Part shown: one piece after another, positions 1 through 64,000 of the stretch | Layout: every line of letters begins with the position of its first letter | Numbering within the stretch: position 1 is the stretch's first letter | From: an uncultured bacterium | Lineage (GTDB): Bacteria > Actinomycetota > Thermoleophilia > Solirubrobacterales > 70-9 | DNA: 64,000 bases | Reading direction: 5' to 3' | NCBI GenBank assembly: GCA_965652565.1 | Contig: CBFGWL010000003.1 | Span: forward strand, 22,457 to 86,456 | Program-made: the position numbers and the translations under genes | The notes under the pieces: generated by a model | The model's input: only the letters and a program-made list of their open reading frames with translations | Databases searched by the model: none | Told to the model about the DNA's origin: nothing

Positions 1-1
1 C

Positions 2-871
2 GCCGCTGAGATCGCGCGGACCAAGCCCGACGCGATCGGCCTGCAGGAGGTCGCGCTGTGGCGGCGCGGCCAGCGCGGCGCCCCGGACGGGCCGGCTACC
101 CCCGCGCGTGAGGTCGTCGTCGACTTCCTCGAGGTACTGCGCACGCAGCTCGACAAGCGCGGCCTGCGCTACAAGGTCGGCCGCGTCCAGAACCAGGCCG
201 ACATCGAGCTCCCGATCGACCGGAACGCCGACGGTACCCCCGAGATGGACGGCCGGCTCACGATGCGCGACGCGATCCTTGTCAAGCAGAACCTGAAGAT
301 CTCGAACCGCCGCGGCGGCAACTACCCGACCGGGCTGCCCGTGCCCACCCCGCTCGGCCAGATCGACGTCACCCGCGGCTGGACGTCCGTGGATTTGGTC
401 AAGGGCAAGAAGCGCAACCGCAAGAAGTTCCGCTTCATCAACACCCACCTCGAGGCGTTCAGCGCGTTCTTCCGGCGCAGCCAGGCGTTCTCGCTGACCA
501 CCCTCCCGATCGTCCAAAACAGCCGCAAGCTGCCGGTGATCCTGGTGGGCGATCTGAACTCCGACCCGGTGGACGACTCGATCCCCAACGAGCCCGATCC
601 GATCCCGGAGGCGCCCGAGAACGGCGCGTACCTGGCGATCGCGGACGCCGGGTTCGCTGACCGGGGCGTCACGCAGAACACGTGCTGCCACGCCGACGAC
701 CTGCTCAACGACGAGGTCGACTTCGGCTCGCGCATCGATCACGTGCTCGCGAAGGGCAAGGTCCGCAAGCTCGGGGCGAGCCGCACCGGCCTCGACCAGG
801 CCCAGCGCACGGACACCGGCCTGTGGCCGTCGGATCACGCCGGCGTGGTGAGCCGCCTGCGGATCCGCTAG
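2..871 (+). CDS. endonuclease/exonuclease/phosphatase (EEP) family protein, 5' end cut by the window edge
   Basis: The frame is open from base 2 (AAEIARTKPDAIGLQEVALW...) and runs into ORF 245..871. C-terminal GSRIDHVL and WPSDHAGV motifs are typical of the DNase I-like EEP fold. Confidence 0.6.
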   Translation, partial: AAEIARTKPDAIGLQEVALWRRGQRGAPDGPATPAREVVVDFLEVLRTQLDKRGLRYKVGRVQNQADIELPIDRNADGTPEMDGRLTMRDAILVKQNLKISNRRGGNYPTGLPVPTPLGQIDVTRGWTSVDLVKGKKRNRKKFRFINTHLEAFSAFFRRSQAFSLTTLPIVQNSRKLPVILVGDLNSDPVDDSIPNEPDPIPEAPENGAYLAIADAGFADRGVTQNTCCHADDLLNDEVDFGSRIDHVLAKGKVRKLGASRTGLDQAQRTDTGLWPSDHAGVVSRLRIR

Positions 872-909
872 GGAGCAAAGCCTCCGCAAGGAGGGAAGGC
901 AAAGCGGCG

Positions 910-940
910 AAGGGCGGGCGCTCGGGGGGCGCCCGCCCTT
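910..940 (+). terminator. GC-rich hairpin terminator after the EEP gene
   Basis: Perfect 12-bp stem AAGGGCGGGCGC / GCGCCCGCCCTT with a 7-nt loop, 39 nt after the stop at 871. Confidence 0.55.
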
Positions 941-1041
941 TCCGCGTCAAAGACCCGCCCTGCCGCGACCGTCGCCGGTGAGCGGGTAGTATCCGCGGCG
1001 CCTCTGCGGGCACAGCGACCCCCGAGGGGCTGATTTCGGGA

Positions 1042-1542
1042 ATGAGTAAGCGCCTTTTCGTCACCTTCGGAATCGTCGCGGCGGTCTGCGTCGTCGTGAT
1101 CCCCTTCCTCGTGATCAGCAGCTCGAGCGGGCTCGAAAACGGCCGCGTCGCGGTTGCCGAGCGCGACGAGGAGAGCAAGGAGCTCTTCCAGGCCAACTGC
1201 GGCACCTGCCACACGCTGGCCGCGGCGGGCACCGACGGGGTCGTCGGCCCCGACCTCGACGACCGCCTGGCGCCCGGTGGCAGCGGTGACTACGACAGCA
1301 ACTACGGGCGCGTCCTGACCGCCGTCGTCTGCGGCTTCGGCGATGGCCGCATGCCCGCCCGGATCCTCACCGGCGAGAACGCCAAGCAAGTCGCGACGTT
1401 CGTCGCCGCGTACGCCGGCCAGCTCGGCGACGGCGACGGTCCGCTGGTCGACACCTCCACGGCTTCCCAGCCCGAGCCGCAGCCCTGCGCCGGATCGGCG
1501 GGCGCCGACGAGGGCGACGGCGCCGCCGCAGACTCCGAGTAG
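1042..1542 (+). CDS. membrane-anchored class I c-type cytochrome
   Basis: N-terminal TM helix (LFVTFGIVAAVCVVVIPFLVI), a single heme motif CGTCH (ANCGTCHTL) and a downstream GRMPA candidate Met ligand. Confidence 0.7.
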   Translation: MSKRLFVTFGIVAAVCVVVIPFLVISSSSGLENGRVAVAERDEESKELFQANCGTCHTLAAAGTDGVVGPDLDDRLAPGGSGDYDSNYGRVLTAVVCGFGDGRMPARILTGENAKQVATFVAAYAGQLGDGDGPLVDTSTASQPEPQPCAGSAGADEGDGAAADSE

Positions 1543-1634
1543 CGCGTCGCGCCCGCTCGTCCGCGCACCGAGGCGGCCGCCGGCCGCCCGCTCCGGCATG
1601 CCGTGGACGGTGGCCATATATCTGCTAGCCTCAG

Positions 1635-1649
1635 ACTCAGATTTCTTAC
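1635..1649 (+). promoter_or_regulatory. AT-rich heat-shock motif ACTCAGATTTCTTAC upstream of dnaK, shared with clpB
   Basis: 13 of 15 nt identical to ACTTAGATTTCTTGC at 7469..7483. Both copies sit in rare low-GC islands just 5' of heat-shock genes. Confidence 0.45.
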
Positions 1650-1677
1650 GAAAACATGCGTGATAGGAGCGAGAGCT

Positions 1678-3567
<1,890 letters not shown>

Positions 3568-3570
3568 TCG

Positions 3571-4248
3571 ATGGCGCCTCGCGACGAGACAGCTGAAGAG
3601 CGCGCGGCCGCGGCCGAGGAGGCCGCGGCCGCCGGCGACGAGCACGACGCCCCGGAGGCGGAGGCGCCCGAGAGCGCTTCCGCCGAGGAGGGCTCCGAGC
3701 CCGCTGCGAATCAGGACGGAGCCGCGGTCGAGCAGGACCTCGACGAGCTGATCGCCGATCTGCGCCGCGAGCGCGACGAGTACCTCTCGCTCGCGCAGCG
3801 GGCCCGCGCCGACTTCGAGAACTACCGGCGCCGGGCCGCCAAGGAGTCCTCCGACGCGGAGCGGCGCGGCAAGGCCGACGTCGTGCGCGCCCTGTTGCCC
3901 GCGATCGACAGCCTGGAGCGGGCGCTGCTCGCGGCCGGCGTGTCTAGCGAGGAGCAGAACGGGGCCGACGACGCCTCGGAGCCCCGCAGCCGTGAGGTCT
4001 CCGCGCACGAGGCGCTGGCCGAGGGCGTCGCGCTCGTGCACCGGGAGCTGACCGCCGCGCTGAGCAGCGTGGGCGTCGAGGTCTTCGACCCGCTCGGCGA
4101 GCGGTTCGACCCGAACTCGTGCGAGGCGCTCTCGACGCGTCCGCCGGCCGACGGCGAGGAGTCCGGCGTGGTCGTCGAGGTCGTGCAGCGCGGCTATCGC
4201 CTCGGCGAGGCCCTGATCCGCCCCGCGCGCGTGGTGGTCAGCGGCTAG
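3571..4248 (+). CDS. grpE: nucleotide exchange factor GrpE
   Basis: Lies immediately after dnaK. Acidic N-terminus followed by the conserved DFENYRRR / [13 protein letters not shown] core. Confidence 0.93.
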
Positions 4249-4264
4249 CAAACCGGAGGGCCCG

Positions 4265-5359
<1,095 letters not shown>

Positions 5360-5393
5360 ATCGATCCGCGTCAGCAGTCAAGGTAGGTGAGCG

Positions 5394-5918
5394 ATGAGCG
5401 AGTCGAAGCGCAGGACGGTGCGCCGCGTTCGTACCCGAACGGACGCCACCATCGATACCTCGAGGGGCGTCTTCATGATCTCCGTGGCGGCGGAGCTCGC
5501 CGACATGCACCCGCAGACGCTGCGGATGTACGAGGCGCGCGGGCTGATCACGCCCAAGCGCTCGCCGAAGAACACGCGGCTCTATTCCTACGACGACGTG
5601 GAGCGCCTCAAGCGCATCCAGCGGATGACGGCCGAAGAGGGGCTCAACCTCGCCGGCGTCGAGGCCGTCCTCGAGATGGAGGAGGAGCTCGAGCGCGCGC
5701 GGGCGGAGCTCAGCCGCATGCGCGAGCGCGCCGCCGAGCTGGAGCGTCGTCTCGAGGACGAGCTCGAGCGGATGAAGCGCTCCATGCGAGCGGAGATCGT
5801 CCCCTACGGCGCGTATGAGCCGGAGGGCCTCGTGCCCGAGCCCCGGAGCGGGCGCGGGCAGCGCGTCCGCATCCCGATCACGCGGACCGGCAGCGCGGGC
5901 GAGTCGCCGGAGCGGTGA
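5394..5918 (+). CDS. hspR: MerR-family heat-shock repressor HspR
   Basis: MerR-type HTH (ISVAAELADMHPQTLRMYEARGL). It is the last gene of the dnaK-grpE-dnaJ operon, as in actinobacterial hspR. Confidence 0.85.
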   Translation: MSESKRRTVRRVRTRTDATIDTSRGVFMISVAAELADMHPQTLRMYEARGLITPKRSPKNTRLYSYDDVERLKRIQRMTAEEGLNLAGVEAVLEMEEELERARAELSRMRERAAELERRLEDELERMKRSMRAEIVPYGAYEPEGLVPEPRSGRGQRVRIPITRTGSAGESPER

Positions 5919-6004
5919 GCGCCCTGCGGCGCGCGGGCGCGTTGGACTAGTCTGCCGCCGATGTCGATCGCAGCCATGAGCCGGGGGGAACGCGCGGAGC
6001 GGCG

Positions 6005-7294
6005 ATGAAGCTCGTGATGACCTACAAGGTCCGCGACGAGGAGGACGTCCTCGAGGCGAACCTCCGCTTCCACCGGGCGCTTGGCGTCGAGTTCTTCATC
6101 GTCACCGACAACGGCTCGGTCGACGGCACGGGGGAGATCCTGGAGCGCTACGAGCGCGCCGGGCTCGCGCACGTGATCTCCGAGCCCGCCGACGAGATGA
6201 GCTCGCGCGGCGACGAGTGGCTCACCCGCATGGCGCGCCTGGCGAGCGAGGAATACGACGCGGACTGGATCCTCCACAACGACGCCGACGAGTTCTGGTG
6301 GCCGCTCGAAGGTACGCTGCGCGACGCCCTCGCAGCGATTCCCGAGGAGTTCGGAGCGGTCTTCGCGCCCCGCGTGGAGTTCGTCGGCCGTCCCGACGGA
6401 CCCGGCACCTTCGCCGAACGCCTCACGGTCCGCGAGGCTCATGGGCGGCTGCGCCCCAAGGTGGCGCACCGCGCCCGCCCGGACGCCGTGGTGCTCCACC
6501 GCGGCGGGCACGACGTGGTCGCCGCCCCGACCGGCAACCCGCGCGACGCCCTGCGCCCGCCCGGGCGCGCCGTGCTCCGCACCGTCCGCGGCTCGGAGGC
6601 GGGCGACGATCGTGCCCTCGCGCCTGCGCCGATCTGGCCGATCCAGATCCTGCACTTCCCCGTGCGCTCGTTCGCCCAGTACCGCCGGCGCGTGGAACAC
6701 GGGCTGGCCTCGTTCCCGGACCAGAAGAGCTGGTCGCAGCTACGCCGCGCGTACGAGAACGACAAGCTCAAGTGGCTCTACAAGGAACTCACCTACGACG
6801 ACGAAGCCGTCGCCGAGGGCCTGCGCTCAGGGGAGCTCGTCGAGGACACCCGCCTCCGGGATTTCCTCGAGACCTGCCCCGATCCACTGTCCGACGGCTT
6901 CCGGGAAACGGCCCCGCCCCGTCCGAGCCCCGGCGAGCTCGAGCGTGAGCGCGCCGCCCTCGCCGCGGACGCGATGCGGGTCGTCGGCCGTCACTCGCGG
7001 CTCTTCGAGGTCCGCCTGGGCGAGTCGCGCGAGCGCATCCACGAGCTGGTCGACACGCTCGAGGAGACCCGCAACGACTACCGCGCCGAGCGGCGCAAGG
7101 CGAAGCGCCGCCGTGAGCGCATCAAGAAGCTGCGCAAGCGCGAGCGGGAGAAGCGCAAGCGGCTCCGCGCTGAGCTCCGTGCCGAGCGACAGCGCCCGTG
7201 GAGCAGGCTGCGCAAGCGCATCCGTGGCCTGCGCGCGCGCGTCGGCGCGCTGCTTGGGCGCGGCCCGGCGTCCGCGGACGACGCCGAGCGCTGA
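6005..7294 (+). CDS. GT2-like glycosyltransferase (paralog 1 of 3) with a basic coiled-coil C-terminal tail
   Basis: N-terminal MKLVMTYKVRDEEDVLEANLRFHRALGVEFFIVTDNGSVDGT, acidic motif NDADEFWWP and ILHFPVRSFAQYRRRV. Clear paralogs at 22309..23421 and 38439..39242. The tail is RKAKRRRERIKKLRKREREKRKRLRAELR. Confidence 0.7.
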   Translation: MKLVMTYKVRDEEDVLEANLRFHRALGVEFFIVTDNGSVDGTGEILERYERAGLAHVISEPADEMSSRGDEWLTRMARLASEEYDADWILHNDADEFWWPLEGTLRDALAAIPEEFGAVFAPRVEFVGRPDGPGTFAERLTVREAHGRLRPKVAHRARPDAVVLHRGGHDVVAAPTGNPRDALRPPGRAVLRTVRGSEAGDDRALAPAPIWPIQILHFPVRSFAQYRRRVEHGLASFPDQKSWSQLRRAYENDKLKWLYKELTYDDEAVAEGLRSGELVEDTRLRDFLETCPDPLSDGFRETAPPRPSPGELERERAALAADAMRVVGRHSRLFEVRLGESRERIHELVDTLEETRNDYRAERRKAKRRRERIKKLRKREREKRKRLRAELRAERQRPWSRLRKRIRGLRARVGALLGRGPASADDAER

Positions 7295-7454
7295 AGGGCG
7301 CAGCCGCCGCCCCGCGCCTGCCTGAGCCACGGGCGTAGCTCGCCGTCCGTGGCGCGGGCGGACGAGACGTGCCCGCGCACCCGTTATTGCTTGGGCAAGA
7401 CGACAGAAACCGCCATTTGATGCGCGATTCCGCTCGGAATGCGCGCGCTCAGAA

Positions 7455-7475
7455 CTTTAGTGATACTCACTTAGA
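7455..7475. promoter_or_regulatory. HAIR-like inverted repeat (candidate HspR operator) upstream of clpB
   Basis: CTTTAGT-N7-ACTTAGA compared with the actinobacterial HAIR consensus CTTGAGT-N7-ACTCAAG (left half 6/7, right half 4/7). It contains the perfect inner palindrome AGTGA-TAC-TCACT (7459..7471). Confidence 0.5.
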
Positions 7476-7479
7476 TTTC

Positions 7480-7509
7480 TTGCACAAAGCTGTAGAAAGG
7501 CGCTAAGCT
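7480..7509 (+). promoter_or_regulatory. candidate clpB promoter (TTGCAC-18 nt-TAAGCT)
   Basis: The -10 hexamer ends 7 nt before the ATG at 7517, and no SD is visible. This suggests a leaderless or near-leaderless transcript. Confidence 0.4.
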
Positions 7510-7516
7510 AACCGGC

Positions 7517-10114
<2,598 letters not shown>

Positions 10115-10154
10115 CCCCCGCGGCATTCCACGGCCACCAGAGCGGCGAGCCCGA

Positions 10155-10199
10155 CCGAGGCGGATCGTCGGCCGATATAAGGCGTGACATCCGCCTCGG
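10155..10199. terminator. hairpin between convergent clpB and the BNR gene
   Basis: Perfect 11-bp stem CCGAGGCGGAT / ATCCGCCTCGG with a 23-nt loop. Confidence 0.35.
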
Positions 10200-10228
10200 T
10201 GCGGGGAGGCGATACGCGATCGAGACGA

Positions 10229-11452
10229 CTAGGGCCGCACCTGCGTGTGGAAGGTGCGGTTGTTCGCTGCGCTCTTGCCGACGTGCGCGAAGAGGTCCAG
10301 TCGCTTGGCGGTGCCCTCGCCGAACAGGCGGTGGGTGGCCTTCCACCCCCGCGGGGGCTTGACCACGCGAATGCGCCCCACCTTGGAGGCGGCGGGGTTG
10401 GTTCGCGTCACGAGGTAGCGGCCGTTGCGCTCCCAGAAGATCCAGAGTCGGCCGTTCTGACCGGTGGCGATCGAGACGTGCTCAGCGCCCCGAGCACGCT
10501 TGCCGGAGACGATTGCCCTCGCCTTGTTCGCCCCGACTCGCCAGAGCAGGATCTTGCGGGTCTTCGGGTAGCCCTTGCCGTAGGCGATCCAGGCGCCGGA
10601 CTTGCCCTTGCGCGCTGCGATCGCGGTGCGCTCCCGTTGGTAGCGGAAGCGGTTGCGGCCGCCAGCCGAGGAGCCCGGCGCGAACATCAAGGGGTCGAGT
10701 GGGCCGGACTGCGTCAGCATGCGCGCGTAGATCCCCTTCCCGCCGGAGTTGATCTGCTGCCAGCCGCCGTACACCGTCCCCTGGTCGTCGATGACGATCT
10801 CGGGCATGCCGATCCCCGTGACGCCAATGAGGTTCAGGTGCTTGGGCGGAAACGCGGGCCCGAAGGTGTACCCATGGGCGCCCGGGCCGGAGTCGCCCCA
10901 GGCGCCGACGCGCACGCCGCTCGTCGGCCGGGGGTCTGCGCCGGCGCCGATCCCGGCGCCGATATAGGCGGTGTCGACGTCCGCGGCAGCGAACGCCGGT
11001 GGGGTCCAGGTCTTCCCGCCGTCGTTGCTCTGTTTGAACAGGAGATAGCCGCTGAACGGCTCTCCCGGCGACGTCGAACGGATCCCGCTGAAGTAGATGC
11101 CGAGAATCTGATTCGAGCGGCTGAAGGTCACGTCCACGCTGCGGTTGATCGTCGTCCAATCGGACTCGAGCGTGCTCCTGGCCACCTTCTTCCCCCGCTT
11201 GTTGATGCGTACGTACCGGAGGGAGGCCTTCGTCCCGGTCCGCTGGTGGTAGGCCACGTGCAGGCGCCCGTCAAGCGTGCGTGCCACTCCGGCCTCCACG
11301 GCGTTTGGCCCCTTGCCGGTGATCGCGGTCCATTTGCCCGGTCCACCGGCGACCGCGGGCGGCGCCAGCGCAAGCGCGAGCGCCGCGGCGGCCGGCAACG
11401 TCGCGCACCAGCCTGCTCGGCGGGGAAACCGGGTCGCTGACGATTCGGACAA
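10229..11452 (-). CDS. secreted BNR/Asp-box (sialidase-like beta-propeller) protein
   Basis: Asp-box SNDGGKTWT and a signal-like N-terminus (RFPRRAGWCATLPAAAALALALAPPAVAG). The start is uncertain: TTG at 11452 is chosen here, and the ORF-track ATG at 11575 would overlap the divergent GT1 start. Confidence 0.55.
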   Translation of the reverse strand: MSESSATRFPRRAGWCATLPAAAALALALAPPAVAGGPGKWTAITGKGPNAVEAGVARTLDGRLHVAYHQRTGTKASLRYVRINKRGKKVARSTLESDWTTINRSVDVTFSRSNQILGIYFSGIRSTSPGEPFSGYLLFKQSNDGGKTWTPPAFAAADVDTAYIGAGIGAGADPRPTSGVRVGAWGDSGPGAHGYTFGPAFPPKHLNLIGVTGIGMPEIVIDDQGTVYGGWQQINSGGKGIYARMLTQSGPLDPLMFAPGSSAGGRNRFRYQRERTAIAARKGKSGAWIAYGKGYPKTRKILLWRVGANKARAIVSGKRARGAEHVSIATGQNGRLWIFWERNGRYLVTRTNPAASKVGRIRVVKPPRGWKATHRLFGEGTAKRLDLFAHVGKSAANNRTFHTQVRP

Positions 11453-11573
11453 GCGCGTCCTCCCGAAACTGCGCGGGTACCCTCGGCGACTACCGTAATG
11501 CGCCCGCCGCCCCGCGTCCAGGTCGCCGACGGCGGGCGAATACGATCGTCCGCCCGGCCGCGCCGGGCACCCC

Positions 11574-12653
11574 ATGCGAGTAGGTATCTCCTGTTACTGG
11601 TTCAACCGCGGGCAGGGCGTCGTCGGGCGCCAGCTGCGCTCCGCGCTCGACGAGCTCGGCCACGAGACGTACGTGCTCGCCCGGCCGACGCGCGCGGGCA
11701 ACCTGAAGCCGGCCTACGTCGCGGAGGAGGACGTCTGGGACCAGCCGGGGGTGACCCGGGCCTCCGAGTACAAGATCCCCGGCGCCGAGATGGAGGCCTG
11801 GGCGCGCGAGCACGAGCTCGAGGCCGTGCTGTTCGACCAGAACTACCAGTTCGACGAGATCGAGGGCCTGCGCCGCATGGGCGTCCGGACGATCGGCCGG
11901 TTCGTCTGGGAGCACTTCGGCGCCGAGCACGTCGAGCCGGCGCGGCGCGCCTTCGACACCGTGTACTCGGTGACCGCGTGCGAGCAGGAGCGCTACGCGG
12001 CGCTCGGGCTCGAGACGCCCCGCGTGCCGTGGGGGATCCATCCCGAGCTCCTCGAGCAACCCGCGGGCGAGCGCTCGTCGGGGGAGGCGTGCACCCTCTT
12101 CTTCCCCGGGGGCTTCATGAGCCGGCGCAAGCCGCTCGGCCCCACACTCAAGGCGTTTCGCAAGGCCAAGGGCGACGGCCTGCGCCTGCTCGTCAAGGCC
12201 CAGGTCCAGCGCGGGGTCGACGACGTGCGCAAGGCCGCCCGGCGCGACTCGCGGATCGAGGTCATCGCGGCGGACCTGCCCACCGACGAGCACATGCGCT
12301 TGTTCGCCTCGGCCGACGTGTGCCTCGCGCCGAGCCGCTGGGAGGGGCTCGGCCTGCACCTCTTCGAGGCCACCGCACTGGGGCTGCCGATCGTCACGAA
12401 CGACAACCCGCCGATGAACGAGATCGTCCAGGATGGGCGCAACGGGCTGCTCGTGCGCGGCGTGCGCAGCCGCGTGCGCCCGCGCTCGGACATCGGCTCC
12501 TTCGATCCGCATCGCAAGGAGCTCACGCGCGCGATCGAGCGCCTCACGGACCCCGAGCTGCGCGCCCAGCTGGCCGCGGGCGCGCGCGAGCGCCGCGAGG
12601 AGCTGCGCTGGGAGCGCACGGTCGCGGCGCTGCGCGACCTGCTCGCGGGCTAG
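11574..12653 (+). CDS. GT1/GT4-type glycosyltransferase (paralog 1 of 3)
   Basis: MRVGISCYWFNRGQGVVGRQLRSALDELGHETYVLARP..., VWDQPGVT and the EX7E motif in RWEGLGLHLFEA. Paralogs at 29265..30347 and 31201..32295. Confidence 0.8.
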   Translation: MRVGISCYWFNRGQGVVGRQLRSALDELGHETYVLARPTRAGNLKPAYVAEEDVWDQPGVTRASEYKIPGAEMEAWAREHELEAVLFDQNYQFDEIEGLRRMGVRTIGRFVWEHFGAEHVEPARRAFDTVYSVTACEQERYAALGLETPRVPWGIHPELLEQPAGERSSGEACTLFFPGGFMSRRKPLGPTLKAFRKAKGDGLRLLVKAQVQRGVDDVRKAARRDSRIEVIAADLPTDEHMRLFASADVCLAPSRWEGLGLHLFEATALGLPIVTNDNPPMNEIVQDGRNGLLVRGVRSRVRPRSDIGSFDPHRKELTRAIERLTDPELRAQLAAGARERREELRWERTVAALRDLLAG

Positions 12654-12690
12654 CCGCGCCTGGCGGGGCTCCGCGCAACCACCCCACCCC

Positions 12691-12798
12691 GACTTCGTGA
12701 TTTCGTGGGATCAACCAACAAGATCGTGCACTCGCGAGGGGGCTCGCCGCGACTTCGTGATTGTGTGGGATCAACCAACACAATCGTGATCTCGCGAG
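12691..12798. repeat. low-GC direct repeat, two 48-nt units with a 60-nt period plus a partial third copy
   Basis: Unit 12691..12738 and unit 12751..12798 match at 42/48 positions (GACTTCGTGATT..GTGGGATCAACCAACA..ATCGTG..CTCGCGAG). A partial third copy lies at about 12799..12816. A 14-bp perfect palindrome GATCTCGCGAGATC sits at 12788..12801. Confidence 0.8.
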
Positions 12799-12813
12799 AT
12801 CGTGATCTTGTGG

Positions 12814-12842
12814 GGCCGCGGGGCCTCGCGGGCCCCGCGGCC
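12814..12842. terminator. bidirectional hairpin terminator between convergent GT1 and sulfotransferase genes
   Basis: Perfect 12-bp stem GGCCGCGGGGCC / GGCCCCGCGGCC with a 5-nt loop, abutting the stop codon at 12843..12845. Confidence 0.6.
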
Positions 12843-13739
12843 TCAATCGAGCGGGTAGCCCAGCTCGGCGAGGAGGTCGCCCGCGATCTCCTCGAACTGG
12901 CGGCGGGCGTCCGCGGGAAGCTCCGTGCGCCAGCGGCCGATCCTGTCGGGGCGCGGCGGCTCGCGCACGAGCGCGTGCTGGGCGGCGCGCTCGGCGGCCG
13001 TGATGCGCTCGCCGCCGCCGCGCTCGAAGTCGCGCTCCACCTCCGACATGCGCTCGTCGGCGACCTCGTGGTAGCGCAGCATGCGCTCGTCCCAGGGCAG
13101 CTCGATCGCGCGCGCCACCTCGCGCAGGGTCGCCTCCGGCTCGCGGACGAGCTCCTCGTAGCGCACCTCCACGTACGCGTCGTCCGGCAGCTTGCGCTTG
13201 GCCTGGCGGCGCGCCTTCTCGATGCCCTCCTTCCAGGCCGCGGCGGCGTCCGGGATGGTGTCGGGACCCCAGCTGCGCTCGAGCAGCGAGAGCGCCGCGT
13301 CGCGGCCGTCGCGGATCACGTGCAGAAAGCGCGCCTCGGGCAGCGCCTTGTGGATGCGCGCCATCCGCTTGAGATGCGTGGGCGACTTGTCGCCCCAACG
13401 CGGCTTGCCGTGGCCTTCGGCGTAGAGGCCGAAGAAGGCGCGCAGGGCGTCGCCGGCGGTGAACGGGTCGAGCGCCTCGAAGCGCGCCCGCAGCGCATCG
13501 GCATCGAGCCCCCAGTCCGGCCAGCGCTTGTGCCCGGTGACGAAGGCGAGCCCCGCCTCCGCGTCGGCGCCGCGCTCCACCTCCTTGACGAACCGCGGCA
13601 CGAAGTGGGTCTCCGGCGGGATCGCCAGCTCGGGGTGGGCGTCGAGCATCAGGCGCAGCAGGGTCGTGCCGGACCGGGCCACGCCCACGATGAAGGGGGC
13701 GGGGGCGCGCGCCGTGCCGTTCGTATCCGCGGGCTCCAT
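12843..13739 (-). CDS. PAPS-type sulfotransferase (close paralog of the 25.4-33.3 kb array)
   Basis: PFIVGVARSGTTLLRLMLDAHPELAIPPETHF (5'-PSB loop), RWGDKSPTH, LPEARFLHVIRDGRDAALS (3'-PB) and a C-terminal LLAELGY. Confidence 0.85.
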   Translation of the reverse strand: MEPADTNGTARAPAPFIVGVARSGTTLLRLMLDAHPELAIPPETHFVPRFVKEVERGADAEAGLAFVTGHKRWPDWGLDADALRARFEALDPFTAGDALRAFFGLYAEGHGKPRWGDKSPTHLKRMARIHKALPEARFLHVIRDGRDAALSLLERSWGPDTIPDAAAAWKEGIEKARRQAKRKLPDDAYVEVRYEELVREPEATLREVARAIELPWDERMLRYHEVADERMSEVERDFERGGGERITAAERAAQHALVREPPRPDRIGRWRTELPADARRQFEEIAGDLLAELGYPLD

Positions 13740-14553
13740 GGCGCATTACTCTGTCACGCCCGTGGCCCGGCCACAGCCCTGGACGCAACCGATCGAGTTC
13801 CCCGAGTGCCCGCCCGGCTGGCGCACCGGCCCGCCCGACTTCGTCGGCGTCGGCGTGCAGCGCGCGGGCACGAGCTGGTGGTACCGCGGCGCCATCCGCC
13901 CGCACGCGCGCGTCGCGAAGGGCAACGGCACCGGCAAGGAGCTTCACTTCTTCGACCGCTTCTGGCCCGGCGCCCAGCCCGAGTACTCGCTCGAGGACTA
14001 CCACCGCCTCTTCCCCCGGCCGGAGGGGACGATCGCGGGCGAGTGGACGCCTCGCTATCTGGCCGACTTCTGGTCCCTCGGGCTGTTGCGGCAGGCCGCG
14101 CCCGACGCGCGGATCCTCGTGCTGCTGCGCGATCCGGTCGCGCGCTTCCTCTCCGGAGTCGCACACGCGCGCCAGCGCTGGGAGGGATCGGGCGAAGCGC
14201 TTGAGCTCGCCGAGCTCAACGAGGCCCTGTGGCGCGGCTTCTACTACGAGCAGCTGCGGCACCTGTTCGAGATCTACCCGCGCGAGCAGGTGCTCGTCCT
14301 GCAGTTCGAGCGCTGCGTGGCCGAGCCCCAGCGCGAGCTGCGGCGGACCACCGACTTCCTCGGGCTCGAGCCCTACGACGAGCCGCCCGAGCGGCTCGGC
14401 AAGCACTCGACCCCGAAGGCGGCGGGGCGCAAGCCCGAGCTCACGCCCGAGCTGCGCGAACAGCTGATCGCGCGCTACCGCGACGACGTCGCTCGGCTCG
14501 CCGACCTGTGCCCCGAGATCGACGTGGCGCTGTGGCCCAACTTCGCCGGCTGA
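13738..14553 (+). CDS. Sulfotransfer_1-like (carbohydrate sulfotransferase-like) protein
   Basis: FVGVGVQRAGTSWW (P-loop-like 5'-PSB), KELHFFDRFW and LLRDPVARFLS (3'-PB). The ATG at 13738 shares CATG with the divergent gene's start. Confidence 0.7.
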   Translation: MAHYSVTPVARPQPWTQPIEFPECPPGWRTGPPDFVGVGVQRAGTSWWYRGAIRPHARVAKGNGTGKELHFFDRFWPGAQPEYSLEDYHRLFPRPEGTIAGEWTPRYLADFWSLGLLRQAAPDARILVLLRDPVARFLSGVAHARQRWEGSGEALELAELNEALWRGFYYEQLRHLFEIYPREQVLVLQFERCVAEPQRELRRTTDFLGLEPYDEPPERLGKHSTPKAAGRKPELTPELREQLIARYRDDVARLADLCPEIDVALWPNFAG

Positions 14554-14628
14554 GGGCTTGGCCGGGCCGCTCGCGCGGTGCAAGATAGGCTGCGACCGAA
14601 TGGCGGACCTGTCGACGGAGGAGGGACC

Positions 14629-14910
14629 ATGCCGACTTACGTAATGCTCACCAACCTGACCCCGAGCGGGGTGAACACGCTGAAGACCAACCCCAGCCGG
14701 GTGCAGGAGGTCAACAGCGAGGTCGAGGCGATGGGAGCGCGCGTCGTCAGCCAGTGGGCCACGCTCGGGCAGTACGACTTCGTGAGCGTCGTCGAGGCGC
14801 CCGACGACGAGACGATGGCGCGGATCTCCGTGGAGCTGGGCTCGCGCGGCACGATGACGAGCCAGACCCTCGCCGCCATCCCCAGCGACAAGCTCGCCGA
14901 GGCGCTTTAA
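14629..14910 (+). CDS. GYD-domain small protein
   Basis: [19 protein letters not shown]...[29 protein letters not shown] just upstream of the ATG at 14629. Confidence 0.7.
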
Positions 14911-14937
14911 GCGACGAGGGGCAGGGGCACGCGCACG

Positions 14938-16224
14938 GTGTCGCAGAGGGTTCTCGTCGTCGGATCCGGGGGTCGCGAGCACGCGATCGTCCGCGCGCTG
15001 GCGCGCTCCCCGCAGCAGCCGGAACTGCTGGCCGCGCCCGGCAACGCCGGCATCGCCGCGGACGCGCGCTGCCTCAGCGTGGGCGCCGAGGACGTGCAGG
15101 GCCTGGTCGACGCGGCGGTCGAGGAGAACGTCGACCTCGTCGTCGTCGGTCCCGAGGCGCCGCTCGTCGCCGGCCTGGTGGACGCGCTGGAGGCTGCCGG
15201 CGTCCCCGCCTTCGGGCCCACGGCGGAGGCCGCGCGACTGGAGGGCTCCAAGGTCCACGCCAAGGAGATCATGCGGGAGGCGGGCGTGCCGACCGCCTCG
15301 CACGTCGTACTCCGCACCCGTGAGGAGGCGCTGGAGCACCTCGCGTGCGCGCCCTACCCCGCGGTGCTCAAGGCCGACGGACTCGCCGCCGGCAAGGGCG
15401 TGATCATCTGCCAGACGGAGGCCGAGGCGCGCGAGGCGGTGGACGTGTTCTTCACCGAGCGCCGCTTCGGCGAGACGACCGTGGTGCTCGAGGACTTCCT
15501 CGAGGGCGAGGAGCTCTCGCTGCTCGCGCTCTGCGACGGGGAGAACGTGGTCCCGCTCGCGCCCGCGCAGGACTACAAGCGCATCTTCGACGACGATCGC
15601 GGCCCGAACACGGGCGGCATGGGCAGCTACTCGCCCGTACCGGGCATCGATGCGGCGCGGGTCGAGGAGATCGCCGACGCCGTGCATCGCCCCGTGGTCG
15701 AGCTGCTCCGGCGCCGCGAGTCCCCGTTCCACGGCGTCCTGTACGCGGGCCTGATGCTGACCGCGAGCGGGCCGAAGGTGCTCGAGTTCAACACCCGCTT
15801 CGGCGACCCCGAGACGCAGGCCGTGCTCCCGCGCCTCGAGTCCGATCTGCTCGAGCTCTTCCGCGCCGCGCGCGAGCCCGGCGGCCTGGCCGGGGTGGAG
15901 GCACGCTTCGACGAACGCTGGGCGGTGACGGTCGTCCTCGCCTCGGCCGGCTATCCGGCGAGTTCGTCGAAGGGAGACGTGATTGAGGGCGTCGAGGCGG
16001 CCGCCGCCCGCGACGGCGTCGAGGTCACGCACGCCGGCACCGCGCGTGACGCCGAGGGCCGGCTCGTCACCGCCGGCGGGCGCGTTCTCAACGTCACCGC
16101 GCTGGGCAGCGACGCGGCCGAGGCCCGCGCCCGCGCCTACGAGGCCGCGCGCGAGATCAGCTTCGAGGGCATGCAGATGCGCAGCGACATCGCCGCGCGC
16201 GCCGAGCGCGCGACGGCGGGCTAG
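14938..16224 (+). CDS. purD: phosphoribosylamine-glycine ligase
   Basis: [12 protein letters not shown] and an ATP-grasp core, full-length similarity pattern (428 aa). Confidence 0.95.
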
Positions 16225-16259
16225 CCCTCCCCGGAGACCCACCGACCAAGGAGACAAGC

Positions 16260-16760
16260 ATGGAATCAGGCGAGCGAGGCACCGCGACCGGCACCCAGGG
16301 CCCGGCGACGCCCACGGAGCCGATGCCCGATGTCGAGTCCGCCTTCGAGGAGATCGAGGTCGAGGCGCCGCTCGTCGGGATCATCATGGGCTCCAAGAAC
16401 GACAAGCCCAAGATGCAGCCCGCCGGGCAGGCCCTCGAGGACGCCGGCATCCGGTACGAGGTGCGCGTGATGAGCGCGCATCGCGACCCCGAGAAGGTCC
16501 GCGAGTACTGCCACGCGGCACGCATGCGCGGGCTCAAGGTGATCATCGCCGGCGCCGGCATGTCCGCGGCGCTGCCGGGCGTCGCCGCCGCCCACACCGA
16601 CCTGCCGGTGATCGGCGTGCCGATCCTGGGCAAGACGCTCGGCGGGCTCGATGCGCTGCTCTCGGTGGTGCAGATGCCGCCGGGCGTCCCCGTCGCATGC
16701 GTCGCCGTCGACGGCGCCAAGAACGCCGGCGTTTTGGCCGCGCGCATCATCAACGCCTAA
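16260..16760 (+). CDS. purE: N5-carboxyaminoimidazole ribonucleotide mutase
   Basis: VGIIMGSKNDKP...VMSAHRDPEKV...IIAGAGMSAALPGV. The N-terminal extension makes the start uncertain. Confidence 0.93.
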   Translation: MESGERGTATGTQGPATPTEPMPDVESAFEEIEVEAPLVGIIMGSKNDKPKMQPAGQALEDAGIRYEVRVMSAHRDPEKVREYCHAARMRGLKVIIAGAGMSAALPGVAAAHTDLPVIGVPILGKTLGGLDALLSVVQMPPGVPVACVAVDGAKNAGVLAARIINA

Positions 16761-16763
16761 GCC

Positions 16764-18065
16764 TTGATCCCCCGCTACACCCGCGAGCAGATCGGCGCCG
16801 TCTGGACGCAGCGGCGCAAGATGGAGGGCTGGCTCGAGGTCGAGCTCGCCGTGACCGACGCGCTCGCCGCCGAGGGCATCGTCCCCGAGGAGGCCGCCAG
16901 GGCCTGCCGCGAGCGCGCCTCGTTCGAGGTCGAGGCCGTCGAGGAGCGCGAGCGCGTCACGAACCACGACGTCGCCGCGTTCGTCGACGTCGTCGCGGCG
17001 TCGGTCGGCGAGGAGGGGCGCTGGATCCACTACGGCCTCACCTCCTCCGACGTGCTCGACACCGCGCTGGCGACCCAGCTCGTCGAGGCGGGACGCATCC
17101 TGGTTGAGGGTGCGCGCGCCTACCGCGACGCGCTCATCGACCGCGCGCTCGAGCACCGCGACACGGTCTGCATCGGGCGCACCCACGGCATCCACGCCGA
17201 GCCGACGAGCTTCGGGCTGCGCCTCGCCGGCTTCGCGTTCGAGGCCGACCGCAACCTGCAGCGGCTCGAACGCGCCTTCGAGCAGGCAGCCGTGGGCAAG
17301 CTTTCGGGCGCCGTCGGCACCTACGCGACGCTGCCGCCACGGATCGAGGCGCGCGTCATGGAGACGCTCGGGCTGCGCCGCGAGGACGCCTCGACGCAAG
17401 TCGTCCCGCGCGACCGCCACGCCGAGGTCCTGAGCGCGATCGCGCTCGCCGGCGCCGGGCTCGAGCGCTTCGCCACCGAGATCCGCAACCTGCAGCGGAC
17501 CGAGATGCGCGAGGTCGAGGAGCCGTTTCGCGCCGGGCAGAAGGGCTCGTCGGCGATGCCGCACAAGCGCAACCCGATCACCTGCGAGCGCATCACCGGG
17601 CTCGCGCGGGTGCTCCGCGGCTACGCCCAGACCGGGCTCGAGAACGTCGCGCTCTGGCACGAGCGCGACATCTCCCATTCCGGTGCCGAGCGCGTCGTGC
17701 TTCCCGACGCCACGATCGCGCTCGACTACATGCAGCACCTGGGGACGCGGGTCGCGCGCGACATGGTCGTCCACGCCGATCGGATGCGGGAGAACCTCGA
17801 GCTCACCTACGGAGCCGTCTTCAGTCAGCGGGCGCTCACCGCGCTCGTGAACGCCGGGCTCAGCCGCGACGACGCCTACCGCCTCGTCCAGCGCAACGCC
17901 CAGGACGCCTGGGACCAGCGGGTGCCGTTCCGCGAGCTGCTCGAGCGCGCGCTCGCCGAGACGCCGGACGCGCCGGCGGTCGACCTGGACGCGATCTTCG
18001 ACCCGGGCGCTTACCTGGCGAACGCCGGGGAGGTGTTCGAGCGCCTCGAGGCGCTGCGCGGCTAG
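16764..18065 (+). CDS. purB: adenylosuccinate lyase
   Basis: TTG start 4 nt after purE. (M)IPRYTR and the SSAMPHKRNP signature loop. Confidence 0.95.
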   Translation: MIPRYTREQIGAVWTQRRKMEGWLEVELAVTDALAAEGIVPEEAARACRERASFEVEAVEERERVTNHDVAAFVDVVAASVGEEGRWIHYGLTSSDVLDTALATQLVEAGRILVEGARAYRDALIDRALEHRDTVCIGRTHGIHAEPTSFGLRLAGFAFEADRNLQRLERAFEQAAVGKLSGAVGTYATLPPRIEARVMETLGLRREDASTQVVPRDRHAEVLSAIALAGAGLERFATEIRNLQRTEMREVEEPFRAGQKGSSAMPHKRNPITCERITGLARVLRGYAQTGLENVALWHERDISHSGAERVVLPDATIALDYMQHLGTRVARDMVVHADRMRENLELTYGAVFSQRALTALVNAGLSRDDAYRLVQRNAQDAWDQRVPFRELLERALAETPDAPAVDLDAIFDPGAYLANAGEVFERLEALRG

Positions 18066-18131
18066 CCGCGCTCCTTCCAACAGTCGTCCACCCGCGTTTC
18101 AACACCCTCCTGGTGAGGAATCTCACCACTG

Positions 18132-18470
18132 ATGAGTAATGGGGTCACCGCAAGCGTCCGCCGCGTTCGCTTTCCCACCGCGCTCACGTTGCTGGGCACG
18201 ATCCTGATAGCCGTTGGGGCCGGGCTGCTCGCGGCAGAGCTCTCGACCGTCCAGGCGCAGGAGATCGTCGCCGGCGCGGGCAGCGCCGACACCGCGCCGT
18301 TCAACCAGGGCGCCGCCGGCGCCCAACTGCCAACCGCCGCCGTGGCCGGTGACACGGGTGACTCGACCGGCCTTCTGCCGTTCACCGGCGCCGTCGCGAT
18401 CCCGATGATCGTCGTCGGGTTGATCGCCGTGGCGAGCGGCTTCCTGCTGCGGCGACGAGCCGAACGCTGA
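18132..18470 (+). CDS. very small LPXTG-type sortase-substrate-like protein
   Basis: N-terminal TM/signal segment, a roughly 45-aa Ala/Gly-rich mature part, then LPFTG, a hydrophobic helix and an RRRAER tail. Confidence 0.6.
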   Translation: MSNGVTASVRRVRFPTALTLLGTILIAVGAGLLAAELSTVQAQEIVAGAGSADTAPFNQGAAGAQLPTAAVAGDTGDSTGLLPFTGAVAIPMIVVGLIAVASGFLLRRRAER

Positions 18471-18482
18471 ACGAGCCGACGG

Positions 18483-20645
18483 TTGGACGCGACCGCTGGG
18501 CTGCTGGGCTCCATCGCGGGGTTCGCGGCGGTCTGGGTGCTGCCCGGGTTCGCGCTCGGCGCGCTGGCCGACCGCCTCGGCACTCGAACCGCACCGCGCC
18601 CGGCGGTTGAGCTCGCCCGCGCGCTCGTTCTCAGCCTCGCCTTCCTCGCCGTCGTCGGCGGCACGCTGCTCGCGCTCCGGTGGTTCGGCGGCGCCCAGCT
18701 TGCCGTGCCGGTTCTCCTCACAGCCGTGGCCGGGCTCCCGGCCGCGTTGCGCTGGGCGCAAGACGCTGTCCAACCATGGTGGCGCACGCTGGCCCTGCTC
18801 GCGCTGGCGCTGCCCTGGCTGGCGTCGGCGGCCACCACGAAGGCCACTCCCTCGCACTCCTACCAGTGGTACTACTGGGAGCTCGGTCGGCAGCTCAGCG
18901 AAGCGGGCGGAGTGCCGAGCTTCGTACTCGAGTTCGGGGAGCAGGTTCGCTGGCACCCGGACTACGTCTTCTTCAGTGTGGGCAGTGAGGCCTACCGCTG
19001 GCTGACCGGGCCACTCGGCGAGACCGCGGCGATCGTCGGCTGGCGCGCGCCGGTGGCCCTGACCGCGCTGGCCCTCGCTTACGCGACGCTGCGGCTGTGG
19101 CTGACGCGCGCTCCCGCGATCATCGGCTGTGCGGCGCTGGCCGCCTCCACGTACTTCCTCGTCAAATTCGACGCCTACAAGCCGGAGTCGCTGGGCGCGG
19201 TTCCCGCGCTCGCCGCGCTGGTGCTCGCCGTGAGCGGGGTACGCGCACGCTCGGCCGGCGCGCTCCTGCTCGCGGGCGCGGGCGCGGGCCTGGCGATGGG
19301 GGTCCACGGCATCGCCGCCGCGGTAATCGGCGCGATCGGAGGGATCGCCGCGCTTGTCGAGTGGCGGATGCGCCGGTCCGAGCCCGCGCTTGCGTTCCGA
19401 GCGCTCCTGGCAGCGGCCGCGCTCACGATCACCGTGATCATCGCGACCGGGCTCGCGTTGCAGGGGCGTGCGGTCGTGGCGAGCGACGCCGCCAATCCGG
19501 CCCTCGGTCGCGGCGAGGACCCGACCTGGGCCTTCCTGCGCCGCCACGAGGGCGAGTTCGGAGATCGCTTCCCGCCCGCCGCCACCACACGGGCTGTCGC
19601 GTCGATCCGGCGTCCGTGGCCCGCCGCGCTCGTGCGCGACGGCGGCTGGGCGCTCTTGCTCGCGGCCATCGCGGCTGCGCTCGTCGCCGCCCTGCGCAGC
19701 GGCCGCCCCCGCACCCGGCGCGCCGCCGCGATCCTGCTCGCCGCGCTCGCCCTGCTCGCGCTCGCCGGCCTCGCATTCGCGCTCGCATTCGACACGTTCA
19801 TCCCGCAGCACACGGGAATGACCCGGATGGGCGCCTACTCCTACCTGGTGCTGGCGCTGGCCGTCGGGGTGGCCGCGCAGCTCGGCTGGTCGTGGGCCCG
19901 CCGGCGCTTCGGGGCCGTACCGTCCGGCCTCGCGGCGGGCGTGCTTGCGTTCGCGCTGACTTGGTCGGTCGCGACCGCCAACACGACCCTGGCGGGCTCG
20001 CGGGAGCTGGGACCGGCAGGCGAGCAGGTACTCGAGCGCCTGCGTGCGGAGGAGGCTCCGGGCACGGTGCTGAGCAACGCCAGCACGCGCGGCCTGATCG
20101 AGTTCGCGGCGCGCCGCGAGGCGCCCATCGAGGGCCGCCAACCGGTCATCGAGGACCCCGGGTTCCTGCGCGCGGCCAACGCCCGGCTGGAGCAGGTCGA
20201 GCGCTTCTTCAACAACGCCGGCCTGGATGGCCCGCGAGCCGATCGCGCGGTGCTCGACCAGCTCGACGTGGGCTGGATCATCGCGGCCGACCCGCCGGAG
20301 GCGCTCGGCACGCCCTTCAGCTTCAGCGTTCCTGCCGGCCTCGCCGAGCGACTTGCCCGGGAACCCGGGCTCAGCGAGGCGTTCGCCGCCCCCGGGCTCA
20401 CGGTGTTCCGGGTGGCGGGCGCAGGCCCCGTCGCTCGGGTCGGCTCCGCGCAAGAACTTGCCGCGCGCTGGGGGCTCGCCCTCGGCGCCACTTTGCTGAT
20501 CACGACAACGCTCGCCCAGCTCGCACGCGCGCGGGATGGGCGCACGAACGAAAGGAGTACCGATGAGGACCACGACGCTGGCCGGGGCCGCCGCTCTGGT
20601 GCTTACAGCCACCGCGTTGCTGGGCTGTGGCGGTGGCGGGGATGA
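18483..20645 (+). CDS. large polytopic membrane protein (possible GT-C-like glycosyltransferase) with a C-terminal soluble domain
   Basis: 720 aa with more than 10 hydrophobic segments, followed by a roughly 200-aa hydrophilic C-terminal domain. TTG start. The 3' end overlaps the next gene by 83 nt, so the stop or frame is uncertain. The function call is inference only. Confidence 0.5.
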   Translation: MDATAGLLGSIAGFAAVWVLPGFALGALADRLGTRTAPRPAVELARALVLSLAFLAVVGGTLLALRWFGGAQLAVPVLLTAVAGLPAALRWAQDAVQPWWRTLALLALALPWLASAATTKATPSHSYQWYYWELGRQLSEAGGVPSFVLEFGEQVRWHPDYVFFSVGSEAYRWLTGPLGETAAIVGWRAPVALTALALAYATLRLWLTRAPAIIGCAALAASTYFLVKFDAYKPESLGAVPALAALVLAVSGVRARSAGALLLAGAGAGLAMGVHGIAAAVIGAIGGIAALVEWRMRRSEPALAFRALLAAAALTITVIIATGLALQGRAVVASDAANPALGRGEDPTWAFLRRHEGEFGDRFPPAATTRAVASIRRPWPAALVRDGGWALLLAAIAAALVAALRSGRPRTRRAAAILLAALALLALAGLAFALAFDTFIPQHTGMTRMGAYSYLVLALAVGVAAQLGWSWARRRFGAVPSGLAAGVLAFALTWSVATANTTLAGSRELGPAGEQVLERLRAEEAPGTVLSNASTRGLIEFAARREAPIEGRQPVIEDPGFLRAANARLEQVERFFNNAGLDGPRADRAVLDQLDVGWIIAADPPEALGTPFSFSVPAGLAERLAREPGLSEAFAAPGLTVFRVAGAGPVARVGSAQELAARWGLALGATLLITTTLAQLARARDGRTNERSTDEDHDAGRGRRSGAYSHRVAGLWRWRG

Positions 20646-21075
20646 TCAGCCGGAGAGCGCCGCGGAAGACGCGCCGCGGACCCTGACACGCGAGGACATC
20701 CGCGCGTACCCGTCCGGCTCCCCGGAGCGCGCCACGCTCGAGTGGTGGCGGGATCTGCAGTTCCAGAACGCGGGCGGCGCGCACGCGCGCTACGTCGAGG
20801 ACGCTGCACCGCCGCTCGAGGACCTGAATCGTCAGATCTCGATCGCCGCCTCCTCCTTCGTCGGGATCCCGGAGATCGTGGACACCTCCAAGGAGGACGG
20901 GCTCGCGACCGTGTACCTGCAGATCAGCCCGCCGGGCAGCTCGGCGCCGCCGCGCACCCTGAGCGTGAACCTGGCGAAGGAGGACGGCAACTGGCTGATT
21001 CGCGACAACCTGCTGGTCGAGCAGGCGGTGAACCGCGTCGCGCGCATCCGCGCCCAGCAGGAGTCGGGCGACTAG
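20563..21075 (+). CDS. lipoprotein
   Basis: AAAGGAG SD (20551..20557), then MRTTTLAGAAALVLTATALLGCGGGG with lipobox LLGC. Confidence 0.7.
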   Translation: MRTTTLAGAAALVLTATALLGCGGGGDDQPESAAEDAPRTLTREDIRAYPSGSPERATLEWWRDLQFQNAGGAHARYVEDAAPPLEDLNRQISIAASSFVGIPEIVDTSKEDGLATVYLQISPPGSSAPPRTLSVNLAKEDGNWLIRDNLLVEQAVNRVARIRAQQESGD

Positions 21076-21093
21076 AGGACTAGAGGTGAGAGC

Positions 21094-21384
21094 TCAGCGC
21101 GTGCGCGCGAAGCGCTCGACCGCCGCGATCAGCTCGTCGACCTTCTCGTCGGCCTCCTCGCCGCCGCGCTGGATCGCGCCGCGAACGCAGTGGTCCGTGT
21201 GCTCGGCGAGGAGCTTGAGTGCGACGCCGTCGAGCGCGCGCGAGATCGCCCCGATCTGCGTCAGCACGTCGATGCAGTACGCGTCCTCCTCGACCATCCG
21301 CGTCACGCCACGGACCTGGCCTTCGATCCGGGCGAGCCTGCGGAGCACGGCCTCGCGCTCCTCGCTGTATCCGGGATGATCCAT
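21094..21384 (-). CDS. csoR: CsoR/RcnR-family metal-sensing repressor
   Basis: 96 aa. [21 protein letters not shown] and HTDHC give a C-H-C ligand pattern like Cu(I)-sensing CsoR. Confidence 0.85.
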
Positions 21385-21393
21385 CGGCTCGAC

Positions 21394-21411
21394 TATACCG
21401 GGCGGGGGTAT
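21394..21411. promoter_or_regulatory. candidate CsoR operator
   Basis: TATACC-GGGCGGG-GGTAT has a 5-bp inverted repeat around a G-rich spacer. It resembles published CsoR boxes of the ATACCCC..GGGGTAT type. It lies 10 nt from the csoR start and 24 nt from the purC start. Confidence 0.5.
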
Positions 21412-21434
21412 CCCGTCTGTACCATCGGCAGGCC

Positions 21435-22292
21435 TTGACGACCTCCCTTGCAGATCTGCGCCTGCTGTCCAGCGGCAAGGTCCGCGAGATGTACCAGCTC
21501 GAGGACGACCTGCTGATGGTCGCCTCGGATCGCATCTCCGCGTACGACGTCGTCCTGCCCACGCCGATCCCGGACAAGGGCCGCGTGCTGACGCAGATGT
21601 CGGTGTTCTGGTTCGAGACGACCGGCCACATCTGCCCCAACCATCTGATCTCCCAGGAGGTGCCCGAGGAGGTGCGCGGGCGCGCCCTGCGCGTGCGCAA
21701 GCTCGACATGTATCCCGTCGAGTGCGTGGTCCGCGGCTATCTCTCGGGATCGGGCTGGAAGGAGTACCGCGCGTCGCAGTCCGTCTGCGGCATCGAGCTG
21801 CCGGCCGGGCTGCGCGAGTCGGACAGGCTGCCCGAGCCGATCTTCACGCCCGCGACCAAGGCCGAGGAGGGCGAGCACGACGAGAACGTCGACTTCGAGC
21901 GGGCCGTCCAGATCGTCGGGGACCGCGGCCTGATGGAGCGCCTGCGCGACATCTCGATCGCGCTGTACACGCACGCCGCCGAGCACGCCGCGGAGCGGGG
22001 GATCATCATCGCCGACACCAAGTTCGAGTTCGGCGCCGCCGCCGACGCGGAGATCGTGCTCGCCGACGAGGTGCTTACGCCCGACTCCTCGCGGTTCTGG
22101 CCGGCCGACGCGTACGAGCCGGGGCGCGGGCAGTCGTCCTTCGACAAGCAGTACGTGCGCGACTGGCTCGACGAGTCGGGCTGGGACCACAACCCGCCGG
22201 GGCCCGAGCTCCCCGCGGAGGTCGTCGCGAACACGCGGACGAAGTACGTCGAGGCCTACGAGCGCATCACCGGCCGTTCGCTCGACGGTTGA
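21435..22292 (+). CDS. purC: SAICAR synthase
   Basis: TTG start in frame. GKVREMY...[14 protein letters not shown]...DTKFEFG. The ORF-track start at 21219 runs antisense through csoR and is not used. Confidence 0.93.
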
Positions 22293-22308
22293 GTCGCGCT
22301 CGCCGGGG

Positions 22309-23421
22309 ATGGCGATGCGACTCGTCATGACGCTGCGGGTCCGCGACGAAGCGGACATCTTCGAGGAGAACCTGCGCTTCCATCGCGCCCAGGGAGTCGA
22401 CCGCTTCGTCGCGCTCGACAACGGCTCGGTCGGCTCCATCCGCGACATCCTCGACCGCTGGAGCGACGCCGGCCTGCTGGAGCGCATCTCCAGGCCCGCT
22501 GGTGAGAGCTCGCGCAGGCGCGCGGAGTGGGTCACCCTGATGGCGCGGCGGGCGGCCACCCACCACGCCGCCGATTGGGTCATCAACAACGACGCGGACG
22601 AGTTCTGGTGGCCCCTGCGTGGATCGCTGCGCGACGTGTTCGCCGCGATCCCCGAGCGCTACGCCGCGCTGAGCGCCCCGCGCACGGAGTTCGTCCCGCG
22701 CGCGGGCGAGGAGCCCTGGCCTGAGCGCCTGATCTACCGCGAGCGCCTCTCCAGCACGCTCCCGAAGCGCGCCCACCGCGCCCATCCGGAGGTCCTCGCG
22801 AACCCGCACATGGCCCGCATCCCGGGCGCCGGCGCGCCGTCGCACCGCGGGCGGGCCTGGCTGCGCACGAAGGCGACTCGGCAGCGCCCCAGCGACGTGC
22901 CCGCGCCGGTGCCGCGCTGGCCGGTGCGGGTCCTGCACTTCCCCGTGCGTTCGCTCGAGCAGTTCCGTGCCCGCGTGGAGCGGGCCCAAGCGGCCGGCCG
23001 CCACAGCGGCGTGGCGCGCGCCGGCGAGCTCTACGCGTCACTCGCGGAGGGGACGCTGGAGCGCCGCTACGCCGAGGTCGCCTACGACGACGAAGCGATC
23101 GCGGCGGGCGTGCGCGCCGGCGAGCTCGTTGAGGACTCTCGCCTGCGCGACTTTCTGCGCGTGTGCCCCGGGCTCGACGGGCCGGCTGAGTGGACGCCGC
23201 CCCCGGGTCTCGATCCCGAGCCGGGCGAGGAGACGGAGCTCGCCGACGACGGCCTCGCCGCGCTGCTGCGCGGCGAGCAGCTCGCGGAGGGCCGCCTGCG
23301 CACCGCCAGGCGGCGCCTGCGCCGCCTGGAGCGCGAGCTCGAGCGCGCCCGCGAGACCGACGACACGAACCTCCGCCGGCGCGTTGCGCGCCGGCTGCGG
23401 ACCCGGCGGGATTCACGGTGA
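22309..23421 (+). CDS. GT2-like glycosyltransferase (paralog 2 of 3)
   Basis: MRLVMTLRVRDEADIFEENLRFHRAQGVDRFVALDNGS, NNDADEFWWP and VLHFPVRSLEQFRARV, with an Arg-rich coiled tail. Starts 16 nt after purC. Confidence 0.7.
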   Translation: MAMRLVMTLRVRDEADIFEENLRFHRAQGVDRFVALDNGSVGSIRDILDRWSDAGLLERISRPAGESSRRRAEWVTLMARRAATHHAADWVINNDADEFWWPLRGSLRDVFAAIPERYAALSAPRTEFVPRAGEEPWPERLIYRERLSSTLPKRAHRAHPEVLANPHMARIPGAGAPSHRGRAWLRTKATRQRPSDVPAPVPRWPVRVLHFPVRSLEQFRARVERAQAAGRHSGVARAGELYASLAEGTLERRYAEVAYDDEAIAAGVRAGELVEDSRLRDFLRVCPGLDGPAEWTPPPGLDPEPGEETELADDGLAALLRGEQLAEGRLRTARRRLRRLERELERARETDDTNLRRRVARRLRTRRDSR

Positions 23422-24452
23422 GCCGCAACGTCTTCATCCAGGGAATGCGGCGATCGGGGACGACGATCCTCTACGACGCGTTCTGCGAGGACCCCGAGCT
23501 GCGCTGCTTCTACGAGCCGTTTCGCGAGGAGAACGTGACGCCCGGCGGGGGCAGCGGCGCCCGCGACGGCGATCTGTTCGCGGAGACCCGCAAGCTGCGT
23601 CGCGAGTTCCAACGCACGCAGCACCCGGAGATCCCGCTCGAGCTGTTCAACCACGGCGGGCCCCGGGCACCGGCCCTTGAGCTGCACGAGACGCTGCCGG
23701 CCTGGGGACTCGACTGGATGCGTTTTCTGCTCGACCAGGCGCCGGCGGTGCTCATCAAGCACGTCCGCATGTACCGCAAGATCGGCGTCCTCCACCAGCT
23801 CGATCCCGAGGCCGTGCTCGTGCATCTGGTGCGCGACCCGCGCGCCGTCAGCGCCTCGATGCTCCTGGGCCGCGGGCGCCGGCACCTGTGGCGCTACCCC
23901 GACGCCGACGCCTTCTTCAGCAGCTGGTCGCGGCGCAAGCTGTGGTCGAGCCGCGCCCTCTCCGACGCGCTCATCGCCGAGGGTGCCTACCCAGCGCTGC
24001 AGCACGGCGCCCCGGACTTCATGCGTCCGCTCATCGTCTGGCAGGCGGCCTTCAGCGCGACATACGAGGCGGGCCGCCGGCTCTTCGGGGAGCGCTACGT
24101 GCTCGTACGGCTCGACGATCTGCGCGTCGATCCCGCCGGGACCCTGGCGCGGATCTACGAGCGGCTGGAGCGCCCGGTGCCCGCTGCCGTGGCCGCGTGG
24201 GCAGAGGACAACGTGCGGCGCGACGCCGACATCCCGTTCGGCGACGACCCGCGTTGGGCGGATGCCGCCGAGCTGCTCGAGATGGGCGACGCGCTCGCCG
24301 CCGCGGGCTACGCGGACGCGTTCCCGGCGCCGAGCGGACGGCCCCTCGCGCTGGACCCGCCCGACCACGGCGCGCCGTCGCGTCTCGGCGGCGTGCTGGC
24401 CCGGGCGCGCGCCGGGTTGGACCGGGCGCGGGGGCGGCGTCGTTCTCGCTAG
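23418..24452 (+). CDS. divergent sulfotransferase-fold protein
   Basis: The GTG start overlaps the upstream TGA (GTGA). VFIQGMRRSGTTIL (5'-PSB-like) and HLVRDPRAVSAS (3'-PB-like). Confidence 0.65.
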   Translation: MSRNVFIQGMRRSGTTILYDAFCEDPELRCFYEPFREENVTPGGGSGARDGDLFAETRKLRREFQRTQHPEIPLELFNHGGPRAPALELHETLPAWGLDWMRFLLDQAPAVLIKHVRMYRKIGVLHQLDPEAVLVHLVRDPRAVSASMLLGRGRRHLWRYPDADAFFSSWSRRKLWSSRALSDALIAEGAYPALQHGAPDFMRPLIVWQAAFSATYEAGRRLFGERYVLVRLDDLRVDPAGTLARIYERLERPVPAAVAAWAEDNVRRDADIPFGDDPRWADAAELLEMGDALAAAGYADAFPAPSGRPLALDPPDHGAPSRLGGVLARARAGLDRARGRRRSR

Positions 24453-24477
24453 CCGGGCGCGTCGCTACTTTTGTGCT

Positions 24478-24708
24478 GTGAAAGCGCGCGTTCTGATTCG
24501 TCCGAAGGAAGGCATCCTCGACCCGCAGGGCAAGGCGGTCGAACGGGCGCTCCCGGCGCTTGGGTTCAGCGGGGTGAGCCACGTGCGGGTGGGGCGCCTG
24601 GTGGAGCTCGAGGCCGAGGATGCGTCGCGGCTCGACGAGCTCTGCGAGAAGCTGCTCGCCAATCCGCTCATCGAGGACTACGAGATCGTCGAGCTCCAGG
24701 AGGCCTAG
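24478..24708 (+). CDS. purS: FGAM synthase PurS subunit
   Basis: 76 aa. KARVLIRPKEGILDPQGKAVERAL...NPLIEDYEI. Confidence 0.9.
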   Translation: MKARVLIRPKEGILDPQGKAVERALPALGFSGVSHVRVGRLVELEAEDASRLDELCEKLLANPLIEDYEIVELQEA

Positions 24709-24712
24709 CGAC

Positions 24713-25399
24713 GTGGCTGCGCGCTTCGGGGTGATCCAGTTCCCAGGCTCCTGCGACGAGCGCGACGCGCTCGCGGCCTGCGAGCGCGCCGGCGAGGCGC
24801 GGCTCGTGTGGCATGAGGAGCGGGACCTGAGCGACATCGACGTGGTCGTGGTCCCCGGCGGCTTCTCCTACGGCGACTATCTGCGCGCGGGCGCCATCGC
24901 CCGCTTCGCTCCGGCAATGGAGGCGGTCGCCCGGTTCGCCGCTGAAGGCGGCCCGGTGCTGGGGATCTGCAACGGCTTCCAGGTGCTCTGTGAGGCGGGC
25001 CTTCTGCCGGGAGCGCTCCTGCCCAACGAGAACCTGCGCTTCATCTGCCGTCAGGTAGACCTCGAGGTCGCCTCAACGGACTCGGCGTTCACGTCGGCCC
25101 TCCAGGAGGGCGAGCTGCTCTCGGTCCCCGTCAAGCACATGAGCGGGCGCTACTACGCCCCGGACGAGATCCTCGATGAGCTCGAGGCCAACGGGCAGGT
25201 CGTCCTGCGCTACGCGCCCGGGCAGAACCCCAACGGCTCGGTCCGCGACATCGCCGGCGTGCGCAACGCCGCCGGCAACGTGATGGGCCTCATGCCCCAC
25301 CCCGAGCACGCGGTCGACGAGCTCACCGGCTCCGCCGACGGCCTGCGCCTCTTCGCCTCGGCGGCCGCCAGCCTGCGGGCCGTCCATGCGGCTGCCTGA
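24713..25399 (+). CDS. purQ: FGAM synthase glutaminase subunit PurQ
   Basis: GTG start 4 nt after purS. FGVIQFPGSCDERD, catalytic GICNGFQ and MPHPE. Confidence 0.93.
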   Translation: MAARFGVIQFPGSCDERDALAACERAGEARLVWHEERDLSDIDVVVVPGGFSYGDYLRAGAIARFAPAMEAVARFAAEGGPVLGICNGFQVLCEAGLLPGALLPNENLRFICRQVDLEVASTDSAFTSALQEGELLSVPVKHMSGRYYAPDEILDELEANGQVVLRYAPGQNPNGSVRDIAGVRNAAGNVMGLMPHPEHAVDELTGSADGLRLFASAAASLRAVHAAA

Positions 25400-26300
25400 T
25401 CCGCTCTTTCGCCTGCGCGCGCGTCGGGAGGCCGGCCCGCCGGCGCCGTTCGTGGTCGGCGTGGGCCGCTCCGGGACCACGCTCCTGCGGCTGATGCTCG
25501 ACGCGCACCCCCAGCTCGTCATCCCGCCCGAGACGCACTTCTTGCCGGAGCTGATCGACGCGGCGCGGCGCCGGGCCGGCGCCGAGGAGCTTGCCCGGAT
25601 CGCGGCGGCGAGCCGCCACTGGGGCGACCTCGGGATCACGGCCGCGGACTTCGAGGCGCGCCTGCGCCTCGGTGGAACGCAGCCCGACCGCGCCGCGCGC
25701 GCCTTCTACGAGCTCTACGCCGAGCGCCACGACAAGCCCCGTTGGGGCGACAAGACCCCGGGCTACGTCAAGCGCATGGCGATCATCGGGCGCGCGCTGC
25801 CGGAGGCGAGGTTCGTACACCTGATCCGCGACGGCCGCGACGTGGCGCTCTCGCGGCGGCGGCGCGGGATGGGCGCCGAGCGGCCGATGGCCGAGACCGC
25901 GGCGAAGTGGCGCGACCGCATCCTCGCCGCGCGGCGCCAGGCGCGCCGGCTGCGGGGGCGGTACCTGGAGCTGCGCTATGAGGACCTCGTCGCCGAGCCC
26001 GAGCCCATCCTGCGGCGCATCTGCGAGTTCATCGAGCTGCCCTACGAGCCCGCGATGCTCGCCTACCACCGCACCGCGCGCGAGCGCCTGGCCGAGATGA
26101 ACCGCGACCTGCCGCCCGTCGGCAAGCGGGGCTCGCGCGACGCGGCCGAGCGGATGGCGGCGCACGCGCTCGCGGCCGAACCGCCCCGTCCGGACCGCGT
26201 CAGCGCCTGGCGCAGCGAGATGACCCCCGCCGACGTCGCCGCCTTCGAGGGCGCGGCGGGTAGCCTGCTCGCGGAGCTCGGCTACGACGTGGCATCCTGA
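25386..26300 (+). CDS. PAPS-type sulfotransferase (array member 1)
   Basis: PFVVGVGRSGTTLLRLMLDAHPQLVIPPETHF, RWGDKTPGY, LPEARFVHLIRDGRDVALS and LLAELGY. The ATG overlaps the purQ 3' end by 14 nt. Confidence 0.85.
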   Translation: MRLPDPLFRLRARREAGPPAPFVVGVGRSGTTLLRLMLDAHPQLVIPPETHFLPELIDAARRRAGAEELARIAAASRHWGDLGITAADFEARLRLGGTQPDRAARAFYELYAERHDKPRWGDKTPGYVKRMAIIGRALPEARFVHLIRDGRDVALSRRRRGMGAERPMAETAAKWRDRILAARRQARRLRGRYLELRYEDLVAEPEPILRRICEFIELPYEPAMLAYHRTARERLAEMNRDLPPVGKRGSRDAAERMAAHALAAEPPRPDRVSAWRSEMTPADVAAFEGAAGSLLAELGYDVAS

Positions 26301-26328
26301 GCTCCGCGCGTGACACGCATCTCGAGCC

Positions 26329-27285
26329 ATGGGAAAAGTCCGCTACAGCTTTCGCTATCTGCGTAACCGCCGGCTGCGGGGCCGGGCCGAGCCGGAGTTC
26401 CCGGCGCCCTTCGTCGTCGGCGTCGGCCGCTCCGGCACGACGCTCCTGCGGCTGATCCTCGACGCGCACCCGGAGCTGGCGATCCCGCCGGAGACGCACT
26501 TCATGCCGCAGCTCATCATGCGCTCGGGCCAGCCCTGGTTCCCGCCCCAGCGCGTCGTGAAGCTGATCGTCGAGGACGAACACCGCCGCTGGGCCGACTT
26601 CGGGCTCGACGAGGAGCAGCTGCTCGAGCGGTTCCGCGCGCTGGAGCCGTTCAACCTCCCCGACGCGCTGCGCGAGTTCTACCGCGCCTACGCCGAAAAG
26701 CACGGCAAGCCGCGCTGGGGCGACAAGACGCCCGAGTACGTGCGCCGCATGCGCAGGATCAAGCGCACGCTGCCCGAGGCCCACTTCATTCACGTGATCC
26801 GCGACGGCAGGGACGTGACGCTCTCCACGAACAAGCGCATCGAGCAGCGCGGGCACCGCCAGCCGATCAAGGCGGCGCCGGCCGCGCGCCGCTGGCGCAG
26901 CCGGATCGAGAAGGCGCGAACCGACGGACCGGTGCTGGGCGACTACCTCGAGATCCGCTACGAGGACCTCGTCACGGACACCGAGCCAACGGTGCGCCGC
27001 GTCTGCGAGTTCATCGGCCTCGACTTCGACCCCGAGATGCTGCGCTATCACGAGCGCGCCGAGGAGCGCCTGCGCGAGATGGCCGGGGCGATGCCGGCCC
27101 GCGCCGGCCGTCCGCCGCGCGAGGCGGGCGAGCGCCTGCGCGCGCACAGGATGGCTACCAAGCCGCCGAGCAAGGAGCGCATCGCGCGGTGGCGCGAGGA
27201 GATGGATCCCGAGTACCGCGCCGAGTTCGAGGAGTACGCAGGCGATCTCCTGCAAGAACTCGGATATGACGTCGGCTCCGACTGA
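26329..27285 (+). CDS. PAPS-type sulfotransferase (array member 2)
   Basis: PFVVGVGRSGTTLLRLILDAHPELAIPPETHF, RWGDKTPEY, HFIHVIRDGRDVTLS and LLQELGY. Confidence 0.85.
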   Translation: MGKVRYSFRYLRNRRLRGRAEPEFPAPFVVGVGRSGTTLLRLILDAHPELAIPPETHFMPQLIMRSGQPWFPPQRVVKLIVEDEHRRWADFGLDEEQLLERFRALEPFNLPDALREFYRAYAEKHGKPRWGDKTPEYVRRMRRIKRTLPEAHFIHVIRDGRDVTLSTNKRIEQRGHRQPIKAAPAARRWRSRIEKARTDGPVLGDYLEIRYEDLVTDTEPTVRRVCEFIGLDFDPEMLRYHERAEERLREMAGAMPARAGRPPREAGERLRAHRMATKPPSKERIARWREEMDPEYRAEFEEYAGDLLQELGYDVGSD

Positions 27286-28171
27286 GCGCTCGCCGGCCCC
27301 GTTCGTCGTCGGGTTCGGCCGCTCCGGCACGACGCTCCTGCGGCTGATGCTGGACGCCCACCCAGCGCTCGCCGTCCCGCCCGAGACCGCGTTCCTGCCG
27401 CGGCTGATCCGCGCCTGCCTCGCTGGCGCGAGCCCGGCGGAGGCGCTCGCCCTGCTGCGCGAGCAGCCGCGCTGGGGCGACCTCGGGCTGGACGAGGACG
27501 AGGTGCTCGCGCGCTTCGGAGACGCGCCGCGACTCGACGCGGGACACGCAGCGCGCACGATCTACTCGCTCTACGCGGAGCGCCAGGGCAAGCCCCGCTG
27601 GGGCGACAAGACCCCCAGCTACTTCCGTCGCATGAAGCTCATCGAGGACGCACTGCCCGAAGCGCGGTTCGTGCACGTGATCCGCGACGGCCGCGACGCG
27701 GCCCTCTCGTTCCGGCGCGTCCCGCAGCATATGCGCGCGCGTCCCACGGAGACGATCGCCGAGGAGGCGGCGCGCTGGGCCCGCACGATCCGCAAGGCCC
27801 GCCGCCAGGGCCGGCGCGTGCGGCACTACCTGGAGGTGCGCTTCGAGGAGCTCGTCCGCGACCCCGAGGCGGCGCTGCGGCGCGTCTGCGAGTTCTGCGA
27901 GCTCGATTTCGCGCCCGAGATGCTGAACTACCACGAGCGCTCCGCCGAGCGCCTGCGCGAGATCGAGCGCCCGATGACGCTCGCGACGGGCCGGCGCGTC
28001 GACCCCGCTGACAGGGTGCGGATCTTCGGCCTCACCTCGGAGCCGCCGCGCGCGGAGCGGCTCGAGGTCTGGCGCAGGGAGATGTCGCCGGAGGACCAGG
28101 TCGCGTTCGAGCGCGAGGCGGGCAAGGTCCTGGCGCGGCTCGGCTACCCGCTCGCGGGCGAAGGGCCCTAA
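27266..28171 (+). CDS. PAPS-type sulfotransferase (array member 3)
   Basis: PFVVGFGRSGTTLLRLMLDAHPALAVPPETAF, RWGDKTPSY and RFVHVIRDGRDAALS. Overlaps member 2 by 20 nt. Confidence 0.85.
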   Translation: MTSAPTERSPAPFVVGFGRSGTTLLRLMLDAHPALAVPPETAFLPRLIRACLAGASPAEALALLREQPRWGDLGLDEDEVLARFGDAPRLDAGHAARTIYSLYAERQGKPRWGDKTPSYFRRMKLIEDALPEARFVHVIRDGRDAALSFRRVPQHMRARPTETIAEEAARWARTIRKARRQGRRVRHYLEVRFEELVRDPEAALRRVCEFCELDFAPEMLNYHERSAERLREIERPMTLATGRRVDPADRVRIFGLTSEPPRAERLEVWRREMSPEDQVAFEREAGKVLARLGYPLAGEGP

Positions 28172-28264
28172 GCCGACGCTGCCGCGGCGCGTCTGCCACC
28201 ATAAGCGGCGTCCGCGGCGGCCCCGGCATCGCTCGCCGCCCGCCCTCTACCCTCCTTTTCCTCT

Positions 28265-29203
28265 ATGGCTTCGATTCTTTCGAGACTGATCAGGCGCGAG
28301 CCCGACCGGCCCCCGTTCCCGTTCATCGTCGGCATGAACCGCTCCGGCACCACGCTGCTGCGGATGATGCTCGACGCGCACCCCGAGCTCACGATCCCGC
28401 CGGAGACACACTTCGTCCCGGCGCTGATCAAGGCGTGCCGCGAGCCCGACTGCACGCCCGAGAGCGCGCTCGAGGCGATGAAGTCGGCGCGCGAGTGGGG
28501 TGACTTCGACTTCAGCGACGAGGAGATGCTCGGCCGCCTGCGCGCGCTGCCCAAGCTGCGCCCCGGCCCGGCCGTGCGGACGTTCTACGAGGCGTACGCC
28601 GAGCGCCAGGGCAAGCCGCGCTACGGCGAGAAGACGCCCACCTACGTGCAGAAGATGAAGCTGATCCAGCGGGCGCTGCCCGAGGCCCGCTTCGTGCACG
28701 TCATCCGCGACGGCCGCGACGTCGCCCTCTCCGTGCTCGACCGCACGGTGCGCGACCTGACCGCCGCCGACGTGGCCCACCGCTGGCGCAAGAAGATCCG
28801 CAAGGCGCAGGAGGACGCGCCGGCTCTCCGCCACTACATGGAGGTCCGCTACGAGGACCTGATCCTGGACACCGAGCCCGTCCTGCGGCGCGTCTGCGAG
28901 TTCCTCGAGCTGGACTGGAGCAACGACGTCCTCCACTACCACGAGCGCTCGCCCGAGCGGCTCAAGGAGATGGCCCGCGCGCTGCCGGGCGGCGAGCGCG
29001 CCAAGGAGCTCTCGGTCGAGCGCCGGATGGCGACGCACGCGATGACGACCAAGCCGCCGAGCAAGGATCGCGTGCAGCGCTGGCGCCGCCAGATGACCGA
29101 GGAGCAGCGCCGGCAGTTCGAGGAGGTCGCCGGGGATCTGCTCGCGGAGCTCGGCTACCCCACGGACGAGGCGGTCGACGCCGTCTCCGACGCCCAGTCG
29201 TAG
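28265..29203 (+). CDS. PAPS-type sulfotransferase (array member 4)
   Basis: FPFIVGMNRSGTTLLRMMLDAHPELTIPPETHF, RYGEKTPTY, RFVHVIRDGRDVALS and LLAELGY. No SD is visible upstream. Confidence 0.8.
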   Translation: MASILSRLIRREPDRPPFPFIVGMNRSGTTLLRMMLDAHPELTIPPETHFVPALIKACREPDCTPESALEAMKSAREWGDFDFSDEEMLGRLRALPKLRPGPAVRTFYEAYAERQGKPRYGEKTPTYVQKMKLIQRALPEARFVHVIRDGRDVALSVLDRTVRDLTAADVAHRWRKKIRKAQEDAPALRHYMEVRYEDLILDTEPVLRRVCEFLELDWSNDVLHYHERSPERLKEMARALPGGERAKELSVERRMATHAMTTKPPSKDRVQRWRRQMTEEQRRQFEEVAGDLLAELGYPTDEAVDAVSDAQS

Positions 29204-29264
29204 CGGCCTTGCGCGCGATCGCGGCCGGACGCCCGGCGCGCCCGAGGCTCGCAGGAGCACACGC

Positions 29265-30347
29265 ATGAGGGTCGGCATCGTCACCAAGTGGTTCGCCAGC
29301 GGCCAGGCCGTCGTCTCGCGCTTCATCCGCTCCGCGCTCGACGAGCTCGGGCACGAGACGTTCGTGCTGGCGCGCGAGGGCACGGGCCCGCGCTCGGGCG
29401 TCACCGACCGCCCGCACGACCCCATCTGGGACCAGCCGGGCGTCACGCAGACCGGCGAGAGCGAAGTCCCCTACGCGACGTTCGAGCGCTGGGTGGACGA
29501 GCACGGGCTGGACGTCGTGATGACGGACAACCTGTACCAGTTCGAGGAGCTGCGCAGGCTGCGTGAGCGCGGGGTGCGAACCGTCGGCCGCTTCGTGTGG
29601 GAGCACTTCGCGGAGGAGCACGTGCCCGGCGCGAAGGAGGCGCTCGACGTCGTCTACTCGCTGCACCGCGCCGAGCAGGCCCGCTACGCGGAGTTCGGCA
29701 TCGAGAGCCCCTACGTGACCTGGGGATGTCACCCCGAGCTCGTCGGGGTCGAGCCGGCCCCACGCACCGACGACGCGATCACCCTGCTTCTGCCGGGTAG
29801 CTTCATGGGCCGGCGCAAGCCGCTCGCGGAGGTGCTGGAGGCGTTCTCGCGCACACGCGACGAGCGGCTGCGGCTGATCGTCAAGGGCCAGACGAGCAAG
29901 CGCCAGGGCAAGCTCGAGAAGGCCGCGGCAGCCGATCCCCGGATCCAGATCCGGATCGCCGATGAGCCCACGGCCGACCATCTGCGCTTCGTCGCGGGCT
30001 GCGACGTGTGCCTGGCGCCGACCCGCTGGGAGGGCCTCGGGCTCCCCCTCTACGAGGCGATCGCGTTCGGCCAGCCGGTGATCACCAACGACAACCCGCC
30101 GATGAACGAGGCGATCCTCGACGGCGTGAACGGCCTGCTGGTCGGGGCGAGCCAGGAGGGCACCGCGCGCTCGGGCATCCCGTCGTGGAGCCCCCACGTC
30201 GACGAGCTCGCCGCCGCCATCGAACGGATCGCCGACGACGATCTGCGAAGCCGGCTCGCGGCGGGCGCCCGCGAGCTGCGCGACGGCGAGCGCTCATGGG
30301 CGCGCACCGTGCAGGGCCTGCGCGAGCTGCTCGAGGACCTGGCGTGA
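29265..30347 (+). CDS. GT1/GT4-type glycosyltransferase (paralog 2 of 3)
   Basis: AGGAGC SD. MRVGIVTKWFASGQAVVSRFIRSALDELGHETFVLAR, IWDQPGVT and the EX7E motif in RWEGLGLPLYEA. Confidence 0.82.
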   Translation: MRVGIVTKWFASGQAVVSRFIRSALDELGHETFVLAREGTGPRSGVTDRPHDPIWDQPGVTQTGESEVPYATFERWVDEHGLDVVMTDNLYQFEELRRLRERGVRTVGRFVWEHFAEEHVPGAKEALDVVYSLHRAEQARYAEFGIESPYVTWGCHPELVGVEPAPRTDDAITLLLPGSFMGRRKPLAEVLEAFSRTRDERLRLIVKGQTSKRQGKLEKAAAADPRIQIRIADEPTADHLRFVAGCDVCLAPTRWEGLGLPLYEAIAFGQPVITNDNPPMNEAILDGVNGLLVGASQEGTARSGIPSWSPHVDELAAAIERIADDDLRSRLAAGARELRDGERSWARTVQGLRELLEDLA

Positions 30348-31204
30348 GCGAGCGGGCGCCGGCACCGTTCATCGTCGGCGTCATGCGGTCGGGAACGACC
30401 CTGCTGCGCCTCATGCTCGACGCCCACCCCGAGCTCGCGATCCCGCCGGAGACGCACTTCGTGCCGAAGCTGATCAAGCGCGTGAGCAAGGGCACGAGCG
30501 ACGCCGACGGCGTGCTCGAGGTGATCACGTCCGGCTCGCGCTGGCCCGACTTCCACCTCGACGCCGAGACCCTGCGCGCGCGTTTGCGCGAGCGGGAGCC
30601 GCTCGACGCCGGGACCGCCTTGCGCGTCTTCTACGAGGCCTACGCGGAGCGCTTCGGCAAGGAGCGCTGGGGCGACAAGACCCCGGGCTACGGCAAACGC
30701 CTGCTGCGCATCACGAAGGCGCTGCCCGAGGCTCGCTTCATCCACATCATCCGCGACGGCCGGGACGTGGCCGTGTCCAGGCGCCGCCGCGCCACCGATC
30801 CTGCCCCGGTCGCCAAGCACGCCAAGCGCTGGCAGGCGCGCATCAAGTCCACTCGCCGGCGCGCACAGCGCGTCGACCACTACCTCGAGGAGCGCTACGA
30901 GGCACTCGTGCTCGACCCCGAGCCCGTGCTGCGGCGCGTGTGCGAGTTCATCGAGCTGGAATACGACCCGGTGATGCTGCGCTACCACGAACGCGCCGAG
31001 GAGCGCCTGCGCGAGATCGCGAACCCCTTCGAGAAGATGTCGGCGGAGCGGCGCCTGGAGGCGCACCGGCTGGCCGCGGAGCCTCCGCAGCGCGGCCGGA
31101 TCGGCACGTGGCGGGAGGCGATGAGCCCCGAAGAGGTCGCCGAATTCGAGGCGGCCGCGGGCGCGATGCTCGACGAGCTGGGCTACGAGCGGGCGGGCGC
31201 ATGA
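30344..31204 (+). CDS. PAPS-type sulfotransferase (array member 5)
   Basis: The GTG start overlaps the upstream TGA (GTGA). PFIVGVMRSGTTLLRLMLDAHPELAIPPETHF, RWGDKTPGY and RFIHIIRDGRDVAVS. Confidence 0.85.
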   Translation: MSERAPAPFIVGVMRSGTTLLRLMLDAHPELAIPPETHFVPKLIKRVSKGTSDADGVLEVITSGSRWPDFHLDAETLRARLREREPLDAGTALRVFYEAYAERFGKERWGDKTPGYGKRLLRITKALPEARFIHIIRDGRDVAVSRRRRATDPAPVAKHAKRWQARIKSTRRRAQRVDHYLEERYEALVLDPEPVLRRVCEFIELEYDPVMLRYHERAEERLREIANPFEKMSAERRLEAHRLAAEPPQRGRIGTWREAMSPEEVAEFEAAAGAMLDELGYERAGA

Positions 31205-32295
31205 GGGTCGGCGTCGTCACCAAGTGGTTCAACCGCGGCCAGCCGGTGGTCGGCCGTCACACGCGCTCGGCCCTGGACGCGCTCGGCCACGAGACGTTCG
31301 TGCTCGCGCGCCCGAAGAAGGAGCGAGGCCCGATGCCGGGCGCCCTCGCGCGCGACGGGGTGTGGGACCAGCCGGGCGTCACCGAGGCCTCCGCCTACGA
31401 CATCCCGCTCGCCGAGTACGTCAACTGGGTCGACCGCAACGGGATCGAAGCGATCTTCTGCGACCAGAACTACCAGTTCGACGAGCTCGCGAAGCTGCGC
31501 AACCGCGGCGTGCTGGTCATCGGCCGCTTCGTGTGGGAGCACTTCACCGCGGAGCACATCGAGGGCACCCGCCGCGCGTACGACCTCGTCTTCTCGATGA
31601 CGCGCGCCGAGCAGGAGCGCTACCGCGGCATGGGCCTGGACACGCCCTACGTGCCGTGGGGCTGCCACCCCGAGCTCGTCGCCGTGGGCGACGAGGTGCG
31701 CCGCGAGCCGGGCGAGACCGTGACGTTCGTCTTCCCCGGCGGCTTTTTGGGGCATCGGAAGCCGCTTGAGCCCGTGCTCGAGGCCTGGGCGCGCGTGCGC
31801 AGCCCGCGGGCGCGCCTGCTCGTCAAGGCGCAGGTGGAGCGCCGTCTGGAGGCCGCCGAGCGCGCGGCCGCCGCCGACGACCGGATCTCGCTGCGCATCG
31901 GCGACGAGCCCACGCCCGAGCATTTGCGCGCGGTCGCCGCCTGCGACGTGACCGTCTCGCCCGCGCGCTGGGAGGGGCTCGGCCTGCCGCTGTACGAGGC
32001 GGTGGCCTTCGGGCAGCCCGCGATCACCAACGCGACGCCGCCGATGGACGAGATCACGCTGCATGAGCGCAACGGCCTGCTCATCCCATCGCACCCGGAT
32101 GGCACGGCGCGCTCGGGCATCACCGCGCACGCCTTCGACGTGGACGCGATGGCGGCCGCGATCGAGCGCTTGGCCGAGGACGACGAGCTGCGCGAGCGGC
32201 TCGCGCAGGGCGCTCGCGAGCTGCGTGAAGGCGAGCGCGCGTGGCAGCGCACCGTCGATGGCTTCGCCTCGCTGCTAGAAATGGCCGCCGCATGA
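31201..32295 (+). CDS. GT1/GT4-type glycosyltransferase (paralog 3 of 3)
   Basis: The ATG overlaps the upstream TGA (ATGA). MRVGVVTKWFNRGQPVVGRHTRSALDALGHETFVLARP, VWDQPGVT and RWEGLGLPLYEA. Confidence 0.82.
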   Translation: MRVGVVTKWFNRGQPVVGRHTRSALDALGHETFVLARPKKERGPMPGALARDGVWDQPGVTEASAYDIPLAEYVNWVDRNGIEAIFCDQNYQFDELAKLRNRGVLVIGRFVWEHFTAEHIEGTRRAYDLVFSMTRAEQERYRGMGLDTPYVPWGCHPELVAVGDEVRREPGETVTFVFPGGFLGHRKPLEPVLEAWARVRSPRARLLVKAQVERRLEAAERAAAADDRISLRIGDEPTPEHLRAVAACDVTVSPARWEGLGLPLYEAVAFGQPAITNATPPMDEITLHERNGLLIPSHPDGTARSGITAHAFDVDAMAAAIERLAEDDELRERLAQGARELREGERAWQRTVDGFASLLEMAAA

Positions 32296-32335
32296 TCGAT
32301 TCTCCGTCACAGCGCCACGCCGCCCGGAGGCTCCC

Positions 32336-33268
32336 GTGAACTACGCCAAGCGCGCGCGGATCATCCTGGCGCGGCGCCGCCTGCGCGGCCAGACCCCGCC
32401 GCCCGGCCCGGCACCGTTCGTCTGCGGCGTGACGCGCTCGGGCACGACGCTGTTGCGGCTCATGCTGGACGCGCATCCCGACCTGGCCATCCCCGGCGAG
32501 ACGCACTGGGTGCCCAAGTTCATCAAGCGCCTCGAGAAGCGCAAGATGACCGCCGACGAGATGGCCGACTTCATCATCGAGAGCAAGCGCTGGCCGGACT
32601 TCCACCTCGACCCGGACGCCCTCCGGCAGCGCTTTCGCAGCCTCAAGCATCTGAACGCGGCCGACGCGATCCGTGCCTTCTACGGCCTCTACTCCGAGCG
32701 CGAGGGCAAGACCCGCTACGGGGACAAGACGCCCGGATACGTCCGCGAGATGCTGCGCCTGCAGCGGGTGCTGCCCGAGGCGCGCTTCATCCACATCATC
32801 CGCGATGGGCGCGACGTCGCCCTCTCGCATCTGCGCATGAACTGGGGCCCGGAGAGCTACGAGGAGTCGGCGCAGCTGTGGGTCGAGCGGATCACCACCG
32901 CCCGCCGGCAGGCGCCGAAGGTACGGCATTACACGGAGGTCAAGTTCGAGGACCTCGTGCGCGACACAGAGGGCGTACTGCGCAAGGTCTGCGACTTCAT
33001 CGAGCTCGACTACGACCCCTGCATGCTCGACTACCACGAGCGCGCCGAGCAGCGGCTGCGCGAGAAGGCCCGGGACCTCCCCCGGCGCAACCGCCCGGTG
33101 CAGACGGCGGAGGCGCGCATGGAGTCCCACCGGCTCGCCAAGGAGCCGCCGCGCGAGGACCGGCTCGGCATGTGGCGCCAGCGGATGAGCCCGGACGAGA
33201 TCGCAAGCTACGAGGCGATCGCGGGCCCCCTGCTCACCGAGCTCGGCTACGAGCTCGGCTCGAAGTAG
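32336..33268 (+). CDS. PAPS-type sulfotransferase (array member 6)
   Basis: GGAGG SD with a GTG start. PFVCGVTRSGTTLLRLMLDAHPDLAIPGETHW, RYGDKTPGY, RFIHIIRDGRDVALS and LLTELGY. Confidence 0.85.
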   Translation: MNYAKRARIILARRRLRGQTPPPGPAPFVCGVTRSGTTLLRLMLDAHPDLAIPGETHWVPKFIKRLEKRKMTADEMADFIIESKRWPDFHLDPDALRQRFRSLKHLNAADAIRAFYGLYSEREGKTRYGDKTPGYVREMLRLQRVLPEARFIHIIRDGRDVALSHLRMNWGPESYEESAQLWVERITTARRQAPKVRHYTEVKFEDLVRDTEGVLRKVCDFIELDYDPCMLDYHERAEQRLREKARDLPRRNRPVQTAEARMESHRLAKEPPREDRLGMWRQRMSPDEIASYEAIAGPLLTELGYELGSK

Positions 33269-33317
33269 CAAGCGCCCAAGCCGCAGCTGCCCCGGCCGAT
33301 TCTCGCCCCCGGCACTG

Positions 33318-33347
33318 TTGACGGCCGGGGTTGCGATCGGTTAGGAA
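33318..33347 (+). promoter_or_regulatory. candidate promoter for the RTX-like gene pair (TTGACG-18 nt-TAGGAA)
   Basis: Hexamers read by eye. It lies downstream of a 9-bp stem hairpin (CCCCGGCCG...CGGCCGGGG) that ends the sulfotransferase array. Confidence 0.35.
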
Positions 33348-33377
33348 TGCGCAAAGGCTTGTGACGGGAGGGAACCG

Positions 33378-34052
33378 ATGAGAAAGCGCGTGCTGGGCGC
33401 TGCCGCTCTGGCAGCGTGCTTTGCCTTGACCAGCGCCGCCACCGCGGCGGTGATCAAGGGGAGCAAGGACGACGAGGTGCTCGGGGGCACCCACAAGGCC
33501 GACCGGATCCAGGGCCGGGGCGGCCACGATCTGATCGGCGGGAACAACGGCAACGACCGGATCTCAGGGGGCGGCGGGAACGATCGCCTCTACGGCGGGC
33601 GAGGCAACGACGTCGTGCGAGGCGGACCCGGCGTCGACTTCTTGTTCGAAGGGGATCCGCTCGGCGGCGCCTGGATCACCCGCGCGCACACCCCACCCGC
33701 GCGCGGCATCGCCCATCACGACCTGCCGGGCAACGACAAGCTCTTCGGGGGCGGCGGGGCCGATTCCATCTACGGCTCGAAGGGCCGCGACCGCATCGAG
33801 GGACAAGGAGGCCATGACTTCCTGCAAGGCGGCCCCGGTGCGGACCTGATCAGGGGCGGCGCCGGTGAGGACACCATCTACGGCGACGCCGGGAAGGACA
33901 GGCTGTTCGGTGGCGCAGGCGACGACTACCTGAACGCCGTCGATGGCGCGCCGGGCGACAAGGTGGACTGCGGACCCGGCGACGACGAGGCCCAGGTCGA
34001 CCCCGGTGACGACGTGGCGGGCAACTGCGAAACGGTCTCGACCCCGGCCTGA
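33378..34052 (+). CDS. secreted RTX-like calcium-binding repeat protein
   Basis: Signal peptide, then GGxGxD nonapeptide runs (GGNNGNDRISGGGGNDRLYGGRGNDVVRGGPGVD) and a C-terminal CGPGDDEAQVD...GNCETV. Confidence 0.8.
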   Translation: MRKRVLGAAALAACFALTSAATAAVIKGSKDDEVLGGTHKADRIQGRGGHDLIGGNNGNDRISGGGGNDRLYGGRGNDVVRGGPGVDFLFEGDPLGGAWITRAHTPPARGIAHHDLPGNDKLFGGGGADSIYGSKGRDRIEGQGGHDFLQGGPGADLIRGGAGEDTIYGDAGKDRLFGGAGDDYLNAVDGAPGDKVDCGPGDDEAQVDPGDDVAGNCETVSTPA

Positions 34053-34069
34053 GCGAAGGGACGTACACC

Positions 34070-34771
34070 ATGAGGACACGCTTCAAGATCGCCGCGTTCG
34101 CCGCGTCGGTGACCCTGCTGAGCGCCACCTGCGCGCTCGCCGCGCAGATCCAGGGAACCAACCGCAACGAGATCCTCGGCGGCACGAAGAAGGCCGACGT
34201 GATCAAGGGCAAGGGCGGCAACGATCTGATCGGCGGGAACGGCGGCAACGACCGGATCGCCGGCAACGGCGGCCACGACACGCTGTACGGCATGAAGGGC
34301 AACGACACGGTTCACGGCGGGCCCGGCCAAGACGAACTGAACGAGGGCGTCGTGCTCGGCCTGCTCAACCGCGAGGCCGCGCCAGCTCCCGGGGCGGAGC
34401 GGAACCCCGCCCACCGCGGCATCGCGTTCGACCTGCCCGGCAACGACAAGCTGTACGGCGGAGGCGGGGGCGACGTGATCTACGCATCCGCGGGGCGCGA
34501 TCTCGTCGACGGCGGGCCCGGGTCGGACTACTACCTGCACGGCGGCCCCGGCAACGACCGGGTCCTGGGCAAGGGCGGTCATGACCAGCTCGATGGCGGC
34601 CCCGGCCGGGACGTGATCAACGGCGGCCCGGGCGACGACACGATCTACGCCGTCGACGATGAGCGCGACGAGATCATTTGCGGCCCCGGCGACGACGAGG
34701 CCGTGGTCGACGCCCAGGACGAGGTCGCCCCGGACTGCGAGACCGTGCACATCGGCGCCATCCCGTTTTAG
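34070..34771 (+). CDS. secreted RTX-like calcium-binding repeat protein (tandem paralog)
   Basis: Same architecture as the previous gene: GGNGGNDRIAGNGGHDTLYGMKGND... and CGPGDDEAVVD...PDCETV. Confidence 0.8.
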   Translation: MRTRFKIAAFAASVTLLSATCALAAQIQGTNRNEILGGTKKADVIKGKGGNDLIGGNGGNDRIAGNGGHDTLYGMKGNDTVHGGPGQDELNEGVVLGLLNREAAPAPGAERNPAHRGIAFDLPGNDKLYGGGGGDVIYASAGRDLVDGGPGSDYYLHGGPGNDRVLGKGGHDQLDGGPGRDVINGGPGDDTIYAVDDERDEIICGPGDDEAVVDAQDEVAPDCETVHIGAIPF

Positions 34772-34856
34772 GCACCGGAGGGTCGAGTCCGCTCGCCGTC
34801 CACGCGCCCGATCGCCGTGAGCCCTGCCCAACGGGCTTCAATAAGCTCGTGGGCCA

Positions 34857-37085
34857 GTGACCCAGCAGCCCGAGACAGCATCGAAGCACCGCGAGCTCGG
34901 GCTCACCGACTACGAGTACGAGCGCATCTGCGACCAGCTCGGGCGGGCGCCGAACGACGTCGAGCTGGCGATGTTCTCGCTGCTGTGGTCGGAGCACTGC
35001 GCGTATAAGCACTCGCGCAAGCTCCTGCGCCGGTTGCCGACCGAGGGCCCGCGGGTCGTCATGGGCCCGGGCGAGAACGCGGGCGCCGTGGACGTCGGAG
35101 AGGGCTACGCGGTCGCGTTCAAGGTCGAATCGCACAACCATCCGAGCGCCGTCGAGCCCTTCCAGGGGGCGGCCACCGGTGTCGGCGGGATCCTGCGCGA
35201 CGTCTTCGCGCTCGGCGCGCGACCCATCGCGCTGCTCGACTCCCTGCGCTTCGGGGAGCTCGATTCCGAGCGCTCGCGCTACCTCTTCGATCACGTCGTC
35301 GCCGGCATCGGCCACTACGGGAACTCGATCGGCGTCCCCACCGTAGGCGGCGAGGTCTACTTCGAGCCTCCCTACGAGCAGAACTGCCTCGTGAACGCGA
35401 TGTGCGTGGGCTTCGCGCGGACCGATGACATGATCCGCGCCGCCGCCGCGGGTGTCGGCAACATCGTCGTTCTGATGGGCGCCGCGACCGGGCGCGACGG
35501 CATCGGCGGCGCCTCGGTGCTCGCCTCCGCCGAGCTCGAGGAGGGCGACTCCTCGAAGCGCCCGACCGTGCAGATCGGCGACCCGTTCGAGGAGTCGAAG
35601 CTCCTGGAGTGCTGCCTCGAGCTGTTGCGCGAAGGCCTGCTGGTCTCCCTGCAGGACCTCGGCGCGGCGGGGCTCACGTCCTCGGGCGGCGAGATGGCGT
35701 CGGCCGGCGGAGTCGGCATCGACATCGACGTCGCCAAAGTGCCGTTGCGCGAGGCGGACATGGAGCCCTTCGAGATCATGGTCTCCGAATCGCAGGAGCG
35801 GATGCTCGCGGTCGTCGAGCCCGACAAGGTCGAGCGCGTGATCGAGGTCTGCCGGCGCTGGCAGACGGGCGCCGCGGCGGTGGGCGAGATCACCGACACC
35901 GGGCACTTCCGGGTGCTGCGCGACGGCGAGGTGGTGGGCGACATGCCGGTCGCCGCGCTCGTCGACGGCTGTCCGCTGTACGACCTCGAGCCCGCCGAGC
36001 CCGAGGGCTGGCTCTACGGCGAGCGGGCGGCAACTCTCGAGAACGACGCGTCGCCGGCCGAGACGCTGGCCGCGATCCTGGCCGCGCCCTCCGTGGCGTC
36101 GAAGCGCTGGGCGTTCGAGCAGTACGACTCGATCGTCGGGTCGCGCACGGTCCGCCGTCCGGAGAGCGCGGACGCCGCCGTGCTCACGCTCCCCGAGGCC
36201 GACACCGCGATCGCGGTATCGATCGACGGCAACGGTCGCCGCGTGGCATGCGACCCCTACCGCGGCACGATCGAGGTGCTCCTGGAGTGCGCGCAGAACC
36301 TCGCCTGCGTCGGCGCGGAGCCGCTCGGGCTCACCAACTGCCTGAACTTCGGCAACCCCGAGAAGCCCAATGTCGCCTGGCAGCTCGACCGCTCCGTGCA
36401 GGCGCTCGCCGACGGTTGCCGCGCCCTGGACATCCCGGTCGTCGGCGGCAACGTCTCGCTCTACAACGAGACCGACCGCGGCCCGATCTACCCGACGCCC
36501 GTGATCGGGCTCGTCGGCGAGCTGCCCGATCCCGGCGTGGCGCCGGGGGTCGCGCTGCGCCCCGGCGACGCCGTCGCGATCGCCGGCCCCTTCCAGCCGG
36601 ACCTCGCGGGCTCCGAGTTCGCCAAGCAGCGCGGCGCGCTCGGCCCGGGCCTGCCCGAGGCCGACCTCGACGCCCACCGGGCTGCGCTCGCTTTCATCCG
36701 CGGCGCTGCGCGCTCCGGGCGCGTGCGCGCCATCCACGACATCAGCGACGGTGGCTTCGCCGCGGCGCTGGCCGAGATGGCGATCGCGGGGGAAGTCGGG
36801 GTCGCGGTGGACGCCGGCGGCTTTCCGGGATTCAGCGGGCTCGACCCCGACACGGCGCTCTTCGGCGAGGGTCCGGGCGGGTACCTCTTGGCCGGCGGCC
36901 AAAAGGAGCTGCAGGAGCTCGCCGCCGATGCCGAGCGAGCCGGCGTGCCGATGACCCTGATCGGGGCCCAGGAAGGCGACGGCGTGCGGATCGCGGTTGG
37001 CGACGCGACGCTCGAGCTGCCGCTCGCCCGGGCGGCCGAGGCCTGGAACTCGCTCCCGGACCGCATGGGGCCGACGCAGCCTTGA
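34857..37085 (+). CDS. purL: FGAM synthase large subunit PurL
   Basis: 742 aa. LWSEHCAYKHS, KVESHNHPSAVEPFQGAATGVGG and the duplicated AIR-synthase-like fold pattern. Confidence 0.96.
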   Translation: MTQQPETASKHRELGLTDYEYERICDQLGRAPNDVELAMFSLLWSEHCAYKHSRKLLRRLPTEGPRVVMGPGENAGAVDVGEGYAVAFKVESHNHPSAVEPFQGAATGVGGILRDVFALGARPIALLDSLRFGELDSERSRYLFDHVVAGIGHYGNSIGVPTVGGEVYFEPPYEQNCLVNAMCVGFARTDDMIRAAAAGVGNIVVLMGAATGRDGIGGASVLASAELEEGDSSKRPTVQIGDPFEESKLLECCLELLREGLLVSLQDLGAAGLTSSGGEMASAGGVGIDIDVAKVPLREADMEPFEIMVSESQERMLAVVEPDKVERVIEVCRRWQTGAAAVGEITDTGHFRVLRDGEVVGDMPVAALVDGCPLYDLEPAEPEGWLYGERAATLENDASPAETLAAILAAPSVASKRWAFEQYDSIVGSRTVRRPESADAAVLTLPEADTAIAVSIDGNGRRVACDPYRGTIEVLLECAQNLACVGAEPLGLTNCLNFGNPEKPNVAWQLDRSVQALADGCRALDIPVVGGNVSLYNETDRGPIYPTPVIGLVGELPDPGVAPGVALRPGDAVAIAGPFQPDLAGSEFAKQRGALGPGLPEADLDAHRAALAFIRGAARSGRVRAIHDISDGGFAAALAEMAIAGEVGVAVDAGGFPGFSGLDPDTALFGEGPGGYLLAGGQKELQELAADAERAGVPMTLIGAQEGDGVRIAVGDATLELPLARAAEAWNSLPDRMGPTQP

Positions 37086-37156
37086 GCGACAACCGCGAAG
37101 TGCTCGGGCTCGAGATCTGGGTCCGGGTCCCCGACGACGAACGCCCTCGCCGCAAC

Positions 37157-37447
37157 ATGCGGCTACTGCTCAACTCGATCGCGATCGTTGCGGTCCTCGA
37201 CGTCCTGCTGCTCATCCCGCTCGTCTGGGCATCGCTCACCGACAACGACGGGCTCATCAGCGTGCTCGGCCCGATCCACGGGTTCGGCTTCATGCTGCTC
37301 GTCGGCATGTGCGTGCGCGGGGTCAGCAACCAGTGGTGGGGCTGGTGGTATCCGCTCTTCATCATCGTCACGCTGGGGCCGATCGGCTCGCTGGTCGGCG
37401 ACCTCTTCGTTCGCCGCCGCTACAACGCCGCGGTCGCGCGGAGCTAG
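37157..37447 (+). CDS. small integral membrane protein (DUF3817-like)
   Basis: 96 aa with three hydrophobic helices and a GPIHGFGFMLLV motif. Only the 3' end of track ORF 35609..37447 is taken as coding. Confidence 0.5.
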   Translation: MRLLLNSIAIVAVLDVLLLIPLVWASLTDNDGLISVLGPIHGFGFMLLVGMCVRGVSNQWWGWWYPLFIIVTLGPIGSLVGDLFVRRRYNAAVARS

Positions 37448-37450
37448 CCC

Positions 37451-38413
37451 ATGCGCGCGGTGGTCACGGGCGCGGGCGGGTTCATCGGCTCGCGCCTCGC
37501 CGCCCGGCTGCTCGACGACGGGCACGAGGTGCTCGGCATCGACAGGCTCTCCGATTACTACGAGCCGCAGCGCAAGCGTGCGGCGCTCGAGCGCCTCGCC
37601 GAGCGACCCGGCTTCCGGTTTTTGATCGGCGACCTGAACGAGCTCGACCTGAACGCCGCCTTTGCGGGCGCCGATACGGTCTTCCACCTCGCCGCGCAGC
37701 CCGGCGTGCGGTCGAGCTGGGGCCGCGAGTTCGGCATCTACCTCGCGGACAACGTCCACGCCACGCAGCGCATCCTCGACGCGCTCAGCGCCGCGCGTGG
37801 CCCGCGCCTGGTCTTCGCCTCCTCATCGTCCGTCTACGGCGACGCCGAGCGCTACCCCACGGACGAGACCGCCCCGCCGCAGCCGATCTCGCCGTACGGG
37901 CTCACCAAGCTGGCCGCCGAGCACCTCTGCCGGATGTACGCGCGTTCCGGGGTGGAGACGGTGGTGCTGCGCTACTTCACCATCTTCGGCCCCGGTCAGC
38001 GCCCCGACATGGCGTTCTGCCGGTTCATCGACGCCGCGCTTGGGGGCCGCGAGGTCGAGGTGCTCGGTGACGGCCGGCAGGTGCGCGACTTCACCTACGT
38101 CGACGACGCGGTCGCGGCCACGATCGCGGCCGGCGAGCGGGGCGTCGCCGGCGAGACCTACAACGTCGCGGGCGGCACCCAGGCGAGCGTGCTCGACGTG
38201 CTCGCGGCCCTCGAGGAGTTGGTGGGTGCGCCCGTGAAGCGCCGGCACCTGCCCGCCGCCGCCGGTGACGTCAAGCGCACGAGCGCCGATTCAGCGAAGG
38301 CTCGCCGCGAGCTCGGGTTCAATCCGCAGGTGAACCTGTTCGACGGTCTGCGCCGCCAGCTCGCCGCCCACCCGGGTGCGGGCCGCGAGCCGGGTCCGCT
38401 CATAGAGCAGTAG
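37451..38413 (+). CDS. NAD-dependent nucleotide-sugar epimerase/dehydratase (SDR)
   Basis: VVTGAGGFIGSRL Rossmann motif and catalytic YxxxK in SPYGLTKLAAE. Starts 3 nt after the preceding stop. Confidence 0.85.
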   Translation: MRAVVTGAGGFIGSRLAARLLDDGHEVLGIDRLSDYYEPQRKRAALERLAERPGFRFLIGDLNELDLNAAFAGADTVFHLAAQPGVRSSWGREFGIYLADNVHATQRILDALSAARGPRLVFASSSSVYGDAERYPTDETAPPQPISPYGLTKLAAEHLCRMYARSGVETVVLRYFTIFGPGQRPDMAFCRFIDAALGGREVEVLGDGRQVRDFTYVDDAVAATIAAGERGVAGETYNVAGGTQASVLDVLAALEELVGAPVKRRHLPAAAGDVKRTSADSAKARRELGFNPQVNLFDGLRRQLAAHPGAGREPGPLIEQ

Positions 38414-38438
38414 CACCGCCGCTCGCGCCACGCCTCCG

Positions 38439-39242
38439 CTACTCCTCTCCCCGGAGCGCGCGCAGGAAGTCGCGCAGGCGCGTGTCCTCCACCGCGTCCT
38501 CTGCGTCCGCCGCGGCATCGTAGGCCTCGCGCAGCCGGCCCGCGCGCCAGAGCTCGTACTGCTGCTTGCGCGCCCTGCCGACGCGCTCGGGGAGGTGCGG
38601 TTGCTCGGCGAAGGCGCTCCCGATCTGCACGACGCGGCGCTCGAACTGCGGGTAGCTGCGCATCTGGAAGTGCAAGACGTCGATCACGTCGGTCCGCAGC
38701 GTCTTGCCGACGCGCGGCGGCAGGCGCCGGTGGTTGCCCTTGCGGATGCGAAGCTCCGGGTGGGCGCGATGGACGATCTTGGGCGGCAGGGGCCTGCCGG
38801 CGGCGTTCAGGGAGACGCGCTCGCGGCGGGTCATCCGCTCCCACCAAGGCCCCGGCCCCTCGGGCGGCGGCAGGAAGTTGTAGCGCTGGGCGACGACCGC
38901 GCCCACCTTCGCCGGCAGGCCGGCGAGCATCTCCTTGAGCGTCCCGGAGCCCGGCAGCCAGAACTCGTCCCCGTCGTTGGGCAGCACCCAGTCCGCGCCC
39001 TCCTCGTGGACGGCGATGTGGACCATCTCGTTGACCCAGGGCTCTTGGTCATACACCCCGGGCTGGTGGATGAGCCGCAACAGGCCCCGCGCCGCGTACT
39101 CCTCGAGAATCTCCGTCGTGCCGTCGCTCGACCGGTTGTCCATGACGACGGCGAAATCGACGCCCTGCGCGAAGTGGAAGTCCAGGTTCTCCCGGACGAT
39201 GTCCGCCTCGTCGCGGACGAGAAGCGCCATGACCAAGCGCAT
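38439..39242 (-). CDS. GT2-like glycosyltransferase (paralog 3 of 3, lacks the basic tail)
   Basis: MRLVMALLVRDEADIVRENLDFHFAQGVDFAVVMDNRSSDGT, PNDGDEFWLP and VLHFQMRSYPQFERRV. Confidence 0.7.
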   Translation of the reverse strand: MRLVMALLVRDEADIVRENLDFHFAQGVDFAVVMDNRSSDGTTEILEEYAARGLLRLIHQPGVYDQEPWVNEMVHIAVHEEGADWVLPNDGDEFWLPGSGTLKEMLAGLPAKVGAVVAQRYNFLPPPEGPGPWWERMTRRERVSLNAAGRPLPPKIVHRAHPELRIRKGNHRRLPPRVGKTLRTDVIDVLHFQMRSYPQFERRVVQIGSAFAEQPHLPERVGRARKQQYELWRAGRLREAYDAAADAEDAVEDTRLRDFLRALRGEE

Positions 39243-39373
39243 GGACGCTATGCGCGGGTGCGCGTTGAGCCCGCGCGCGCCCGGTAACCTCGGCCGCCCG
39301 CGATCGAAGTGCGATTGGCCGAGTGGATCATGGTCGTCGACGATCTGGCGCGGTCACGGGTAGGTCCCCACAG

Positions 39374-40108
39374 ATGCCCAACGCCCTCCCATCATTGAGC
39401 GTGCGGATCGTAGCCGTGCTCGGCATGCACCGCAGCGGCACCTCGGCGCTCGCCGGCACCCTCGCGGAGCTCGGCGCCGACCTCGGCGACGCGCGCGAGG
39501 ACGTCCGCTTCCAGCCCAAGGGCAACAACGAGAGCCGGGCCATCGTGAAGATCCACAACCGGATCCTGCGCCGCAACGACGCGACCTGGTGGCGCCCGCC
39601 GACCCGGCCCGTGGAAATCCCACGGCGCCTCCGCCGGCGGCTGCGGGAGGTCCTGGCGACGTTCGAGGGGCCGCTCATCGGGGTCAAGGACCCGCGCATG
39701 CTGCTCGTCTACGACCTCTGGCGCGACCTTCCGGTGACCCCAATCGGCGTCTTTCGCAACCCGGTGGACGTCACGCGCTCGCTGCAGGCGCGAGCCAATG
39801 CCCGGGGCGAGCCGCTCGAGCTGCTCGACGACGAGCGCTGCCACGCGCTGTGGTCGCACTACAACCGCCTCCTGTTGGCCGAGCACGAGCGCGCGCCGTT
39901 CCCGCTGCTCAACTTCGACGAGGCCGAGTCCTTCGTGCCGCGGACCATCGCGGCCCTCCGCGCCCACGGCATCGAGGCGAGCGAGCCGCCGGGCTACTTC
40001 GAGCCCCACCTCACCACCAACCGGACCGCGGACTGGCGGGATGCGGTCGAGGAGCCGGTCGCCGCCCTCTACGACCAGCTCGTGGAGCGCGCCGAGCGGC
40101 CGCTCTAG
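39374..40108 (+). CDS. divergent sulfotransferase-fold protein
   Basis: IVAVLGMHRSGTSALAG (5'-PSB-like P-loop) and GVFRNPVDVTRSL (3'-PB-like). The start could be the ORF-track start at 39323 or the ATG at 39374. Confidence 0.55.
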   Translation: MPNALPSLSVRIVAVLGMHRSGTSALAGTLAELGADLGDAREDVRFQPKGNNESRAIVKIHNRILRRNDATWWRPPTRPVEIPRRLRRRLREVLATFEGPLIGVKDPRMLLVYDLWRDLPVTPIGVFRNPVDVTRSLQARANARGEPLELLDDERCHALWSHYNRLLLAEHERAPFPLLNFDEAESFVPRTIAALRAHGIEASEPPGYFEPHLTTNRTADWRDAVEEPVAALYDQLVERAERPL

Positions 40109-40131
40109 GAACTCCGCTCCGAGGACTCGCC

Positions 40132-41328
40132 CTAGCGCTCGTACGCGCCCATGTCGCAGCGCTTGCCGCGCGGCCGCTTCACGCCGCGTTGGTCACGAGC
40201 CGGGCAGGAGAGCGGACCCGAGTTCACCTGCGCTGGGTTGCCCCGGTTGCGTGCGGGGCTCTTCTTGCGCAACGCGTGCGTCTTGGTCGGCCCGCCGTTC
40301 TTGCTCAGCGGCGCGAGCTTCGGCGCCTTGCCGAAGATGCTGTCTGGGCCCGGGAAGAATCCCGAGCACGTGGATGAATCCCCGAGGAGCGTGTAGCCGA
40401 GAACCACCGCCGTATTGGGGCCCGTGAAGCAGTCCCTGCCAATCGGCGCCGCGTTCCCGGCGAGAATCGAGTTGACCACCAAAGCGCTGGCGCCGGAGCC
40501 CCACAGGTGGAGCCCGCCACCGGCGCCGGCGGCGTCGCCCACGCCGGCACGGTTGCGTGTGACCGTGGCGTTGCGAAGCGTCGTGGTGCCCCCGTCCAAC
40601 TCGATGCCGCCGCCGGGTCCATGGGCGGAGTTGCCGGTGATCGTCGAGTTCTCGATCGTGGCCGGGCCATCGGTGCTGATCGCACCGCCACTGCCCGTTG
40701 GATCCGCCGTCGCCCGGCTGTCGGCGATCGTCGAGCGGACCACGGTGATGGGCGAACCCCCAAAGGCGTAGATGCCGCCGCCCTTCCGGGCCAGGTTGTC
40801 GGTCACCGAGCTGTCGACCAGCCGCAGCGTGCCCAAGTTACGGATACCTCCACCGTTGTCGGTGGTGCGGTTCCGCGTGATCACACTGCGCTTGACCACG
40901 AGCCCCGCCTGGCCGCCCACCAGCACACCGCCGGCGCGCCCGAACCGAATGCGCAGACGCACGAGGCGGTTGCCGGAGTTGACCGCCCAGAACGCCCATT
41001 CATCCAGCTTGGCGTGCTGGATGGTCGCCCTCCCGCGCGCGCCCGCCGGCCGAACGGTGACGTCGCCGAAGATCGCAACGCTTCCCTGCGGGTTGCTCAA
41101 CCGGTAGACCGCTCCGCGTTCGAGCAGAATCGTGTCCTTGCCGGACCCCGCCTTGCATCCGCCGAAGGCGGCGTCGTCCTGGGCGGCGCGCGCAGCCTCC
41201 CGGAGGGCGCATTTGCTGCCTTCCCCGTTTTGGTCCGCGGTGGTCGTCACGCGGATCGTCCCCGCCTCGGCGAGCGTGGCACCGAGGAAGAGGCCCGCGA
41301 GCGCGACGAGCGGGATCAGCCTGATCAC
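40132..41328 (-). CDS. secreted right-handed beta-helix protein of the CSLREA / choice-of-anchor-Q type
   Basis: Signal peptide from GTG 41328 (IRLIPLVALAGLFLGATLAEA). N-terminal KCALREAA motif, repeated GGGI...N/T-rich beta-helix turns, and a C-terminal DQRGVKRPRGKRCDMGAYE. Confidence 0.65.
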   Translation of the reverse strand: MIRLIPLVALAGLFLGATLAEAGTIRVTTTADQNGEGSKCALREAARAAQDDAAFGGCKAGSGKDTILLERGAVYRLSNPQGSVAIFGDVTVRPAGARGRATIQHAKLDEWAFWAVNSGNRLVRLRIRFGRAGGVLVGGQAGLVVKRSVITRNRTTDNGGGIRNLGTLRLVDSSVTDNLARKGGGIYAFGGSPITVVRSTIADSRATADPTGSGGAISTDGPATIENSTITGNSAHGPGGGIELDGGTTTLRNATVTRNRAGVGDAAGAGGGLHLWGSGASALVVNSILAGNAAPIGRDCFTGPNTAVVLGYTLLGDSSTCSGFFPGPDSIFGKAPKLAPLSKNGGPTKTHALRKKSPARNRGNPAQVNSGPLSCPARDQRGVKRPRGKRCDMGAYER

Positions 41329-41456
41329 CCCGACATGTGATGACCATAGAGCCGTGGGTCCGCTGAGGCAAGCCCGGTCCGGCAGCGCTGATAGCCTTCG
41401 GCTCAGCCTTTGTTGGCCTGCTTCGCAAGGTCCGGCCACGACGTAGCGAGCTCCTC

Positions 41457-42920
41457 ATGAATCACGCTTCGCGGCTCCCCGAGAGCCGCACCCAGGACGT
41501 TTTTGCGGATCGCGACGGCCCCCGCGACGAGTGTGGGGTGTTCGGCGTGTACGCGCCGGGCCGCGAGGTCGCGAAGCTCGCCTACTTCGCCCTGTACGCG
41601 CTGCAGCACCGCGGCCAGGAGTCGGCCGGCATCGCCACCTGCGAGGGCGGCCACATCACCACGCTGCGCGACACCGGCCTCGTCTCGCAGGTCTTCGACG
41701 AGGGCAAGCTGCGGGCGCTCGACGGGGACATGGCGATCGGCCACGTGCGCTACTCGACCACCGGCGGCGGGTCCTGGGAGAACTCCCAGCCGGTGTGGCG
41801 CGATGACGGCCGCGAGGTCGCGCTCGCACACAACGGCAACCTGACGAACGCGGTCGAGCTCTACAACGAGCTGCGCGAGCAGGGCATCCGCTTCCGCGGC
41901 ACCTCCGACTCGGAGATCATCGCCGCGCTGCTGTCCGTCGAGGAGGCCCGTCCGATCGAGAACGCGGTCGAGGCCGTGATGCCCCGGCTGGAGGGGGCGT
42001 ACTCGACCGTCGTCATGACCAAGCGCGCGATCGTCGCCTTCCGCGACCCCTACGGCGTGCGCCCGCTCGCGCTCGGCCGGCTCGGCGGGGATTACTGCGT
42101 CGCCTCGGAAAGCTGCGCCTTCGACATCATCGGCGCCGAGTTCCTGCGCGAGGTGGAGCCCGGCGAGCTGATCTCGATCGGTGAGCGCGGCATCGAGACG
42201 CGCCAGGTCGTGCCCAGCCCGCGCCGCGCCCACTGCGTCTTCGAGCACATCTACTTCTCGCGGCCGGACACGCGCCTCGAGGGCCGGGTGCTGCAGGAGG
42301 TCCGCGGGCGGATGGGCGAGATCCTCGCCCGCGAGTCCCCGGTGGATGCCGACCTCGTGATCGCGGTCCCGGACTCCGGCAACCCCGCCGCCAACGGTTT
42401 CGCCCGCGTCTCGGGCCTGCCCAAGGACGACGGCCTGATCAAGAACCGCTACGTGGCGCGCACCTTCATCCAGCCCGGCCAGGAGCTGCGCAAGCACGGC
42501 CTGCGCATGAAGTTCAACCCGCTGCCGGAGATCGTGCGCGGCAAGCGGATCGTGGTCGTCGACGACTCGATCGTCCGCGGCAACACGACCAAGCAGATCG
42601 TCCGCATGCTGCGCGACGCCGGCGCGACCGAGGTGCACCTGCGGATCTCGGCACCGCCGATCAAGCACCCGTGCCACTACGGCGTCGACATGCACACGCG
42701 CGAGGAGATGGTGGCCCACGAGCGCACGCCCGCGGAGGTCGCGGCCGAGGTGGGCGCCGACTCGCTCGCCTACCTGTCGATCGACGGGGTGTACGAGGCG
42801 GTGGGCACGCCGCGCGCGCACCACTGCGACGCCTGCTTCACCGGCGAGTACCCGCTGGGCGAGACGGACGAGGGCAAGTACGCGCTCGAGACGATCGCGA
42901 CCGTGCCGGTCCAGTCGTAG
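41457..42920 (+). CDS. purF: amidophosphoribosyltransferase
   Basis: Propeptide followed by catalytic CGVFGV, and a PRTase motif VVVDDSIVRGNT. Confidence 0.95.
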   Translation: MNHASRLPESRTQDVFADRDGPRDECGVFGVYAPGREVAKLAYFALYALQHRGQESAGIATCEGGHITTLRDTGLVSQVFDEGKLRALDGDMAIGHVRYSTTGGGSWENSQPVWRDDGREVALAHNGNLTNAVELYNELREQGIRFRGTSDSEIIAALLSVEEARPIENAVEAVMPRLEGAYSTVVMTKRAIVAFRDPYGVRPLALGRLGGDYCVASESCAFDIIGAEFLREVEPGELISIGERGIETRQVVPSPRRAHCVFEHIYFSRPDTRLEGRVLQEVRGRMGEILARESPVDADLVIAVPDSGNPAANGFARVSGLPKDDGLIKNRYVARTFIQPGQELRKHGLRMKFNPLPEIVRGKRIVVVDDSIVRGNTTKQIVRMLRDAGATEVHLRISAPPIKHPCHYGVDMHTREEMVAHERTPAEVAAEVGADSLAYLSIDGVYEAVGTPRAHHCDACFTGEYPLGETDEGKYALETIATVPVQS

Positions 42921-42968
42921 ATGGCCTGAGGGCGGGGCGAACCTCCGCCGCCCGAGCCTGAATCCTTC

Positions 42969-44522
42969 GTGGACGTGACTACGACCAGCGACCTCGACTC
43001 AGCGCTCCGCGAGCACTTCGGGCACCCGGGATTCCGCCCGGGCCAGCGGGAGGCCGTCGCCGCCGCGCTCGAGGGCCGCGACGTGCTGCTGGTGATGCCG
43101 ACGGGCGCGGGCAAGTCGCTCTGCTACCAGCTCCCCGCGCTCGAGGACACCGAGCGCCTCACGGTCGTCGTCTCACCGCTCGTCTCGCTCATGCAGGATC
43201 AGGTGGACAACCTGGGCGAGCGCGCCGAGCTCGTCAACGCGCAGCGCGATCCGGCCGACAACGGGCGCTCGCTGCGGCGCGCGCTGAGCGGCGAGGCGCG
43301 GCTGCTCTACGTCGCCCCCGAGCGCTTCTGGGCCCCCGGGTTCGGCGCTCAGCTCAAGGGCAAGGTCGGGATGTTCGTCGTCGATGAGGCGCACTGCGTC
43401 AGCCAGTGGGGGCACGACTTCCGGCCCGAGTACTTCCGGCTCGGCGAGATCGCCAAGCGGCTCGGCGTGCGCTCGATCTTCGCGGCGACCGCCACCGCGA
43501 CGCCGCGCGTGGCGGGCGACATCGTCCGTCGCCTCGGGCTGCGCTCGCCCGTGCGGATCACGACCGGGTTCGAGCGGCCCAACCTCTCCTACGACGTCGT
43601 CCAGGTGCGCGGCGAGCGGGCCCGCGAACGCGCGCTCAGCGAACTGCTCAGCCAACCGGGTGCGCTCCCGGCGATCGTCTACTCGGGGACGCGCAAGCGC
43701 GCCGAGGAGACGGCGGCGCGGCTGACTCGCGAGCTCGGCGAGCGCACACTCCCCTACCACGCCGGCATGGAGCGCGAGGAGCGCGCGGCCGCGCAGCGCG
43801 ACTTCATGAGCGGGACGGCGCGCATCGTCGTCGCGACCAACGCGTTCGGCATGGGCGTGGACAAGGCCGACGTGCGCACGGTCGTGCACGAGGCCGTGCC
43901 GTCCTCGCTCGAGGCCTACTACCAGGAGGCCGGGCGCGCGGGGCGCGACGGGCTGCCGTCACGTTGCGTGCTGCTCGCCGCCGGCCAGGACAAGGGCCTG
44001 CACGTGTACTTCATCAACCAGAGCGAGTCCGAGGAGGCGAAGCGGGTCGGCTGGGCGAACTACCGCGCCGTCTGGGGCTGGGTCGAGGGCGAGCGCTGCC
44101 GCCGTGAGGCGATCCTGCGCCACTTCGGCGATCGCGCCGAACCCCACGCGGAGGGCCGCTGCTGCGACGTGTGCGACGGGCCGCTCGAGCTCGCCGCGGT
44201 GTCCGCCGCAGGCGCGTCGAACGGCGCCGCCCGGCCCGCTGTCGATGCGGCGGAGGAGGGCGATCTGGACGGGGCGATCCTCGCCGTCGTCGCGAGCGCC
44301 GAGCCCGCAGTGGGTCGCACGCGCGCGGTCGAGATCCTGCGCGGCGGGCGCTCCAAGGTCGTACGCAAGTACGGCTACGACGAGCTGCCGAACTACGGCT
44401 CGTTCGCGCACTGGCACGCCGACGACGTGCTCGGCCGCGTGGATGCGTTGCTCGATGCCGGCCGCCTGCGCTCGACCGGCGGGCGCTTCCCGAAGCTGGT
44501 CGTCGCCGGGGAGGCGGGATGA
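42969..44522 (+). CDS. recQ: ATP-dependent DNA helicase RecQ (short form)
   Basis: FRPGQREAV, MPTGAGKSLCYQLPA, VVDEAHCVSQWGHDFRPEY and a Zn-binding CCDVCD. Confidence 0.9.
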   Translation: MDVTTTSDLDSALREHFGHPGFRPGQREAVAAALEGRDVLLVMPTGAGKSLCYQLPALEDTERLTVVVSPLVSLMQDQVDNLGERAELVNAQRDPADNGRSLRRALSGEARLLYVAPERFWAPGFGAQLKGKVGMFVVDEAHCVSQWGHDFRPEYFRLGEIAKRLGVRSIFAATATATPRVAGDIVRRLGLRSPVRITTGFERPNLSYDVVQVRGERARERALSELLSQPGALPAIVYSGTRKRAEETAARLTRELGERTLPYHAGMEREERAAAQRDFMSGTARIVVATNAFGMGVDKADVRTVVHEAVPSSLEAYYQEAGRAGRDGLPSRCVLLAAGQDKGLHVYFINQSESEEAKRVGWANYRAVWGWVEGERCRREAILRHFGDRAEPHAEGRCCDVCDGPLELAAVSAAGASNGAARPAVDAAEEGDLDGAILAVVASAEPAVGRTRAVEILRGGRSKVVRKYGYDELPNYGSFAHWHADDVLGRVDALLDAGRLRSTGGRFPKLVVAGEAG

Positions 44523-45145
44523 GCGGCCTGCGCGTGGGCGTGCTCGCCTCGGGCACGGGCACGAACCTCCAGGCGATCCTCGACACGGTCCACGGCCGCG
44601 ACGGGATCGAGGTCGTCGCCGTCGGCTCCGACAAACCGACGGCGCAGGCGCTCGCGAGGGCACGGCGCGCCGAGGTGGCGACCGCCGTCTTCCGCACCGC
44701 CGACTACCCGGACCGCGAAGCGCGCGACGCGGCGATCGCCGAGTGGCTCGCCGAGCGGGAGGTCGAGCTGGTCGTGCTCGCCGGCTACATGCAGCTGCTC
44801 AGCCCGAGCTTCATCCAGCGCTTCGAGAGCCGGATCATCAACGTCCACCCAGCGCTTCTGCCGTCCTTCCCCGGCCTCGATGCGATCGGACAGGCGCTCG
44901 ACCACGGCGTGCGTGTAACCGGCGTGACCGTGCACTTCGTCGACGAGGGCGTCGATACCGGCCCGATCCTCCTCCAGCGCGCCGTGCCGATTCCCGAATC
45001 ACGCGATCGCGCCGAGCTCGAGGAGGCGATCCACGCCACCGAGCACGAGCTTCTGCCGGAGGCGGTCCGGCTGATCGCCGCGGGGCGCGTGAGCTTCGAC
45101 CCAGCGAACCCACGCCTCGTTCTGATCGCGCCCAGCGGCGAGTAG
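44519..45145 (+). CDS. purN: phosphoribosylglycinamide formyltransferase
   Basis: The ATG overlaps the recQ TGA (ATGA). VLASGTGTNLQAILD and INVHPALLPSFPG. Confidence 0.93.
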   Translation: MSGLRVGVLASGTGTNLQAILDTVHGRDGIEVVAVGSDKPTAQALARARRAEVATAVFRTADYPDREARDAAIAEWLAEREVELVVLAGYMQLLSPSFIQRFESRIINVHPALLPSFPGLDAIGQALDHGVRVTGVTVHFVDEGVDTGPILLQRAVPIPESRDRAELEEAIHATEHELLPEAVRLIAAGRVSFDPANPRLVLIAPSGE

Positions 45146-45195
45146 CCGCGCGTCCCGGCGGGCGCGGGAATAGACTCGGCGCCGTGACGGAGCGA

Positions 45196-46815
45196 ATGGT
45201 CGATGAGCAGGTCTCGGGCGAGGGCGGCGCGCCGCCGGGCGGCGGCCCGCTCAACGTCCGCCGGGCGCTCATCTCGGTCTCCGACAAGACCGGCCTGATC
45301 GACTTCGCGCGCGGCCTGCGCAACCTCGGCATCGAGCTGCTTTCGACCGGCGGGACCGCGGCGGCGATCCGCGAGGCGGGCTTGGAGGTCACCGACGTCT
45401 CCGACTTCACCGGCTCGCCGGAGATCCTCGACGGCCGGGTGAAGACGCTCCACCCGCGCCTGCACGCCGCGCTGCTTGCCAAGCGCGACGACCCCGCTCA
45501 CGTCGCGACGCTCAAGGACGAGGGGATCGAGCCGATCGACCTGGTCTGCGTGAATTTGTACCCGTTCCAGCGCACCGTCTCCCAGCCGGGCGTGACCGAG
45601 GCCGAGGCGATCGAGAACATCGACATCGGCGGGCCGACGATGATCCGGGCGGCCGCCAAGAACCACCGCTTCGTCGCGGTCGTGGTGCGCCCGGAGAGCT
45701 ATGACGCCGTGCTGGCCGAGCTCGAGGCCGGCGAGGGCGCGATCTCCGAGGAGACACGGCACTGGCTCGCCAACGAGGCGTTCGCCGAAGTCGCCTACTA
45801 CGACGCCGCGATCAGCCGCTGGTTCGCCTTGCGCTACGAGGCCTTCCCCCAGGACTGGGTCTTCGCCTACGAGAAGTTCCTCGACCTCTCCTACGGCGAG
45901 AACCCGCATCAGAAGGCCGCGCTCTACACCGAGGTCGGCGCCCGCTCGCACGTGCTCTCGCGCATCTCGAAGCTGCACGGCAAGGCGCTCTCGTTCAACA
46001 ACGTGCTCGACCTCGACTCCGCGGCCAAGCTGCTCGCCGAGTTCGAAGAACCCGCCGCGGTGATCGTCAAGCACAACAACCCGTGCGGGGTCGCCGTCGC
46101 CGACGACCTCACCACGGCCTACGAGCGCGCGCGGGCCTGCGACCCGGTCTCGGCCTACGGCGGCGTGATCGCGCTCAACCGGCCCGTCACGAAGGCGCTC
46201 GCCGAGCGGCTGCACGAGAACTTCATCGAGGTGCTCGTCGCACCCGAGTTCGAGGACGGCGCGCTCGACGTGCTCACGCAGAAGGAGTCGATCCGCATCC
46301 TCCACAACACGGAGCAGCGCGAGCCGGAGCCCCGCGAGCGCGACGTCAAGAGGGTGCGCGGCGGGCTGCTCGTACAGACGCCCGACATCATCGAGGAGGA
46401 CCGCCACTCGATGAACGTGGTCACCAAGGCCCAGCCAAGCGAGGAGCAGTGGCGCGATCTGCTGTTCGCGTGGAAGGTCTGCAAGCACGTGCGCTCGAAC
46501 GCGATCGTCTTCGCCAAGGACGGCGCGACCGTGGGCATCGGCGCCGGGCAGATGAGCCGCGTGGATTCATCCCGGATCGCGGTGATCAAGGCGGGCGACG
46601 CCTTCGGCGATCAGGCCGAGGAGATGCTGCGCGGCTCGGTGGTCGCCTCCGACGCGTTCTTCCCCTTCCCCGACGGCCCCCTGGCCGCGCTGGACGCCGG
46701 CGCGACCGCCGTGATCCAGCCCGGCGGCGCGAAGCGCGACGCCGAGGTGATCGCGGCTTGCGACGAGCGCGGCGCCGCGATGGTCTTCACGGGCCGCCGG
46801 CACTTCCGCCACTAG
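45196..46815 (+). CDS. purH: bifunctional AICAR transformylase / IMP cyclohydrolase
   Basis: [20 protein letters not shown] and KHNNPCG. The start is ATG 45196 or GTG 45184. The 903-aa track ORF is an upstream open-frame artefact. Confidence 0.93.
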
Positions 46816-46830
46816 CGCACCGCCCAGCTC

Positions 46831-48702
46831 TCAGGGCTCCGAAGCGAACGCCTCCAGCTCGCCCCCGGGCTTCACATCGCCGTCGTCGTCGCGCGCGGTC
46901 GAGTGCAGCGCCCACAGCTGCGCGTAGAGCCCGCCGCGCGCCACGAGCGTGTCGTGATCGCCGATGTCGACGAGGCGCCCGCCATCGAGCACGGCGATGC
47001 GGTCGGCCTCGCGCGCCATCAGCAGATCATGCGAGACGACGATCGTCGTGCGCTCACGGGTGAGCGTGCGCAGCGGCGCGAGCAGGCTCTCCCGCGCGGC
47101 GGCATCCAGGCCGGTGGTGGGCTCGTCGAGCAGGAGCACCGGCGTGTCGGCGAGCAGGGCGCGGGCGATCGCGATGCGCTGGCGCTGGCCGCCCGAGAGC
47201 CGTCCGCCCCGGGAACCGATGTCGGTGTCGTAGCCCGCGGGTAGCGCTGCGATGAACTCGTGCGCGTTCGCCGCACGGGCGGCGGCCTCGATCTCCTCGC
47301 GGCTCGCCTCGGGCCGCCCGAGCGCGATGTTCTCGGCGACGCTGCCGTGCAGGGCGAGGGCGTCCTGGAAGAGGATCGCGACGTTTTCGCGAAGCGAGGC
47401 CAGCGTGAGGTCGCGCAGATCGTGCCCGTCGATGCGCACCGCCCCCTCGTCGGGGTCGTACAGGCGGATCAGCAGGCGGGCGAGCGTCGACTTGCCCGCG
47501 CCACTCGGCCCGACCAGCGCGAGCGTCTCGCCCGGGGCCACGTCCAGCGAGACCGCGGCGAGCGCCGGCGCCTCCGCCCCCGGGTAGGTGAGCGTCACCT
47601 CATCGAACCGCACGGTGCCGCGGGCCCGGCCGAGCGCGCGCGCACCCGGGCGCTCGCGGACGCGCGGCTTCTCATCGAGCAGCTCGATCACCCGCTCGGC
47701 CCCGGCGAGGGCGCGGAAAAACGAGTTGGCGAGCGAGCCGAGCTCGCGTACCGGGTCGTACAGCTGGCTGAGGTAGGCGAGGAAGACGAGCAGGCCGCCG
47801 ATCGTCAGCTCGCCGTCGGCGAGCAGCACGGTGCCGAGCACGAGCACGATGAGCAGGCCGAGCAGCTCGATCAGGTCGATCACCGGCGTGAAGATCCCGT
47901 GGATGCGCGCCGCGGCCAGTTCGGCCTCCACCGCCCCCTCGTTCTGCCGGCGGAAGCGATCGCTCACCGCCGCCTGCGCGTTGCTCGCCTGGATGAGCGG
48001 GGCGTTCGCGAAGGTCTCCTCGGCCACCGAGCTCAACGAGCCGACCCGCCGGCGGTGGGCGCGCGACGCGCGCCGCACGAGCCGGGAGAAGCGCCGCGCG
48101 ACAAACAGAAACGGCGGGATCACGACGAGCGCGACGAGGGCGAGCTTCCAGTTCAAGACGAACAGGGCGCCGCCGAAGAAGAGGATGCGCAGGACGGAGG
48201 AGAGCCCGTCGGTGACGCCGGAGAGAACCAAGGTCTCGATGCGGCCGACGTCGTCGTTCACGCGGGTGACGAGGTCGCCGAGCCGGTGGCGGTTGAAGAC
48301 GTCGATCGAAAGCCGCTGGACGTGCTCGAGGACCTGCACGCGCAGATTCAGCAGGAAGCGCTCGGCGATCCACGTGCTGAGGTAGTCGTCGCCGAAGTTG
48401 ATGAGCCCGCCGATCAGCGTGAGCCCGACGTAGCCGGCGGCGAGCCAGGGCAGCGGTCCGAGGTCGGCCGGCGCCAGCACCTCGTCGACGACGAGCTTGA
48501 AGATCCAGATCTCGGCCGTCTCGATCAGCGCGCCGAGCGCGATCAGCACGAGCAGCAGCGGAACCCACTTCCGGTATGGACGCGCCGCGGGCCAGAAGCG
48601 GCGCACGACCTCGCGCAGCCTGCGCTGCGGTGCCTCGACTACGACCTCGTCGTAACCCTCGCCGGGGGAGACCCAGCCTTGCAGGCGCTCGCGCATGCTC
48701 AT
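46831..48702 (-). CDS. fused permease/ATPase ABC exporter (MsbA-like type I exporter)
   Basis: Six-TM N-terminal domain, Walker A GPSGAGKST, signature LSGGQRQR and Walker B LLLDEPT. Confidence 0.88.
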   Translation of the reverse strand: MSMRERLQGWVSPGEGYDEVVVEAPQRRLREVVRRFWPAARPYRKWVPLLLVLIALGALIETAEIWIFKLVVDEVLAPADLGPLPWLAAGYVGLTLIGGLINFGDDYLSTWIAERFLLNLRVQVLEHVQRLSIDVFNRHRLGDLVTRVNDDVGRIETLVLSGVTDGLSSVLRILFFGGALFVLNWKLALVALVVIPPFLFVARRFSRLVRRASRAHRRRVGSLSSVAEETFANAPLIQASNAQAAVSDRFRRQNEGAVEAELAAARIHGIFTPVIDLIELLGLLIVLVLGTVLLADGELTIGGLLVFLAYLSQLYDPVRELGSLANSFFRALAGAERVIELLDEKPRVRERPGARALGRARGTVRFDEVTLTYPGAEAPALAAVSLDVAPGETLALVGPSGAGKSTLARLLIRLYDPDEGAVRIDGHDLRDLTLASLRENVAILFQDALALHGSVAENIALGRPEASREEIEAAARAANAHEFIAALPAGYDTDIGSRGGRLSGGQRQRIAIARALLADTPVLLLDEPTTGLDAAARESLLAPLRTLTRERTTIVVSHDLLMAREADRIAVLDGGRLVDIGDHDTLVARGGLYAQLWALHSTARDDDGDVKPGGELEAFASEP

Positions 48703-49086
48703 CGGTCAACCCCCGGGGCGAGGGGCCGGGAGCGGGCCGACCGCTCGGAGCCCCTCGCGCCGGTCATCGCGCGCGCTCGGTCAGGTATCGCGGCGCCGGC
48801 GACGGCGGCGACAACGGCGTCGGAGGCGGCGCGTCTTGCGCCTGCGGCACGGCGTCCGCGACTGCGAGCGCGAACGGGTGCGGGTCGCCCTGGAGCTGGC
48901 CCGCAGCGCCGGTGAGAGCCCATTGAACATGGCTGCTCCTCGCTGGTTGGCTCGGCCCGGCCTCGTGCCGGGCCCTGACACCTCATGCGCATACCCCATA
49001 GGGCATCCCGTATCCGCTTCGCGGGCCGCAGCCCGTCAGGGGAACCGGCGCGTGCGCCGCGCAAGCCGCCTACGATCGCGGAGCCT

Positions 49087-50199
49087 GTGAGGAGCCACGA
49101 ATGGCATCGGGGCGCGCCGGGAAGGCGCGCAGGCTGGATCGTCGCGACCGCGCTCGCCGCGCTCGCCGCCGCGTGCTGCGCCGGGCTGCTCGCCGGCGCG
49201 GGTCCCGCCGCTGCCGGCAAGGCGAAGGGCGGCAAGGTGCTGTTCGGCATGAACGAGGACTGGATCGCCCACCGCTGGGCCGTCCACCCCGTCGAGGAGC
49301 TTGGCGCCGGGGCGATCCGCTTCCCGCTGCCATGGCGTGAGATCCGCCCGAACCGCCGCACTTGGGATTGGACCAAGCTCGACCAGCTCGCCGAGCAGGC
49401 CGAGCTGCACGGCGCCAAGCTGGTGCTGATGCCGCAGGACGCGCCCTGCTGGGTGCGCCCCTCGCTGCGCTGCAACAGCGCGGGCGGCCACCCGCCGGAC
49501 CCGCGCTACATCGGCGAGTACCGCAAGCTGCTTCTGCGCGCGCTCAAGCGCTACGCCCCGAACGTCGCCGCGGTCGAGGCCTGGAACGAGCCGAACCTGA
49601 CCAACTTCTTCAGGCCGAAGCCGAAGCCGAAGCACTACATCAAGCTGCTGCGCGCGACCCACAAGGCCGTGCACTCCAAGCAGTGGCGCACCAAGTCGGT
49701 CCCGAAGAAGTGGCGGCCGCCGGTGCTCTTCGGCGGCCTCGCCACCGGCGCGCGCACCACCCGCGGCGGCCGCAAGGTCCCCTTCCAGCGCTTCCTCAAG
49801 CAGGTCCACAAGCTCGGCGGGGCGCGCTTCTACGACGCGCTCTCGATCCACTCGTTCGACCCGGTCCCGAAGATGAAGAGGTTCATCGCCACAGCCCGCA
49901 AGGAGCTGCGCCGGGTGCGGCGGCCGAAGCGGCCGATCTGGGTCACCGAGATCGGCGTGTCGGAGAGCGCCGCGGGGAGCGAGGAGGCGCAAGCCCAGCA
50001 GCTCGTGAAGATCGTGCGCGCGCTGCGCAAGATCCCGCGGGTAGAGGCGATCTTCGTGCACCGCATGTTCGACGCCGAGCACGGCAAGAGCCACACCGAC
50101 ATGGGCTTGATGCGCACCGACCGAGCCACGCGCAAGATCGCCTTCTGCGCGCTCGCGGCCGAGTTCGGATCGGAGTGCCCGGCCGGGCCCGCGGACTGA
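49087..50199 (+). CDS. secreted clan GH-A-like glycoside hydrolase
   Basis: Signal/TM segment (WIVATALAALAAACCAGLLAG), WNEPN (acid/base Glu context) and IWVTEIGV (nucleophile Glu context) in a (beta/alpha)8-like spacing. The start is uncertain, with 48985 as the alternative. Confidence 0.55.
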   Translation: MRSHEWHRGAPGRRAGWIVATALAALAAACCAGLLAGAGPAAAGKAKGGKVLFGMNEDWIAHRWAVHPVEELGAGAIRFPLPWREIRPNRRTWDWTKLDQLAEQAELHGAKLVLMPQDAPCWVRPSLRCNSAGGHPPDPRYIGEYRKLLLRALKRYAPNVAAVEAWNEPNLTNFFRPKPKPKHYIKLLRATHKAVHSKQWRTKSVPKKWRPPVLFGGLATGARTTRGGRKVPFQRFLKQVHKLGGARFYDALSIHSFDPVPKMKRFIATARKELRRVRRPKRPIWVTEIGVSESAAGSEEAQAQQLVKIVRALRKIPRVEAIFVHRMFDAEHGKSHTDMGLMRTDRATRKIAFCALAAEFGSECPAGPAD

Positions 50200-50255
50200 C
50201 GCCGGCGCGCGAAAAGACGCTCGCAACCGGCCCGCCCACGTCTACGATTCGTGGT

Positions 50256-50329
50256 GCCCCCGTAGCGTAATTGGTAACGCGCTCGACTTTTAATCGATGT
50301 AGATGTGGGTTCGAGTCCCACCGGGGGCA
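50256..50329 (+). tRNA. tRNA-Lys (anticodon UUU)
   Basis: Cloverleaf folded by hand. Acceptor GCCCCCG/CGGGGGC, D arm GCGT-AATTGGTA-ACGC, anticodon loop CTTTTAA, T arm GTGGG-TTCGAGT-CCCAC, discriminator A, no encoded CCA. Confidence 0.85.
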
Positions 50330-50383
50330 TCCGGGAAACCGCTTGGGATGGCGGGTTTTGCCCGTCAGCCACAATAGGGGCCC

Positions 50384-50842
50384 GTGCGCGTCTCCGCGAA
50401 AGCTGATTACGCCGTGCGCGCGGTGCTCGAGCTGGCCGCCGCGCCGCCCGAGGTTCCGGTCAAGGGCGACCGCATCGCGTCGGCACAGCAGATCCCACTG
50501 CGCTTCCTCGAGAACATCCTCGCGGAGCTGCGCGCCACGGGCCTGGTACAGAGCCGACGCGGGGCTGACGGGGGCTACTGGCTCGCCCGCAGCCCCGACG
50601 ACATCACGATCGCCGAGGTGATCCGGGCCGTCGAGGGACCCCTGGCGTCGGTCCGCGGCGAGGGGCCGGAGGAGCTGGATTACGACGGCGTCGCCGAGCC
50701 GCTGCAGGACGTCTGGGTCGCGCTGCGGGCGAAGATCCGCTCCGTTCTCGAGTCGGTCACCCTCGCCGACGTCGCGGAGAATCGCCTGCCCGAGCCGGTG
50801 CGTTCGATCGCCGCGCACCCCGAGGCGAGCGCCCCGCGCTGA
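50384..50842 (+). CDS. Rrf2-family transcriptional regulator without cysteines (CymR-like rather than Fe-S IscR/NsrR-like)
   Basis: (M)RVSAKADYAVRAVLELA winged-helix N-terminus. The 152-aa product contains no Cys. Confidence 0.8.
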   Translation: MRVSAKADYAVRAVLELAAAPPEVPVKGDRIASAQQIPLRFLENILAELRATGLVQSRRGADGGYWLARSPDDITIAEVIRAVEGPLASVRGEGPEELDYDGVAEPLQDVWVALRAKIRSVLESVTLADVAENRLPEPVRSIAAHPEASAPR

Positions 50843-50981
50843 GCGGGTCCTCGCGCTCCCGCAGCAGGCCGGCGTCGCGCGCCTCGCGCAGCAGCTGGCG
50901 CCACGTCGCCGTGCCGACGAGCGCGATGAAGCCCATGATCAGGGCCAGGAAGGCCCAGCCGACAACCTCGTAGAGCTCCAT
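50757..50981 (-). CDS. possible small membrane protein downstream of cysA
   Basis: GGGAGAAG SD-like element 11 nt upstream. MELYEVVGWAFLALIMGFIALVGTATW TM helix and strong GC3 bias. The 3' third overlaps the rrf2 end in antisense. Confidence 0.3.
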   Translation of the reverse strand: MELYEVVGWAFLALIMGFIALVGTATWRQLLREARDAGLLREREDPLSAGRSPRGARRSNAPARAGDSPRRRRG

Positions 50982-51005
50982 CGCGCTCGTCGCTTCTCCC
51001 GGTGG

Positions 51006-51995
51006 CTACGCGGGGACCAGCTCCTCGGTCCGCGGCCCGTTCTCGTCGAACACCTTCTTGCGGGCCGGGCGGACGTACACGATCTGGTTCTCGGCGAGCT
51101 CGAGCTCCTCGGCCTGCGCGCGGGTGAGCTGCGCCCAGAGGCGCTCGCCCTCGGCGGGGGCGAGCTCGACGCGGACCTCGAACCCGAGGTGCACGATCCG
51201 CTCGATCATCGTCTCCAGCGCGCCCGGCTTCGGCACGTGCGCGATCTCGAGGTCGTGCGGGCGCACGAACTCGTAGCCGAGGCGGTTGACCGGGCCGACG
51301 AAGCTCATCACGAACTCCGTCCGCGGATGCTCATACAGATCGCGCGGCGCGCCGGCCTGCTCGATCCGCCCCTCGTTCATCACGACGATCTGCTCGGCGA
51401 CGTCCATCGCCTCCTCCTGATCGTGGGTGACGAAGATCGTCGTCACGTGCACTTCGTCATGGAGGCGGCGCAGCCAGGCGCGCAGCTCCTCGCGGACCTT
51501 GGCGTCGAGCGCGCCGAAGGGCTCGTCGAGCAACAGGACCTTCGGCTCAACGGCGAGGGCCCGCGCGAGCGCCATGCGCTGGCGCTGACCGCCCGAAAGC
51601 TGACCGGGGTAGCGGTCCATGAACCCCTCGAGATGGACCAGCTCGAGCAGCTCGCGCACACGGCGCTCGATCTCGTCCTTGGGGCGCTTGCGGATCTTCA
51701 GGCCGAACGCGACGTTGTCGCGCACGGTCATGTGCTTGAACGCCGCGTAGTGCTGGAAGCAGAAGCCGACACCCCTGTCCTGCACCGGGACGCGCGTCAC
51801 GTCCTCGCCGTTCATGTTCACCGTGCCGCCGTCCGGCTGCTCGAGGCCCGCGATCACGCGCAGCAGCGTCGACTTGCCGCTGCCGCTCGGGCCCAGCAGC
51901 GCCGTGAGCGAGCCGTCGCGCACTTCCAGCGACACGTTGTCCAGGGCGACGAAGTCACCGAAGCGCTTCGTCACCGAGTTCACCACGATGCTCAT
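51006..51995 (-). CDS. cysA: sulfate/thiosulfate ABC transporter ATPase
   Basis: The ATG overlaps the cysW stop (ATGA). [33 protein letters not shown], and a C-terminal regulatory domain. Confidence 0.9.
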
Positions 51996-52906
51996 GGGTT
52001 CTCCTCTCGATTGGTCAGCCCGGTGGTGGGCGCTTGGCCTGTGTTGGTGACCGTCTGCGCACGCTTGCGCCCGCCGCGCTCGATCAGGTTCATCGCGAAC
52101 AACGTCGCGAGACCGACCACGGCGAGCACCAACGCCGCCGCGTACGCACCGGCGACGTTGAACGTCTCGTATTGCTTGCCGACGTAGAGCGGCAGGGTCT
52201 CGGTGACGCCGGAGATCTTCCCCGACACCACCGCGACGGCCCCGAACTCGCCCAGGGCGCGCGCCGTGGCCAGCACGACCCCGTAGGTGACGCCCCAGCG
52301 GATGGCCGGGAGCGTCACCCGCCAAAACGTCTGCCACGGGCCGGCGCCGAGCGTGCGCGCCGCCTGCTCCTGATCGTCCCCGATCTCCTGGAGCACCGGC
52401 ACGACCTCGCGCACGACGAACGGCATCGAGATGAAGACCGTCGCGATCACCATCCCGACCGGCGTGAACAACACGCGAATCCCCTGCTCCGCGAGCCACG
52501 GCCCGAACCAGCCGTCGCGCTGGTTGAACACCAGCACGAGCGCGAGGCCGACCACGACCGGCGAGATCGCGAAGGGCAGGTCGATCAGCGCGTTGATGAA
52601 CGCCTTGCCGCGGAACTTGTGGCGCACGAGGACGATCGCGCAGACCACGCCGAAGATGGTGTTGAGCGGAACCGCCACCGCCACCATCACCAGCGTCAGC
52701 CAGAAGGCGTGCATGCCCTCGGGGCTCGTGATCGTCTCCCAGGCGTTCAGGAAGCCGTCCTCGAACGCCTTGATGAAGACCATCAGCACCGGAACAATCA
52801 GCAGCAGGGCCAGATACCCGACCGCCACCGAGCGCAGGCCGAGCCGCGCCCGTCGGCTGCCCTGGACGACGTTGACCCTGCGATCCGCGATCCCCTCAGC
52901 GGCCAT
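51992..52906 (-). CDS. cysW: sulfate ABC transporter permease
   Basis: Six-TM permease with the EAA-like loop [20 protein letters not shown], in the second permease position. Confidence 0.85.
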
Positions 52907-53732
52907 GGCGCGTGCTCCAGCGGTTGATGGCGTGGAAGCAGACGAGGATCCCCACCGAGATCGCGAGCAGCACGACGGAGACCGCCGTGGCGCCCGACAT
53001 GTCGCCGCTCTCGATCCGCGAGTAGATGAAGAGCGAGGCGACCTGAGTCTCGCCGGGGATGTTCCCGGAGATCAGCACGAGCGAGCCGAACTCGCCGACC
53101 GCGCGCGCGAACGCCAGCGCGCTGCCGCCGAGGATCGCCGGCATCAGGTTCGGCAGGATCACCCGGCGCACGACCGTGAGCGGCCGGGCGCCCAGCGAGG
53201 CCGCGGCCTCCTCCATCTCGCGGTCCAGCTCCATGAGGGTGGGCTGCACCGCGCGGATCACGAACGGCAGCGTCACGAAGAGCAGCGCCAGCACCACGCC
53301 GATCACGGTGAAGCTGATGCCCTTGATGCCGAACACGCCCGTCTCCCCGTAGAGCGCCATCAGCACCAGCCCCGCGACGATCGTCGGGAGGGCGAACGGA
53401 AGGTCGATGAGCGAGTTCAGGATGCCCTTGCCGGGGAAGTCGTCGCGCACCAGAACCCAGGCGATCAGCGTGCCCGCGACCGCGTTGATCAAGACGACCG
53501 CGAGCGAAGCGAGCACGGTGAGGACCAGCGCGTCGACCGCCATCGGGTTGGAGACGGCGGTCCAAAAGCCCTCCCAGCCGTCTTCCGTCGAGCGCACCGC
53601 GAGCGCCGCGATCGGGATCAGAACCAGGACGGACAGGTACGTGGTGACGAACCCCCGGGAGAGGGCAGCCCCTCCGAAGCGGGGCATGCGCACCCGCCTC
53701 GGAGGGGACTCGATGTGCCCTACCGAGCTCAC
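52896..53732 (-). CDS. cysT: sulfate ABC transporter permease
   Basis: Permease with EEAAASLGARPLTVVRRVILP. Overlaps both neighbouring genes. Confidence 0.85.
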   Translation of the reverse strand: MSSVGHIESPPRRVRMPRFGGAALSRGFVTTYLSVLVLIPIAALAVRSTEDGWEGFWTAVSNPMAVDALVLTVLASLAVVLINAVAGTLIAWVLVRDDFPGKGILNSLIDLPFALPTIVAGLVLMALYGETGVFGIKGISFTVIGVVLALLFVTLPFVIRAVQPTLMELDREMEEAAASLGARPLTVVRRVILPNLMPAILGGSALAFARAVGEFGSLVLISGNIPGETQVASLFIYSRIESGDMSGATAVSVVLLAISVGILVCFHAINRWSTRHGR

Positions 53733-54769
53733 TCGGTCGGGCCTCCCAGGTCCTTCTGGATCTCGGCGATCTTGCCCTTGTCGGGATCGAAGTACTCGGT
53801 CATGACCTTCTCCCAGCCGCCGAGGTCCTCGATCGTGAACAGGTTGTCGGGCTGCGGGAACTTGTCCTCGAACTCAGCGAGGATCTCCTCGTTCACCGGC
53901 CGGTAGCCGTTCTCGGCCCAGATCCGCTGGGCCTCGTCGGTCCAGAGGAAGTCGAGGAAGGCCTGGCCGCCCTCGGGGTTCGGGGCGTCGACGGGCACGC
54001 CGCCCGGCGTCTCGATCAGGAGCGTCGAGTCGGGGACGACGTAGTCGACGTCCTGGCCCGCGTTCTGCGCCTGGATCGCCTCGTTCTCGTAGGAGAGGAG
54101 GACGTCGCCCTTGCCGCCGAGGAACTCGTTGAGAGCGTCGCGCGCGGAGGCCGGGTACGACGGCACCTTCTCCAGCAGCTTGCGGACCGCGTCGAGGCCG
54201 GCCTTCTCGTTGAACTTACCGTCCTTGAGCGCCGCCTGGCCGAAGACCGCCATCACGTTCCAGCGCGCGCCGCCCGAGGTGAACGGGTTGGCGTTGATGA
54301 TCTCCAGGTCGCTGTCGAGAACGTCTTCCCAGGTCTTGATGTTCTCGGGGTTGCCCGGGCGCGTCACGATGACCACGACCGAGTTCTGAATGATCCCGGC
54401 GTACTCGTTGTCCCGGTAGTCCTCCGGCAGGATTCCCTCGTCGACGAGGATCTGCGTGTCCGGCTCGAGCGCGAGGTGCGCGATGTCGGTTGGGATGCCC
54501 GACTCGATCGCGCGCCGTGAATCGCCGGATCCCGCGAACGAGGTCGTGAACTTCGTGCCCTCGCCCTCGGGCGTCGCCTGGAAGGCGGGGATCAGCTCGT
54601 CGGCGTAGACCTCCTGCGGCGTCGAATAGGCGACGAGGTTGATGGTGCCGCCACCGCCGCCATCGCCGCCGCCATCGCCGGACGCATCGGACGTGCCGCC
54701 GCACGCCGCCACCGCCGGTACCGCGATCAGCGTCAGCGCGAGGGCCAGTCGTCCCTTCAGCGATTTCAT
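53729..54769 (-). CDS. cysP: sulfate-binding lipoprotein
   Basis: Lipobox VAACGG and NPFTSGGARWN, a sulfate-binding-protein signature context. First gene of the operon. Confidence 0.85.
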   Translation of the reverse strand: MKSLKGRLALALTLIAVPAVAACGGTSDASGDGGGDGGGGGTINLVAYSTPQEVYADELIPAFQATPEGEGTKFTTSFAGSGDSRRAIESGIPTDIAHLALEPDTQILVDEGILPEDYRDNEYAGIIQNSVVVIVTRPGNPENIKTWEDVLDSDLEIINANPFTSGGARWNVMAVFGQAALKDGKFNEKAGLDAVRKLLEKVPSYPASARDALNEFLGGKGDVLLSYENEAIQAQNAGQDVDYVVPDSTLLIETPGGVPVDAPNPEGGQAFLDFLWTDEAQRIWAENGYRPVNEEILAEFEDKFPQPDNLFTIEDLGGWEKVMTEYFDPDKGKIAEIQKDLGGPTE

Positions 54770-54923
54770 GCTCAGTTCGATCCTTTCTCGGGTTTCTCGA
54801 TTGAGTTAGTGAAGAATGGACCGCGGCAGAGTAGCAGAGGTCCCCGGCAGCTGTGAAGGGGAACGTGCGTCCGGCCCGCGGGGCGACGCGGCGGGCGCCC
54901 ATGTGCGGTACAAACGAAGCGCG

Positions 54924-56515
<1,592 letters not shown>

Positions 56516-56519
<4 letters not shown>

Positions 56520-57730
56520 GACGCCACCTCCGCCCCCGCAGCGAAACGCTCCGGCCGGGCCGCAGCCACTTCCGGCGGCAAGTCCTCGCCCGCGAGCAGG
56601 GCGGCGATCGCCCGCGCCGTCACCGGCGCGAGCAGCACGCCGTTGCGGAAATGACCCGTGGCCCAGACGAGGCCGTCGAGCGCCCCAGGGCCGATCACCG
56701 GCACGTTGTCCGGCGTCCCCGGCCGAAAGCCGACGACGACCTCCTCGAGCTCCAGCTCGGCGATGTCGGGGAGCGCGCGGTACCCCTCGCGCAGGAGCTC
56801 GTGTACGCCGCCAGCGGTCACGCGGGCATCGAAGCCCATCTCCTCGACCGTGGCGCCGACGACGAGGCGCCCGTCGTCACGGGGCACGATGTAGACGCGC
56901 TCCGAGGCGACGATCCGCTCGCAGACAGGCTCCTCGGCCGGGCCCCGCAGCGTGATGATCTGCCCCTTCACCGGCCGCACTGGGGGAAGCACCTCCGCGG
57001 GCAGCCACCCGAGCGCGCCCGACCAGGCCCCGGCCGCAACCACGGTGGCCCCCGCGCGATGCCGCGTCCCGTCGGCGGTGACGACCCCGGCCAGGCGCTC
57101 GCCCTCGACGATGCCCGCGGTCACTGCGGCGGGGGCGATTACCTCGGCGCCCGCCGCCTCGCAGGCGCGGCGCAGCGCCTCGACGAGCCGGCGCGGGGCA
57201 ACCGCGGCCTCGTGCGGGGCGAGGACGCCGGCGCTCACCGCGGGCGCGAGGCCCGGCTCGAGCGCGCGGCACTCGCTGGGCCGCAGCGCCGTCGCCTCCA
57301 GGTCGAGCGAGCGCATGAGCTCGTACCGGCGGCGCAGCTCGGCGGCCTCGTCACGATCGAGGGCGACGTGCAAGGCGCCGAACTCCGCGTATCCGGTCAG
57401 CTGGGCGTCGGCGCTGAGTTCCGCGGCGAACTCGGGCCAGAGCGCGTGGGAGGCGAGCCCCATTTCGAGCAGGCGCTCCTCGCCGAACGTCGCCTCCCCC
57501 ACCGGCGCGAGCATTCCCGCGGCAACGCCCGAGGCCCCGGACCCAGGCGCATCGCGTTCGAGCACGCGCACGCGCAACCCGGCCTGCGCCGTGCGCCAGG
57601 CACAGGCCAAGCCGATGACGCCGCCGCCGACGATGATCGCGTCGACGCTTTCGCTGCCGCTTTGGTCGCTGGGCCCCGGCAAGCTCGCTTCTCCTTCGGT
57701 TCGTATGGGCGGGGGGGTCCGCAGCACCAT
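56516..57730 (-). CDS. thiO: glycine oxidase ThiO
   Basis: FAD motif DAIIVGGGVIGLACAW and operon position upstream of thiS-thiG. The ATG at 57730 lies inside riboswitch stem P1. Confidence 0.85.
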
Positions 57731-57830
57731 CCCTGCGCCGGCATTACCCGGAATCAGGTTCAGACGGTCGGCGGCCCGTCGCCGCCCTCTCAGCCCACGG
57801 GGTTGGGCTCCCGTTATCCCCTCCAATGGT
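57726..57830 (-). promoter_or_regulatory. TPP (THI-box) riboswitch
   Basis: The minus-strand RNA reads ACCAUUGGAGGGGAUAACGGGAGCCCAACCCCGUGGGCUGAGAGGGCGGCGACGGGCCGCCGACCGUCUGAACCUGAUUCCGGGUAAUGCCGGCGCAGGGAUGGU. It carries the conserved CUGAGA and GAACCUGAU.CGGGUAAUGCCGGCG.AGGGA blocks. Confidence 0.88.
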
Positions 57831-57893
57831 ACCCCTCGGCCGCATGCCGGCCGTCGCCGTAGGCACCCCGATCGCCTAGCGTTACCGGCCGTG

Positions 57894-58586
57894 ATGAGCC
57901 GCTCGTCGACCAATGCGCGCACGCTCGCGTCCCGCCGCGAGCGACTGGCCCGTGCGCGCCTGTACTTCGTCTGCGACGCCCGGCCCGGCGGGCTGGACCC
58001 CGAGCCGCTCCTGAACGCCGCGCTGCGCGGCGGCGTGGATCTGATCCAGCTCCGCGAGAAGGCCCCGCGCTGCGCCGAGGAGCTGATCGCGTACGCGGAG
58101 CCCTTCCGGCGCGCGGCTGCGGCGCACGACGCGCTCTTCATCCTCAACGACCGCCCCGACCTCGTCGAGGCCTGCGGCGCCGACGGGGTTCACGTCGGCC
58201 AGGACGACACCCCGGTCGCCGAGGCGCGCGAGCTCGCCGGCCCCGACGCGCTCGTCGGGCTCTCGACCCACAGCGAGGCGCAGTTCGACGCCGCGCTCTC
58301 CGCGCAGGGCGATGCGCGTCCCGACCAGATCAGCGTCGGCCCCGTGTGGGAGACCCCCACGAAGGCCGGGCGCCCGGCCACCGGGCTCGAGCTCATCCGC
58401 TACGCGGCCGCGCGCGGCGGCGACGCGGCCTGGTTTGCGATCGGCGGTATCGACGGGGGAAACATCGGCGCCGTCGTCGGCGCCGGGGCCCGCCGCGCGG
58501 TCGTGGTCCGCGCGATCCGCGACGCGGCCGACCCGGAGTCCGCGGCCCGGACGCTGCGCGCCGCGCTGGAGGCCGCCGATGGGTAG
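57894..58586 (+). CDS. thiE: thiamine-phosphate synthase
   Basis: LYFVCD...DLIQLREK...GVHVGQDD...GPVWETPTK...AIGGI. Confidence 0.9.
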   Translation: MSRSSTNARTLASRRERLARARLYFVCDARPGGLDPEPLLNAALRGGVDLIQLREKAPRCAEELIAYAEPFRRAAAAHDALFILNDRPDLVEACGADGVHVGQDDTPVAEARELAGPDALVGLSTHSEAQFDAALSAQGDARPDQISVGPVWETPTKAGRPATGLELIRYAAARGGDAAWFAIGGIDGGNIGAVVGAGARRAVVVRAIRDAADPESAARTLRAALEAADG

Positions 58587-59133
58587 CCGGGAGCGCAAGC
58601 GCGCGGAACGGCGCAAGCGCAAGGAGCGCGCCCGCGAGCGCTTCGCGCAGCAGCAGGCCGAGCGCGCCGCCCGTACCGAGGCGCGCAACCGCGAGGCCCG
58701 CGAGCAGCTCGAGCCCCTCGCCCCAGGCGAGCGGCCCACCGTCGTCACGGTCGGCGCTGTGATCTCGGCCGTGATCGCGATCAGCGTGGTCGCCGGCTGG
58801 ATCGCCGGCATCGAGGTGACGACCTTCGACGATTTCGGCAACCGCACGGGTGAGGAGCGGCCGAGCGTCGTCGCCGCGCTCGTGCCCGCGGGCCTCATGG
58901 GCCTCATGGCGTGGGGCATGTGGCGCGCCCGCTACTGGGCGGTGCTCGGCTTCCAGGCGCTGCTGGTGATCCTGATCGTCTCGACCGTGTTGGGCCTGGT
59001 CGCCGCGACGGCAGTCACCCAGGTGATCGGAAACACGCTGATCCTCGTTGTGGCGGGCACGCTCTTCTACAGGATGATCAAGGCGATGGCGCGCATCCAG
59101 ATGCCCGAGCGACGGATCCCGGGCGAGCGCTGA
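58579..59133 (+). CDS. membrane protein with a highly charged N-terminal tail
   Basis: MGSRERKRAERRKRKERARER... followed by four hydrophobic helices. Overlaps the thiE end by 8 nt. Confidence 0.5.
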   Translation: MGSRERKRAERRKRKERARERFAQQQAERAARTEARNREAREQLEPLAPGERPTVVTVGAVISAVIAISVVAGWIAGIEVTTFDDFGNRTGEERPSVVAALVPAGLMGLMAWGMWRARYWAVLGFQALLVILIVSTVLGLVAATAVTQVIGNTLILVVAGTLFYRMIKAMARIQMPERRIPGER

Positions 59134-59232
59134 GCCGCGCTTTGAAAGCCGTTCTATAGAGTCGCACCGCTAGGGCGGTACACCTAGCGCCCCCGATTCT
59201 TCTCCTTCCCAGCAAGAGGTGATCCCTTCCAG

Positions 59233-60600
59233 ATGGCCGATTCCTTCGACGTGATCGTGATCGGCGGCGGACCCGGCGGCTACGTGGCCGCGATCCGCGC
59301 CGCACAACTCGGTAAGCGCACTGCCGTCGTGGAGAAGGACAAGCCCGGCGGGCGCTGTCTCAATTACGCCTGCATCCCGGCGAAGACCATGTTGCATACC
59401 GCCGAGATCCTGGAGGCAGCCCGCTCCAGCGAGTCCCTCGGCGTGAAGGTGAGCGGCGTCGAGCTCGACTGGGAGGCCCTCGGCGCGCGCCGCGCACAGG
59501 TCTCGCAGACGCTGTCGAGCGGCGTGAAGATGCTCTGGGACCGCAACAAGGTCACGTGGATCGAGGGCGAGGGCGGGCTCACCGAGGACGGCAACGTGCG
59601 CGTCGGCGACGAGGTCTACGAGGCCGGGTCCGTGATCCTTGCGACCGGCTCGGTCGCGCTGCCGATCCCAGGCGTTGAGTTCGGCGGGCGCATCGTGGAC
59701 ACGTGGGGCGCGTGGTCGCTGCCCGAGCAGCCGCGCAGCATCGCCGTGGTCGGAGCGGGCGCCTCGGGTGCCGAGATCGCCTCCGCGTACGCGCGCTACG
59801 GCACCGAGGTCACGCTGATCGAGATGCTCGACCAGATCCTCCCGGCGGAGGACCGCGACTGCGCCCGGGTCGTCGAGCGGACCTTCAAGAAGCAGGGGAT
59901 CACGATCTCCACGGGGACGGCCGTCGAGAACGTCGAGGACACGGGGAGCTCGGTCAAGTTCACCTACGGCGACCAGCAGGGCGAGGCCGAATACCTCGTG
60001 ATCGCCGGCGGCCGCGGACCCGACACCGAGGCGCTGAACCTGGAGGCGGCGAAGGTCGAGCTCGAGGACCGCGGCAGGATCCGCGTCGACGAGTACCAGC
60101 GCACCTCCAACCAGAAGGTCTTCGCGATCGGCGATCTCGTGCGCGGGCCGGCGCTCGCCCACAAGGCCATGGAGGAGGGCGTGGTCGCCGCCGAGGCCGC
60201 CGCGGGAGCGCCCACGCATCCGATCGACGTCGATCTGATCCCGGGCGCCACCTTCTGCCATCCGCAGGTCGCCTCGGTGGGCCTCACCGAGGCGCAGGCC
60301 AAGGAGAAAGGGCTCGATTACAAGGTCGGCCGCCTCAAGCTCGGCGGCGTCGGCGCCGGCACGGTCTACGACGACCGCGACGGCTTCGTGAAGCTCGTCG
60401 TCGACACGACCTACGGGGAGATCGTCGGCGCCCACATCGTCGGCAACCGCGCCTGCGACATGATCGCCGAGCTCGTCAACACGATCGCGCTCGAGGGCGG
60501 CTACCAGGAGCTCGCCCGGATCGTGCACGCCCACCCGACGATCTCCGAGGCGGTGCTCGACGCCGCGCGCGCGGTCGACGGCTGGGCGACCCACGCTTAA
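59233..60600 (+). CDS. lpd: dihydrolipoyl dehydrogenase
   Basis: VIGGGPGGYVAA, redox-active CLNYACIPAK and C-terminal HAHPTISE. Confidence 0.93.
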   Translation: MADSFDVIVIGGGPGGYVAAIRAAQLGKRTAVVEKDKPGGRCLNYACIPAKTMLHTAEILEAARSSESLGVKVSGVELDWEALGARRAQVSQTLSSGVKMLWDRNKVTWIEGEGGLTEDGNVRVGDEVYEAGSVILATGSVALPIPGVEFGGRIVDTWGAWSLPEQPRSIAVVGAGASGAEIASAYARYGTEVTLIEMLDQILPAEDRDCARVVERTFKKQGITISTGTAVENVEDTGSSVKFTYGDQQGEAEYLVIAGGRGPDTEALNLEAAKVELEDRGRIRVDEYQRTSNQKVFAIGDLVRGPALAHKAMEEGVVAAEAAAGAPTHPIDVDLIPGATFCHPQVASVGLTEAQAKEKGLDYKVGRLKLGGVGAGTVYDDRDGFVKLVVDTTYGEIVGAHIVGNRACDMIAELVNTIALEGGYQELARIVHAHPTISEAVLDAARAVDGWATHA

Positions 60601-60664
60601 AGGCGCCGGCTACCAGTCGCCAGTCGCCAGTTGGAGCCCTTGGCTGGTACTGGCGCCAGGCGGG

Positions 60665-60694
60665 CTTGACACGGCCGACGAGCGTCCGTTAGGT
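60665..60694 (+). promoter_or_regulatory. candidate promoter TTGACA-18 nt-TAGGTT for the propeller gene
   Basis: A consensus -35 hexamer. The -10 hexamer ends 10 nt before the GTG at 60705, suggesting a leaderless or very short leader. Confidence 0.45.
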
Positions 60695-60704
60695 TCGCAC
60701 GCGC

Positions 60705-62177
60705 GTGACGTTGGGACGGGTCACTGCAGCCGGCGCCCTGGGGGGCTTGTGTGCATTCCTGGTCGCGCTCGTCTGCGCCGCCCCAGCCTCGGCGCTCGTC
60801 TACTGGACGGTGACCGGCTTTGCGCAGACCGGGACGTCGGTCGGGCGCGCCAACCTGGACGGATCGAATCCCGACAACGGCTTCCTGGCGAGCCCGGACA
60901 AGCCCTGCGGGATCGCGGTCGATGACGAGTATCTGTACTGGACGCATCGCGGCACGACGCCTGGCAGCGGCGGCATCGCCCGCGCCCGCCTCGACGGCAC
61001 CGAGGTGGATCTGCAGTTCATCACCACCCGCCACTCCCCGTGCGGGGTCGCCGTCAACGACACGCACATCTACTGGGCCGACTGGGAGAACGGCGCCCTC
61101 AACGGCGGAAACAAGATCGGGCGCGCCAACCTCGACGGCTCGAATCCCGACTCCGACTTCATCACCGCCGGCCAGGGCGTCTGCGGCCTCGACGTCGACG
61201 ACGAATACGTGTACTGGGCACGCCAAAGCAGGCTCGGAGCCATCGGCCGGGCGAAGCTCGACGGAACGCAGGTGGATCAGAGCTTCATCCCCGCCGCCAC
61301 CTTTGCCTGCGACGTGGCGGTCAACTCGACCCACCTCTACTGGGGACACGTAAGCGAGTACGCGGGGGACGGCAGCGTGGGGCGCGCCAACATCAACGGC
61401 AGCGGCGCCAACGTCGACTTCATCCCGAACAGCGCCGGCGTCCAGAGCCCGTGCGGAATCGCCGTCGACGACGAGTACGTGTACTGGGGCAACGCGGCGC
61501 CGGTCCATGGCGAGTCTTTCGTCGGCCGCGCCAAGCTCAACGGCACCGAGGTCGACCCGACCTTCATCGCGACCCCGCTGGCCCCCTGCGGCGTGGCGGT
61601 CACCCCGCACGCCGTACCGCCGCCGAGCTGCAGCGACCTCGACCTCCAAGCGCAGGCTGGCGAGCGCCTCGCGATCCGGCTCGACTGCACCGCGGAGAAC
61701 GCGTTCACCTACGAGCTGGCCGACCCGCCGGGCCACGGCGAGCTCACCGGCTTCGACCCCGAGGCGGGGACGGTGCGCTACACGCCCGAAGCCGGCTTCA
61801 CGGGGAAGGACAGCTTCACCTACCGCGCCACCAACGCCGGCGGTCCCTCGGCGCCTGCCACGGTCTCGCTCGTCGTCCGCCTCTCCAACAACTTCAAGAT
61901 CGCGCGGGTCAAGCGCAACCGCAAGCGGGGCACCGCGGCGGTGCGGGTAAAGCTCCCGGGCGCCGGCAAGCTGCGGGTCCGGGGAGCCGGCGTGAAGCGC
62001 GCGTCGAAGGCGGTCAGCGGACCGCGGACCTTGAACCTCCGAGTGCGGGCCGCCGGCAAGAAGGCGAAGCGGCTTCGCCGCAAGGGCAAGGTCGTGGTCA
62101 AGGCGCAGCTCACCTATCGACCGGTCGGCGGGGCGCCGCGCACGAAGACCAAGAAGATCCGGCTGGTCAAGCGCTAA
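60705..62177 (+). CDS. secreted six-bladed YWTD/LDL-receptor-class-B-like beta-propeller protein with an Ig-like domain and a K/R-rich C-terminal domain
   Basis: Signal peptide. Six repeats of about 44 aa of the form (I/V)GRA(N/K)LDG(S/T)..(D/Q)FI...PCG(I/V)AVDD.Y(L/V)YW. Then DSFTYRATNAGGPS (cadherin/Ig-like), and a basic tail ...KAKRLRRKGKVVVKAQLTY...KTKKIRLVKR. Confidence 0.7.
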   Translation: MTLGRVTAAGALGGLCAFLVALVCAAPASALVYWTVTGFAQTGTSVGRANLDGSNPDNGFLASPDKPCGIAVDDEYLYWTHRGTTPGSGGIARARLDGTEVDLQFITTRHSPCGVAVNDTHIYWADWENGALNGGNKIGRANLDGSNPDSDFITAGQGVCGLDVDDEYVYWARQSRLGAIGRAKLDGTQVDQSFIPAATFACDVAVNSTHLYWGHVSEYAGDGSVGRANINGSGANVDFIPNSAGVQSPCGIAVDDEYVYWGNAAPVHGESFVGRAKLNGTEVDPTFIATPLAPCGVAVTPHAVPPPSCSDLDLQAQAGERLAIRLDCTAENAFTYELADPPGHGELTGFDPEAGTVRYTPEAGFTGKDSFTYRATNAGGPSAPATVSLVVRLSNNFKIARVKRNRKRGTAAVRVKLPGAGKLRVRGAGVKRASKAVSGPRTLNLRVRAAGKKAKRLRRKGKVVVKAQLTYRPVGGAPRTKTKKIRLVKR

Positions 62178-62214
62178 AGCGGCCAGTCGCCGGTCGCCGG
62201 TTTCCAGGACCCGG

Positions 62215-62238
62215 CTCAGCTGACAGCCGGCAGCTGAG
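62215..62238. terminator. hairpin between convergent propeller and protease genes
   Basis: Perfect 8-bp stem CTCAGCTG / CAGCTGAG with an 8-nt loop. Confidence 0.4.
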
Positions 62239-62282
62239 GCCGGCGGCGCTTACGGAATCCCGCGCTTCACCGCGCGTGCAGC

Positions 62283-64000
62283 TCAGCGGCGCTTCTTGCG
62301 CTTGCGCTTCAGCTTGACGGTGAACTTGTGCCGGCTGACCGGGCCGGCTGCCAAGCCGCGCGTCGCGCGGACACGCAAGGTGTGCTTGCCCTTGCCGACC
62401 TTGAAGTTGGCCTTGCGCTTGCAGCTGCGCCAGCGCTTCTTGTCGAGCTTGCACTGCAGGCCGGCCTGGGCGCGCGGCTCGAACCGGTAGGTCACCTTGA
62501 CCTTGCGTTTGCGCGTGGTGATGCGCTTGCGCGGCTTCTTGGTGATCCGGGTCGTGAGCGCCGCGCGATCGAGCTCGCGCAGGGCACCGTGGGCGTTCAG
62601 GCGGCCGCCGGTGGCGACCTTGCCGTTCAGGGAGCCGAGCTTGTCGACTCCGTCGAGGATCGCCGTGCGCAGCTCGGCGACGCTCGCGTCGGGCAGCCAG
62701 GAGCGCAGCAGGGCGGCGACGCCCGCGACGTGTGGGGTGGCCATCGAGGTGCCGGAGAGGGCCGTCAGCGCATCGACGCGGCAATCGACCCGCACGTTGT
62801 CGAACCAGACGCCGTCGTCGACGACGTCGTCGGGATCCGCGATCAGAGCGAAGTAGACGTCGAGCACGCCGTCCAGGTTGTCGGTCGGCGGGGTGCCCGG
62901 CATCACGAGCGGCAAGGAGGCCGTTCCCCAAAACGGCTCGCTGTCCGCGTAGAGAAAGGCCCCCAGCCCAACCACGTCGCCGCCGCCCGGGGGATAGAGG
63001 CCGATGCCGACCGCCGCCGCGTCGCCGTCCGACCCCAGCCCGGACGGGGCCTCCAGGGGGTCGTCACTCGTGTCGACGTGGAAGTCGAACCACAGCCGGC
63101 ACCCGTGCTGTGGTTCCTCCAGGTCGACCAACGGCGGGAGCGCGAAGGAGGAGGCCCCCGGCTCGTAGTCCGCGCCGGGCGAGTCGGCGAGCACGTACTC
63201 AGGCTCCTCACCCTCGTTCTCGGGCTCGAGCTCCTGCTGCCCCCACGTGGTCGCCGGCGCGCCGGGGGTCGCCAAGGTGGCCCACAACGGCTCGGTGGCA
63301 AACACGTCGCGCTCGAAGTCCTCTTCCTCAAGGAAGTCCCAGCGCGGGTACGAGCTCCAGATCAGCCCGCCCGGCGCCGCGAGATCCACCGACGCGGCGC
63401 CGTAGTTCGAAAACCCGGTGAGCTTGTCGTGGTGGTCGGTAGCCGCGACGCAGATCAGGTTGCGCTGCGCGATGTTGCAGGGCAGGTTGGGGACCGCGTC
63501 GTTGTCCTCCCCCTCGTTGCCCGCCGCCACCACGAACAGCGTCTCGGGATGCTCCGCCACCGCCGCGGCTACCGCGCTCGAGTTGACGTCCCCCGCGACG
63601 GGCCCGCCCAGCGAGGCGTTGACGACGTCCGCGCCCTTGTTGCCCGCGTAGGTGAACGCCTCGGCGATCTCGGCCGTGGTGCCGCGCCCGAACGTGTCGA
63701 GGACGCGCAGCGGCATGATCTGCGCCTTCCAGGCCACGCCGACCACGTTGTCGTCGTTCGCCGTCGCCGCGATCGTGCCCGCGACGTGCGTGCCGTGGCC
63801 GTTGGGATCGTCCGGCGTGGCGTCGTCGAAGACGAAGTCCCAGCCCGCGACGTCGTCGACCAGGCCGTTGTCGTCGTCGTCGAGGCCGTTGCCCGGGATC
63901 TCGTCGGGGTTCTGCCAGGCGTTGCCGGAGAGGTCCGGGTGGTCGAGCTCGACGCCCGAGTCGACGACGGCGACCACGACGTCCTCGCTGCCGGTCGTGT
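62283..64000 (-). CDS. secreted subtilisin-like S8 serine protease, N-terminus beyond the window edge
   Basis: Catalytic triad contexts VAVVDSGV, HGTHVAGTIAA and SGTSMATPHVAGVAALL. The frame is still open at 64000. A K/R-rich Ig-like C-terminal domain is present. Confidence 0.88.
   Translation of the reverse strand, partial: TTGSEDVVVAVVDSGVELDHPDLSGNAWQNPDEIPGNGLDDDDNGLVDDVAGWDFVFDDATPDDPNGHGTHVAGTIAATANDDNVVGVAWKAQIMPLRVLDTFGRGTTAEIAEAFTYAGNKGADVVNASLGGPVAGDVNSSAVAAAVAEHPETLFVVAAGNEGEDNDAVPNLPCNIAQRNLICVAATDHHDKLTGFSNYGAASVDLAAPGGLIWSSYPRWDFLEEEDFERDVFATEPLWATLATPGAPATTWGQQELEPENEGEEPEYVLADSPGADYEPGASSFALPPLVDLEEPQHGCRLWFDFHVDTSDDPLEAPSGLGSDGDAAAVGIGLYPPGGGDVVGLGAFLYADSEPFWGTASLPLVMPGTPPTDNLDGVLDVYFALIADPDDVVDDGVWFDNVRVDCRVDALTALSGTSMATPHVAGVAALLRSWLPDASVAELRTAILDGVDKLGSLNGKVATGGRLNAHGALRELDRAALTTRITKKPRKRITTRKRKVKVTYRFEPRAQAGLQCKLDKKRWRSCKRKANFKVGKGKHTLRVRATRGLAAGPVSRHKFTVKLKRKRKKRR

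Follow-up and report, generated by a model that had tools for sequence, protein, structure and literature searches.

The sulfotransferase (ST), glycosyltransferase (GT) and epimerase genes found at positions 6005-40108 of the window, a 64,000-nt stretch of DNA from an uncultured soil actinobacterium of the order Solirubrobacterales, are best explained as one accessory system dispersed into the junctions of a conserved housekeeping block. Taken as a whole, with its history, function and expression, we regard this explanation as somewhat probable. The system would comprise seven TPST/CurM-like STs, one heparan-sulfate-3-O-sulfotransferase (3-OST)-like ST, two divergent ST-fold proteins, three GT4 enzymes, three GT92-like enzymes and an epimerase.

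Organization of the locus

Genes were called from third-position GC, frame plots and Pfam matches (Table 1). The housekeeping genes follow the order dnaK-grpE-dnaJ-hspR-clpB-GYD-purDEB-purC-purSQ-purL-purF-recQ-purNH, and all ST, GT and epimerase genes of the range occupy gaps within this block. A preliminary description had divided them into five modules, each downstream of a housekeeping operon. This division was poorly supported, as the backbone forms one conserved block of synteny whose junctions are filled by the enzyme genes, some of them (GT2b-ST3) inside an operon. Its coordinates agreed with ours for the GT2-like gene 86 nt after hspR (module 1), for the GT1 and two STs just 5′ of GYD-purD-E-B, where ST2 ends 24 nt before GYD (module 2), for the ST/GT1 array after purQ, with the ST4 start 14 nt inside purQ (module 4), and for the genes placed after purL and a small membrane gene, here identified as DUF3817, with a 3-nt gap at 37447/37451 (module 5). 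GT2b and ST3 (module 3) indeed follow purC, but the pair sits between purC and purS. The earlier totals of ten ST-fold, three GT1, three GT2-like and one SDR epimerase genes were confirmed by Pfam and, for the tenth ST, by AlphaFold and Foldseek. We amend that account by placing ST1 and GT2c on the minus strand, and add the PMT_2-like, LPXTG-like, two RTX-repeat, BNR-like and beta-helix genes that it omitted.

Table 1. Features of the locus, in window coordinates
Feature	Position	Strand	Module	Assignment and evidence
dnaK, grpE, dnaJ, hspR	1603..5918	+		hspR of MerR family; third-position GC calls, Pfam for hspR; order kept in relatives
hspR	5394-5918	+		Pfam
GT2a	6005-7294	+	1	GT92-like GT-A; Pfam Glyco_tranf_2_4 E 1.7e-15
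clpB	7517..10114	+		Pfam
Secreted protein	10229-11362	-		Weak BNR/sialidase-like signal; orthologues in L087, L092, L095
GT1a	11574-12653	+	2	GT4 (GT-B); Pfam; 52-53% identity to GT1b/c
ST1	12843-13739	-	2	TPST/CurM-like, family A; Sulfotransfer_3 E 1.6e-40; RSGTT, PPETHF, RDGRD
ST2	13738-14553	+	2	3-OST-like; Pfam; PDB 3-OST-3A1 E 1.5e-12
GYD, purD, purE, purB	14578..18065	+		Pfam
Small LPXTG-like protein	18132-18470	+		Signal peptide, LPFTG, TM segment, RRRAER tail; lineage-specific cargo
Polytopic membrane protein	18483-20645	+		Possibly GT-C glycosyltransferase; PMT_2 below cut-off; lineage-specific
CsoR-like metal-sensing repressor	21094..21384	-		Pfam; common at purB-purC junction, also in L092-L094
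purC	21414..22292 (approximate start)	+		Pfam SAICAR_synt; frame plot
GT2b	22309-23421	+	3	GT92-like GT-A; Pfam; 46% identity to GT2a
ST3	23418-24452	+	3	Divergent ST; Sulfotransfer_3 E 1.4e-19; RRSGTT and RDPRA motifs
purS; purQ	24478-24708; 24713-25399 (both in 24478..25399)	+		
ST4	25386-26300	+	4	Family A; Pfam
ST5	26329-27285	+	4	Family A; Pfam
ST6	27266-28171	+	4	Family A; Pfam
ST7	28265-29203	+	4	Family A; Pfam
GT1b	29265-30347	+	4	GT4; Pfam
ST8	30344-31204	+	4	GT4+ST repeat unit; Pfam
GT1c	31201-32295	+	4	GT4; Pfam
ST9	32336-33268	+	4	GT4+ST repeat unit; Pfam
Two paralogous secreted RTX-repeat proteins	33378-34771	+		Pfam HemolysinCabind; lineage-specific cargo
purL	34857..37085	+		Homology to purL of relatives
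DUF3817 small membrane protein	37157-37447	+		Pfam; 3-nt gap before epimerase
SDR epimerase	37451-38413	+	5	Pfam; nearest UDP-glucuronate 4-epimerases
GT2c	38439-39242	-	5	GT92-like GT-A; Pfam
STL	39323/39374-40108	+	5	Predicted ST fold; family without Pfam model
Beta-helix protein	40132..41439	-		Pfam Beta_helix; cargo
purF, recQ, purN, purH	41457..46815	+		Pfam

A profile search of all window ORFs detected no ST-fold gene in the 30 kb beyond 6005-40108. As the same placement is also seen in related genomes, the position of the enzyme genes is not due to chance. Among the accompanying genes, the BNR-like secreted protein goes with GT1a-ST1 in relatives. The PMT_2 match of the polytopic membrane protein (Pfam E 6.6e-5, 23.6 bits) stays below the cut-off of 26.1 bits; this gene is present in the 89% relative and absent from the 78% relative. 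The RTX-repeat genes are not conserved with the enzyme system and are absent in L092. Just beyond the range, genes for an MsbA-like ABC exporter (46831-48702) and a sulfate ABC importer, cysPTWA (51006-54769), are located on the minus strand.

Sulfotransferases, glycosyltransferases and epimerase

Sulfotransfer_3 scores exceed the Pfam cut-off in nine STs. STL, with 663 homologues, matches no Pfam model (E 0.065); its AlphaFold (AF2) model reached a pLDDT of 91 and the 28 top-ranked PDB entries in Foldseek were all sulfotransferases, so that on its predicted structure STL is counted as the tenth ST-fold gene. ST1 and ST4-9 (family A) are mutually 47-57% identical, and all seven keep the RSGTT, PPETHF and RDGRD motifs intact (for ST4-ST7, Pfam E 1e-36 to 1e-41 and PDB TPST/CurM E about 1e-16). 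Judged by sequence comparison, these are old, individually conserved genes: relatives hold 1:1 orthologues at 78-95% identity, as compared with 47-57% among the paralogues. An orthologue of ST6 is missing in L139, L092 and L014. The best solved relatives of ST2, after the uncharacterised bacterial ST 3rnl, are heparan-sulfate 3-O-sulfotransferases. ST1 and ST2 are arranged head-to-head with start codons overlapping within CCATGG, and ST3 overlaps GT2b by 4 nt. Module 4 (ST4, ST5, ST6, ST7, GT1b, ST8, GT1c, ST9) spans 25386-33268, and within it GT1b+ST8 and GT1c+ST9 (29265..33268) form a tandemly duplicated GT4+ST unit with a repeat spacing of 2046/2049 nt.

Pairwise identity is 52-57% among GT1a/b/c and 38-46% among GT2a/b/c. 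GT2a has an invariant DADEFW motif, a conserved DxD. It bears a C-terminal helix of 87 residues (AF2 pLDDT 86), and its Foldseek matches were GalS1, ThuS/SunS, SpsA, TarS and collagen galactosyltransferase. The epimerase was closest to PDB 6zl6 (E 2.4e-71) and MoeE5 (E 8.3e-61), the latter a UDP-glucuronate 4-epimerase (PMC12338863); the best chain named UDP-glucose 4-epimerase gave 8.4e-45 and E. coli GalE about 1e-29.

Likely product

The UDP-glucuronate 4-epimerase-like SDR, the 3-OST-like ST2 and sulfatase genes in the relatives' clusters, where they occupy the same junctions (L093, L094), suggest that the product is likely a cytoplasm-built, multiply O-sulfated glycoconjugate containing uronic acid. 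The STs, GTs and epimerase all appear soluble and are predicted to be cytoplasmic. From nucleotide sugars, including UDP-GalA, the GTs would build up an acceptor-bound oligo- or polysaccharide, and different STs would then O-sulfate the glycan at several positions with PAPS as donor. Counting against a sulfated glycan, the gene cluster contains no acceptor, priming transferase, polymerase, flippase or PAPS-synthesis gene; in the window we found no Wzx/Wzy, priming transferase or cysC/cysDN, so that the earlier statement to this effect holds there.

This lack of lipid-carrier and export machinery would also suit modification of proteins or peptides, i.e., TPST-like tyrosine sulfation and SunS/ThuS-like glycosylation of the secreted RTX and LPXTG proteins. 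Family-A STs are no closer to any carbohydrate enzyme than to protein-tyrosine sulfotransferases and an acyl-ACP sulfotransferase, their nearest solved relatives include TPST1/2 and tick TPST (shared RSGTTL..MLDAHP..EET/PET motifs), the top Foldseek matches of GT2a include peptide S-glycosyltransferases (ThuS, SunS) and collagen galactosyltransferase, and the two RTX proteins encoded between ST9 and purL are Tyr/Asp-rich. Yet the 78% relative keeps the enzymes while lacking the RTX, LPXTG and PMT genes, no conserved precursor gene was found, and the CurM ST matches family A equally well. Moreover, ST2 is 3-OST-like, the epimerase is a nucleotide-sugar enzyme, and the GT2a model fits GT92 GalS1 more closely (rmsd 4.7-6.3 across about 248 columns) than it fits ThuS, where the rmsd was 18. 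We consider protein modification unlikely.

The soluble enzymes, the absence of a polymerase or flippase and the sulfatases, which suggest turnover, are also compatible with a small metabolite, sulfated and glycosylated, that would be synthesized and retained within or at the cytoplasmic membrane (for example a sulfoglycolipid or nucleoside-derived compound). The pur linkage, kept across the clade, would then reflect a common use of adenine nucleotides or PAPS, and the nearest named bacterial family is NoeE, the Nod-factor fucose sulfotransferase (E 2e-11, far under the cut-off). However, lipid, PKS/NRPS and nucleoside-tailoring genes are absent, and a set of ten STs and six or more GTs seems large for a small molecule. 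Descent with local rearrangement accounts more simply for the link to pur genes, and in L144 the cluster does without pur neighbours. Such a metabolite is thus an improbable product, and a sulfated glycoconjugate is the reading we retain.

Distribution and history

In a survey of 80 genomes centred on purQ, most Solirubrobacterales had a compact block without ST/GT genes, and inserts were found in L014, L015, L020, L045, L025 and L016. A neighbour-joining (NJ) tree of purC and purQ placed all insert-rich genomes in one clade, with insert-free lineages interleaved. A metagenome sample, biased toward GT2a relatives, yielded 27 GT2x homologues with 45% identity or more on contigs no shorter than 4 kb. 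A backbone gene was on the same contig for 21 of the 27 and an ST for 22. The block also housed each of the four GT2a homologues that were looked up (P0125, the closest mid-distance match, and P0196, P0163 and P0183, chosen for their long contigs).

As for the co-occurrence of modules raised in the preliminary description, orthologues of modules 1 (GT2a), 2 (ST1, ST2) and 5 (epimerase, GT2c, STL) are found together in relatives, contiguous at purC-purS and purQ-purL (L090, L093, L094, L098, L101 and others). The order in L093 is purC-ST1<-ST2>-GT2a-GT2c<-GT2a'-epimerase-purS-purQ...STL, the genes being 44-57% orthologues of their window counterparts. In L144 the ST/GT2/epimerase cluster lies away from the pur genes, so these enzymes stay linked to each other whatever the pur context, and GT2-like and Sulfotransfer_3 domains are fused in P0131 and P0178. 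Together with the paralogue families shared between modules, these results support the earlier proposal of one distributed pathway.

The same data bear on whether the junctions are generic permissive insertion sites that gathered five unrelated modules by chance. Cargo of other kinds (P450, methyltransferase, CAP-domain, invasin-like and CsoR genes) does occupy these junctions in other genomes, many loci have gaps of 1-6.6 kb without an ST/GT match at purB-purC and purL-purF, gaps of several kb separate pur genes in Streptomyces and Mycobacterium too, and the PMT-like, LPXTG-like, RTX and beta-helix genes in the window are of this lineage-specific kind. For the ST, GT and epimerase genes this view is largely refuted by the common paralogues, the fusions, the contiguous gene set elsewhere, the 21 of 27 homologues in the block and the linkage in L144; we rate it as very unlikely, and still valid for the non-enzymatic cargo.

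We infer that the system was acquired by the pur block a single time, before one Solirubrobacterales clade diversified; an NJ tree of two proteins does not tell one gain with losses from repeated gain. The system would have remained contiguous at purC-purS and purQ-purL in many genomes and been lost from several sublineages. In the present lineage, tandem duplication (the GT4+ST unit, ST6) probably expanded it, and local rearrangement may have spread its genes over at least five junctions.

Transcription

Genes from purC to ST9 are co-directional, with gaps of 16, -4, 25, 4, -14, 28, -20, 93, 61, -4, -4 and 40 nt. Judging by these gaps, purC-GT2b-ST3-purS-purQ-ST4...ST9 are probably transcribed together, and part of the system would thereby be co-expressed with purine biosynthesis. 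The earlier idea of a pathway riding on housekeeping promoters is plausible between purC and ST9, where gaps range from -20 to +93 nt, and perhaps applies to GT2a and the epimerase, but not to ST1 and GT2c, encoded on the other strand, or to ST2, the divergently oriented partner of ST1. Being head-to-head, ST1/ST2 and GT2c/STL would need promoters of their own; as ST2 lies 5′ of GYD-purDEB, the housekeeping genes there may depend on an accessory promoter. Breaks in the proposed transcripts may be caused by a stable hairpin (z -2.5) that separates ST6 from ST7 and by others 3′ of GT2a and ST9.

Comparison with known systems

As in the present locus, several PAPS-type STs occur with several GTs and sugar-nucleotide enzymes, presumably for a sulfated glycan, in the synechan (xss) sulfated exopolysaccharide cluster of Synechocystis PCC 6803 (PMC8205485) and in marine bacterial clusters for sulfated capsules (PMC11641403, PMC11766843). 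Those clusters are complete in themselves and include priming, chain-length and export components, the last of the Wzx/Wzy or ABC type (PMC8205485, PMC11641403, PMC11766843), whereas here all such components are absent, the STs number ten and the genes are interleaved with dnaK, clpB and pur genes. TPST1/2 and the CurM/OLS ST domain (Sulfotransfer_3) are the closest solved structures to family A (E about 1e-16), sharing the 5′-PSB RSGTT loop, a Glu-containing PETHF/EETR segment and the RDGR 3′-PB motif; identity is low, however, and the partners are GTs and a sugar-nucleotide epimerase in place of an acceptor peptide or ACP. ST2 resembles heparan-sulfate glucosamine 3-O-sulfotransferases (Sulfotransfer_1; E 1.5e-12) but is bacterial and cytoplasmic, with no glycosaminoglycan synthase identified. 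The epimerase matches UDP-glucuronate 4-epimerases (MoeE5, the B. cereus enzyme) at E 1e-61 to 1e-71, and GalE and dTDP-glucose dehydratases far less well; no UDP-glucose dehydrogenase accompanies it in the window. GT2a shares the GT-A fold and DxD (DADEFW) with the GT92 galactan synthase GalS1 (Glyco_tranf_2_4), its best-superposing structure, but carries an additional long helix at its C terminus and lacks a membrane anchor.

Purine clusters of Actinobacteria are interrupted, as in M. tuberculosis (purB...purC...purQ...purL...purF), with unrelated genes in between. As in the Streptomyces and Mycobacterium loci analysed, the pur order is kept here and unrelated genes occupy the junctions; unlike there, the cargo is a coherent enzyme system that recurs at pur-block junctions across the clade, an arrangement shared by its members.

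Gene content and the conserved block

Genes were called in the window from third-position GC and frame plots and were then scanned against Pfam and NCBIfam. The totals of the preliminary description, ten genes of sulfotransferase (ST) fold, three GT1, three GT2-like and one epimerase, proved correct; nine STs were recognized by Pfam and the tenth, STL, by its predicted structure. Left out of that account were the LPXTG-like and GT-C-like proteins after purB, the RTX pair, the BNR-like and beta-helix genes, and the fact that ST1 and GT2c lie on the minus strand.

Features of the window, with positions, strand and supporting evidence or remarks
Feature	Position	Strand	Evidence or remarks
Backbone (dnaK, grpE, dnaJ, hspR, clpB, GYD, purD, purE, purB, purC, purS, purQ, purL, purF, recQ, purN, purH)	1603-46815	all +	
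GT2a	6005-7294	+	Pfam, DxD motif, Foldseek
BNR-like protein, secreted	10229-11362	-	
GT1a	11574-12653	+	Pfam
ST1	12843-13739	-	Pfam, motifs
ST2	13738-14553	+	Pfam, PDB match
LPXTG-like protein, 112 aa	18132-18470	+	signal peptide, Ala/Gly/Thr-rich middle, LPFTG, TM segment, RRRAER tail
PMT-like polytopic membrane protein, 720 aa	18483-20645	+	sub-threshold PMT_2 (GT-C) match
GT2b	22309-23421	+	Pfam
ST3	23418-24452	+	Pfam, motifs
Array ST4, ST5, ST6, ST7, GT1b, ST8, GT1c, ST9	25386-33268	+	Pfam
RTX-repeat secreted proteins, pair	33378-34052, 34070-34771	+	55% identical
Epimerase	37451-38413	+	PDB matches
GT2c	38439-39242	-	Pfam
STL	39374-40108	+	AF2 and Foldseek
Beta-helix protein	40132-41439	-	
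MsbA/PglK-like ABC exporter half-transporter	46831-48702	-	directly after purH
Glycoside-hydrolase-like protein	48985-50199	+	Glyco_hydro_cc E 3e-8; between ABC exporter and tRNA-Lys
Sulfate ABC importer cysPTWA	51006-54769	-	CysA-like ATPase, CysW, CysT, sulfate-binding protein
TPP riboswitch	57729-57815	-	Rfam 55.6 bits vs gathering 54.3

The ST and glycosyltransferase (GT) genes had been described as attached to five separate housekeeping operons. We surveyed purQ with 10 kb on either side in 80 species-level genomes, annotated with BLAST and HMMs from the window proteins. Since the same block with variable junctions recurs in the relatives, the five operons are in fact one conserved syntenic block. 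ST/GT genes are absent from it in most Solirubrobacterales and Thermoleophilia (e.g., L010, L018, L028, L033, L034, L041, L043, L048); in this survey they occupied block junctions in L014, L020, L015 and L045 only, and minimally in L025 and L016. Unrelated genes, 1-6.6 kb, fill other junctions in many genomes, mainly those between purB and purC and between purL and purF.

The block is notable in itself. Across loci L008-L055 the dnaK operon, clpB, the GYD gene and the full de novo purine set (purD/E/B/C/S/Q/L/F/N/H) form one conserved co-directional block in the Solirubrobacterales, in which recQ sits between purF and purN. The Streptomyces and Mycobacterium loci have the familiar interrupted pur cluster.

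Sulfotransferases

Nine genes score above the gathering scores of Pfam Sulfotransfer_3 and/or Sulfotransfer_1. For the 5'-PSB loop we applied the pattern K/R-x-G-T-S/T. ST1 and ST4-ST9 carry RSGTT together with RDGRD (3'-PB) and ST3 carries RRSGTT with RDPRA, while the 5'-PSB-type loop reads QRAGTS in ST2 and HRSGTS in STL. These features, with the predicted structure of STL, place the ten putative enzymes in the PAPS-dependent sulfotransferase superfamily; the PAPS-binding motifs are intact. The seven family-A enzymes (ST1 and ST4-ST9) are equally near tyrosylprotein sulfotransferases (TPSTs) and the CurM acyl-ACP sulfotransferase, and the best matches of ST2 include heparan-sulfate 3-O-sulfotransferases. 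A sequence search of the PDB with ST3 returned nothing useful, and none of the ST, GT2 or STL proteins received a specific name from NCBIfam. In the first 35 residues of the ST and GT proteins we saw no signal-like or hydrophobic N-terminal segment.

STL falls below the Pfam cut-offs (E 0.065), and hhalign of its family against the family-A STs aligned the PSB loop alone, at 17% probability; structure prediction was therefore needed. The AF2 model (pLDDT 91.1, pTM 0.89) was compared with the PDB by Foldseek, and the 28 top-ranked matches consisted solely of sulfotransferases and the retinol dehydratase, which shares the ST fold (probability ~1.0, TM 0.4-0.54). The model thus predicts a sulfotransferase fold for STL. 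A sequence search returned at least 663 homologues, all unnamed proteins, and STL defines a sulfotransferase-fold family without a Pfam model.

Glycosyltransferases and epimerase

A GT-A fold with DxD is supported for the GT2 genes by Pfam Glyco_tranf_2_4 and an invariant D93-x-D95-E96. The sequence of GT2a retrieved nothing useful from the PDB. Its structure matches by Foldseek included GalS1, SpsA and TarS, with the best superposition on GT92 GalS1; two peptide S-glycosyltransferases, ThuS and SunS, were similar as well. GT1a, GT1b and GT1c carry a Glycos_transf_1/Glyco_trans_1_4 domain, i.e., GT4 (GT-B), with weak PDB matches to MshA-like proteins and WaaB.

The epimerase matched 6zl6 at E 2.4e-71, an entry of the 6ZL6/6ZLA group, which we take to be the B. 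cereus UDP-GlcA 4-epimerase. It matched MoeE5, a UDP-glucuronate 4-epimerase (PMC12338863), at E 8.3e-61. The best chain named UDP-glucose 4-epimerase gave E 8.4e-45 and E. coli GalE ~1e-29. By these values the predicted enzyme is nearer in sequence to characterized UDP-glucuronate 4-epimerases than to GalE or dehydratases.

A probable single system distributed over the block

The enzymes of the window fall into five modules: GT2a (1); GT1a, ST1 and ST2 (2); GT2b and ST3 (3); the ST4-ST9 array with GT1b and GT1c (4); and the epimerase, GT2c and STL (5). The earlier proposal that they make up one distributed pathway is supported by shared paralogues, GT2-ST fusions, contiguous clusters in relatives and repeated co-occurrence. 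Paralogues link modules 1, 3 and 5 (GT2a/b/c, 38-46% identity to each other) and modules 2 and 4 (GT1a/b/c, 52-57%; ST1 vs. ST4-ST9, 48-54%). Two proteins, P0131 (730 aa) and P0178 (735 aa), are fusions of a GT2-like domain with Sulfotransfer_3.

The layout of the window is retained, with the full gene set, in its 89% relative (L095 and L139). In the 78% relative (L087 and L092), GT2a follows hspR, GT1a-ST1 precedes GYD, ST3 precedes purS, the ST/GT1 array follows purQ and GT2c-STL follows purL; GT2b, ST2, ST6, the epimerase, and the PMT-like and RTX genes are missing. Three distant GT2a homologues (P0196, P0163 and P0183; 54-58% identity), picked solely for sitting on long contigs, all lie between purC and purS in the layout purC-ST<-ST2>-GT2-GT2<-GT2-(epimerase or GT2)-purS-purQ, and the purQ-purL stretch of the same loci holds another DxD protein, STL and further STs. 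Among 27 metagenome homologues of the GT2 family (at least 45% identity, contigs of at least 4 kb, scanned with the family alignment), 21 had a backbone gene on their contig and 22 had an ST there. By best-hit analysis, one contiguous cluster (L093) holds orthologues of ST1, ST2, GT2a, GT2c, the epimerase and STL, that is, of modules 1, 2 and 5.

The position of such clusters shifts while the enzymes remain linked. The GT2-ST3 pair stands after purQ, not before purS, in L116, L120 and L126; ST-ST2-GT1a-GT2a lies ahead of purC in L015; and in L144 no pur gene occurs within 10 kb of the ST/GT2/epimerase cluster. Thus the enzymes keep together, with a place in the block that varies and is occasionally outside it, which is the opposite of the unrelated distributions that would have spoken against a single pathway. 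The window has no dedicated contiguous cluster, its genes being distributed among at least five of the housekeeping block's junctions; in relatives the genes are contiguous, yet still inside the pur operon.

Sulfatase (PF00884) genes lie among the STs of two relatives, between purQ and purL in L093 (15927-19877) and between purL and purF, where a single one follows purL, in L094 (19509-21083). This suggests a sulfation/desulfation cycle; the window has no sulfatase. Where the cluster is contiguous, a conserved 305-312-aa protein without a Pfam hit and with FIDGDAFP (DxD-like) is encoded opposite to purQ and overlaps the end of that gene (L090 16727-17644, L093 13188-14126 and L094 15436-16353, all on the minus strand); the window holds no counterpart.

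Embedding in the pur operon and expression

The 13 genes from purC to ST9 run in the same direction and are spaced by 16, -4, 25, 4, -14, 28, -20, 93, 61, -4, -4 and 40 nt. GT2b-ST3 is enclosed by purC and purS, and the start of ST4 overlaps purQ by 14 nt. The simplest reading of this arrangement is that the purC-ST9 array would be co-transcribed with the pur genes. Short same-strand spacing was found from purC to ST9, and not for ST1, GT2c, the BNR-like or the beta-helix gene. The idea that the modules ride on housekeeping promoters thus agrees with the purC-ST9 spacing but not with the divergent ST1/ST2 and GT2c/STL pairs, nor with the place of ST2, which ends 24 nt ahead of GYD-purDEB. ST1 (-) and ST2 (+) form a head-to-head pair whose start codons overlap at 13737-13740 (CCATGG). 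The divergent pair is kept in relatives with gaps of 24-47 nt (L090 9152-9177, L093 6942-6990, L094 9120-9146), which implies promoters within each other's coding regions or leaderless mRNAs. At some positions housekeeping genes may depend on read-through from accessory genes.

The gap between ST6 and ST7 (28172-28264, +) holds a strong predicted hairpin (-38.8 kcal/mol, z -2.5; one in 200 shuffled sequences was as stable) with a pyrimidine-rich tail behind it, which also speaks against simple riding on housekeeping promoters. Within the array this hairpin may act as a terminator, an attenuator or a processing site; both it and a second one at 7318-7365 could be terminators. Scans for consensus sigma-70 promoters and intrinsic terminators over 5-44 kb gave no more sites than shuffled sequence. 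The HspR-binding HAIR consensus had three 3-mismatch matches, all within coding regions and not above chance, and Rfam returned one tRNA and one TPP riboswitch only, with no purine or ZTP riboswitch.

Neighboring genes

The 112-aa LPXTG-like protein looks, from its sequence, like a sortase substrate, and together with the PMT-like protein encoded directly downstream it may form a pair of glycoprotein and glycosyltransferase. The 89% relative (L139) carries both the PMT-like gene and the one after it (20536-21075). CsoR comes after purB in the 78% relative (L092), which leaves no room for these two or for the LPXTG-like gene. The RTX pair has nonapeptide repeats, N-terminal signal peptides and a conserved C-terminal CGPGDDEA...CETV motif; type-I-secreted RTX proteins, unlike this pair, have no N-terminal signal peptide. 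L008 and L015 also have distant RTX-like genes at junctions of their pur blocks. As acceptors or partners of the enzymes, the RTX, LPXTG-like and PMT-like proteins were rejected: all are missing from the 78% relative, which retains the enzyme system, and they are therefore treated as separate cargo.

The MsbA-like transporter is the sole export candidate near the system. The complete cysPTWA importer, encoded ~11 kb away from the last ST gene, might supply sulfate; its CysT and CysW score above the NCBIfam equivalog cut-offs, and an Rrf2-family regulator (50384-50842, +) and tRNA-Lys adjoin it. The TPP riboswitch lies within an over-long ORF (56516-58147), so the real thiO start is downstream of it; thiG follows at 55502-56323.

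Origin of the arrangement

In a neighbor-joining tree of purC and purQ, a crude one with a sample partly selected for carriage of the GT2 family, all insert-rich genomes grouped in a single clade, with insert-free lineages interspersed among them. Such a pattern favors one acquisition followed by several losses and local reshuffling. Within the array a 2.05-kb GT4+ST unit is repeated, and no ST6 orthologue was found in L139, L092 or L014; both point to growth of the array by tandem duplication within the window lineage. One-to-one orthologues are 78-95% identical vs. 47-57% between paralogues, and the paralogues are old and individually conserved, and probably not redundant. A mobile island was rejected: there is no integrase and no flanking tRNA or repeat (the single tRNA of the window is at 50255), and the long repeats reflect coding paralogy only. 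Nor was foreign composition seen, as GC is 70-74% throughout the window and the module genes have the same GC3 as the backbone genes. Descent and local rearrangement are the most economical explanation of the embedding.

Functional placement in the purine operon, rather than a historical one, would mean that this soil clade of Solirubrobacterales couples PAPS-consuming poly-sulfation to de novo purine biosynthesis, so that sulfation of the envelope or of a secreted product would track purine/ATP status. We consider this unlikely. Were it so, the modification could act on proteins through the TPST-like and SunS-like enzymes and not on a classical polysaccharide, giving a sulfation pathway that does without the usual lipid-carrier and export components.

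Predicted product and comparison with known systems

The favored product is a multiply O-sulfated, GalA-containing glycoconjugate, because the epimerase, ST2, GT2a, the GT4 proteins and the relatives' sulfatases point to carbohydrate chemistry. Against it stand the equal nearness of the family-A STs to TPSTs and CurM, the likeness of GT2a to peptide enzymes, and the lack of an acceptor, priming, polymerization, export or PAPS-synthesis gene. In the Pfam scan of GC3-called genes over 1-48702, which omitted dnaK, grpE, dnaJ, purL and the small LPXTG-like ORF, no flippase, polymerase, chain-length regulator or priming phosphoglycosyl transferase was matched; the absence of Wzx/Wzy, a priming transferase and PAPS-synthesis genes, noted previously, thus held among the scanned cluster genes.

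Sulfated glycoconjugates are considered rare among bacteria other than cyanobacteria and marine taxa, and a literature search on sulfotransferases of Solirubrobacter and Solirubrobacterales gave no relevant report. We found at least 7,053 homologues of the family-A STs, at least 2,912 of the GT2 family and at least 663 of STL; those with a named source are Solirubrobacterales, and a protein identical to ST4 is encoded on metagenome contigs. Judging from these counts and from the ten intact sulfotransferases within 34 kb, heavy sulfation may be a trait that is common, though unstudied, among abundant soil Actinomycetota. Because some genomes keep the system contiguous and others have it dispersed through the block, it offers a natural test case for accessory pathways becoming embedded in essential operons.

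ST and GT genes making a sulfated glycoconjugate are an already known kind of system, the nearest ones described being sulfated EPS and capsule clusters such as that of synechan (PMC8205485). These clusters are self-contained and equipped for export, whereas the system of the window is without those components. What is new is its abundance and expansion in soil Solirubrobacterales, the STL family, and the clade-wide embedding in a purine operon, scattered in the window over at least five junctions.

Follow-up and report, generated by a model that had tools for sequence, protein, structure and literature searches.

Positions 21435–33268 of the window (the whole 64,000-nt stretch of DNA analyzed here) carry purine biosynthesis genes together with putative sulfotransferase (ST) and glycosyltransferase (GT) genes. 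A GC3 frame plot combined with Pfam searches yielded the gene map below, and the order on the plus strand (purC, GT2-like, ST, purS, purQ, four ST, GT, ST, GT, ST) matches the original prediction.

21435–22292, +: purC (SAICAR synthetase); SAICAR_synt PF01259, 9.5e-79; TTG start
22309–23421, +: GT2-like, N-terminal Glyco_tranf_2_4 / GT92-like region; Glyco_tranf_2_4, 4e-13
23418–24452, +: ST0, divergent sulfotransferase; Sulfotransfer_3, 7e-20
24478–24708, +: purS, assigned by translation; GTG start; PF02700 on an identical metagenome gene (gene calls of L002 and L003)
24713–25399, +: purQ; GATase_5, 1.7e-37; AGGAGG upstream of start
25386–26300, +: ST1; Sulfotransfer_3
26329–27285, +: ST2; Sulfotransfer_3
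27266–28171, +: ST3; Sulfotransfer_3
28265–29203, +: ST4; Sulfotransfer_3
29265–30347, +: GT4a; Pfam
30344–31204, +: ST5; Sulfotransfer_3
31201–32295, +: GT4b; Pfam
32336–33268, +: ST6; Sulfotransfer_3

Pfam scores of ST1–ST6 against Sulfotransfer_3 range from 1e-36 to 2e-41; the match of the GT2-like gene covers residues 12–104 only, with the C-terminal ~260 aa outside it. The same gene starts were called independently on three metagenome contigs with an identical purQ, and the TTG start of purC is kept in the genus-level relative L087. From purC to purQ the junctions are, in order, 16 nt (purC stop 22292, next start 22309), −4 nt (a GTGA overlap at 23418), 25 nt and 4 nt, and purQ overlaps ST1 by 14 nt (25386–25399), all exactly as originally described. 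ST1 and ST2 are 28 nt apart, and ST2 and ST3 overlap by 20 nt. The largest internal gaps, again as reported, are 93 nt (ST3/ST4) and 61 nt (ST4/GT4a), followed by 4-nt overlaps at GT4a/ST5 and ST5/GT4b and by 40 nt at GT4b/ST6. A 2-kb module of two genes is duplicated here, as GT4a-ST5 and GT4b-ST6 (repeat spacing 1936–2049 nt; 71–82% DNA identity). Since only four of ~40 genes between 245 and 44522 lie on the minus strand, co-directionality is regional and constitutes weak evidence for a single operon.

The feature exceeds 21435–33268: further ST, GT4 and GT2 genes occupy other junctions of a pur supercluster, from 6005 to 40108.

6005–7294: GT2_4, between hspR and clpB
11574–12653: GT4, upstream part of the supercluster
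12843–13739, −: ST, upstream part
13459–14553: ST-like ORF, start uncertain
14578–14910: GYD, upstream part
14938–16224: purD, upstream part
16260–16760: purE, upstream part
16764–18065: purB, upstream part
18483–20645: PMT_2-like GT-C membrane protein, upstream part
33378–34052, +: RTXa, secreted RTX-repeat protein, signal peptide; HemolysinCabind
34070–34771, +: RTXb, secreted RTX-repeat protein, signal peptide; HemolysinCabind
34857–37085, +: purL; FGAR-AT linker, AIRS and AIRS_C domains; GTG start
37451–38413: NAD-dependent sugar epimerase/dehydratase, downstream part
38439–39242, −: GT2, downstream part
39323–40108: divergent ST-like protein, RSGTS P-loop
41457–42920: purF, downstream part

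The paralogous RTXa and RTXb (HemolysinCabind 6e-33 and 2e-30 in Pfam) are specific to this genome, where they were added between ST6 and purL; they are missing in L087 and probably have their own promoter and Shine-Dalgarno sequence. The GT2-like gene at 22309–23421 shares 43–48% identity with two window paralogs, at 6005 and 38439 (minus strand). Altogether, the window holds seven close ST paralogs plus two to three divergent ones, three GT4 genes and three GT2-like genes, and these families occupy five to six supercluster junctions.

Synteny and age of the embedded genes

The backbone clpB-GYD-purD-E-B-C-S-Q-L-F-recQ is uninterrupted in ~40 Solirubrobacterales/Thermoleophilia genomes. This comparison supports contiguous purC-purS-purQ-purL as the probable ancestral order, relative to which the ST/GT genes would be cargo, as originally proposed; because most relatives have the insertion-free order, they speak against the opposite case, in which the interrupted arrangement would be ancestral. 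An ST gene between purC and purS is found in 11 genomes, the window included, that form one sub-clade (bootstrap 99). ST0 is the most constant embedded gene, filling this slot in all 11 cargo genomes, and an ST/GT4 block lies between purQ and purL in nine of them. L042 has a form rearranged downstream of purQ, and L088 carries ST0 only, with DUF2277 in its purQ/purL slot. The core purC-ST0-purS-purQ-ST1-ST2-ST4-GT4a-GT4b-ST6-...-purL is shared by eight relatives (L011, L012, L017, L084, L085, L086, L087, and L089), which differ slightly in their ST1/ST2 and GT4a complement, and the GT2-like gene between purC and ST0 is missing at that position in all relatives examined.

L087 has the same 14-nt purQ/ST1 overlap; in L085 and L086 it measures 4 nt. 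Between the window and L087, cargo proteins are 71–91% and Pur proteins 83–91% identical. The cargo matches the host in GC and GC3, and neither mobility genes (Pfam on window ORFs) nor flanking repeats (repeat comparison) were found around it. ST4 is the most conserved ST of the set: its orthologs are 76–89% identical and occupy the same slot in L087, L011, L017, L084–L086, and L089, and its metagenomic relatives at ≥75% identity comprise >120 90%-identity clusters. The ST paralogs are only 47–58% identical to one another and are therefore old. Because the cargo is old, passed on vertically, native in composition and conserved to about the same degree as the Pur proteins, the earlier label "accessory" for the tailoring genes is misleading.

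Predicted promoters and transcription units

A consensus scan detected no sigma-70 promoter, and its terminator counterpart gave seven weak terminator-like matches, not above shuffle expectation. The hexamer TANNNT, with a background frequency of 0.00042 per position in the window, lies 6–11 nt upstream of six of 43 start codons (clpB, csoR, purC, purS, ST4, and purL; ~0.1 expected). In Mycobacterium smegmatis, TANNNT located 6–13 nt upstream of the transcription start site (TSS) is the preferred SigA −10 element, and ~24% of mRNAs are leaderless (PMC6448022). Leaderless SigA promoters in the M. smegmatis and M. tuberculosis TSS maps likewise have the hexamer 6–11 nt from the start without a Shine-Dalgarno sequence (PMC6448022); in contrast to these mapped sites, the window promoters are predicted from a 6-nt motif, and purC uses TTG. 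No TSS data for Thermoleophilia turned up in the literature searched.

21420–21425, +: predicted −10 TACCAT of purC, 9 nt upstream of TTG; leaderless or very short leader
24466–24471, +: predicted −10 TACTTT of purS, within the 25-nt ST0-purS spacer, 6 nt upstream of GTG
28172–28264, +: 93-nt ST3/ST4 spacer with a GC-rich hairpin (28172–28227), the L087-conserved block GTCTGYCACCATA (28191–28203) and TACCCT
28248–28253, +: TACCCT hexamer, 11 nt upstream of ST4, in the 93-nt spacer
34842–34847, +: predicted −10 TAAGCT of purL, 9 nt upstream of GTG

The predicted purC mRNA would be leaderless or near-leaderless yet begin with TTG, whereas leaderless translation in mycobacteria is documented to require ATG or GTG (PMC6448022).

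TANNNT lies 6–12 nt upstream of the purC start at 45 of 47 Thermoleophilia loci, mostly as TAGCAT. The purS hexamer is present in all 11 ST0-bearing genomes versus two of 42 ST0-free genomes (Fisher p = 1e-9), and it also accompanies an unrelated minus-strand insert in the purC/purS slot of L009. Equivalents of the purL hexamer are TAACCT, 7 nt upstream in L087, and TAGGCT, 9 nt upstream in L088; in the cross-genome comparison it was absent from cargo-free genomes. TANNNT was found upstream of purQ in none of 11 genomes and upstream of ST1 in neither the window nor L087; control genes gave 0/14 (GYD), 1/25 (purD) and 0/17 (purF). ST0 has its own −10 hexamer in eight of 11 relatives and ST6 in four of nine; reliance of ST0 on the purC promoter may thus be confined to the lineage of the window and L087.

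The 93-nt spacer is a candidate internal promoter and/or attenuator, and its length in relatives varies from −1 to 161 nt, so that it is not universal. The 61-nt ST4/GT4a gap contains a hairpin (29203–29252), and another follows ST6 (core 33289–33331). All three hairpins are GC-rich, of similar size and without a U-tail, and none outperforms shuffled sequence in folding (z −0.3 to −1.1), so the claim that the first convincing hairpin plus promoter appears only after 33268 was not fully confirmed.

Separate transcription starts are thus predicted where cargo gives way to pur genes, at purS and at purL, with a further probable one at ST4. With these leaderless-type hexamers in place, the proposal of one 11.8-kb unit is probably wrong, and the stretch would be a chain of ~4–5 overlapping transcription units. 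Independent starts and terminators at pur/ST junctions had been named as evidence against a single unit: starts are predicted, terminators were not found, and read-through could accordingly make the whole stretch act as one long transcript. In keeping with the proposed coupling of pur and tailoring genes, the junctions in purC-GT2-ST0 and purQ-ST1 are tight or overlapping and lack a promoter signal; in the cargo-to-pur direction, separate starts are predicted.

With moderate confidence, we favor a model in which PAPS-type ST and GT genes accreted into junctions of the clpB-GYD-purD-E-B-C-S-Q-L-F supercluster in one clade of uncultured soil Solirubrobacterales and persist as old, vertical cargo on the tails of pur transcription units, directing synthesis of a sulfated glycoconjugate. 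Cargo would occupy the 3′ ends of the units purC-GT2-ST0 and purS-purQ-ST1-ST2-ST3. The purC and purS promoters most likely drive it, because the pur-to-cargo junctions are short or overlapping and carry no promoter signal, and it would be partly coupled to pur translation. The pur gene 3′ of each cargo block (purS, purL) would have its own leaderless-type promoter, as ST4-GT4a-ST5-GT4b-ST6 probably does. Cargo expression would then depend on pur promoters, and pur expression would be independent of cargo.

A single operon with obligate co-expression, in which sulfation through PAPS, an adenine nucleotide, tracks purine supply, would account for the co-directional run, the short or overlapping junctions throughout and the missing canonical terminators and sigma-70 promoters. 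ST6 overlaps purL in L012, the purC-to-purL run is unbroken in L087, and retention of the arrangement across many species is compatible with selection for co-regulation. We nevertheless consider it distinctly unlikely, given that the purS and purL hexamers track cargo-bearing genomes (with the two ST0-free exceptions for purS) and that minus-strand genes intervene, one between ST6 and purL in L011, L017, L085, and L086 and another between purQ and the STs in L089. The link to purine supply also found no support, as no PAPS-synthesis or PAP-recycling gene occurs among the window ORFs scanned with Pfam. Moreover, if purine scarcity induces the pur genes here, as it does in classically studied bacteria, co-transcription would raise ST levels under that scarcity, which runs counter to a match between sulfation and supply. 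Neutral trapping, with ST/GT genes settled in permissive junctions, driven by undetected promoters of their own without a regulatory tie to pur, and retained because imprecise deletions or rearrangements would harm pur, is also unlikely. Unrelated DNA does enter these junctions: without ST matches, purC and purS lie 2–8 kb apart in Streptomyces, and purQ and purL 2–6 kb apart in Mycobacterium, Nocardia, and Antrihabitans. The L009 insert, DUF2277 in L088 and the relatives' own ST0 and ST6 hexamers fit as well. Random insertion, however, would not predict the same three families (ST, GT4, GT2-like) in five to six junctions, the purQ/ST1 overlap is conserved, and purC/GT2 and purQ/ST1 have neither room nor signal for a promoter.

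Enzyme identity and likely product

The ST paralogs retain RSGTT, PPETH, DKTP, and RDGRDxALS, and Sulfotransfer_3-type enzymes (human/tick TPST, CurM/OLS, NoeE, Stf1/Stf9) likewise have the 5′-PSB loop RSGTT, PPE(T)H and the 3′-PB RDxRDxxxS. Pfam scores lie far above cut-off, and the AF2 model of ST0 (pLDDT 90) has a sulfotransferase fold: all 44 PDB matches at E ≤ 1e-3 are sulfotransferases, including TPST, mycobacterial Stf9/Stf1, OLS ST, HS 3-OST, and cytosolic SULTs. The solved structures nearest to the STs are CurM/OLS ST and TPST1/2 (E = 1e-15 to 5e-17 for ST1); identity is low, 10–20% for the ST0 model, and acceptor specificity is not transferable from TPST, CurM/OLS ST, NoeE, or Stf1/Stf9. 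The NoeE match reached 43 bits against a 500-bit cut-off. The closest relatives, TPST and CurM/OLS ST, use protein tyrosine and acyl-ACP as acceptors rather than sugars.

The most likely product is a multiply sulfated glycoconjugate, a reading based only on the constant pairing of ST with GT4 genes. Soluble, cytoplasmic enzymes with PAPS-binding motifs (TM segments are lacking in all STs and GTs) would build an oligosaccharide, glycolipid or wall glycan for which the conserved core encodes neither acceptor nor export route. That the STs instead modify proteins in a TPST-like manner, such as the adjacent secreted RTX proteins, or a small-molecule natural product seems very improbable to us. The TPST and CurM/OLS ST matches, a P450 gene between purB and purC in L085, L086, L088, and L089, and a core without glycan priming or export genes would agree with such acceptors, but the RTX genes are missing from every relative with the ST core, and their products carry signal peptides of the Sec type, unlike the cytoplasmic STs. 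The STs are, moreover, always interleaved and start/stop-overlapped with GT4 genes, the wider region adds GT2-like genes, the GT-C membrane protein and the sugar epimerase, and no PKS, NRPS, or RiPP genes were seen.

Sulfated bacterial glycans are regarded as rare outside cyanobacteria (PMC13390465). The synechan (xss) cluster of Synechocystis PCC 6803 (PMC8205485) likewise groups several ST genes with GT genes, and so does wps-1, predicted in Actinoplanes missouriensis (PMC13390465); in both, the combination implies a sulfated glycan. The wps-1 genes form a dedicated cluster that includes two STs and predicted Wzx, Wzy and Wzz proteins. Unlike either, the window has 9–10 ST-like genes interleaved with housekeeping pur genes at the level of single genes, and no flippase, polymerase or priming phosphoglycosyl transferase was found in it. 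The synechan cluster reportedly has dedicated export and regulatory genes. Interrupted actinobacterial pur clusters likewise take foreign genes at the purC/purS and purQ/purL junctions, examples being M. tuberculosis (purC ... purS-purQ ... purL) and Streptomyces (purC ... purS). In contrast to those, the inserts described here belong together functionally (ST, GT4, GT2-like), are mostly co-directional and overlap pur genes at starts and stops, and they fill five to six junctions and are conserved across the clade.

Gene Map and Sulfotransferase Content of the pur Region

Window genes were called by GC3 frame plot (the DNA is 72% GC) and annotated with Pfam, and their start positions agree with gene calls from three independent metagenome contigs encoding identical PurQ. 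The original prediction had described 21435-33268 as one 11.8-kb co-directional unit of purine-biosynthesis and sulfation/glycosylation genes. Upon re-measurement, its gene order and junction lengths matched exactly, so the descriptive part is correct. Examined as a single operon, the interval shows co-directionality and short or overlapping junctions, yet the entire 245-44522 region is biased toward the plus strand. The sulfotransferase (ST) and glycosyltransferase (GT) genes set between pur genes are hereafter referred to as cargo.

Genes of the pur region
21435-22292, plus strand: purC
22309-23421, plus strand: GT2-like gene
23418-24452, plus strand: ST0, a divergent sulfotransferase
24478-24708, plus strand: purS
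24713-25399, plus strand: purQ
25386-26300, plus strand: ST1, sulfotransferase
26329-27285, plus strand: ST2, sulfotransferase
27266-28171, plus strand: ST3, sulfotransferase
28265-29203, plus strand: ST4, sulfotransferase
29265-30347, plus strand: GT4a
30344-31204, plus strand: ST5
31201-32295, plus strand: GT4b
32336-33268, plus strand: ST6
33378-34052 and 34070-34771, plus strand: RTXa and RTXb, two RTX-repeat genes
34857-37085, plus strand: purL

The GT4a-ST5 and GT4b-ST6 pairs are a tandem duplicate of a two-gene, 2-kb module (29265-33268; 71-82% DNA identity). ST5 is missing in most relatives, where the arrangement is GT4a-GT4b-ST6.

Pfam Sulfotransfer_3 matched ST1-ST6 at 124-143 bits, ST0 at 72.7 bits, and a minus-strand ST at 12843 at 140 bits, against a cut-off of 27. 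Nine aligned STs retain both PAPS motifs, the 5'-phosphosulfate loop (RSGT core) and the 3'-phosphate motif (RD...S), with R28, G30, T31, R148, D149, and S156 (ST1 numbering) invariant; a PPETH segment is kept in close paralogues. In ST1 the PAPS motifs line up with those of the OLS ST structure 4gox, and the solved structures closest to ST1 are OLS/CurM sulfotransferase domains and tyrosylprotein sulfotransferases. By both profile and motifs, ST0-ST6 are predicted to have PAPS-dependent sulfotransferase activity. A sulfotransferase fold is also predicted for ST0 by its AF2 model (pLDDT 90), for which all 44 PDB matches at E<=1e-3 are sulfotransferases, at TM-scores of only ~0.45. No membrane segments were predicted in any ST or GT, and NCBIfam assigned no equivalog to the cargo proteins, whose only matches were sub-threshold NoeE and generic GT4.

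Pfam annotation of the rest of the window, together with motif inspection, revealed that the sulfation/glycosylation region extends beyond 21435-33268 into further junctions.

Sulfation/glycosylation genes at other junctions
6005-7294: GT2_4 gene by Pfam (hspR/clpB junction)
11574-12653: GT4 gene (clpB/GYD junction)
12843-13739, minus strand: ST gene (clpB/GYD junction)
ending at 14553: ST-like ORF (clpB/GYD junction)
18483-20645: PMT_2-like GT-C membrane protein (purB/purC junction)
37451-38413: sugar epimerase gene (purL/purF junction)
38439-39242, minus strand: GT2 gene (purL/purF junction)
39323-40108: divergent ST-like gene with an RSGTS loop (purL/purF junction)

In a single housekeeping cluster, five or six junctions are thus filled by three gene families, a pattern that independent random insertion does not predict. 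The whole window holds three GT4 genes, three GT2_4-like genes, one epimerase/dehydratase gene, and 9-10 ST-like genes.

Several of these loci have features of their own. On one side of the GT2_4/GT92-like gene at 6005-7294 is hspR, which closes dnaK-grpE-dnaJ-hspR, and on the other is clpB (region 5394-10114). The GYD-domain gene (14578-14910) lies directly upstream of purD throughout Solirubrobacterales (related loci L005-L052) and is part of the conserved backbone. The interval between purB and csoR (18483-21075) encodes a 720-aa protein with at least nine TM segments, whose PMT_2 match (23.6 bits) falls below the 26.1-bit cut-off, and a small predicted lipoprotein (20536-21075). L087, a genus-level relative, lacks both, and in four other related loci (L085, L086, L088, and L089) a minus-strand cytochrome P450 gene instead occupies the purB/purC slot. 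The 39323-40108 protein matches no Pfam family above threshold; with its RSGTS P-loop and RNPVDVTRS motif it looks like a very divergent sulfotransferase, and a 38%-identical homologue adjoins ST genes in the related locus L084. RTXa and RTXb are paralogues (59% identical) with Sec-type signal peptides, RTXa carrying an LAAC lipobox-like motif. The pair lies between ST6 and purL in the window genome only, and an RTX-like gene is also found downstream of purL in locus L005.

Interrupted and Uninterrupted pur Clusters among Relatives

A PurQ scan of species-representative genomes placed the window in Solirubrobacterales (Thermoleophilia, Actinomycetota), with best matches at most 80% identical. 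Relatives' loci were mapped by tblastn and with the gene calls of the source collection. The tblastn maps revealed an uninterrupted clpB-GYD-purD-purE-purB-purC-purS-purQ-purL-purF-recQ order in ~40 Thermoleophilia genomes. The synteny comparison that the original prediction had proposed thus found an insertion-free pur order in most relatives, supporting its view of the tailoring genes as cargo.

The interrupted form was found in ten loci, four through the PurQ scan (L011, L012, L017, and L042), three through ST4 orthologues (L084-L086), and three through ST0 orthologues (L087-L089). ST0 lies between purC and purS in all ten, and most carry a core of ST1-ST2-ST4-GT4a-GT4b-ST6 between purQ and purL, with small variation in the presence of ST1/ST2 and GT4a; in L042 the cargo of this slot is rearranged, and L088 has ST0 only. 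The Pur proteins of L087 are 83-91% identical to those of the window, and its gene order is the same except that the GT2-like and PMT-like genes, ST3, and the RTX pair are missing. A neighbour-joining tree of PurC, PurS, and PurQ places all cargo-bearing genomes within one 23-genome clade (bootstrap 99/100); monophyly of the cargo-bearing genomes inside this clade was not recovered (1/100 bootstraps). We favor the view that the cargo was already in the ancestor of the 23-genome clade and that some lines later lost it, although the tree is too weak to prove it, and we infer a single gain followed by two losses.

Other arrangements occur outside the main cargo clade. In L022 (6764-9663), GT4 and ST0-like genes lie directly upstream of purC (purB-GT4-ST-purC), and in L013 (5005-5850) a minus-strand ST lies between purE and purB; the association of ST genes with the pur cluster is thus not confined to one layout. 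In L012 (16571-18735), tblastn matches purL in two neighbouring segments that differ in frame, suggestive of a frameshift or assembly error, and ST6 overlaps the purL start. In four cargo-bearing genomes the ST6/purL slot holds a minus-strand gene of ~400-440 aa that matches no Pfam family; the window, L087, and L012 have no such gene. Where present, such a gene forces an independent purL promoter.

Minus-strand genes in the ST6/purL slot
L011, ~17457-18791, minus strand
L017, 12144-13403, minus strand
L085, 14178-15368, minus strand
L086, 15331-16572, minus strand

Predicted Promoters and Transcription Units

A consensus promoter/terminator scan found no sigma-70 promoter and was set aside as uninformative at 72% GC. 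Terminator-like hits were weak, lay mostly within coding sequence, and were no more numerous than in shuffles. GC-rich hairpins without U-tails are found in the 93-nt gap, the 61-nt gap, and the ST6-RTXa gap. No hairpin among them folds more stably than shuffled sequence, and we do not assign them as terminators. The original prediction saw the first convincing hairpin plus promoter only after 33268; for the hairpin this does not hold, as similar ones occur already in the 93-nt and 61-nt gaps. A GTCTG(N)ACCAT motif shared upstream of purC and ST4 was not enriched and was dropped.

In mycobacteria, the preferred SigA -10 element is TANNNT, 6-13 nt upstream of the transcription start site, and roughly one mRNA in four is leaderless (PMC6448022). 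TANNNT has a frequency of 0.00042 per position in the window genome, and it lies 6-11 nt upstream of six start codons (clpB, csoR, purC, purS, ST4, and purL) where ~0.1 would be expected. That of clpB is a TAAGCT hexamer 7 nt upstream of its ATG.

Predicted -10 hexamers of leaderless-type promoters
21420-21425: TACCAT, purC
24466-24471: TACTTT, purS
28248-28253: TACCCT, ST4
34842-34847: TAAGCT, purL

The purC hexamer is present in 45 of 47 loci. The purS hexamer was detected in all 11 ST0-bearing genomes, compared with two of 42 ST0-free genomes (Fisher p = 1e-9). That of purL is present in the window, L087, and L088 and missing from cargo-free genomes; alignment of the ST6-purL spacer revealed a conserved TAAGCT/TAACCT upstream of purL and was too diverged to fix the RTX insertion point. 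No hexamer precedes purQ (0/11), and ST1 has one in neither the window nor L087. Among control genes, the hexamer was found for GYD in 0/14, purD in 1/25, and purF in 0/17. ST0 has a hexamer of its own in 8/11 genomes, the window, L087, and L012 being those without. Of the two ST0-free exceptions at purS, L007 falls inside the cargo clade, and its hexamer may be a scar of cargo loss; in L009, the purC/purS slot holds, on our reading of the sequence, an apparent unrelated minus-strand ORF, and a search of this gap found no ST0 remnant.

The predicted -10 hexamers of purS (6 nt before its start codon) and ST4 (11 nt before its start codon) argue against one 11.8-kb unit. Independent starts at the pur/ST junctions, named in the original prediction as evidence against such a unit, are in part indicated by the hexamers at purS and purL, at the level of prediction only. 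The region would instead form a chain of units, [purC-GT2-ST0], [purS-purQ-ST1-ST2-ST3], [ST4-GT4a-ST5-GT4b-ST6], [RTXa-RTXb], and [purL], in which the cargo would rely on pur promoters and the pur genes would be independent of the cargo. Because no terminators are evident, read-through between units is likely. The comparative genomics (p = 1e-9) supports a predicted pattern of tail insertion and leaderless promoters, which may bear on how operons absorb foreign genes: cargo joins a housekeeping unit at its tail, and the housekeeping gene that follows has its own predicted leaderless promoter.

Divergent from purC and 50 nt away lies a gene for a CsoR/RcnR-type metal-sensing repressor (21094-21384, minus strand). 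Back-to-back -10 hexamers (TATAGT, csoR; TACCAT, purC) lie in the spacer together with a palindrome, TATACCGGGCGGGGGTAT (21394-21411), which is conserved in L087. Because this palindrome coincides in part with the expected purC -35 position, the purC unit might be influenced by a metal-responsive repressor as well.

Product, Origin, and Rationale of the Cargo

Given that the STs are constantly associated, with start-stop overlaps, with GT4 genes, and that GT2-like, GT-C, and epimerase genes lie nearby, the sequence points to a multiply sulfated glycoconjugate as the predicted product of the STs and GT4s. Cutting against this reading are the missing priming/export core, the fact that no PAPS-supply gene was seen in the window, and the nearest characterised enzymes, whose acceptors are tyrosine or acyl-ACP. 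Priming transferase, flippase, and polymerase genes are all missing from the conserved core, and the Pfam-scanned window ORFs include no priming phosphoglycosyl transferase, flippase/ABC exporter, or polymerase/co-polymerase; the sole membrane candidates are the PMT_2-like protein (18483-20645) and a distant ABC exporter (46831-48702, minus strand). A canonical Wzx/Wzy- or ABC-transporter-dependent polysaccharide cluster was rejected on these grounds, although several GTs and tailoring enzymes are present. The RTX proteins are unlikely sulfation targets, being absent from all relatives and carrying Sec-type signal peptides. An anti-phage defence system was likewise rejected: eight proteins gave no PADLOC match, and the GT4-conflict Pfam matches lie under stronger generic GT4 matches.

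A recently acquired genomic island does not fit the data either. The GC (0.72-0.74) and GC3 (0.93-0.96) of the cargo are as in the flanks, Pfam found no integrase or transposase in it, and the only repeats are paralogous coding sequence, with none flanking. Orthologues hold the same slots across the clade with host-like divergence, cargo proteins of the window and L087 being 71-91% identical and Pur proteins 83-91%. The seven close ST paralogues are 47-58% identical among themselves and orthologues reach 76-89%, indicating that the duplications predate the species. ST4 is the most conserved of the STs; its orthologues of at least 75% identity form >120 clusters (at 90% identity) in public metagenomes, so the lineage is common.

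Pur genes are classically induced by purine scarcity. We found nothing in support of the proposal that sulfation is tied to purine supply through PAPS, and with induction under scarcity such coupling would act in the opposite direction to a match with supply. A simpler rationale is that an envelope component is expressed in step with growth, or that the genes are neutrally trapped in an essential cluster; unrelated DNA, none of it with ST matches, is found at the same purC/purS and purQ/purL junctions of other Actinomycetota (Streptomyces, Mycobacterium, and Nocardia). Overall, the original observation is largely confirmed and its cargo interpretation supported; the single unit and the purine-supply link are not.

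Sulfated polysaccharides are regarded as essentially cyanobacterial among bacteria, with one recent actinomycete proposal (PMC13390465), and the literature searched yielded no paper that ties sulfotransferases to purS/purQ or Thermoleophilia, or that links them in a meaningful way to Solirubrobacter. Both components, a gene set of the sulfated-glycan type and an actinobacterial pur cluster that has been invaded, are of known kinds; what is unusual is the gene-by-gene interleaving, the conservation across the clade, and a rule of tail insertion with promoter restoration that can be tested. These 9-10 sulfotransferase-like genes and their glycosyltransferases are conserved in a lineage found in many metagenomes. 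A polysulfated envelope or matrix glycan, should that be the product, could play a part in soil aggregation, water retention, and metal binding, and the genes could then be a source of new carbohydrate sulfotransferases for biotechnology. We consider it improbable that, in a widespread soil Solirubrobacterales clade, the purine supercluster is an accretion scaffold for a complete ~ten-sulfotransferase pathway to the first polysulfated glycoconjugate known from Thermoleophilia, its synthesis kept by selection hard-wired to the purC/purS promoters, envelope sulfation dosed by the de novo purine signal, and each insertion offset by the gain of a leaderless promoter for the pur gene that follows.

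An Rfam scan of the whole window found only one tRNA gene (50256-50329) and one TPP riboswitch (57729-57815, minus strand) upstream of a thiO-like/thiG pair; around the pur genes it gave no riboswitch, whether purine, ZTP, or another. The TPP riboswitch lies inside a long ORF (56516-58147), whose true gene start must therefore be downstream of it.

Follow-up and report, generated by a model that had tools for sequence, protein, structure and literature searches.

Several bacterial gene clusters combine sulfotransferases (STs) with glycosyltransferases (GTs). In Synechocystis PCC 6803, the plasmid-borne synechan cluster (xss) brings ST and GT genes together for one sulfated glycan, with a gene count that matches the sugar:sulfate stoichiometry (PMC8205485); its 2 STs and 8 GTs are accompanied by Wzx, Wzy, PCP and a dedicated regulator. 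The actinobacterial cluster wps-1 of Actinoplanes missouriensis, for which a sulfated EPS is predicted (PMC13390465), and the cluster of the marine Vibrio sp. KMM 8419, whose sulfated CPS was shown by NMR (PMC11641403), likewise combine GTs with 2–3 STs, alongside Wzx/Wzy or ABC export genes and, in Vibrio, cysNDC. Other systems use one ST: the Nod-factor sulfotransferases NoeE/NodH and mycobacterial Stf0/Stf1 carry out bacterial PAPS-dependent sugar O-sulfation on lipo-oligosaccharides or glycolipids with one ST per product, and the tyrosine-sulfating raxX-raxSTAB of Xanthomonas (PMC6637879, PMC4646787) has a bacterial cytoplasmic TPST-like sulfotransferase, a single ST that comes with a gene for a precursor peptide and an exporter of its own and has no GTs in its cluster.

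We analyzed a window of 64,000 nucleotides from an uncultured soil actinobacterium of the order Solirubrobacterales, which holds an ST/GT array. Compared with xss, the array inverts the ratio, with 6 STs to 2 GTs (10 to 6–7 in the window), is chromosomal, sits in the pur operon and has no Wzx/Wzy/PCP. The wps-1 and Vibrio clusters differ in that other ST domains are annotated (Gal/GlcNAc, heparan-sulfate-type) and no ST arrays are present, and the rax system differs in that no peptide precursor gene or peptidase-type exporter was found at the array. No published description of such an array was found in the literature.

An ST/GT array inside the pur operon

The array (25386-33268) lies between purQ and purL. 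Its 5' flank is formed by purS (FGAM synthase subunit; 24478..24708, + strand, Pfam PurS E 2.7e-25) and purQ (FGAM synthase glutaminase subunit; 24713..25399, +, Pfam GATase_5 E 5e-38), the start of which is backed by a 228-aa gene call on an identical JGI contig, and its 3' flank by purL (FGAM synthase large subunit; 34857..37085, +, Pfam AIRS, AIRS_C and FGAR-AT_linker). The six same-strand ORFs proposed by a sequence-only reading were all found, intact, on the + strand and 286–318 aa long, interleaved with two GT genes. In order, these are ST1 (25386..26300, PF13469 E 2e-41), ST2 (26329..27285, E 3.8e-38), ST3 (27266..28171, E 1.1e-39), ST4 (28265..29203, E 1.6e-36), GTa (29265..30347, +, PF00534 E 3.9e-17), ST5 (30344..31204, E 9.4e-36), GTb (31201..32295, +, PF00534 E 1.1e-17) and, as the final array enzyme, ST6 (32336..33268, E 1.3e-37). 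For Pfam Sulfotransfer_3 (PF13469), the six STs reached 124–143 bits against a gathering cutoff of 27 (E-values from 9.4e-36 to 2e-41), and Sulfotransfer_1 was matched too.

Genes in this region are tightly coupled. The ST1 start (25386) overlaps the purQ stop (25399) by 14 nt, and the couplings reported earlier were seen in the sequence: 20 nt between ST2 and ST3 at 27266, GTGA at 30344 (GTa/ST5) and ATGA at 31201 (ST5/GTb). Coupling of purQ to the first ST was also observed in relatives (4-nt overlaps in L008 and L059). No convincing terminator was found within the array, and a search of its surroundings turned up no riboswitch or other purine-responsive element.

Altogether, the window contains ten sulfotransferase-like genes, three GT4 genes and three GT2_4 genes, interspersed with dnaK/clpB/pur genes. 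Between purC and purS, the stop of a GT2_4-type glycosyltransferase (22309..23421, +, PF13704 E 4e-13, with gene calls on the identical JGI contig) overlaps by 4 nt the start of STdivB, a divergent sulfotransferase with RRSGTT ... RDPRAVSAS motifs (23418..24452, +, PF13469 E 1.4e-19) that is kept at this position in most related genomes. A few genes 5' of purD is GTc (11574..12653, +), a third GT4 paralogue that is 54% identical to GTa; several relatives also have GTc-like GT4 genes upstream of purD. In the window, three ORFs intervene: ST7, STdivA and a GYD-domain ORF. ST7 (12843..13739, PF13469 E 1.6e-40) is the seventh close paralogue noted previously, confirmed by alignment and located on the - strand. 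STdivA (QRAGTS ... RDPVARFLS; ~13804..14553, +, PF13469 E 1.7e-14, PF00685 E 7e-11) has an uncertain start, as its ORF opens at 13459. A very divergent ST-like ORF (39323..40108, +) carries GMHRSGTS, GVKDP and FRNPVDVTRS in its translation; it has no Pfam match and only a weak hhalign match to the ST alignment (probability 8.7%), and its homologues are located among STs in L074, L076 and L079. The purQ overlap and pur-operon setting, the three divergent ST-like ORFs, the third GT4 paralogue and the three GT2_4 genes were absent from the sequence-only reading.

Some neighboring genes might supply substrates. A GalE-like NAD-dependent sugar epimerase/dehydratase 3' of purL (37451..38413, +, Pfam Epimerase E 4.8e-59; 150 bits against NCBIfam galE, under the family cutoff) is a possible supplier of a sugar donor. 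About 18 kb from the array, a putative ABC importer (51006..54769, -), comprising a binding protein (SBP_bac_11), two permeases (two BPD_transp_1) and an ATPase (ABC_tran + TOBE_3), is probably a sulfate importer, and is a candidate link to the array only. Pfam scans detected no cysD/N/C genes for PAPS synthesis in the window or in the related loci examined, so PAPS supply is assumed.

Active site and fold of the array enzymes

The six other members (the five array paralogues and ST7) are 50–55% identical to ST1. Motifs quoted in the sequence-only reading were invariant in the seven-ST alignment: G-x-x-RSGTTLLR-x-x-LDAHP, P-x-ET, G-(D/E)-K-(T/S)-P, F-x-H-x-IRDGRD-x-x-x-S and a C-terminal L-x-x-LGY. 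Of the positions aligned in 298 family members (75 loci), 37 reach a conservation of at least 95%, including S27-G28-T29-T30, E47-T48, K123, R148-D-G-R-D152 and S156 (ST4 numbering). ST4 R26, E47 and K123 align with Arg78, Glu99 and Lys158 of human TPST2, which are reported to be catalytic and mutation-sensitive (PMC10951654). The AlphaFold2 model of ST4 (pLDDT 87.3) has a TPST-like fold, with sulfotransferases throughout the 50 PDB matches listed. These results confirm the six array ORFs as predicted PAPS-type sulfotransferases, judged by their profiles and by retention of all PAPS-binding and catalytic residues.

For the GTs, the paralogy and the EX7E motif claimed earlier held up (GTa and GTb are 58% identical and E-x7-E is invariant), but the family is CAZy GT4 rather than GT1. 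Pfam matches (Glycos_transf_1/Glyco_trans_1_4) and the GTb model (pLDDT 90.8), whose best PDB folds are the GT4 enzymes SPS, PimA, MshA and BshA (TM 0.70–0.76), make the assignment of both as retaining GT-B, GT4-type glycosyltransferases well supported. Many GTb orthologues are auto-annotated by JGI as '1,2-diacylglycerol 3-alpha-glucosyltransferase', which is a weak lead only.

TPST1 and TPST2 (PDB 5wri, 3ap1, 8w5z) were the best PDB matches for the STs, both by profile (E 1e-27 to 1e-23) and by fold (E 2e-11, TM 0.57–0.62). They share the 5'-PSB and 3'-PB motifs, the Arg/Glu/Lys triad with identical Arg-Glu spacing and a single alpha/beta domain. Unlike TPSTs, the window STs lack a membrane anchor or luminal location, have a conserved C-terminal extension (Y-H-E-R ... 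PP-x-x-x-R-x-x-x-W-R ... LGY) past the Pfam domain, and occur as 4–9 paralogues adjoining glycosyltransferases. PKS sulfotransferase domains of CurM and OLS (4gbm, 4gox), from the same Sulfotransfer_3 clade, were second best (profile E 3e-24 and 2e-17; fold 3e-8). However, these domains belong to PKS megasynthases and act on beta-hydroxyacyl-ACP, whereas the array STs are separate proteins, and no PKS, ACP or thioesterase is encoded close by. The single carbohydrate-ST signal was an N-terminal NoeE match far under the family threshold (40 bits vs a cutoff of 500; E ~1e-10), and Stf1 and Stf9 structures were matched weakly. Since the closest solved relatives (TPSTs and PKS ST domains) are only ~24% identical, the acceptor cannot be read from homology.

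The top TPST matches and the shared Arg-Glu spacing raise the alternative that the STs are bacterial tyrosylprotein STs (RaxST/TPST-like) that act in the cytoplasm on tyrosines of proteins still to be secreted, with the GT4s glycosylating the same proteins or acting separately. Candidate substrates would be the adjacent Asp/Gly-rich RTX beta-roll proteins, which have many D-x-(L/I)-Y-G motifs. Two paralogous RTX-repeat genes directly follow ST6: 33378..34052 (+, HemolysinCabind E 5.7e-33, dN/dS 0.38), which encodes an N-terminal signal-like segment and has its own promoter-like TTGACG...TAGGAA upstream, and 34070..34771 (+, HemolysinCabind E 1.7e-30, dN/dS 0.58). Three further, independent lineages (L025, L052, L067) also have RTX ORFs at most 2 kb away from ST genes. 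Yet the first RTX gene is at the array position in close relatives only, so that it is possibly linked to the array but outside its conserved core, and most arrays have no RTX genes while GT genes are always there. In addition, the similarity to TPSTs is concentrated in the PAPS-binding core, and PKS ST domains score nearly as well. TPST2 Arg101 and Arg105 have a peptide-binding role; in the STs, the counterpart of Arg101 is His and that of Arg105 is variable. The raxX-like peptide gene and exporter are missing, and 4–9 distinct, anciently diverged STs per array would be hard to explain, although normal for regiospecific glycan sulfation. Considering this, we regard tyrosine sulfation as quite unlikely.

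Conservation across Solirubrobacterales

Conservation of the array across related genomes, which the sequence-only reading had proposed checking, was evident. Dozens of Solirubrobacterales MAG species share the purQ-[ST/GT]-purL layout, and the order purC-ST-purS-purQ-[array]-purL is maintained, despite pur protein identities of just 70–80%. All related loci with both genes (20/20) hold 3–7 STs and 1–5 GT4s in the purQ-purL interval, a proportion that is biased because loci were gathered by ST similarity and the sample comprises array-bearing genomes only. In each of at least four array architectures, STs are accompanied by GT4 or GT2_4 genes, and one type adds O-methyltransferases, enzymes typical of sugar tailoring. 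Away from the pur operon, ST clusters (L052, L067) are likewise built around GT4 and GT2_4 genes, and ST/GT genes of the same families are also found between the dnaK operon, clpB and other housekeeping genes. Arrays are kept even in small genomes, such as the 2.56-Mb chromosome OY970239 (loci L056/L074).

Each of the seven close paralogues belongs to an orthologue group of its own (ST1, S6; ST2, S3; ST3, a singleton; ST4, S0; ST5, S12; ST6, S2; ST7, S10), with 64–75% identity within groups and 39–55% between them. Group-specific residues at positions 24, 25 and 46 adjoin the catalytic motifs, as would be expected for differing regiospecificities. S0 is the most conserved, near-universal array member (50/58 loci with at least 3 STs), and metagenome homologues of ST4 are 74–92% identical. 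ST3 is the only member of its group among 298 STs and is missing from the nearest relative, L007, where ST4 comes directly after ST2 with the same intergenic sequence between them; judging from this comparison, it is either a lineage-specific gain or was lost in the relative. Only a few relatives (L036, L037, L079) have ST5 between the two GT4 genes.

Purifying selection on the STs and GTs equals that on purQ and purL. Values of dN/dS were 0.08–0.17 for ST1 (0.17 vs the nearest species), ST2 (0.15), ST4, ST6 (0.08), GTa (0.11) and GTb, compared to 0.09 for purQ and 0.125 for purL. This bears on the idea that the array is non-functional, consisting of decaying tandem duplicates or a mis-assembly, for which the general decay tendency of tandem paralogues is the sole argument. 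Every ORF is intact, and independent metagenome assemblies (21 contigs, from JGI 3300033752 and several Logan runs) carry the array proteins in unchanged order at 100% identity, so the arrangement is no assembly artefact. The window paralogues share just 45–55% identity, and other species hold orthologues of each, which makes them ancient copies rather than recent repeats. We rejected this explanation, the probability of which is practically negligible.

A further possibility is that the STs act apart from the GTs on non-glycan small molecules (specialized metabolites, lipids such as menaquinone, or xenobiotics), resembling cytosolic SULTs or mycobacterial Stf, with GT clustering reflecting a permissive insertion site. 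Actinobacterial pur clusters tolerate unrelated insertions. With at least 30 groups at 55% identity across 75 loci, the family is large and varied, lineages differ in array content, as with the gain or loss of ST3 and ST5, and a cytochrome P450 lies among the STs of one related locus, L048. Against this, selection as strong as on purQ/purL and retention in small genomes fit poorly with dispensable detoxification or secondary metabolism, and the GT/ST stop-start overlaps and invariable ST-GT pairing in every architecture, including non-pur clusters, argue instead for one ST/GT pathway. We consider independent action unlikely.

Finally, the position in the operon could itself be functional, if the enzymes modify a purine intermediate, nucleoside or nucleotide (e.g., giving sulfated or glycosylated nucleosides) or tune the adenine-nucleotide/PAPS balance. 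Translational coupling of ST1 to purQ, also seen in relatives, and the maintained gene order would suit such a role. But the presence of the same families beside other housekeeping genes and in non-pur clusters and the lack of a purine-responsive element near the array speak against it, and no nucleoside-modifying precedent is known to need 4–9 STs, making it very improbable.

A putative assembly line for a sulfated glycoconjugate

On balance, we lean towards the locus being a cytoplasmic GT/ST assembly line for a multiply sulfated glycoconjugate. Homology does not imply a glycan acceptor, since the nearest characterized relatives are protein-tyrosine STs and PKS ST domains; we infer that the STs and GTs co-operate on one acceptor, that this acceptor is a sugar, that it is anchored to a lipid and that the product has an envelope role. 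The sequence-only reading had pictured alternating glycosylation and sulfation of one acceptor. Co-operation is supported by the gene overlaps, by linkage in at least four architectures and in non-pur clusters, and by equal purifying selection, but alternation is unsupported, as it was read from gene order only and relatives arrange the same orthologue groups differently.

Under the assembly-line model, GTa and GTb would build a short glycan from nucleotide sugars, probably joined by GTc and the GT2_4 enzymes, and specialized PAPS-dependent O-sulfotransferases would then add several sulfates, one orthologue group per position or sugar. Each ST is predicted to work by a TPST/CurM-type mechanism, in which the G-x-x-RSGTT loop would bind the 5'-phosphosulfate and IRDGRD...S the 3'-phosphate, the invariant Glu of P-x-ET would deprotonate the acceptor hydroxyl, and two further invariant residues, Arg (RSGTT) and Lys (GDKTP), would stabilize the transferred sulfuryl group. 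No Wzx/Wzy, PCP or priming-transferase domains were found among the scanned window ORFs or examined related arrays, and no export or attachment function is linked to the array in most genomes. The absence of a flippase, polymerase, chain-length or priming enzyme from the array favors a sulfated glycolipid (a membrane lipid bearing a short glycan) or a lipid-linked oligosaccharide, likewise short, as the likely product, and not a long Wzx/Wzy-type polysaccharide. For cultured Solirubrobacter, the published polar-lipid profiles include no sulfolipid, although the methods used would not reveal one (PMC10722151).

The array genes are probably co-transcribed and co-translated with purS-purQ, in which case the product would be made whenever the cell grows and may be a constitutive envelope component of Solirubrobacterales. 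The conserved, order-wide insertion in the purine operon is the most unusual feature of the locus, and it points to a sugar-containing molecule, heavily sulfated and so far undescribed.

A sulfotransferase array inside the purine operon

Annotation of the rest of the window placed the array inside the purine operon, where ST1, ST2, ST3, ST4, GTa, ST5, GTb and ST6 follow purQ in that order and precede two RTX-repeat genes and purL. All six sulfotransferase (ST) ORFs proposed from the sequence alone were intact (ST1 to ST6: 25386-26300, 26329-27285, 27266-28171, 28265-29203, 30344-31204 and 32336-33268), and the tight coupling that had been claimed was visible as GTGA at 30344, ATGA at 31201 and a 20-nt overlap at 27266. 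The purQ stop (gene at 24713-25399, stop at 25399) and the ST1 start (25386) overlap by 14 nt, so that an ST is translationally coupled to an essential purine-synthesis gene. In relatives, purQ and the adjoining ST overlap by 4 nt (9995/9992 in locus L008 and 9541/9538 in locus L059). An overlap of 4 nt also joins GT2_4 (22309-23421), a glycosyltransferase of another type, to the next, divergent ST (23418-24452). The coupling to purQ is striking and could be read as a function tied to purine metabolism, which we consider very unlikely, as members of the same gene families are also found between dnaK/clpB genes and in clusters that have nothing to do with pur.

The window has a G+C content of about 72%, and its nearest genome match is the Solirubrobacterales MAG DATCLC01 SMAG_U7112, with a protein identity of about 90%. 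As the array genes are found 100% identical and in unchanged order on independent metagenome assemblies, the array is real. From the left, the gene order is dnaK, grpE, dnaJ, hspR, GT2_4 (6005-7294), clpB, a secreted-protein ORF, GTc (a third GT4 paralogue, 11574-12653), ST7 (the seventh close ST paralogue, 12843-13739, minus strand), a divergent ST (~13804-14553), purD, purE, purB, a PMT_2-like membrane protein (18483-20645), purC, the overlapping GT2_4 and divergent ST, purS and purQ. To the right of purL lie a GalE-like epimerase, a GT2 (minus strand), a divergent ST-like ORF (39323-40108), purF, recQ and purH. In total, the window holds ten ST-like, three GT4, three GT2_4 and one GT-C-like gene, with housekeeping genes in between. 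Some of these lie well outside the array (5394-16224), with GT2_4 between hspR and clpB, and GTc, ST7 and a divergent ST between clpB and purD; several relatives, too, have a GTc-like GT4 gene upstream of purD.

The 261-aa ORF at 39323-40108 had no Pfam match, carries the sulfotransferase-like motifs GMHRSGTS, GVKDP and FRNPVDVTRS, and has homologues among the ST genes of three related loci (L074, L076 and L079); it is probably the tenth, very divergent sulfotransferase. A 448-aa ORF adjoining GTc (10229-11575, minus strand), also with no Pfam match, has an Asp-box-like SNDGGKTW motif and a signal-like N-terminus and may encode a secreted BNR/sialidase-like beta-propeller protein. Scanning the array for terminators gave none above background (no better than shuffles). 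An Rfam search found no element near the array, its sole matches being a tRNA-Lys(UUU) (50255-50332) and a distant TPP riboswitch (57729-57815, minus strand) upstream of thiO/thiG, both ordinary and unrelated to the array.

The array encodes PAPS-type sulfotransferases and GT4 enzymes

In a profile-HMM search, all six array ORFs matched Pfam Sulfotransfer_3 (PF13469) at 124-143 bits against a gathering cutoff of 27, with secondary matches to Sulfotransfer_1. ST7 scored within the same range and, as the sequence-only reading had proposed, aligned with the array STs and shared their invariant motifs. Across the remaining six of the seven aligned paralogues, identity to ST1 is 50-55%. Invariant in all seven are G-x-x-RSGTTLLR, LDAHP, P-x-ET, G-D/E-K-T/S-P, F-x-H-x-IRDGRD-x-x-x-S and a C-terminal LGY, so that the alignment bears out the PAPS-binding residues, namely the 5'-phosphosulfate loop and the 3'-phosphate R-D-G-R-D...S. 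These two segments are at least 95% conserved among 298 relatives. The NCBIfam model NoeE (fucose sulfotransferase) matched the N-terminal part only, at 39.5-43 bits, and missed the equivalog cutoff of 500; homologues are named just "sulfotransferase" or "hypothetical protein" in databases. A defence system was considered and rejected, with no PADLOC match for the ST, GT, RTX or GT-C proteins.

The AlphaFold (AF2) model of ST4 (pLDDT 87.3, pTM 0.86) was compared with the PDB using Foldseek, and 50/50 of the matches listed were sulfotransferases. When a profile of the seven paralogues was searched against solved structures, protein-tyrosine sulfotransferases came first (E 1e-27 to 1e-23), followed by the ST domains of the polyketide synthases OLS and CurM (3e-24 and 2e-17), with StaL and the mycobacterial Stf proteins far behind. 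The fold ranking of the ST4 model was the same, with the tyrosylprotein sulfotransferases TPST1/2 at E 2e-11 (TM 0.57-0.62, identity 24%) and CurM and OLS at E 3e-8. R26, E47 and K123 of ST4 align with Arg78, Glu99 and Lys158 of TPST2, with identical Arg-to-Glu spacing; the TPST2 residues are reported to be catalytic and mutation-sensitive (PMC10951654). The three ST4 residues are at least 95% conserved among the 298 relatives, and the match is not specific to tyrosine sulfation because CurM-type STs have the same residues. At the positions aligned to TPST2 Arg101 and Arg105, which we take to be residues of the peptide-binding cleft, the paralogues have a His and a variable residue, and the TM score of the fold to TPST is about 0.6.

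Sequence variation was concentrated in ST4 residues 61-105 and 241-255, in agreement with the earlier claim of a variable stretch of about 60 aa after ETHF. Residues conserved within orthologue groups and different between them adjoin the catalytic motifs: positions 24 and 25 precede RSGTT, and position 46 precedes the catalytic Glu. This is the pattern expected if each group were to have its own acceptor position. Further group-specific positions are 77, 157, 160 and 236-257.

The two intervening glycosyltransferases, GTa (29265-30347) and GTb (31201-32295), are 58% identical, match Glycos_transf_1 / Glyco_trans_1_4 (62.8 and 64.6 bits for PF00534, cutoff 26.4) and have an invariant E-x7-E (E256, E264). 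Their presence and EX7E motif were thus as first described, and the label "GT1" was not: both are CAZy GT4-type retaining enzymes, so "GT1" reflects the Pfam name only. A match to Pfam GT4-conflict was weak and was set aside as clan overlap with Glycos_transf_1. Foldseek matches of the GTb AF2 model (pLDDT 90.8) were GT4 enzymes, including sucrose-phosphate synthase (SPS), PimA, MshA, BshA, GlgM and PimB' (TM 0.70-0.76), which confirms a GT-B fold for the model and not the acceptor. The long C-terminal part of the GT2_4 proteins showed no hidden ST domain by hhalign. Taken together, profiles, motifs and predicted structures show the array proteins to be PAPS-type sulfotransferases and GT4 enzymes whose active sites, as read from their residues, are intact.

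The array is conserved and constrained across the order

One scan of species-representative genomes gave at least 569 relatives, nearly all of them in Solirubrobacterales/Thermoleophilia MAGs. Mapping 75 loci by tblastn showed that the layout purC-ST-purS-purQ-[STs and GTs]-purL recurs repeatedly in genomes that share just 70-80% identity with the window in their Pur proteins. In 20/20 loci holding both genes, the purQ-purL interval measured 7.4-14.5 kb and contained 3-7 STs and 1-5 GT4s, a count limited by the choice of loci by ST similarity, which places genomes without an array outside the sample. Within a sample chosen in this way, the purQ-[ST/GT]-purL layout thus recurs across related genomes. 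Complete MAGs with the array include DATCLC01 and the 2.56-Mb chromosome OY970239.1.

Clustering the 298 ST domains at 55% identity yielded 30 orthologue groups, and the seven close ST paralogues of the window fall into seven different ones. At least four array architectures were distinguished. Type A, which is window-like, reads purQ-S6-S3-S0-GT4-GT4-S2-purL, where S6, S3, S0 and S2 are the groups of ST1, ST2, ST4 and ST6. Type B combines seven STs with four or five GT4s and also carries two O-methyltransferases and a metallo-beta-lactamase-fold protein; type C opens with a divergent ST and GT2_4, and type D with GT2_4 and a divergent ST. In the type B locus L019 (1355-7071), a Methyltransf_3 O-methyltransferase, a second SAM methyltransferase and the metallo-beta-lactamase-fold protein lie between purQ and the GT/ST genes. 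The gene content of type B suggests that these lineages may make methylated as well as sulfated sugars. One apparent fusion was discounted: a 699-aa ORF in locus L016 (7492-9591) combines a C-terminal PurQ with an ST domain and a GT2_4 domain, and its lack of the N-terminal part of PurQ suggests a frameshift, so an assembly indel is suspected.

Group S0, to which ST4 belongs, is present in 50/58 loci with at least three STs, and ST4 is 74-92% identical to metagenome homologues of its group. A cultured host was sought among the 120 best homologues of ST4, and likewise for an S0 orthologue from Conexibacteraceae, and both lists consisted of MAG or metagenome proteins throughout. ST5 was found in just a few lineages, and ST3 (27266-28171) has no orthologue among the 298 family members; in locus L007, the nearest species-level relative, ST3 is absent and the same intergenic sequence (11901-12023) joins ST2 to ST4. 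ST3 may therefore be a recent gain from an unsampled source, or it may have been lost elsewhere. With S0 widespread and ST3 and ST5 patchy, the locus combines a stable core with turnover at its edges.

Against the nearest species, dN/dS was 0.17, 0.15, 0.14 and 0.08 for ST1, ST2, ST4 and ST6, 0.11 and 0.13 for GTa and GTb, and 0.09 and 0.125 for purQ and purL. The RTX genes evolve faster (0.38-0.58). We give practically no credence to decay or artefact as an explanation of the array, which is excluded by the identical independent assemblies, the seven separate orthologue groups and the low dN/dS. At the level of sequence comparison, these results show that the STs and GTs are coupled to one another and to purQ, belong to anciently diverged groups and are under housekeeping-level constraint across the order.

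Export, sulfate supply and neighbouring genes

Neither the array nor the related arrays examined contain a flippase, polymerase, co-polymerase, dedicated ABC exporter or priming phosphoglycosyltransferase. An MsbA/PglK-like half-transporter ABC exporter (46831-48702, minus strand), a candidate for flipping a lipid-linked product, lies 13.5 kb downstream of the array, beyond purL, purF, recQ and purH, and adjoins a Glyco_hydro_cc protein (48985-50199). The PAPS-synthesis genes cysD/N/C were not found among the annotated window genes, and the APS-kinase P-loop motif was absent from all related loci scanned. About 18 kb downstream of the array is a probable sulfate ABC importer (51006-54769, minus strand), made up of a binding protein of the SBP_bac_11 type, a pair of permeases and a TOBE_3-containing ATPase, adjoining an Rrf2-family regulator (50384-50842).

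RTX (beta-roll) repeat genes lie directly beside STs in four independent lineages (window 33378-34052 and 34070-34771; L025 14880-16481; L052 889-2507; L067 1762-4531). In the window, the N-termini of the RTX proteins are signal-like, and these proteins may serve as acceptors or partners of the sulfated product or, alternatively, be surface proteins with no relation to it. GT-C-type PMT_2-like membrane glycosyltransferases lie beside ST/GT genes in two lineages (window 18483-20645; L052 3720-5207), a hint that a lipid-linked sugar or glycan may be transferred outside the cytoplasm. A conserved GT-C partner was considered and rejected, as the 720-aa PMT_2-like protein of the window is confined to the closest relatives and the L052 PMT_2 is unrelated to it by phmmer.

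Proposed product and acceptor

The fold searches could not separate lipid, small-molecule and polymer acceptors for the GT4 enzymes, or peptide, acyl and sugar acceptors for the STs, and the type of acceptor was considered from the genomic context. STs are always accompanied by GT4 and/or GT2_4, in every architecture and also in clusters away from pur genes (L052, L067). Many diverged STs per array are the norm for regiospecific glycan sulfation. Along with this constant GT company, the O-methyltransferases of one architecture, the epimerase gene just downstream (after purL) and the many diverged STs argue, indirectly, for a sugar acceptor. The missing flippase, polymerase, co-polymerase and priming transferase would make a Wzx/Wzy polysaccharide less likely than a glycolipid or a short lipid-linked glycan, and the automatic JGI label of many GTb orthologues, "diacylglycerol alpha-glucosyltransferase", is a weak pointer toward a glycolipid. 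We therefore consider it moderately probable that the GTs would build a short glycan on which each ST sulfates a defined position, giving a multiply sulfated glycoconjugate, preferably a glycolipid or short lipid-linked glycan. Of the original proposal of a sulfated glycoconjugate, the enzyme families stand, joint action of the STs and GTs is plausible, and the sugar acceptor is putative. The proposed alternation of glycosylation and sulfation was read from gene order and finds no support, since relatives arrange members of these orthologue groups differently.

Independent sulfation of small molecules by the array STs would fit the diversification and turnover of the family; we regard it as unlikely, since it conflicts with the translational coupling of GTs and STs and with their housekeeping-level constraint. 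Quite unlikely, too, is TPST-like protein sulfation. TPSTs do lead the homology ranking, and the RTX-repeat genes that adjoin STs in four independent lineages are rich in D-x-L/I-Y-G. However, the identity is low and acyl-acting ST domains are almost equally similar, the array has no precursor or exporter gene, unlike raxX-raxSTAB, and the number of distinct STs would be hard to explain. Moreover, RTX genes are adjacent in only those 4 lineages and absent from most arrays, whereas GT genes are always adjacent.

Extending the sulfated-glycoconjugate model, we propose, tentatively and with some doubt, that the purQ-purL interval of Solirubrobacterales could be a serotype-like variable "sulfation-code" locus, resembling O-antigen loci in being variable and flanked by housekeeping genes. 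Its product, an anionic glycolipid or short lipid-linked glycan with many sulfates and no phosphate, would be a major growth-coupled envelope component, which in some lineages a GT-C enzyme might transfer onto RTX beta-roll surface proteins.

Comparison with known systems and implications

Sulfated glycans are regarded as rare in bacteria, and the Nod-factor and mycobacterial sulfolipid pathways have one ST each. Both pathways are mentioned in the synechan paper (PMC8205485), and bacterial sulfated glycans have been described as essentially cyanobacterial, with few marine cases and an unverified actinomycete prediction (PMC13390465, PMC8205485, PMC11641403). In the xss cluster for synechan, 2 STs and 8 GTs are joined by Wzx/Wzy/PCP (PMC8205485). 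The Actinoplanes cluster wps-1, a prediction, pairs 2 STs with Wzx/Wzy (PMC13390465), and a Vibrio cluster for sulfated CPS holds 3 STs together with cysNDC and an ABC transporter (PMC11641403). These three clusters resemble the array in uniting STs and GTs, but carry Wzx/Wzy or ABC export, while the array is without a flippase, polymerase or priming transferase; in none of the five systems do STs dominate an array, belong to a TPST-like clade or sit in a purine operon. Full-text literature searches gave no paper in which sulfotransferases are connected with Solirubrobacter, Conexibacter or Thermoleophilia. Thus, clusters of STs and GTs for sulfated glycoconjugates have precedents, but there is no known order-wide, ST-rich, export-less array of TPST-like enzymes that lies within the pur operon and is coupled to it.

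Throughout an order that is abundant in soil and for the most part uncultured, arrays of 3-7 TPST-like STs with GTs are retained, constrained like essential purine genes and translationally coupled to them. For specialists in bacterial glycobiology or soil Actinomycetota, this scale and conservation would be surprising; the product is what we infer. For enzymatic sulfation, the family would also be a useful source of soluble bacterial STs, with at least 30 diverged subfamilies that presumably differ in regiospecificity. If the acceptor were protein tyrosine instead, no other known bacterial TPST-like system would come near this one in size. If the sulfation-code proposal holds, the locus would be the first bacterial glycan pathway with four or more dedicated STs, and would imply an unrecognised organosulfate pool in soils, where this order is among the most abundant actinobacterial ones. 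More generally, a multiply sulfated envelope glycoconjugate, if this is indeed the product, would be an additional microbial source of organosulfate in soil and would change the picture of the cell surface in these organisms. It could also be relevant to desiccation and the binding of ions, to anionic polymers that spare phosphate, and to phage receptors.
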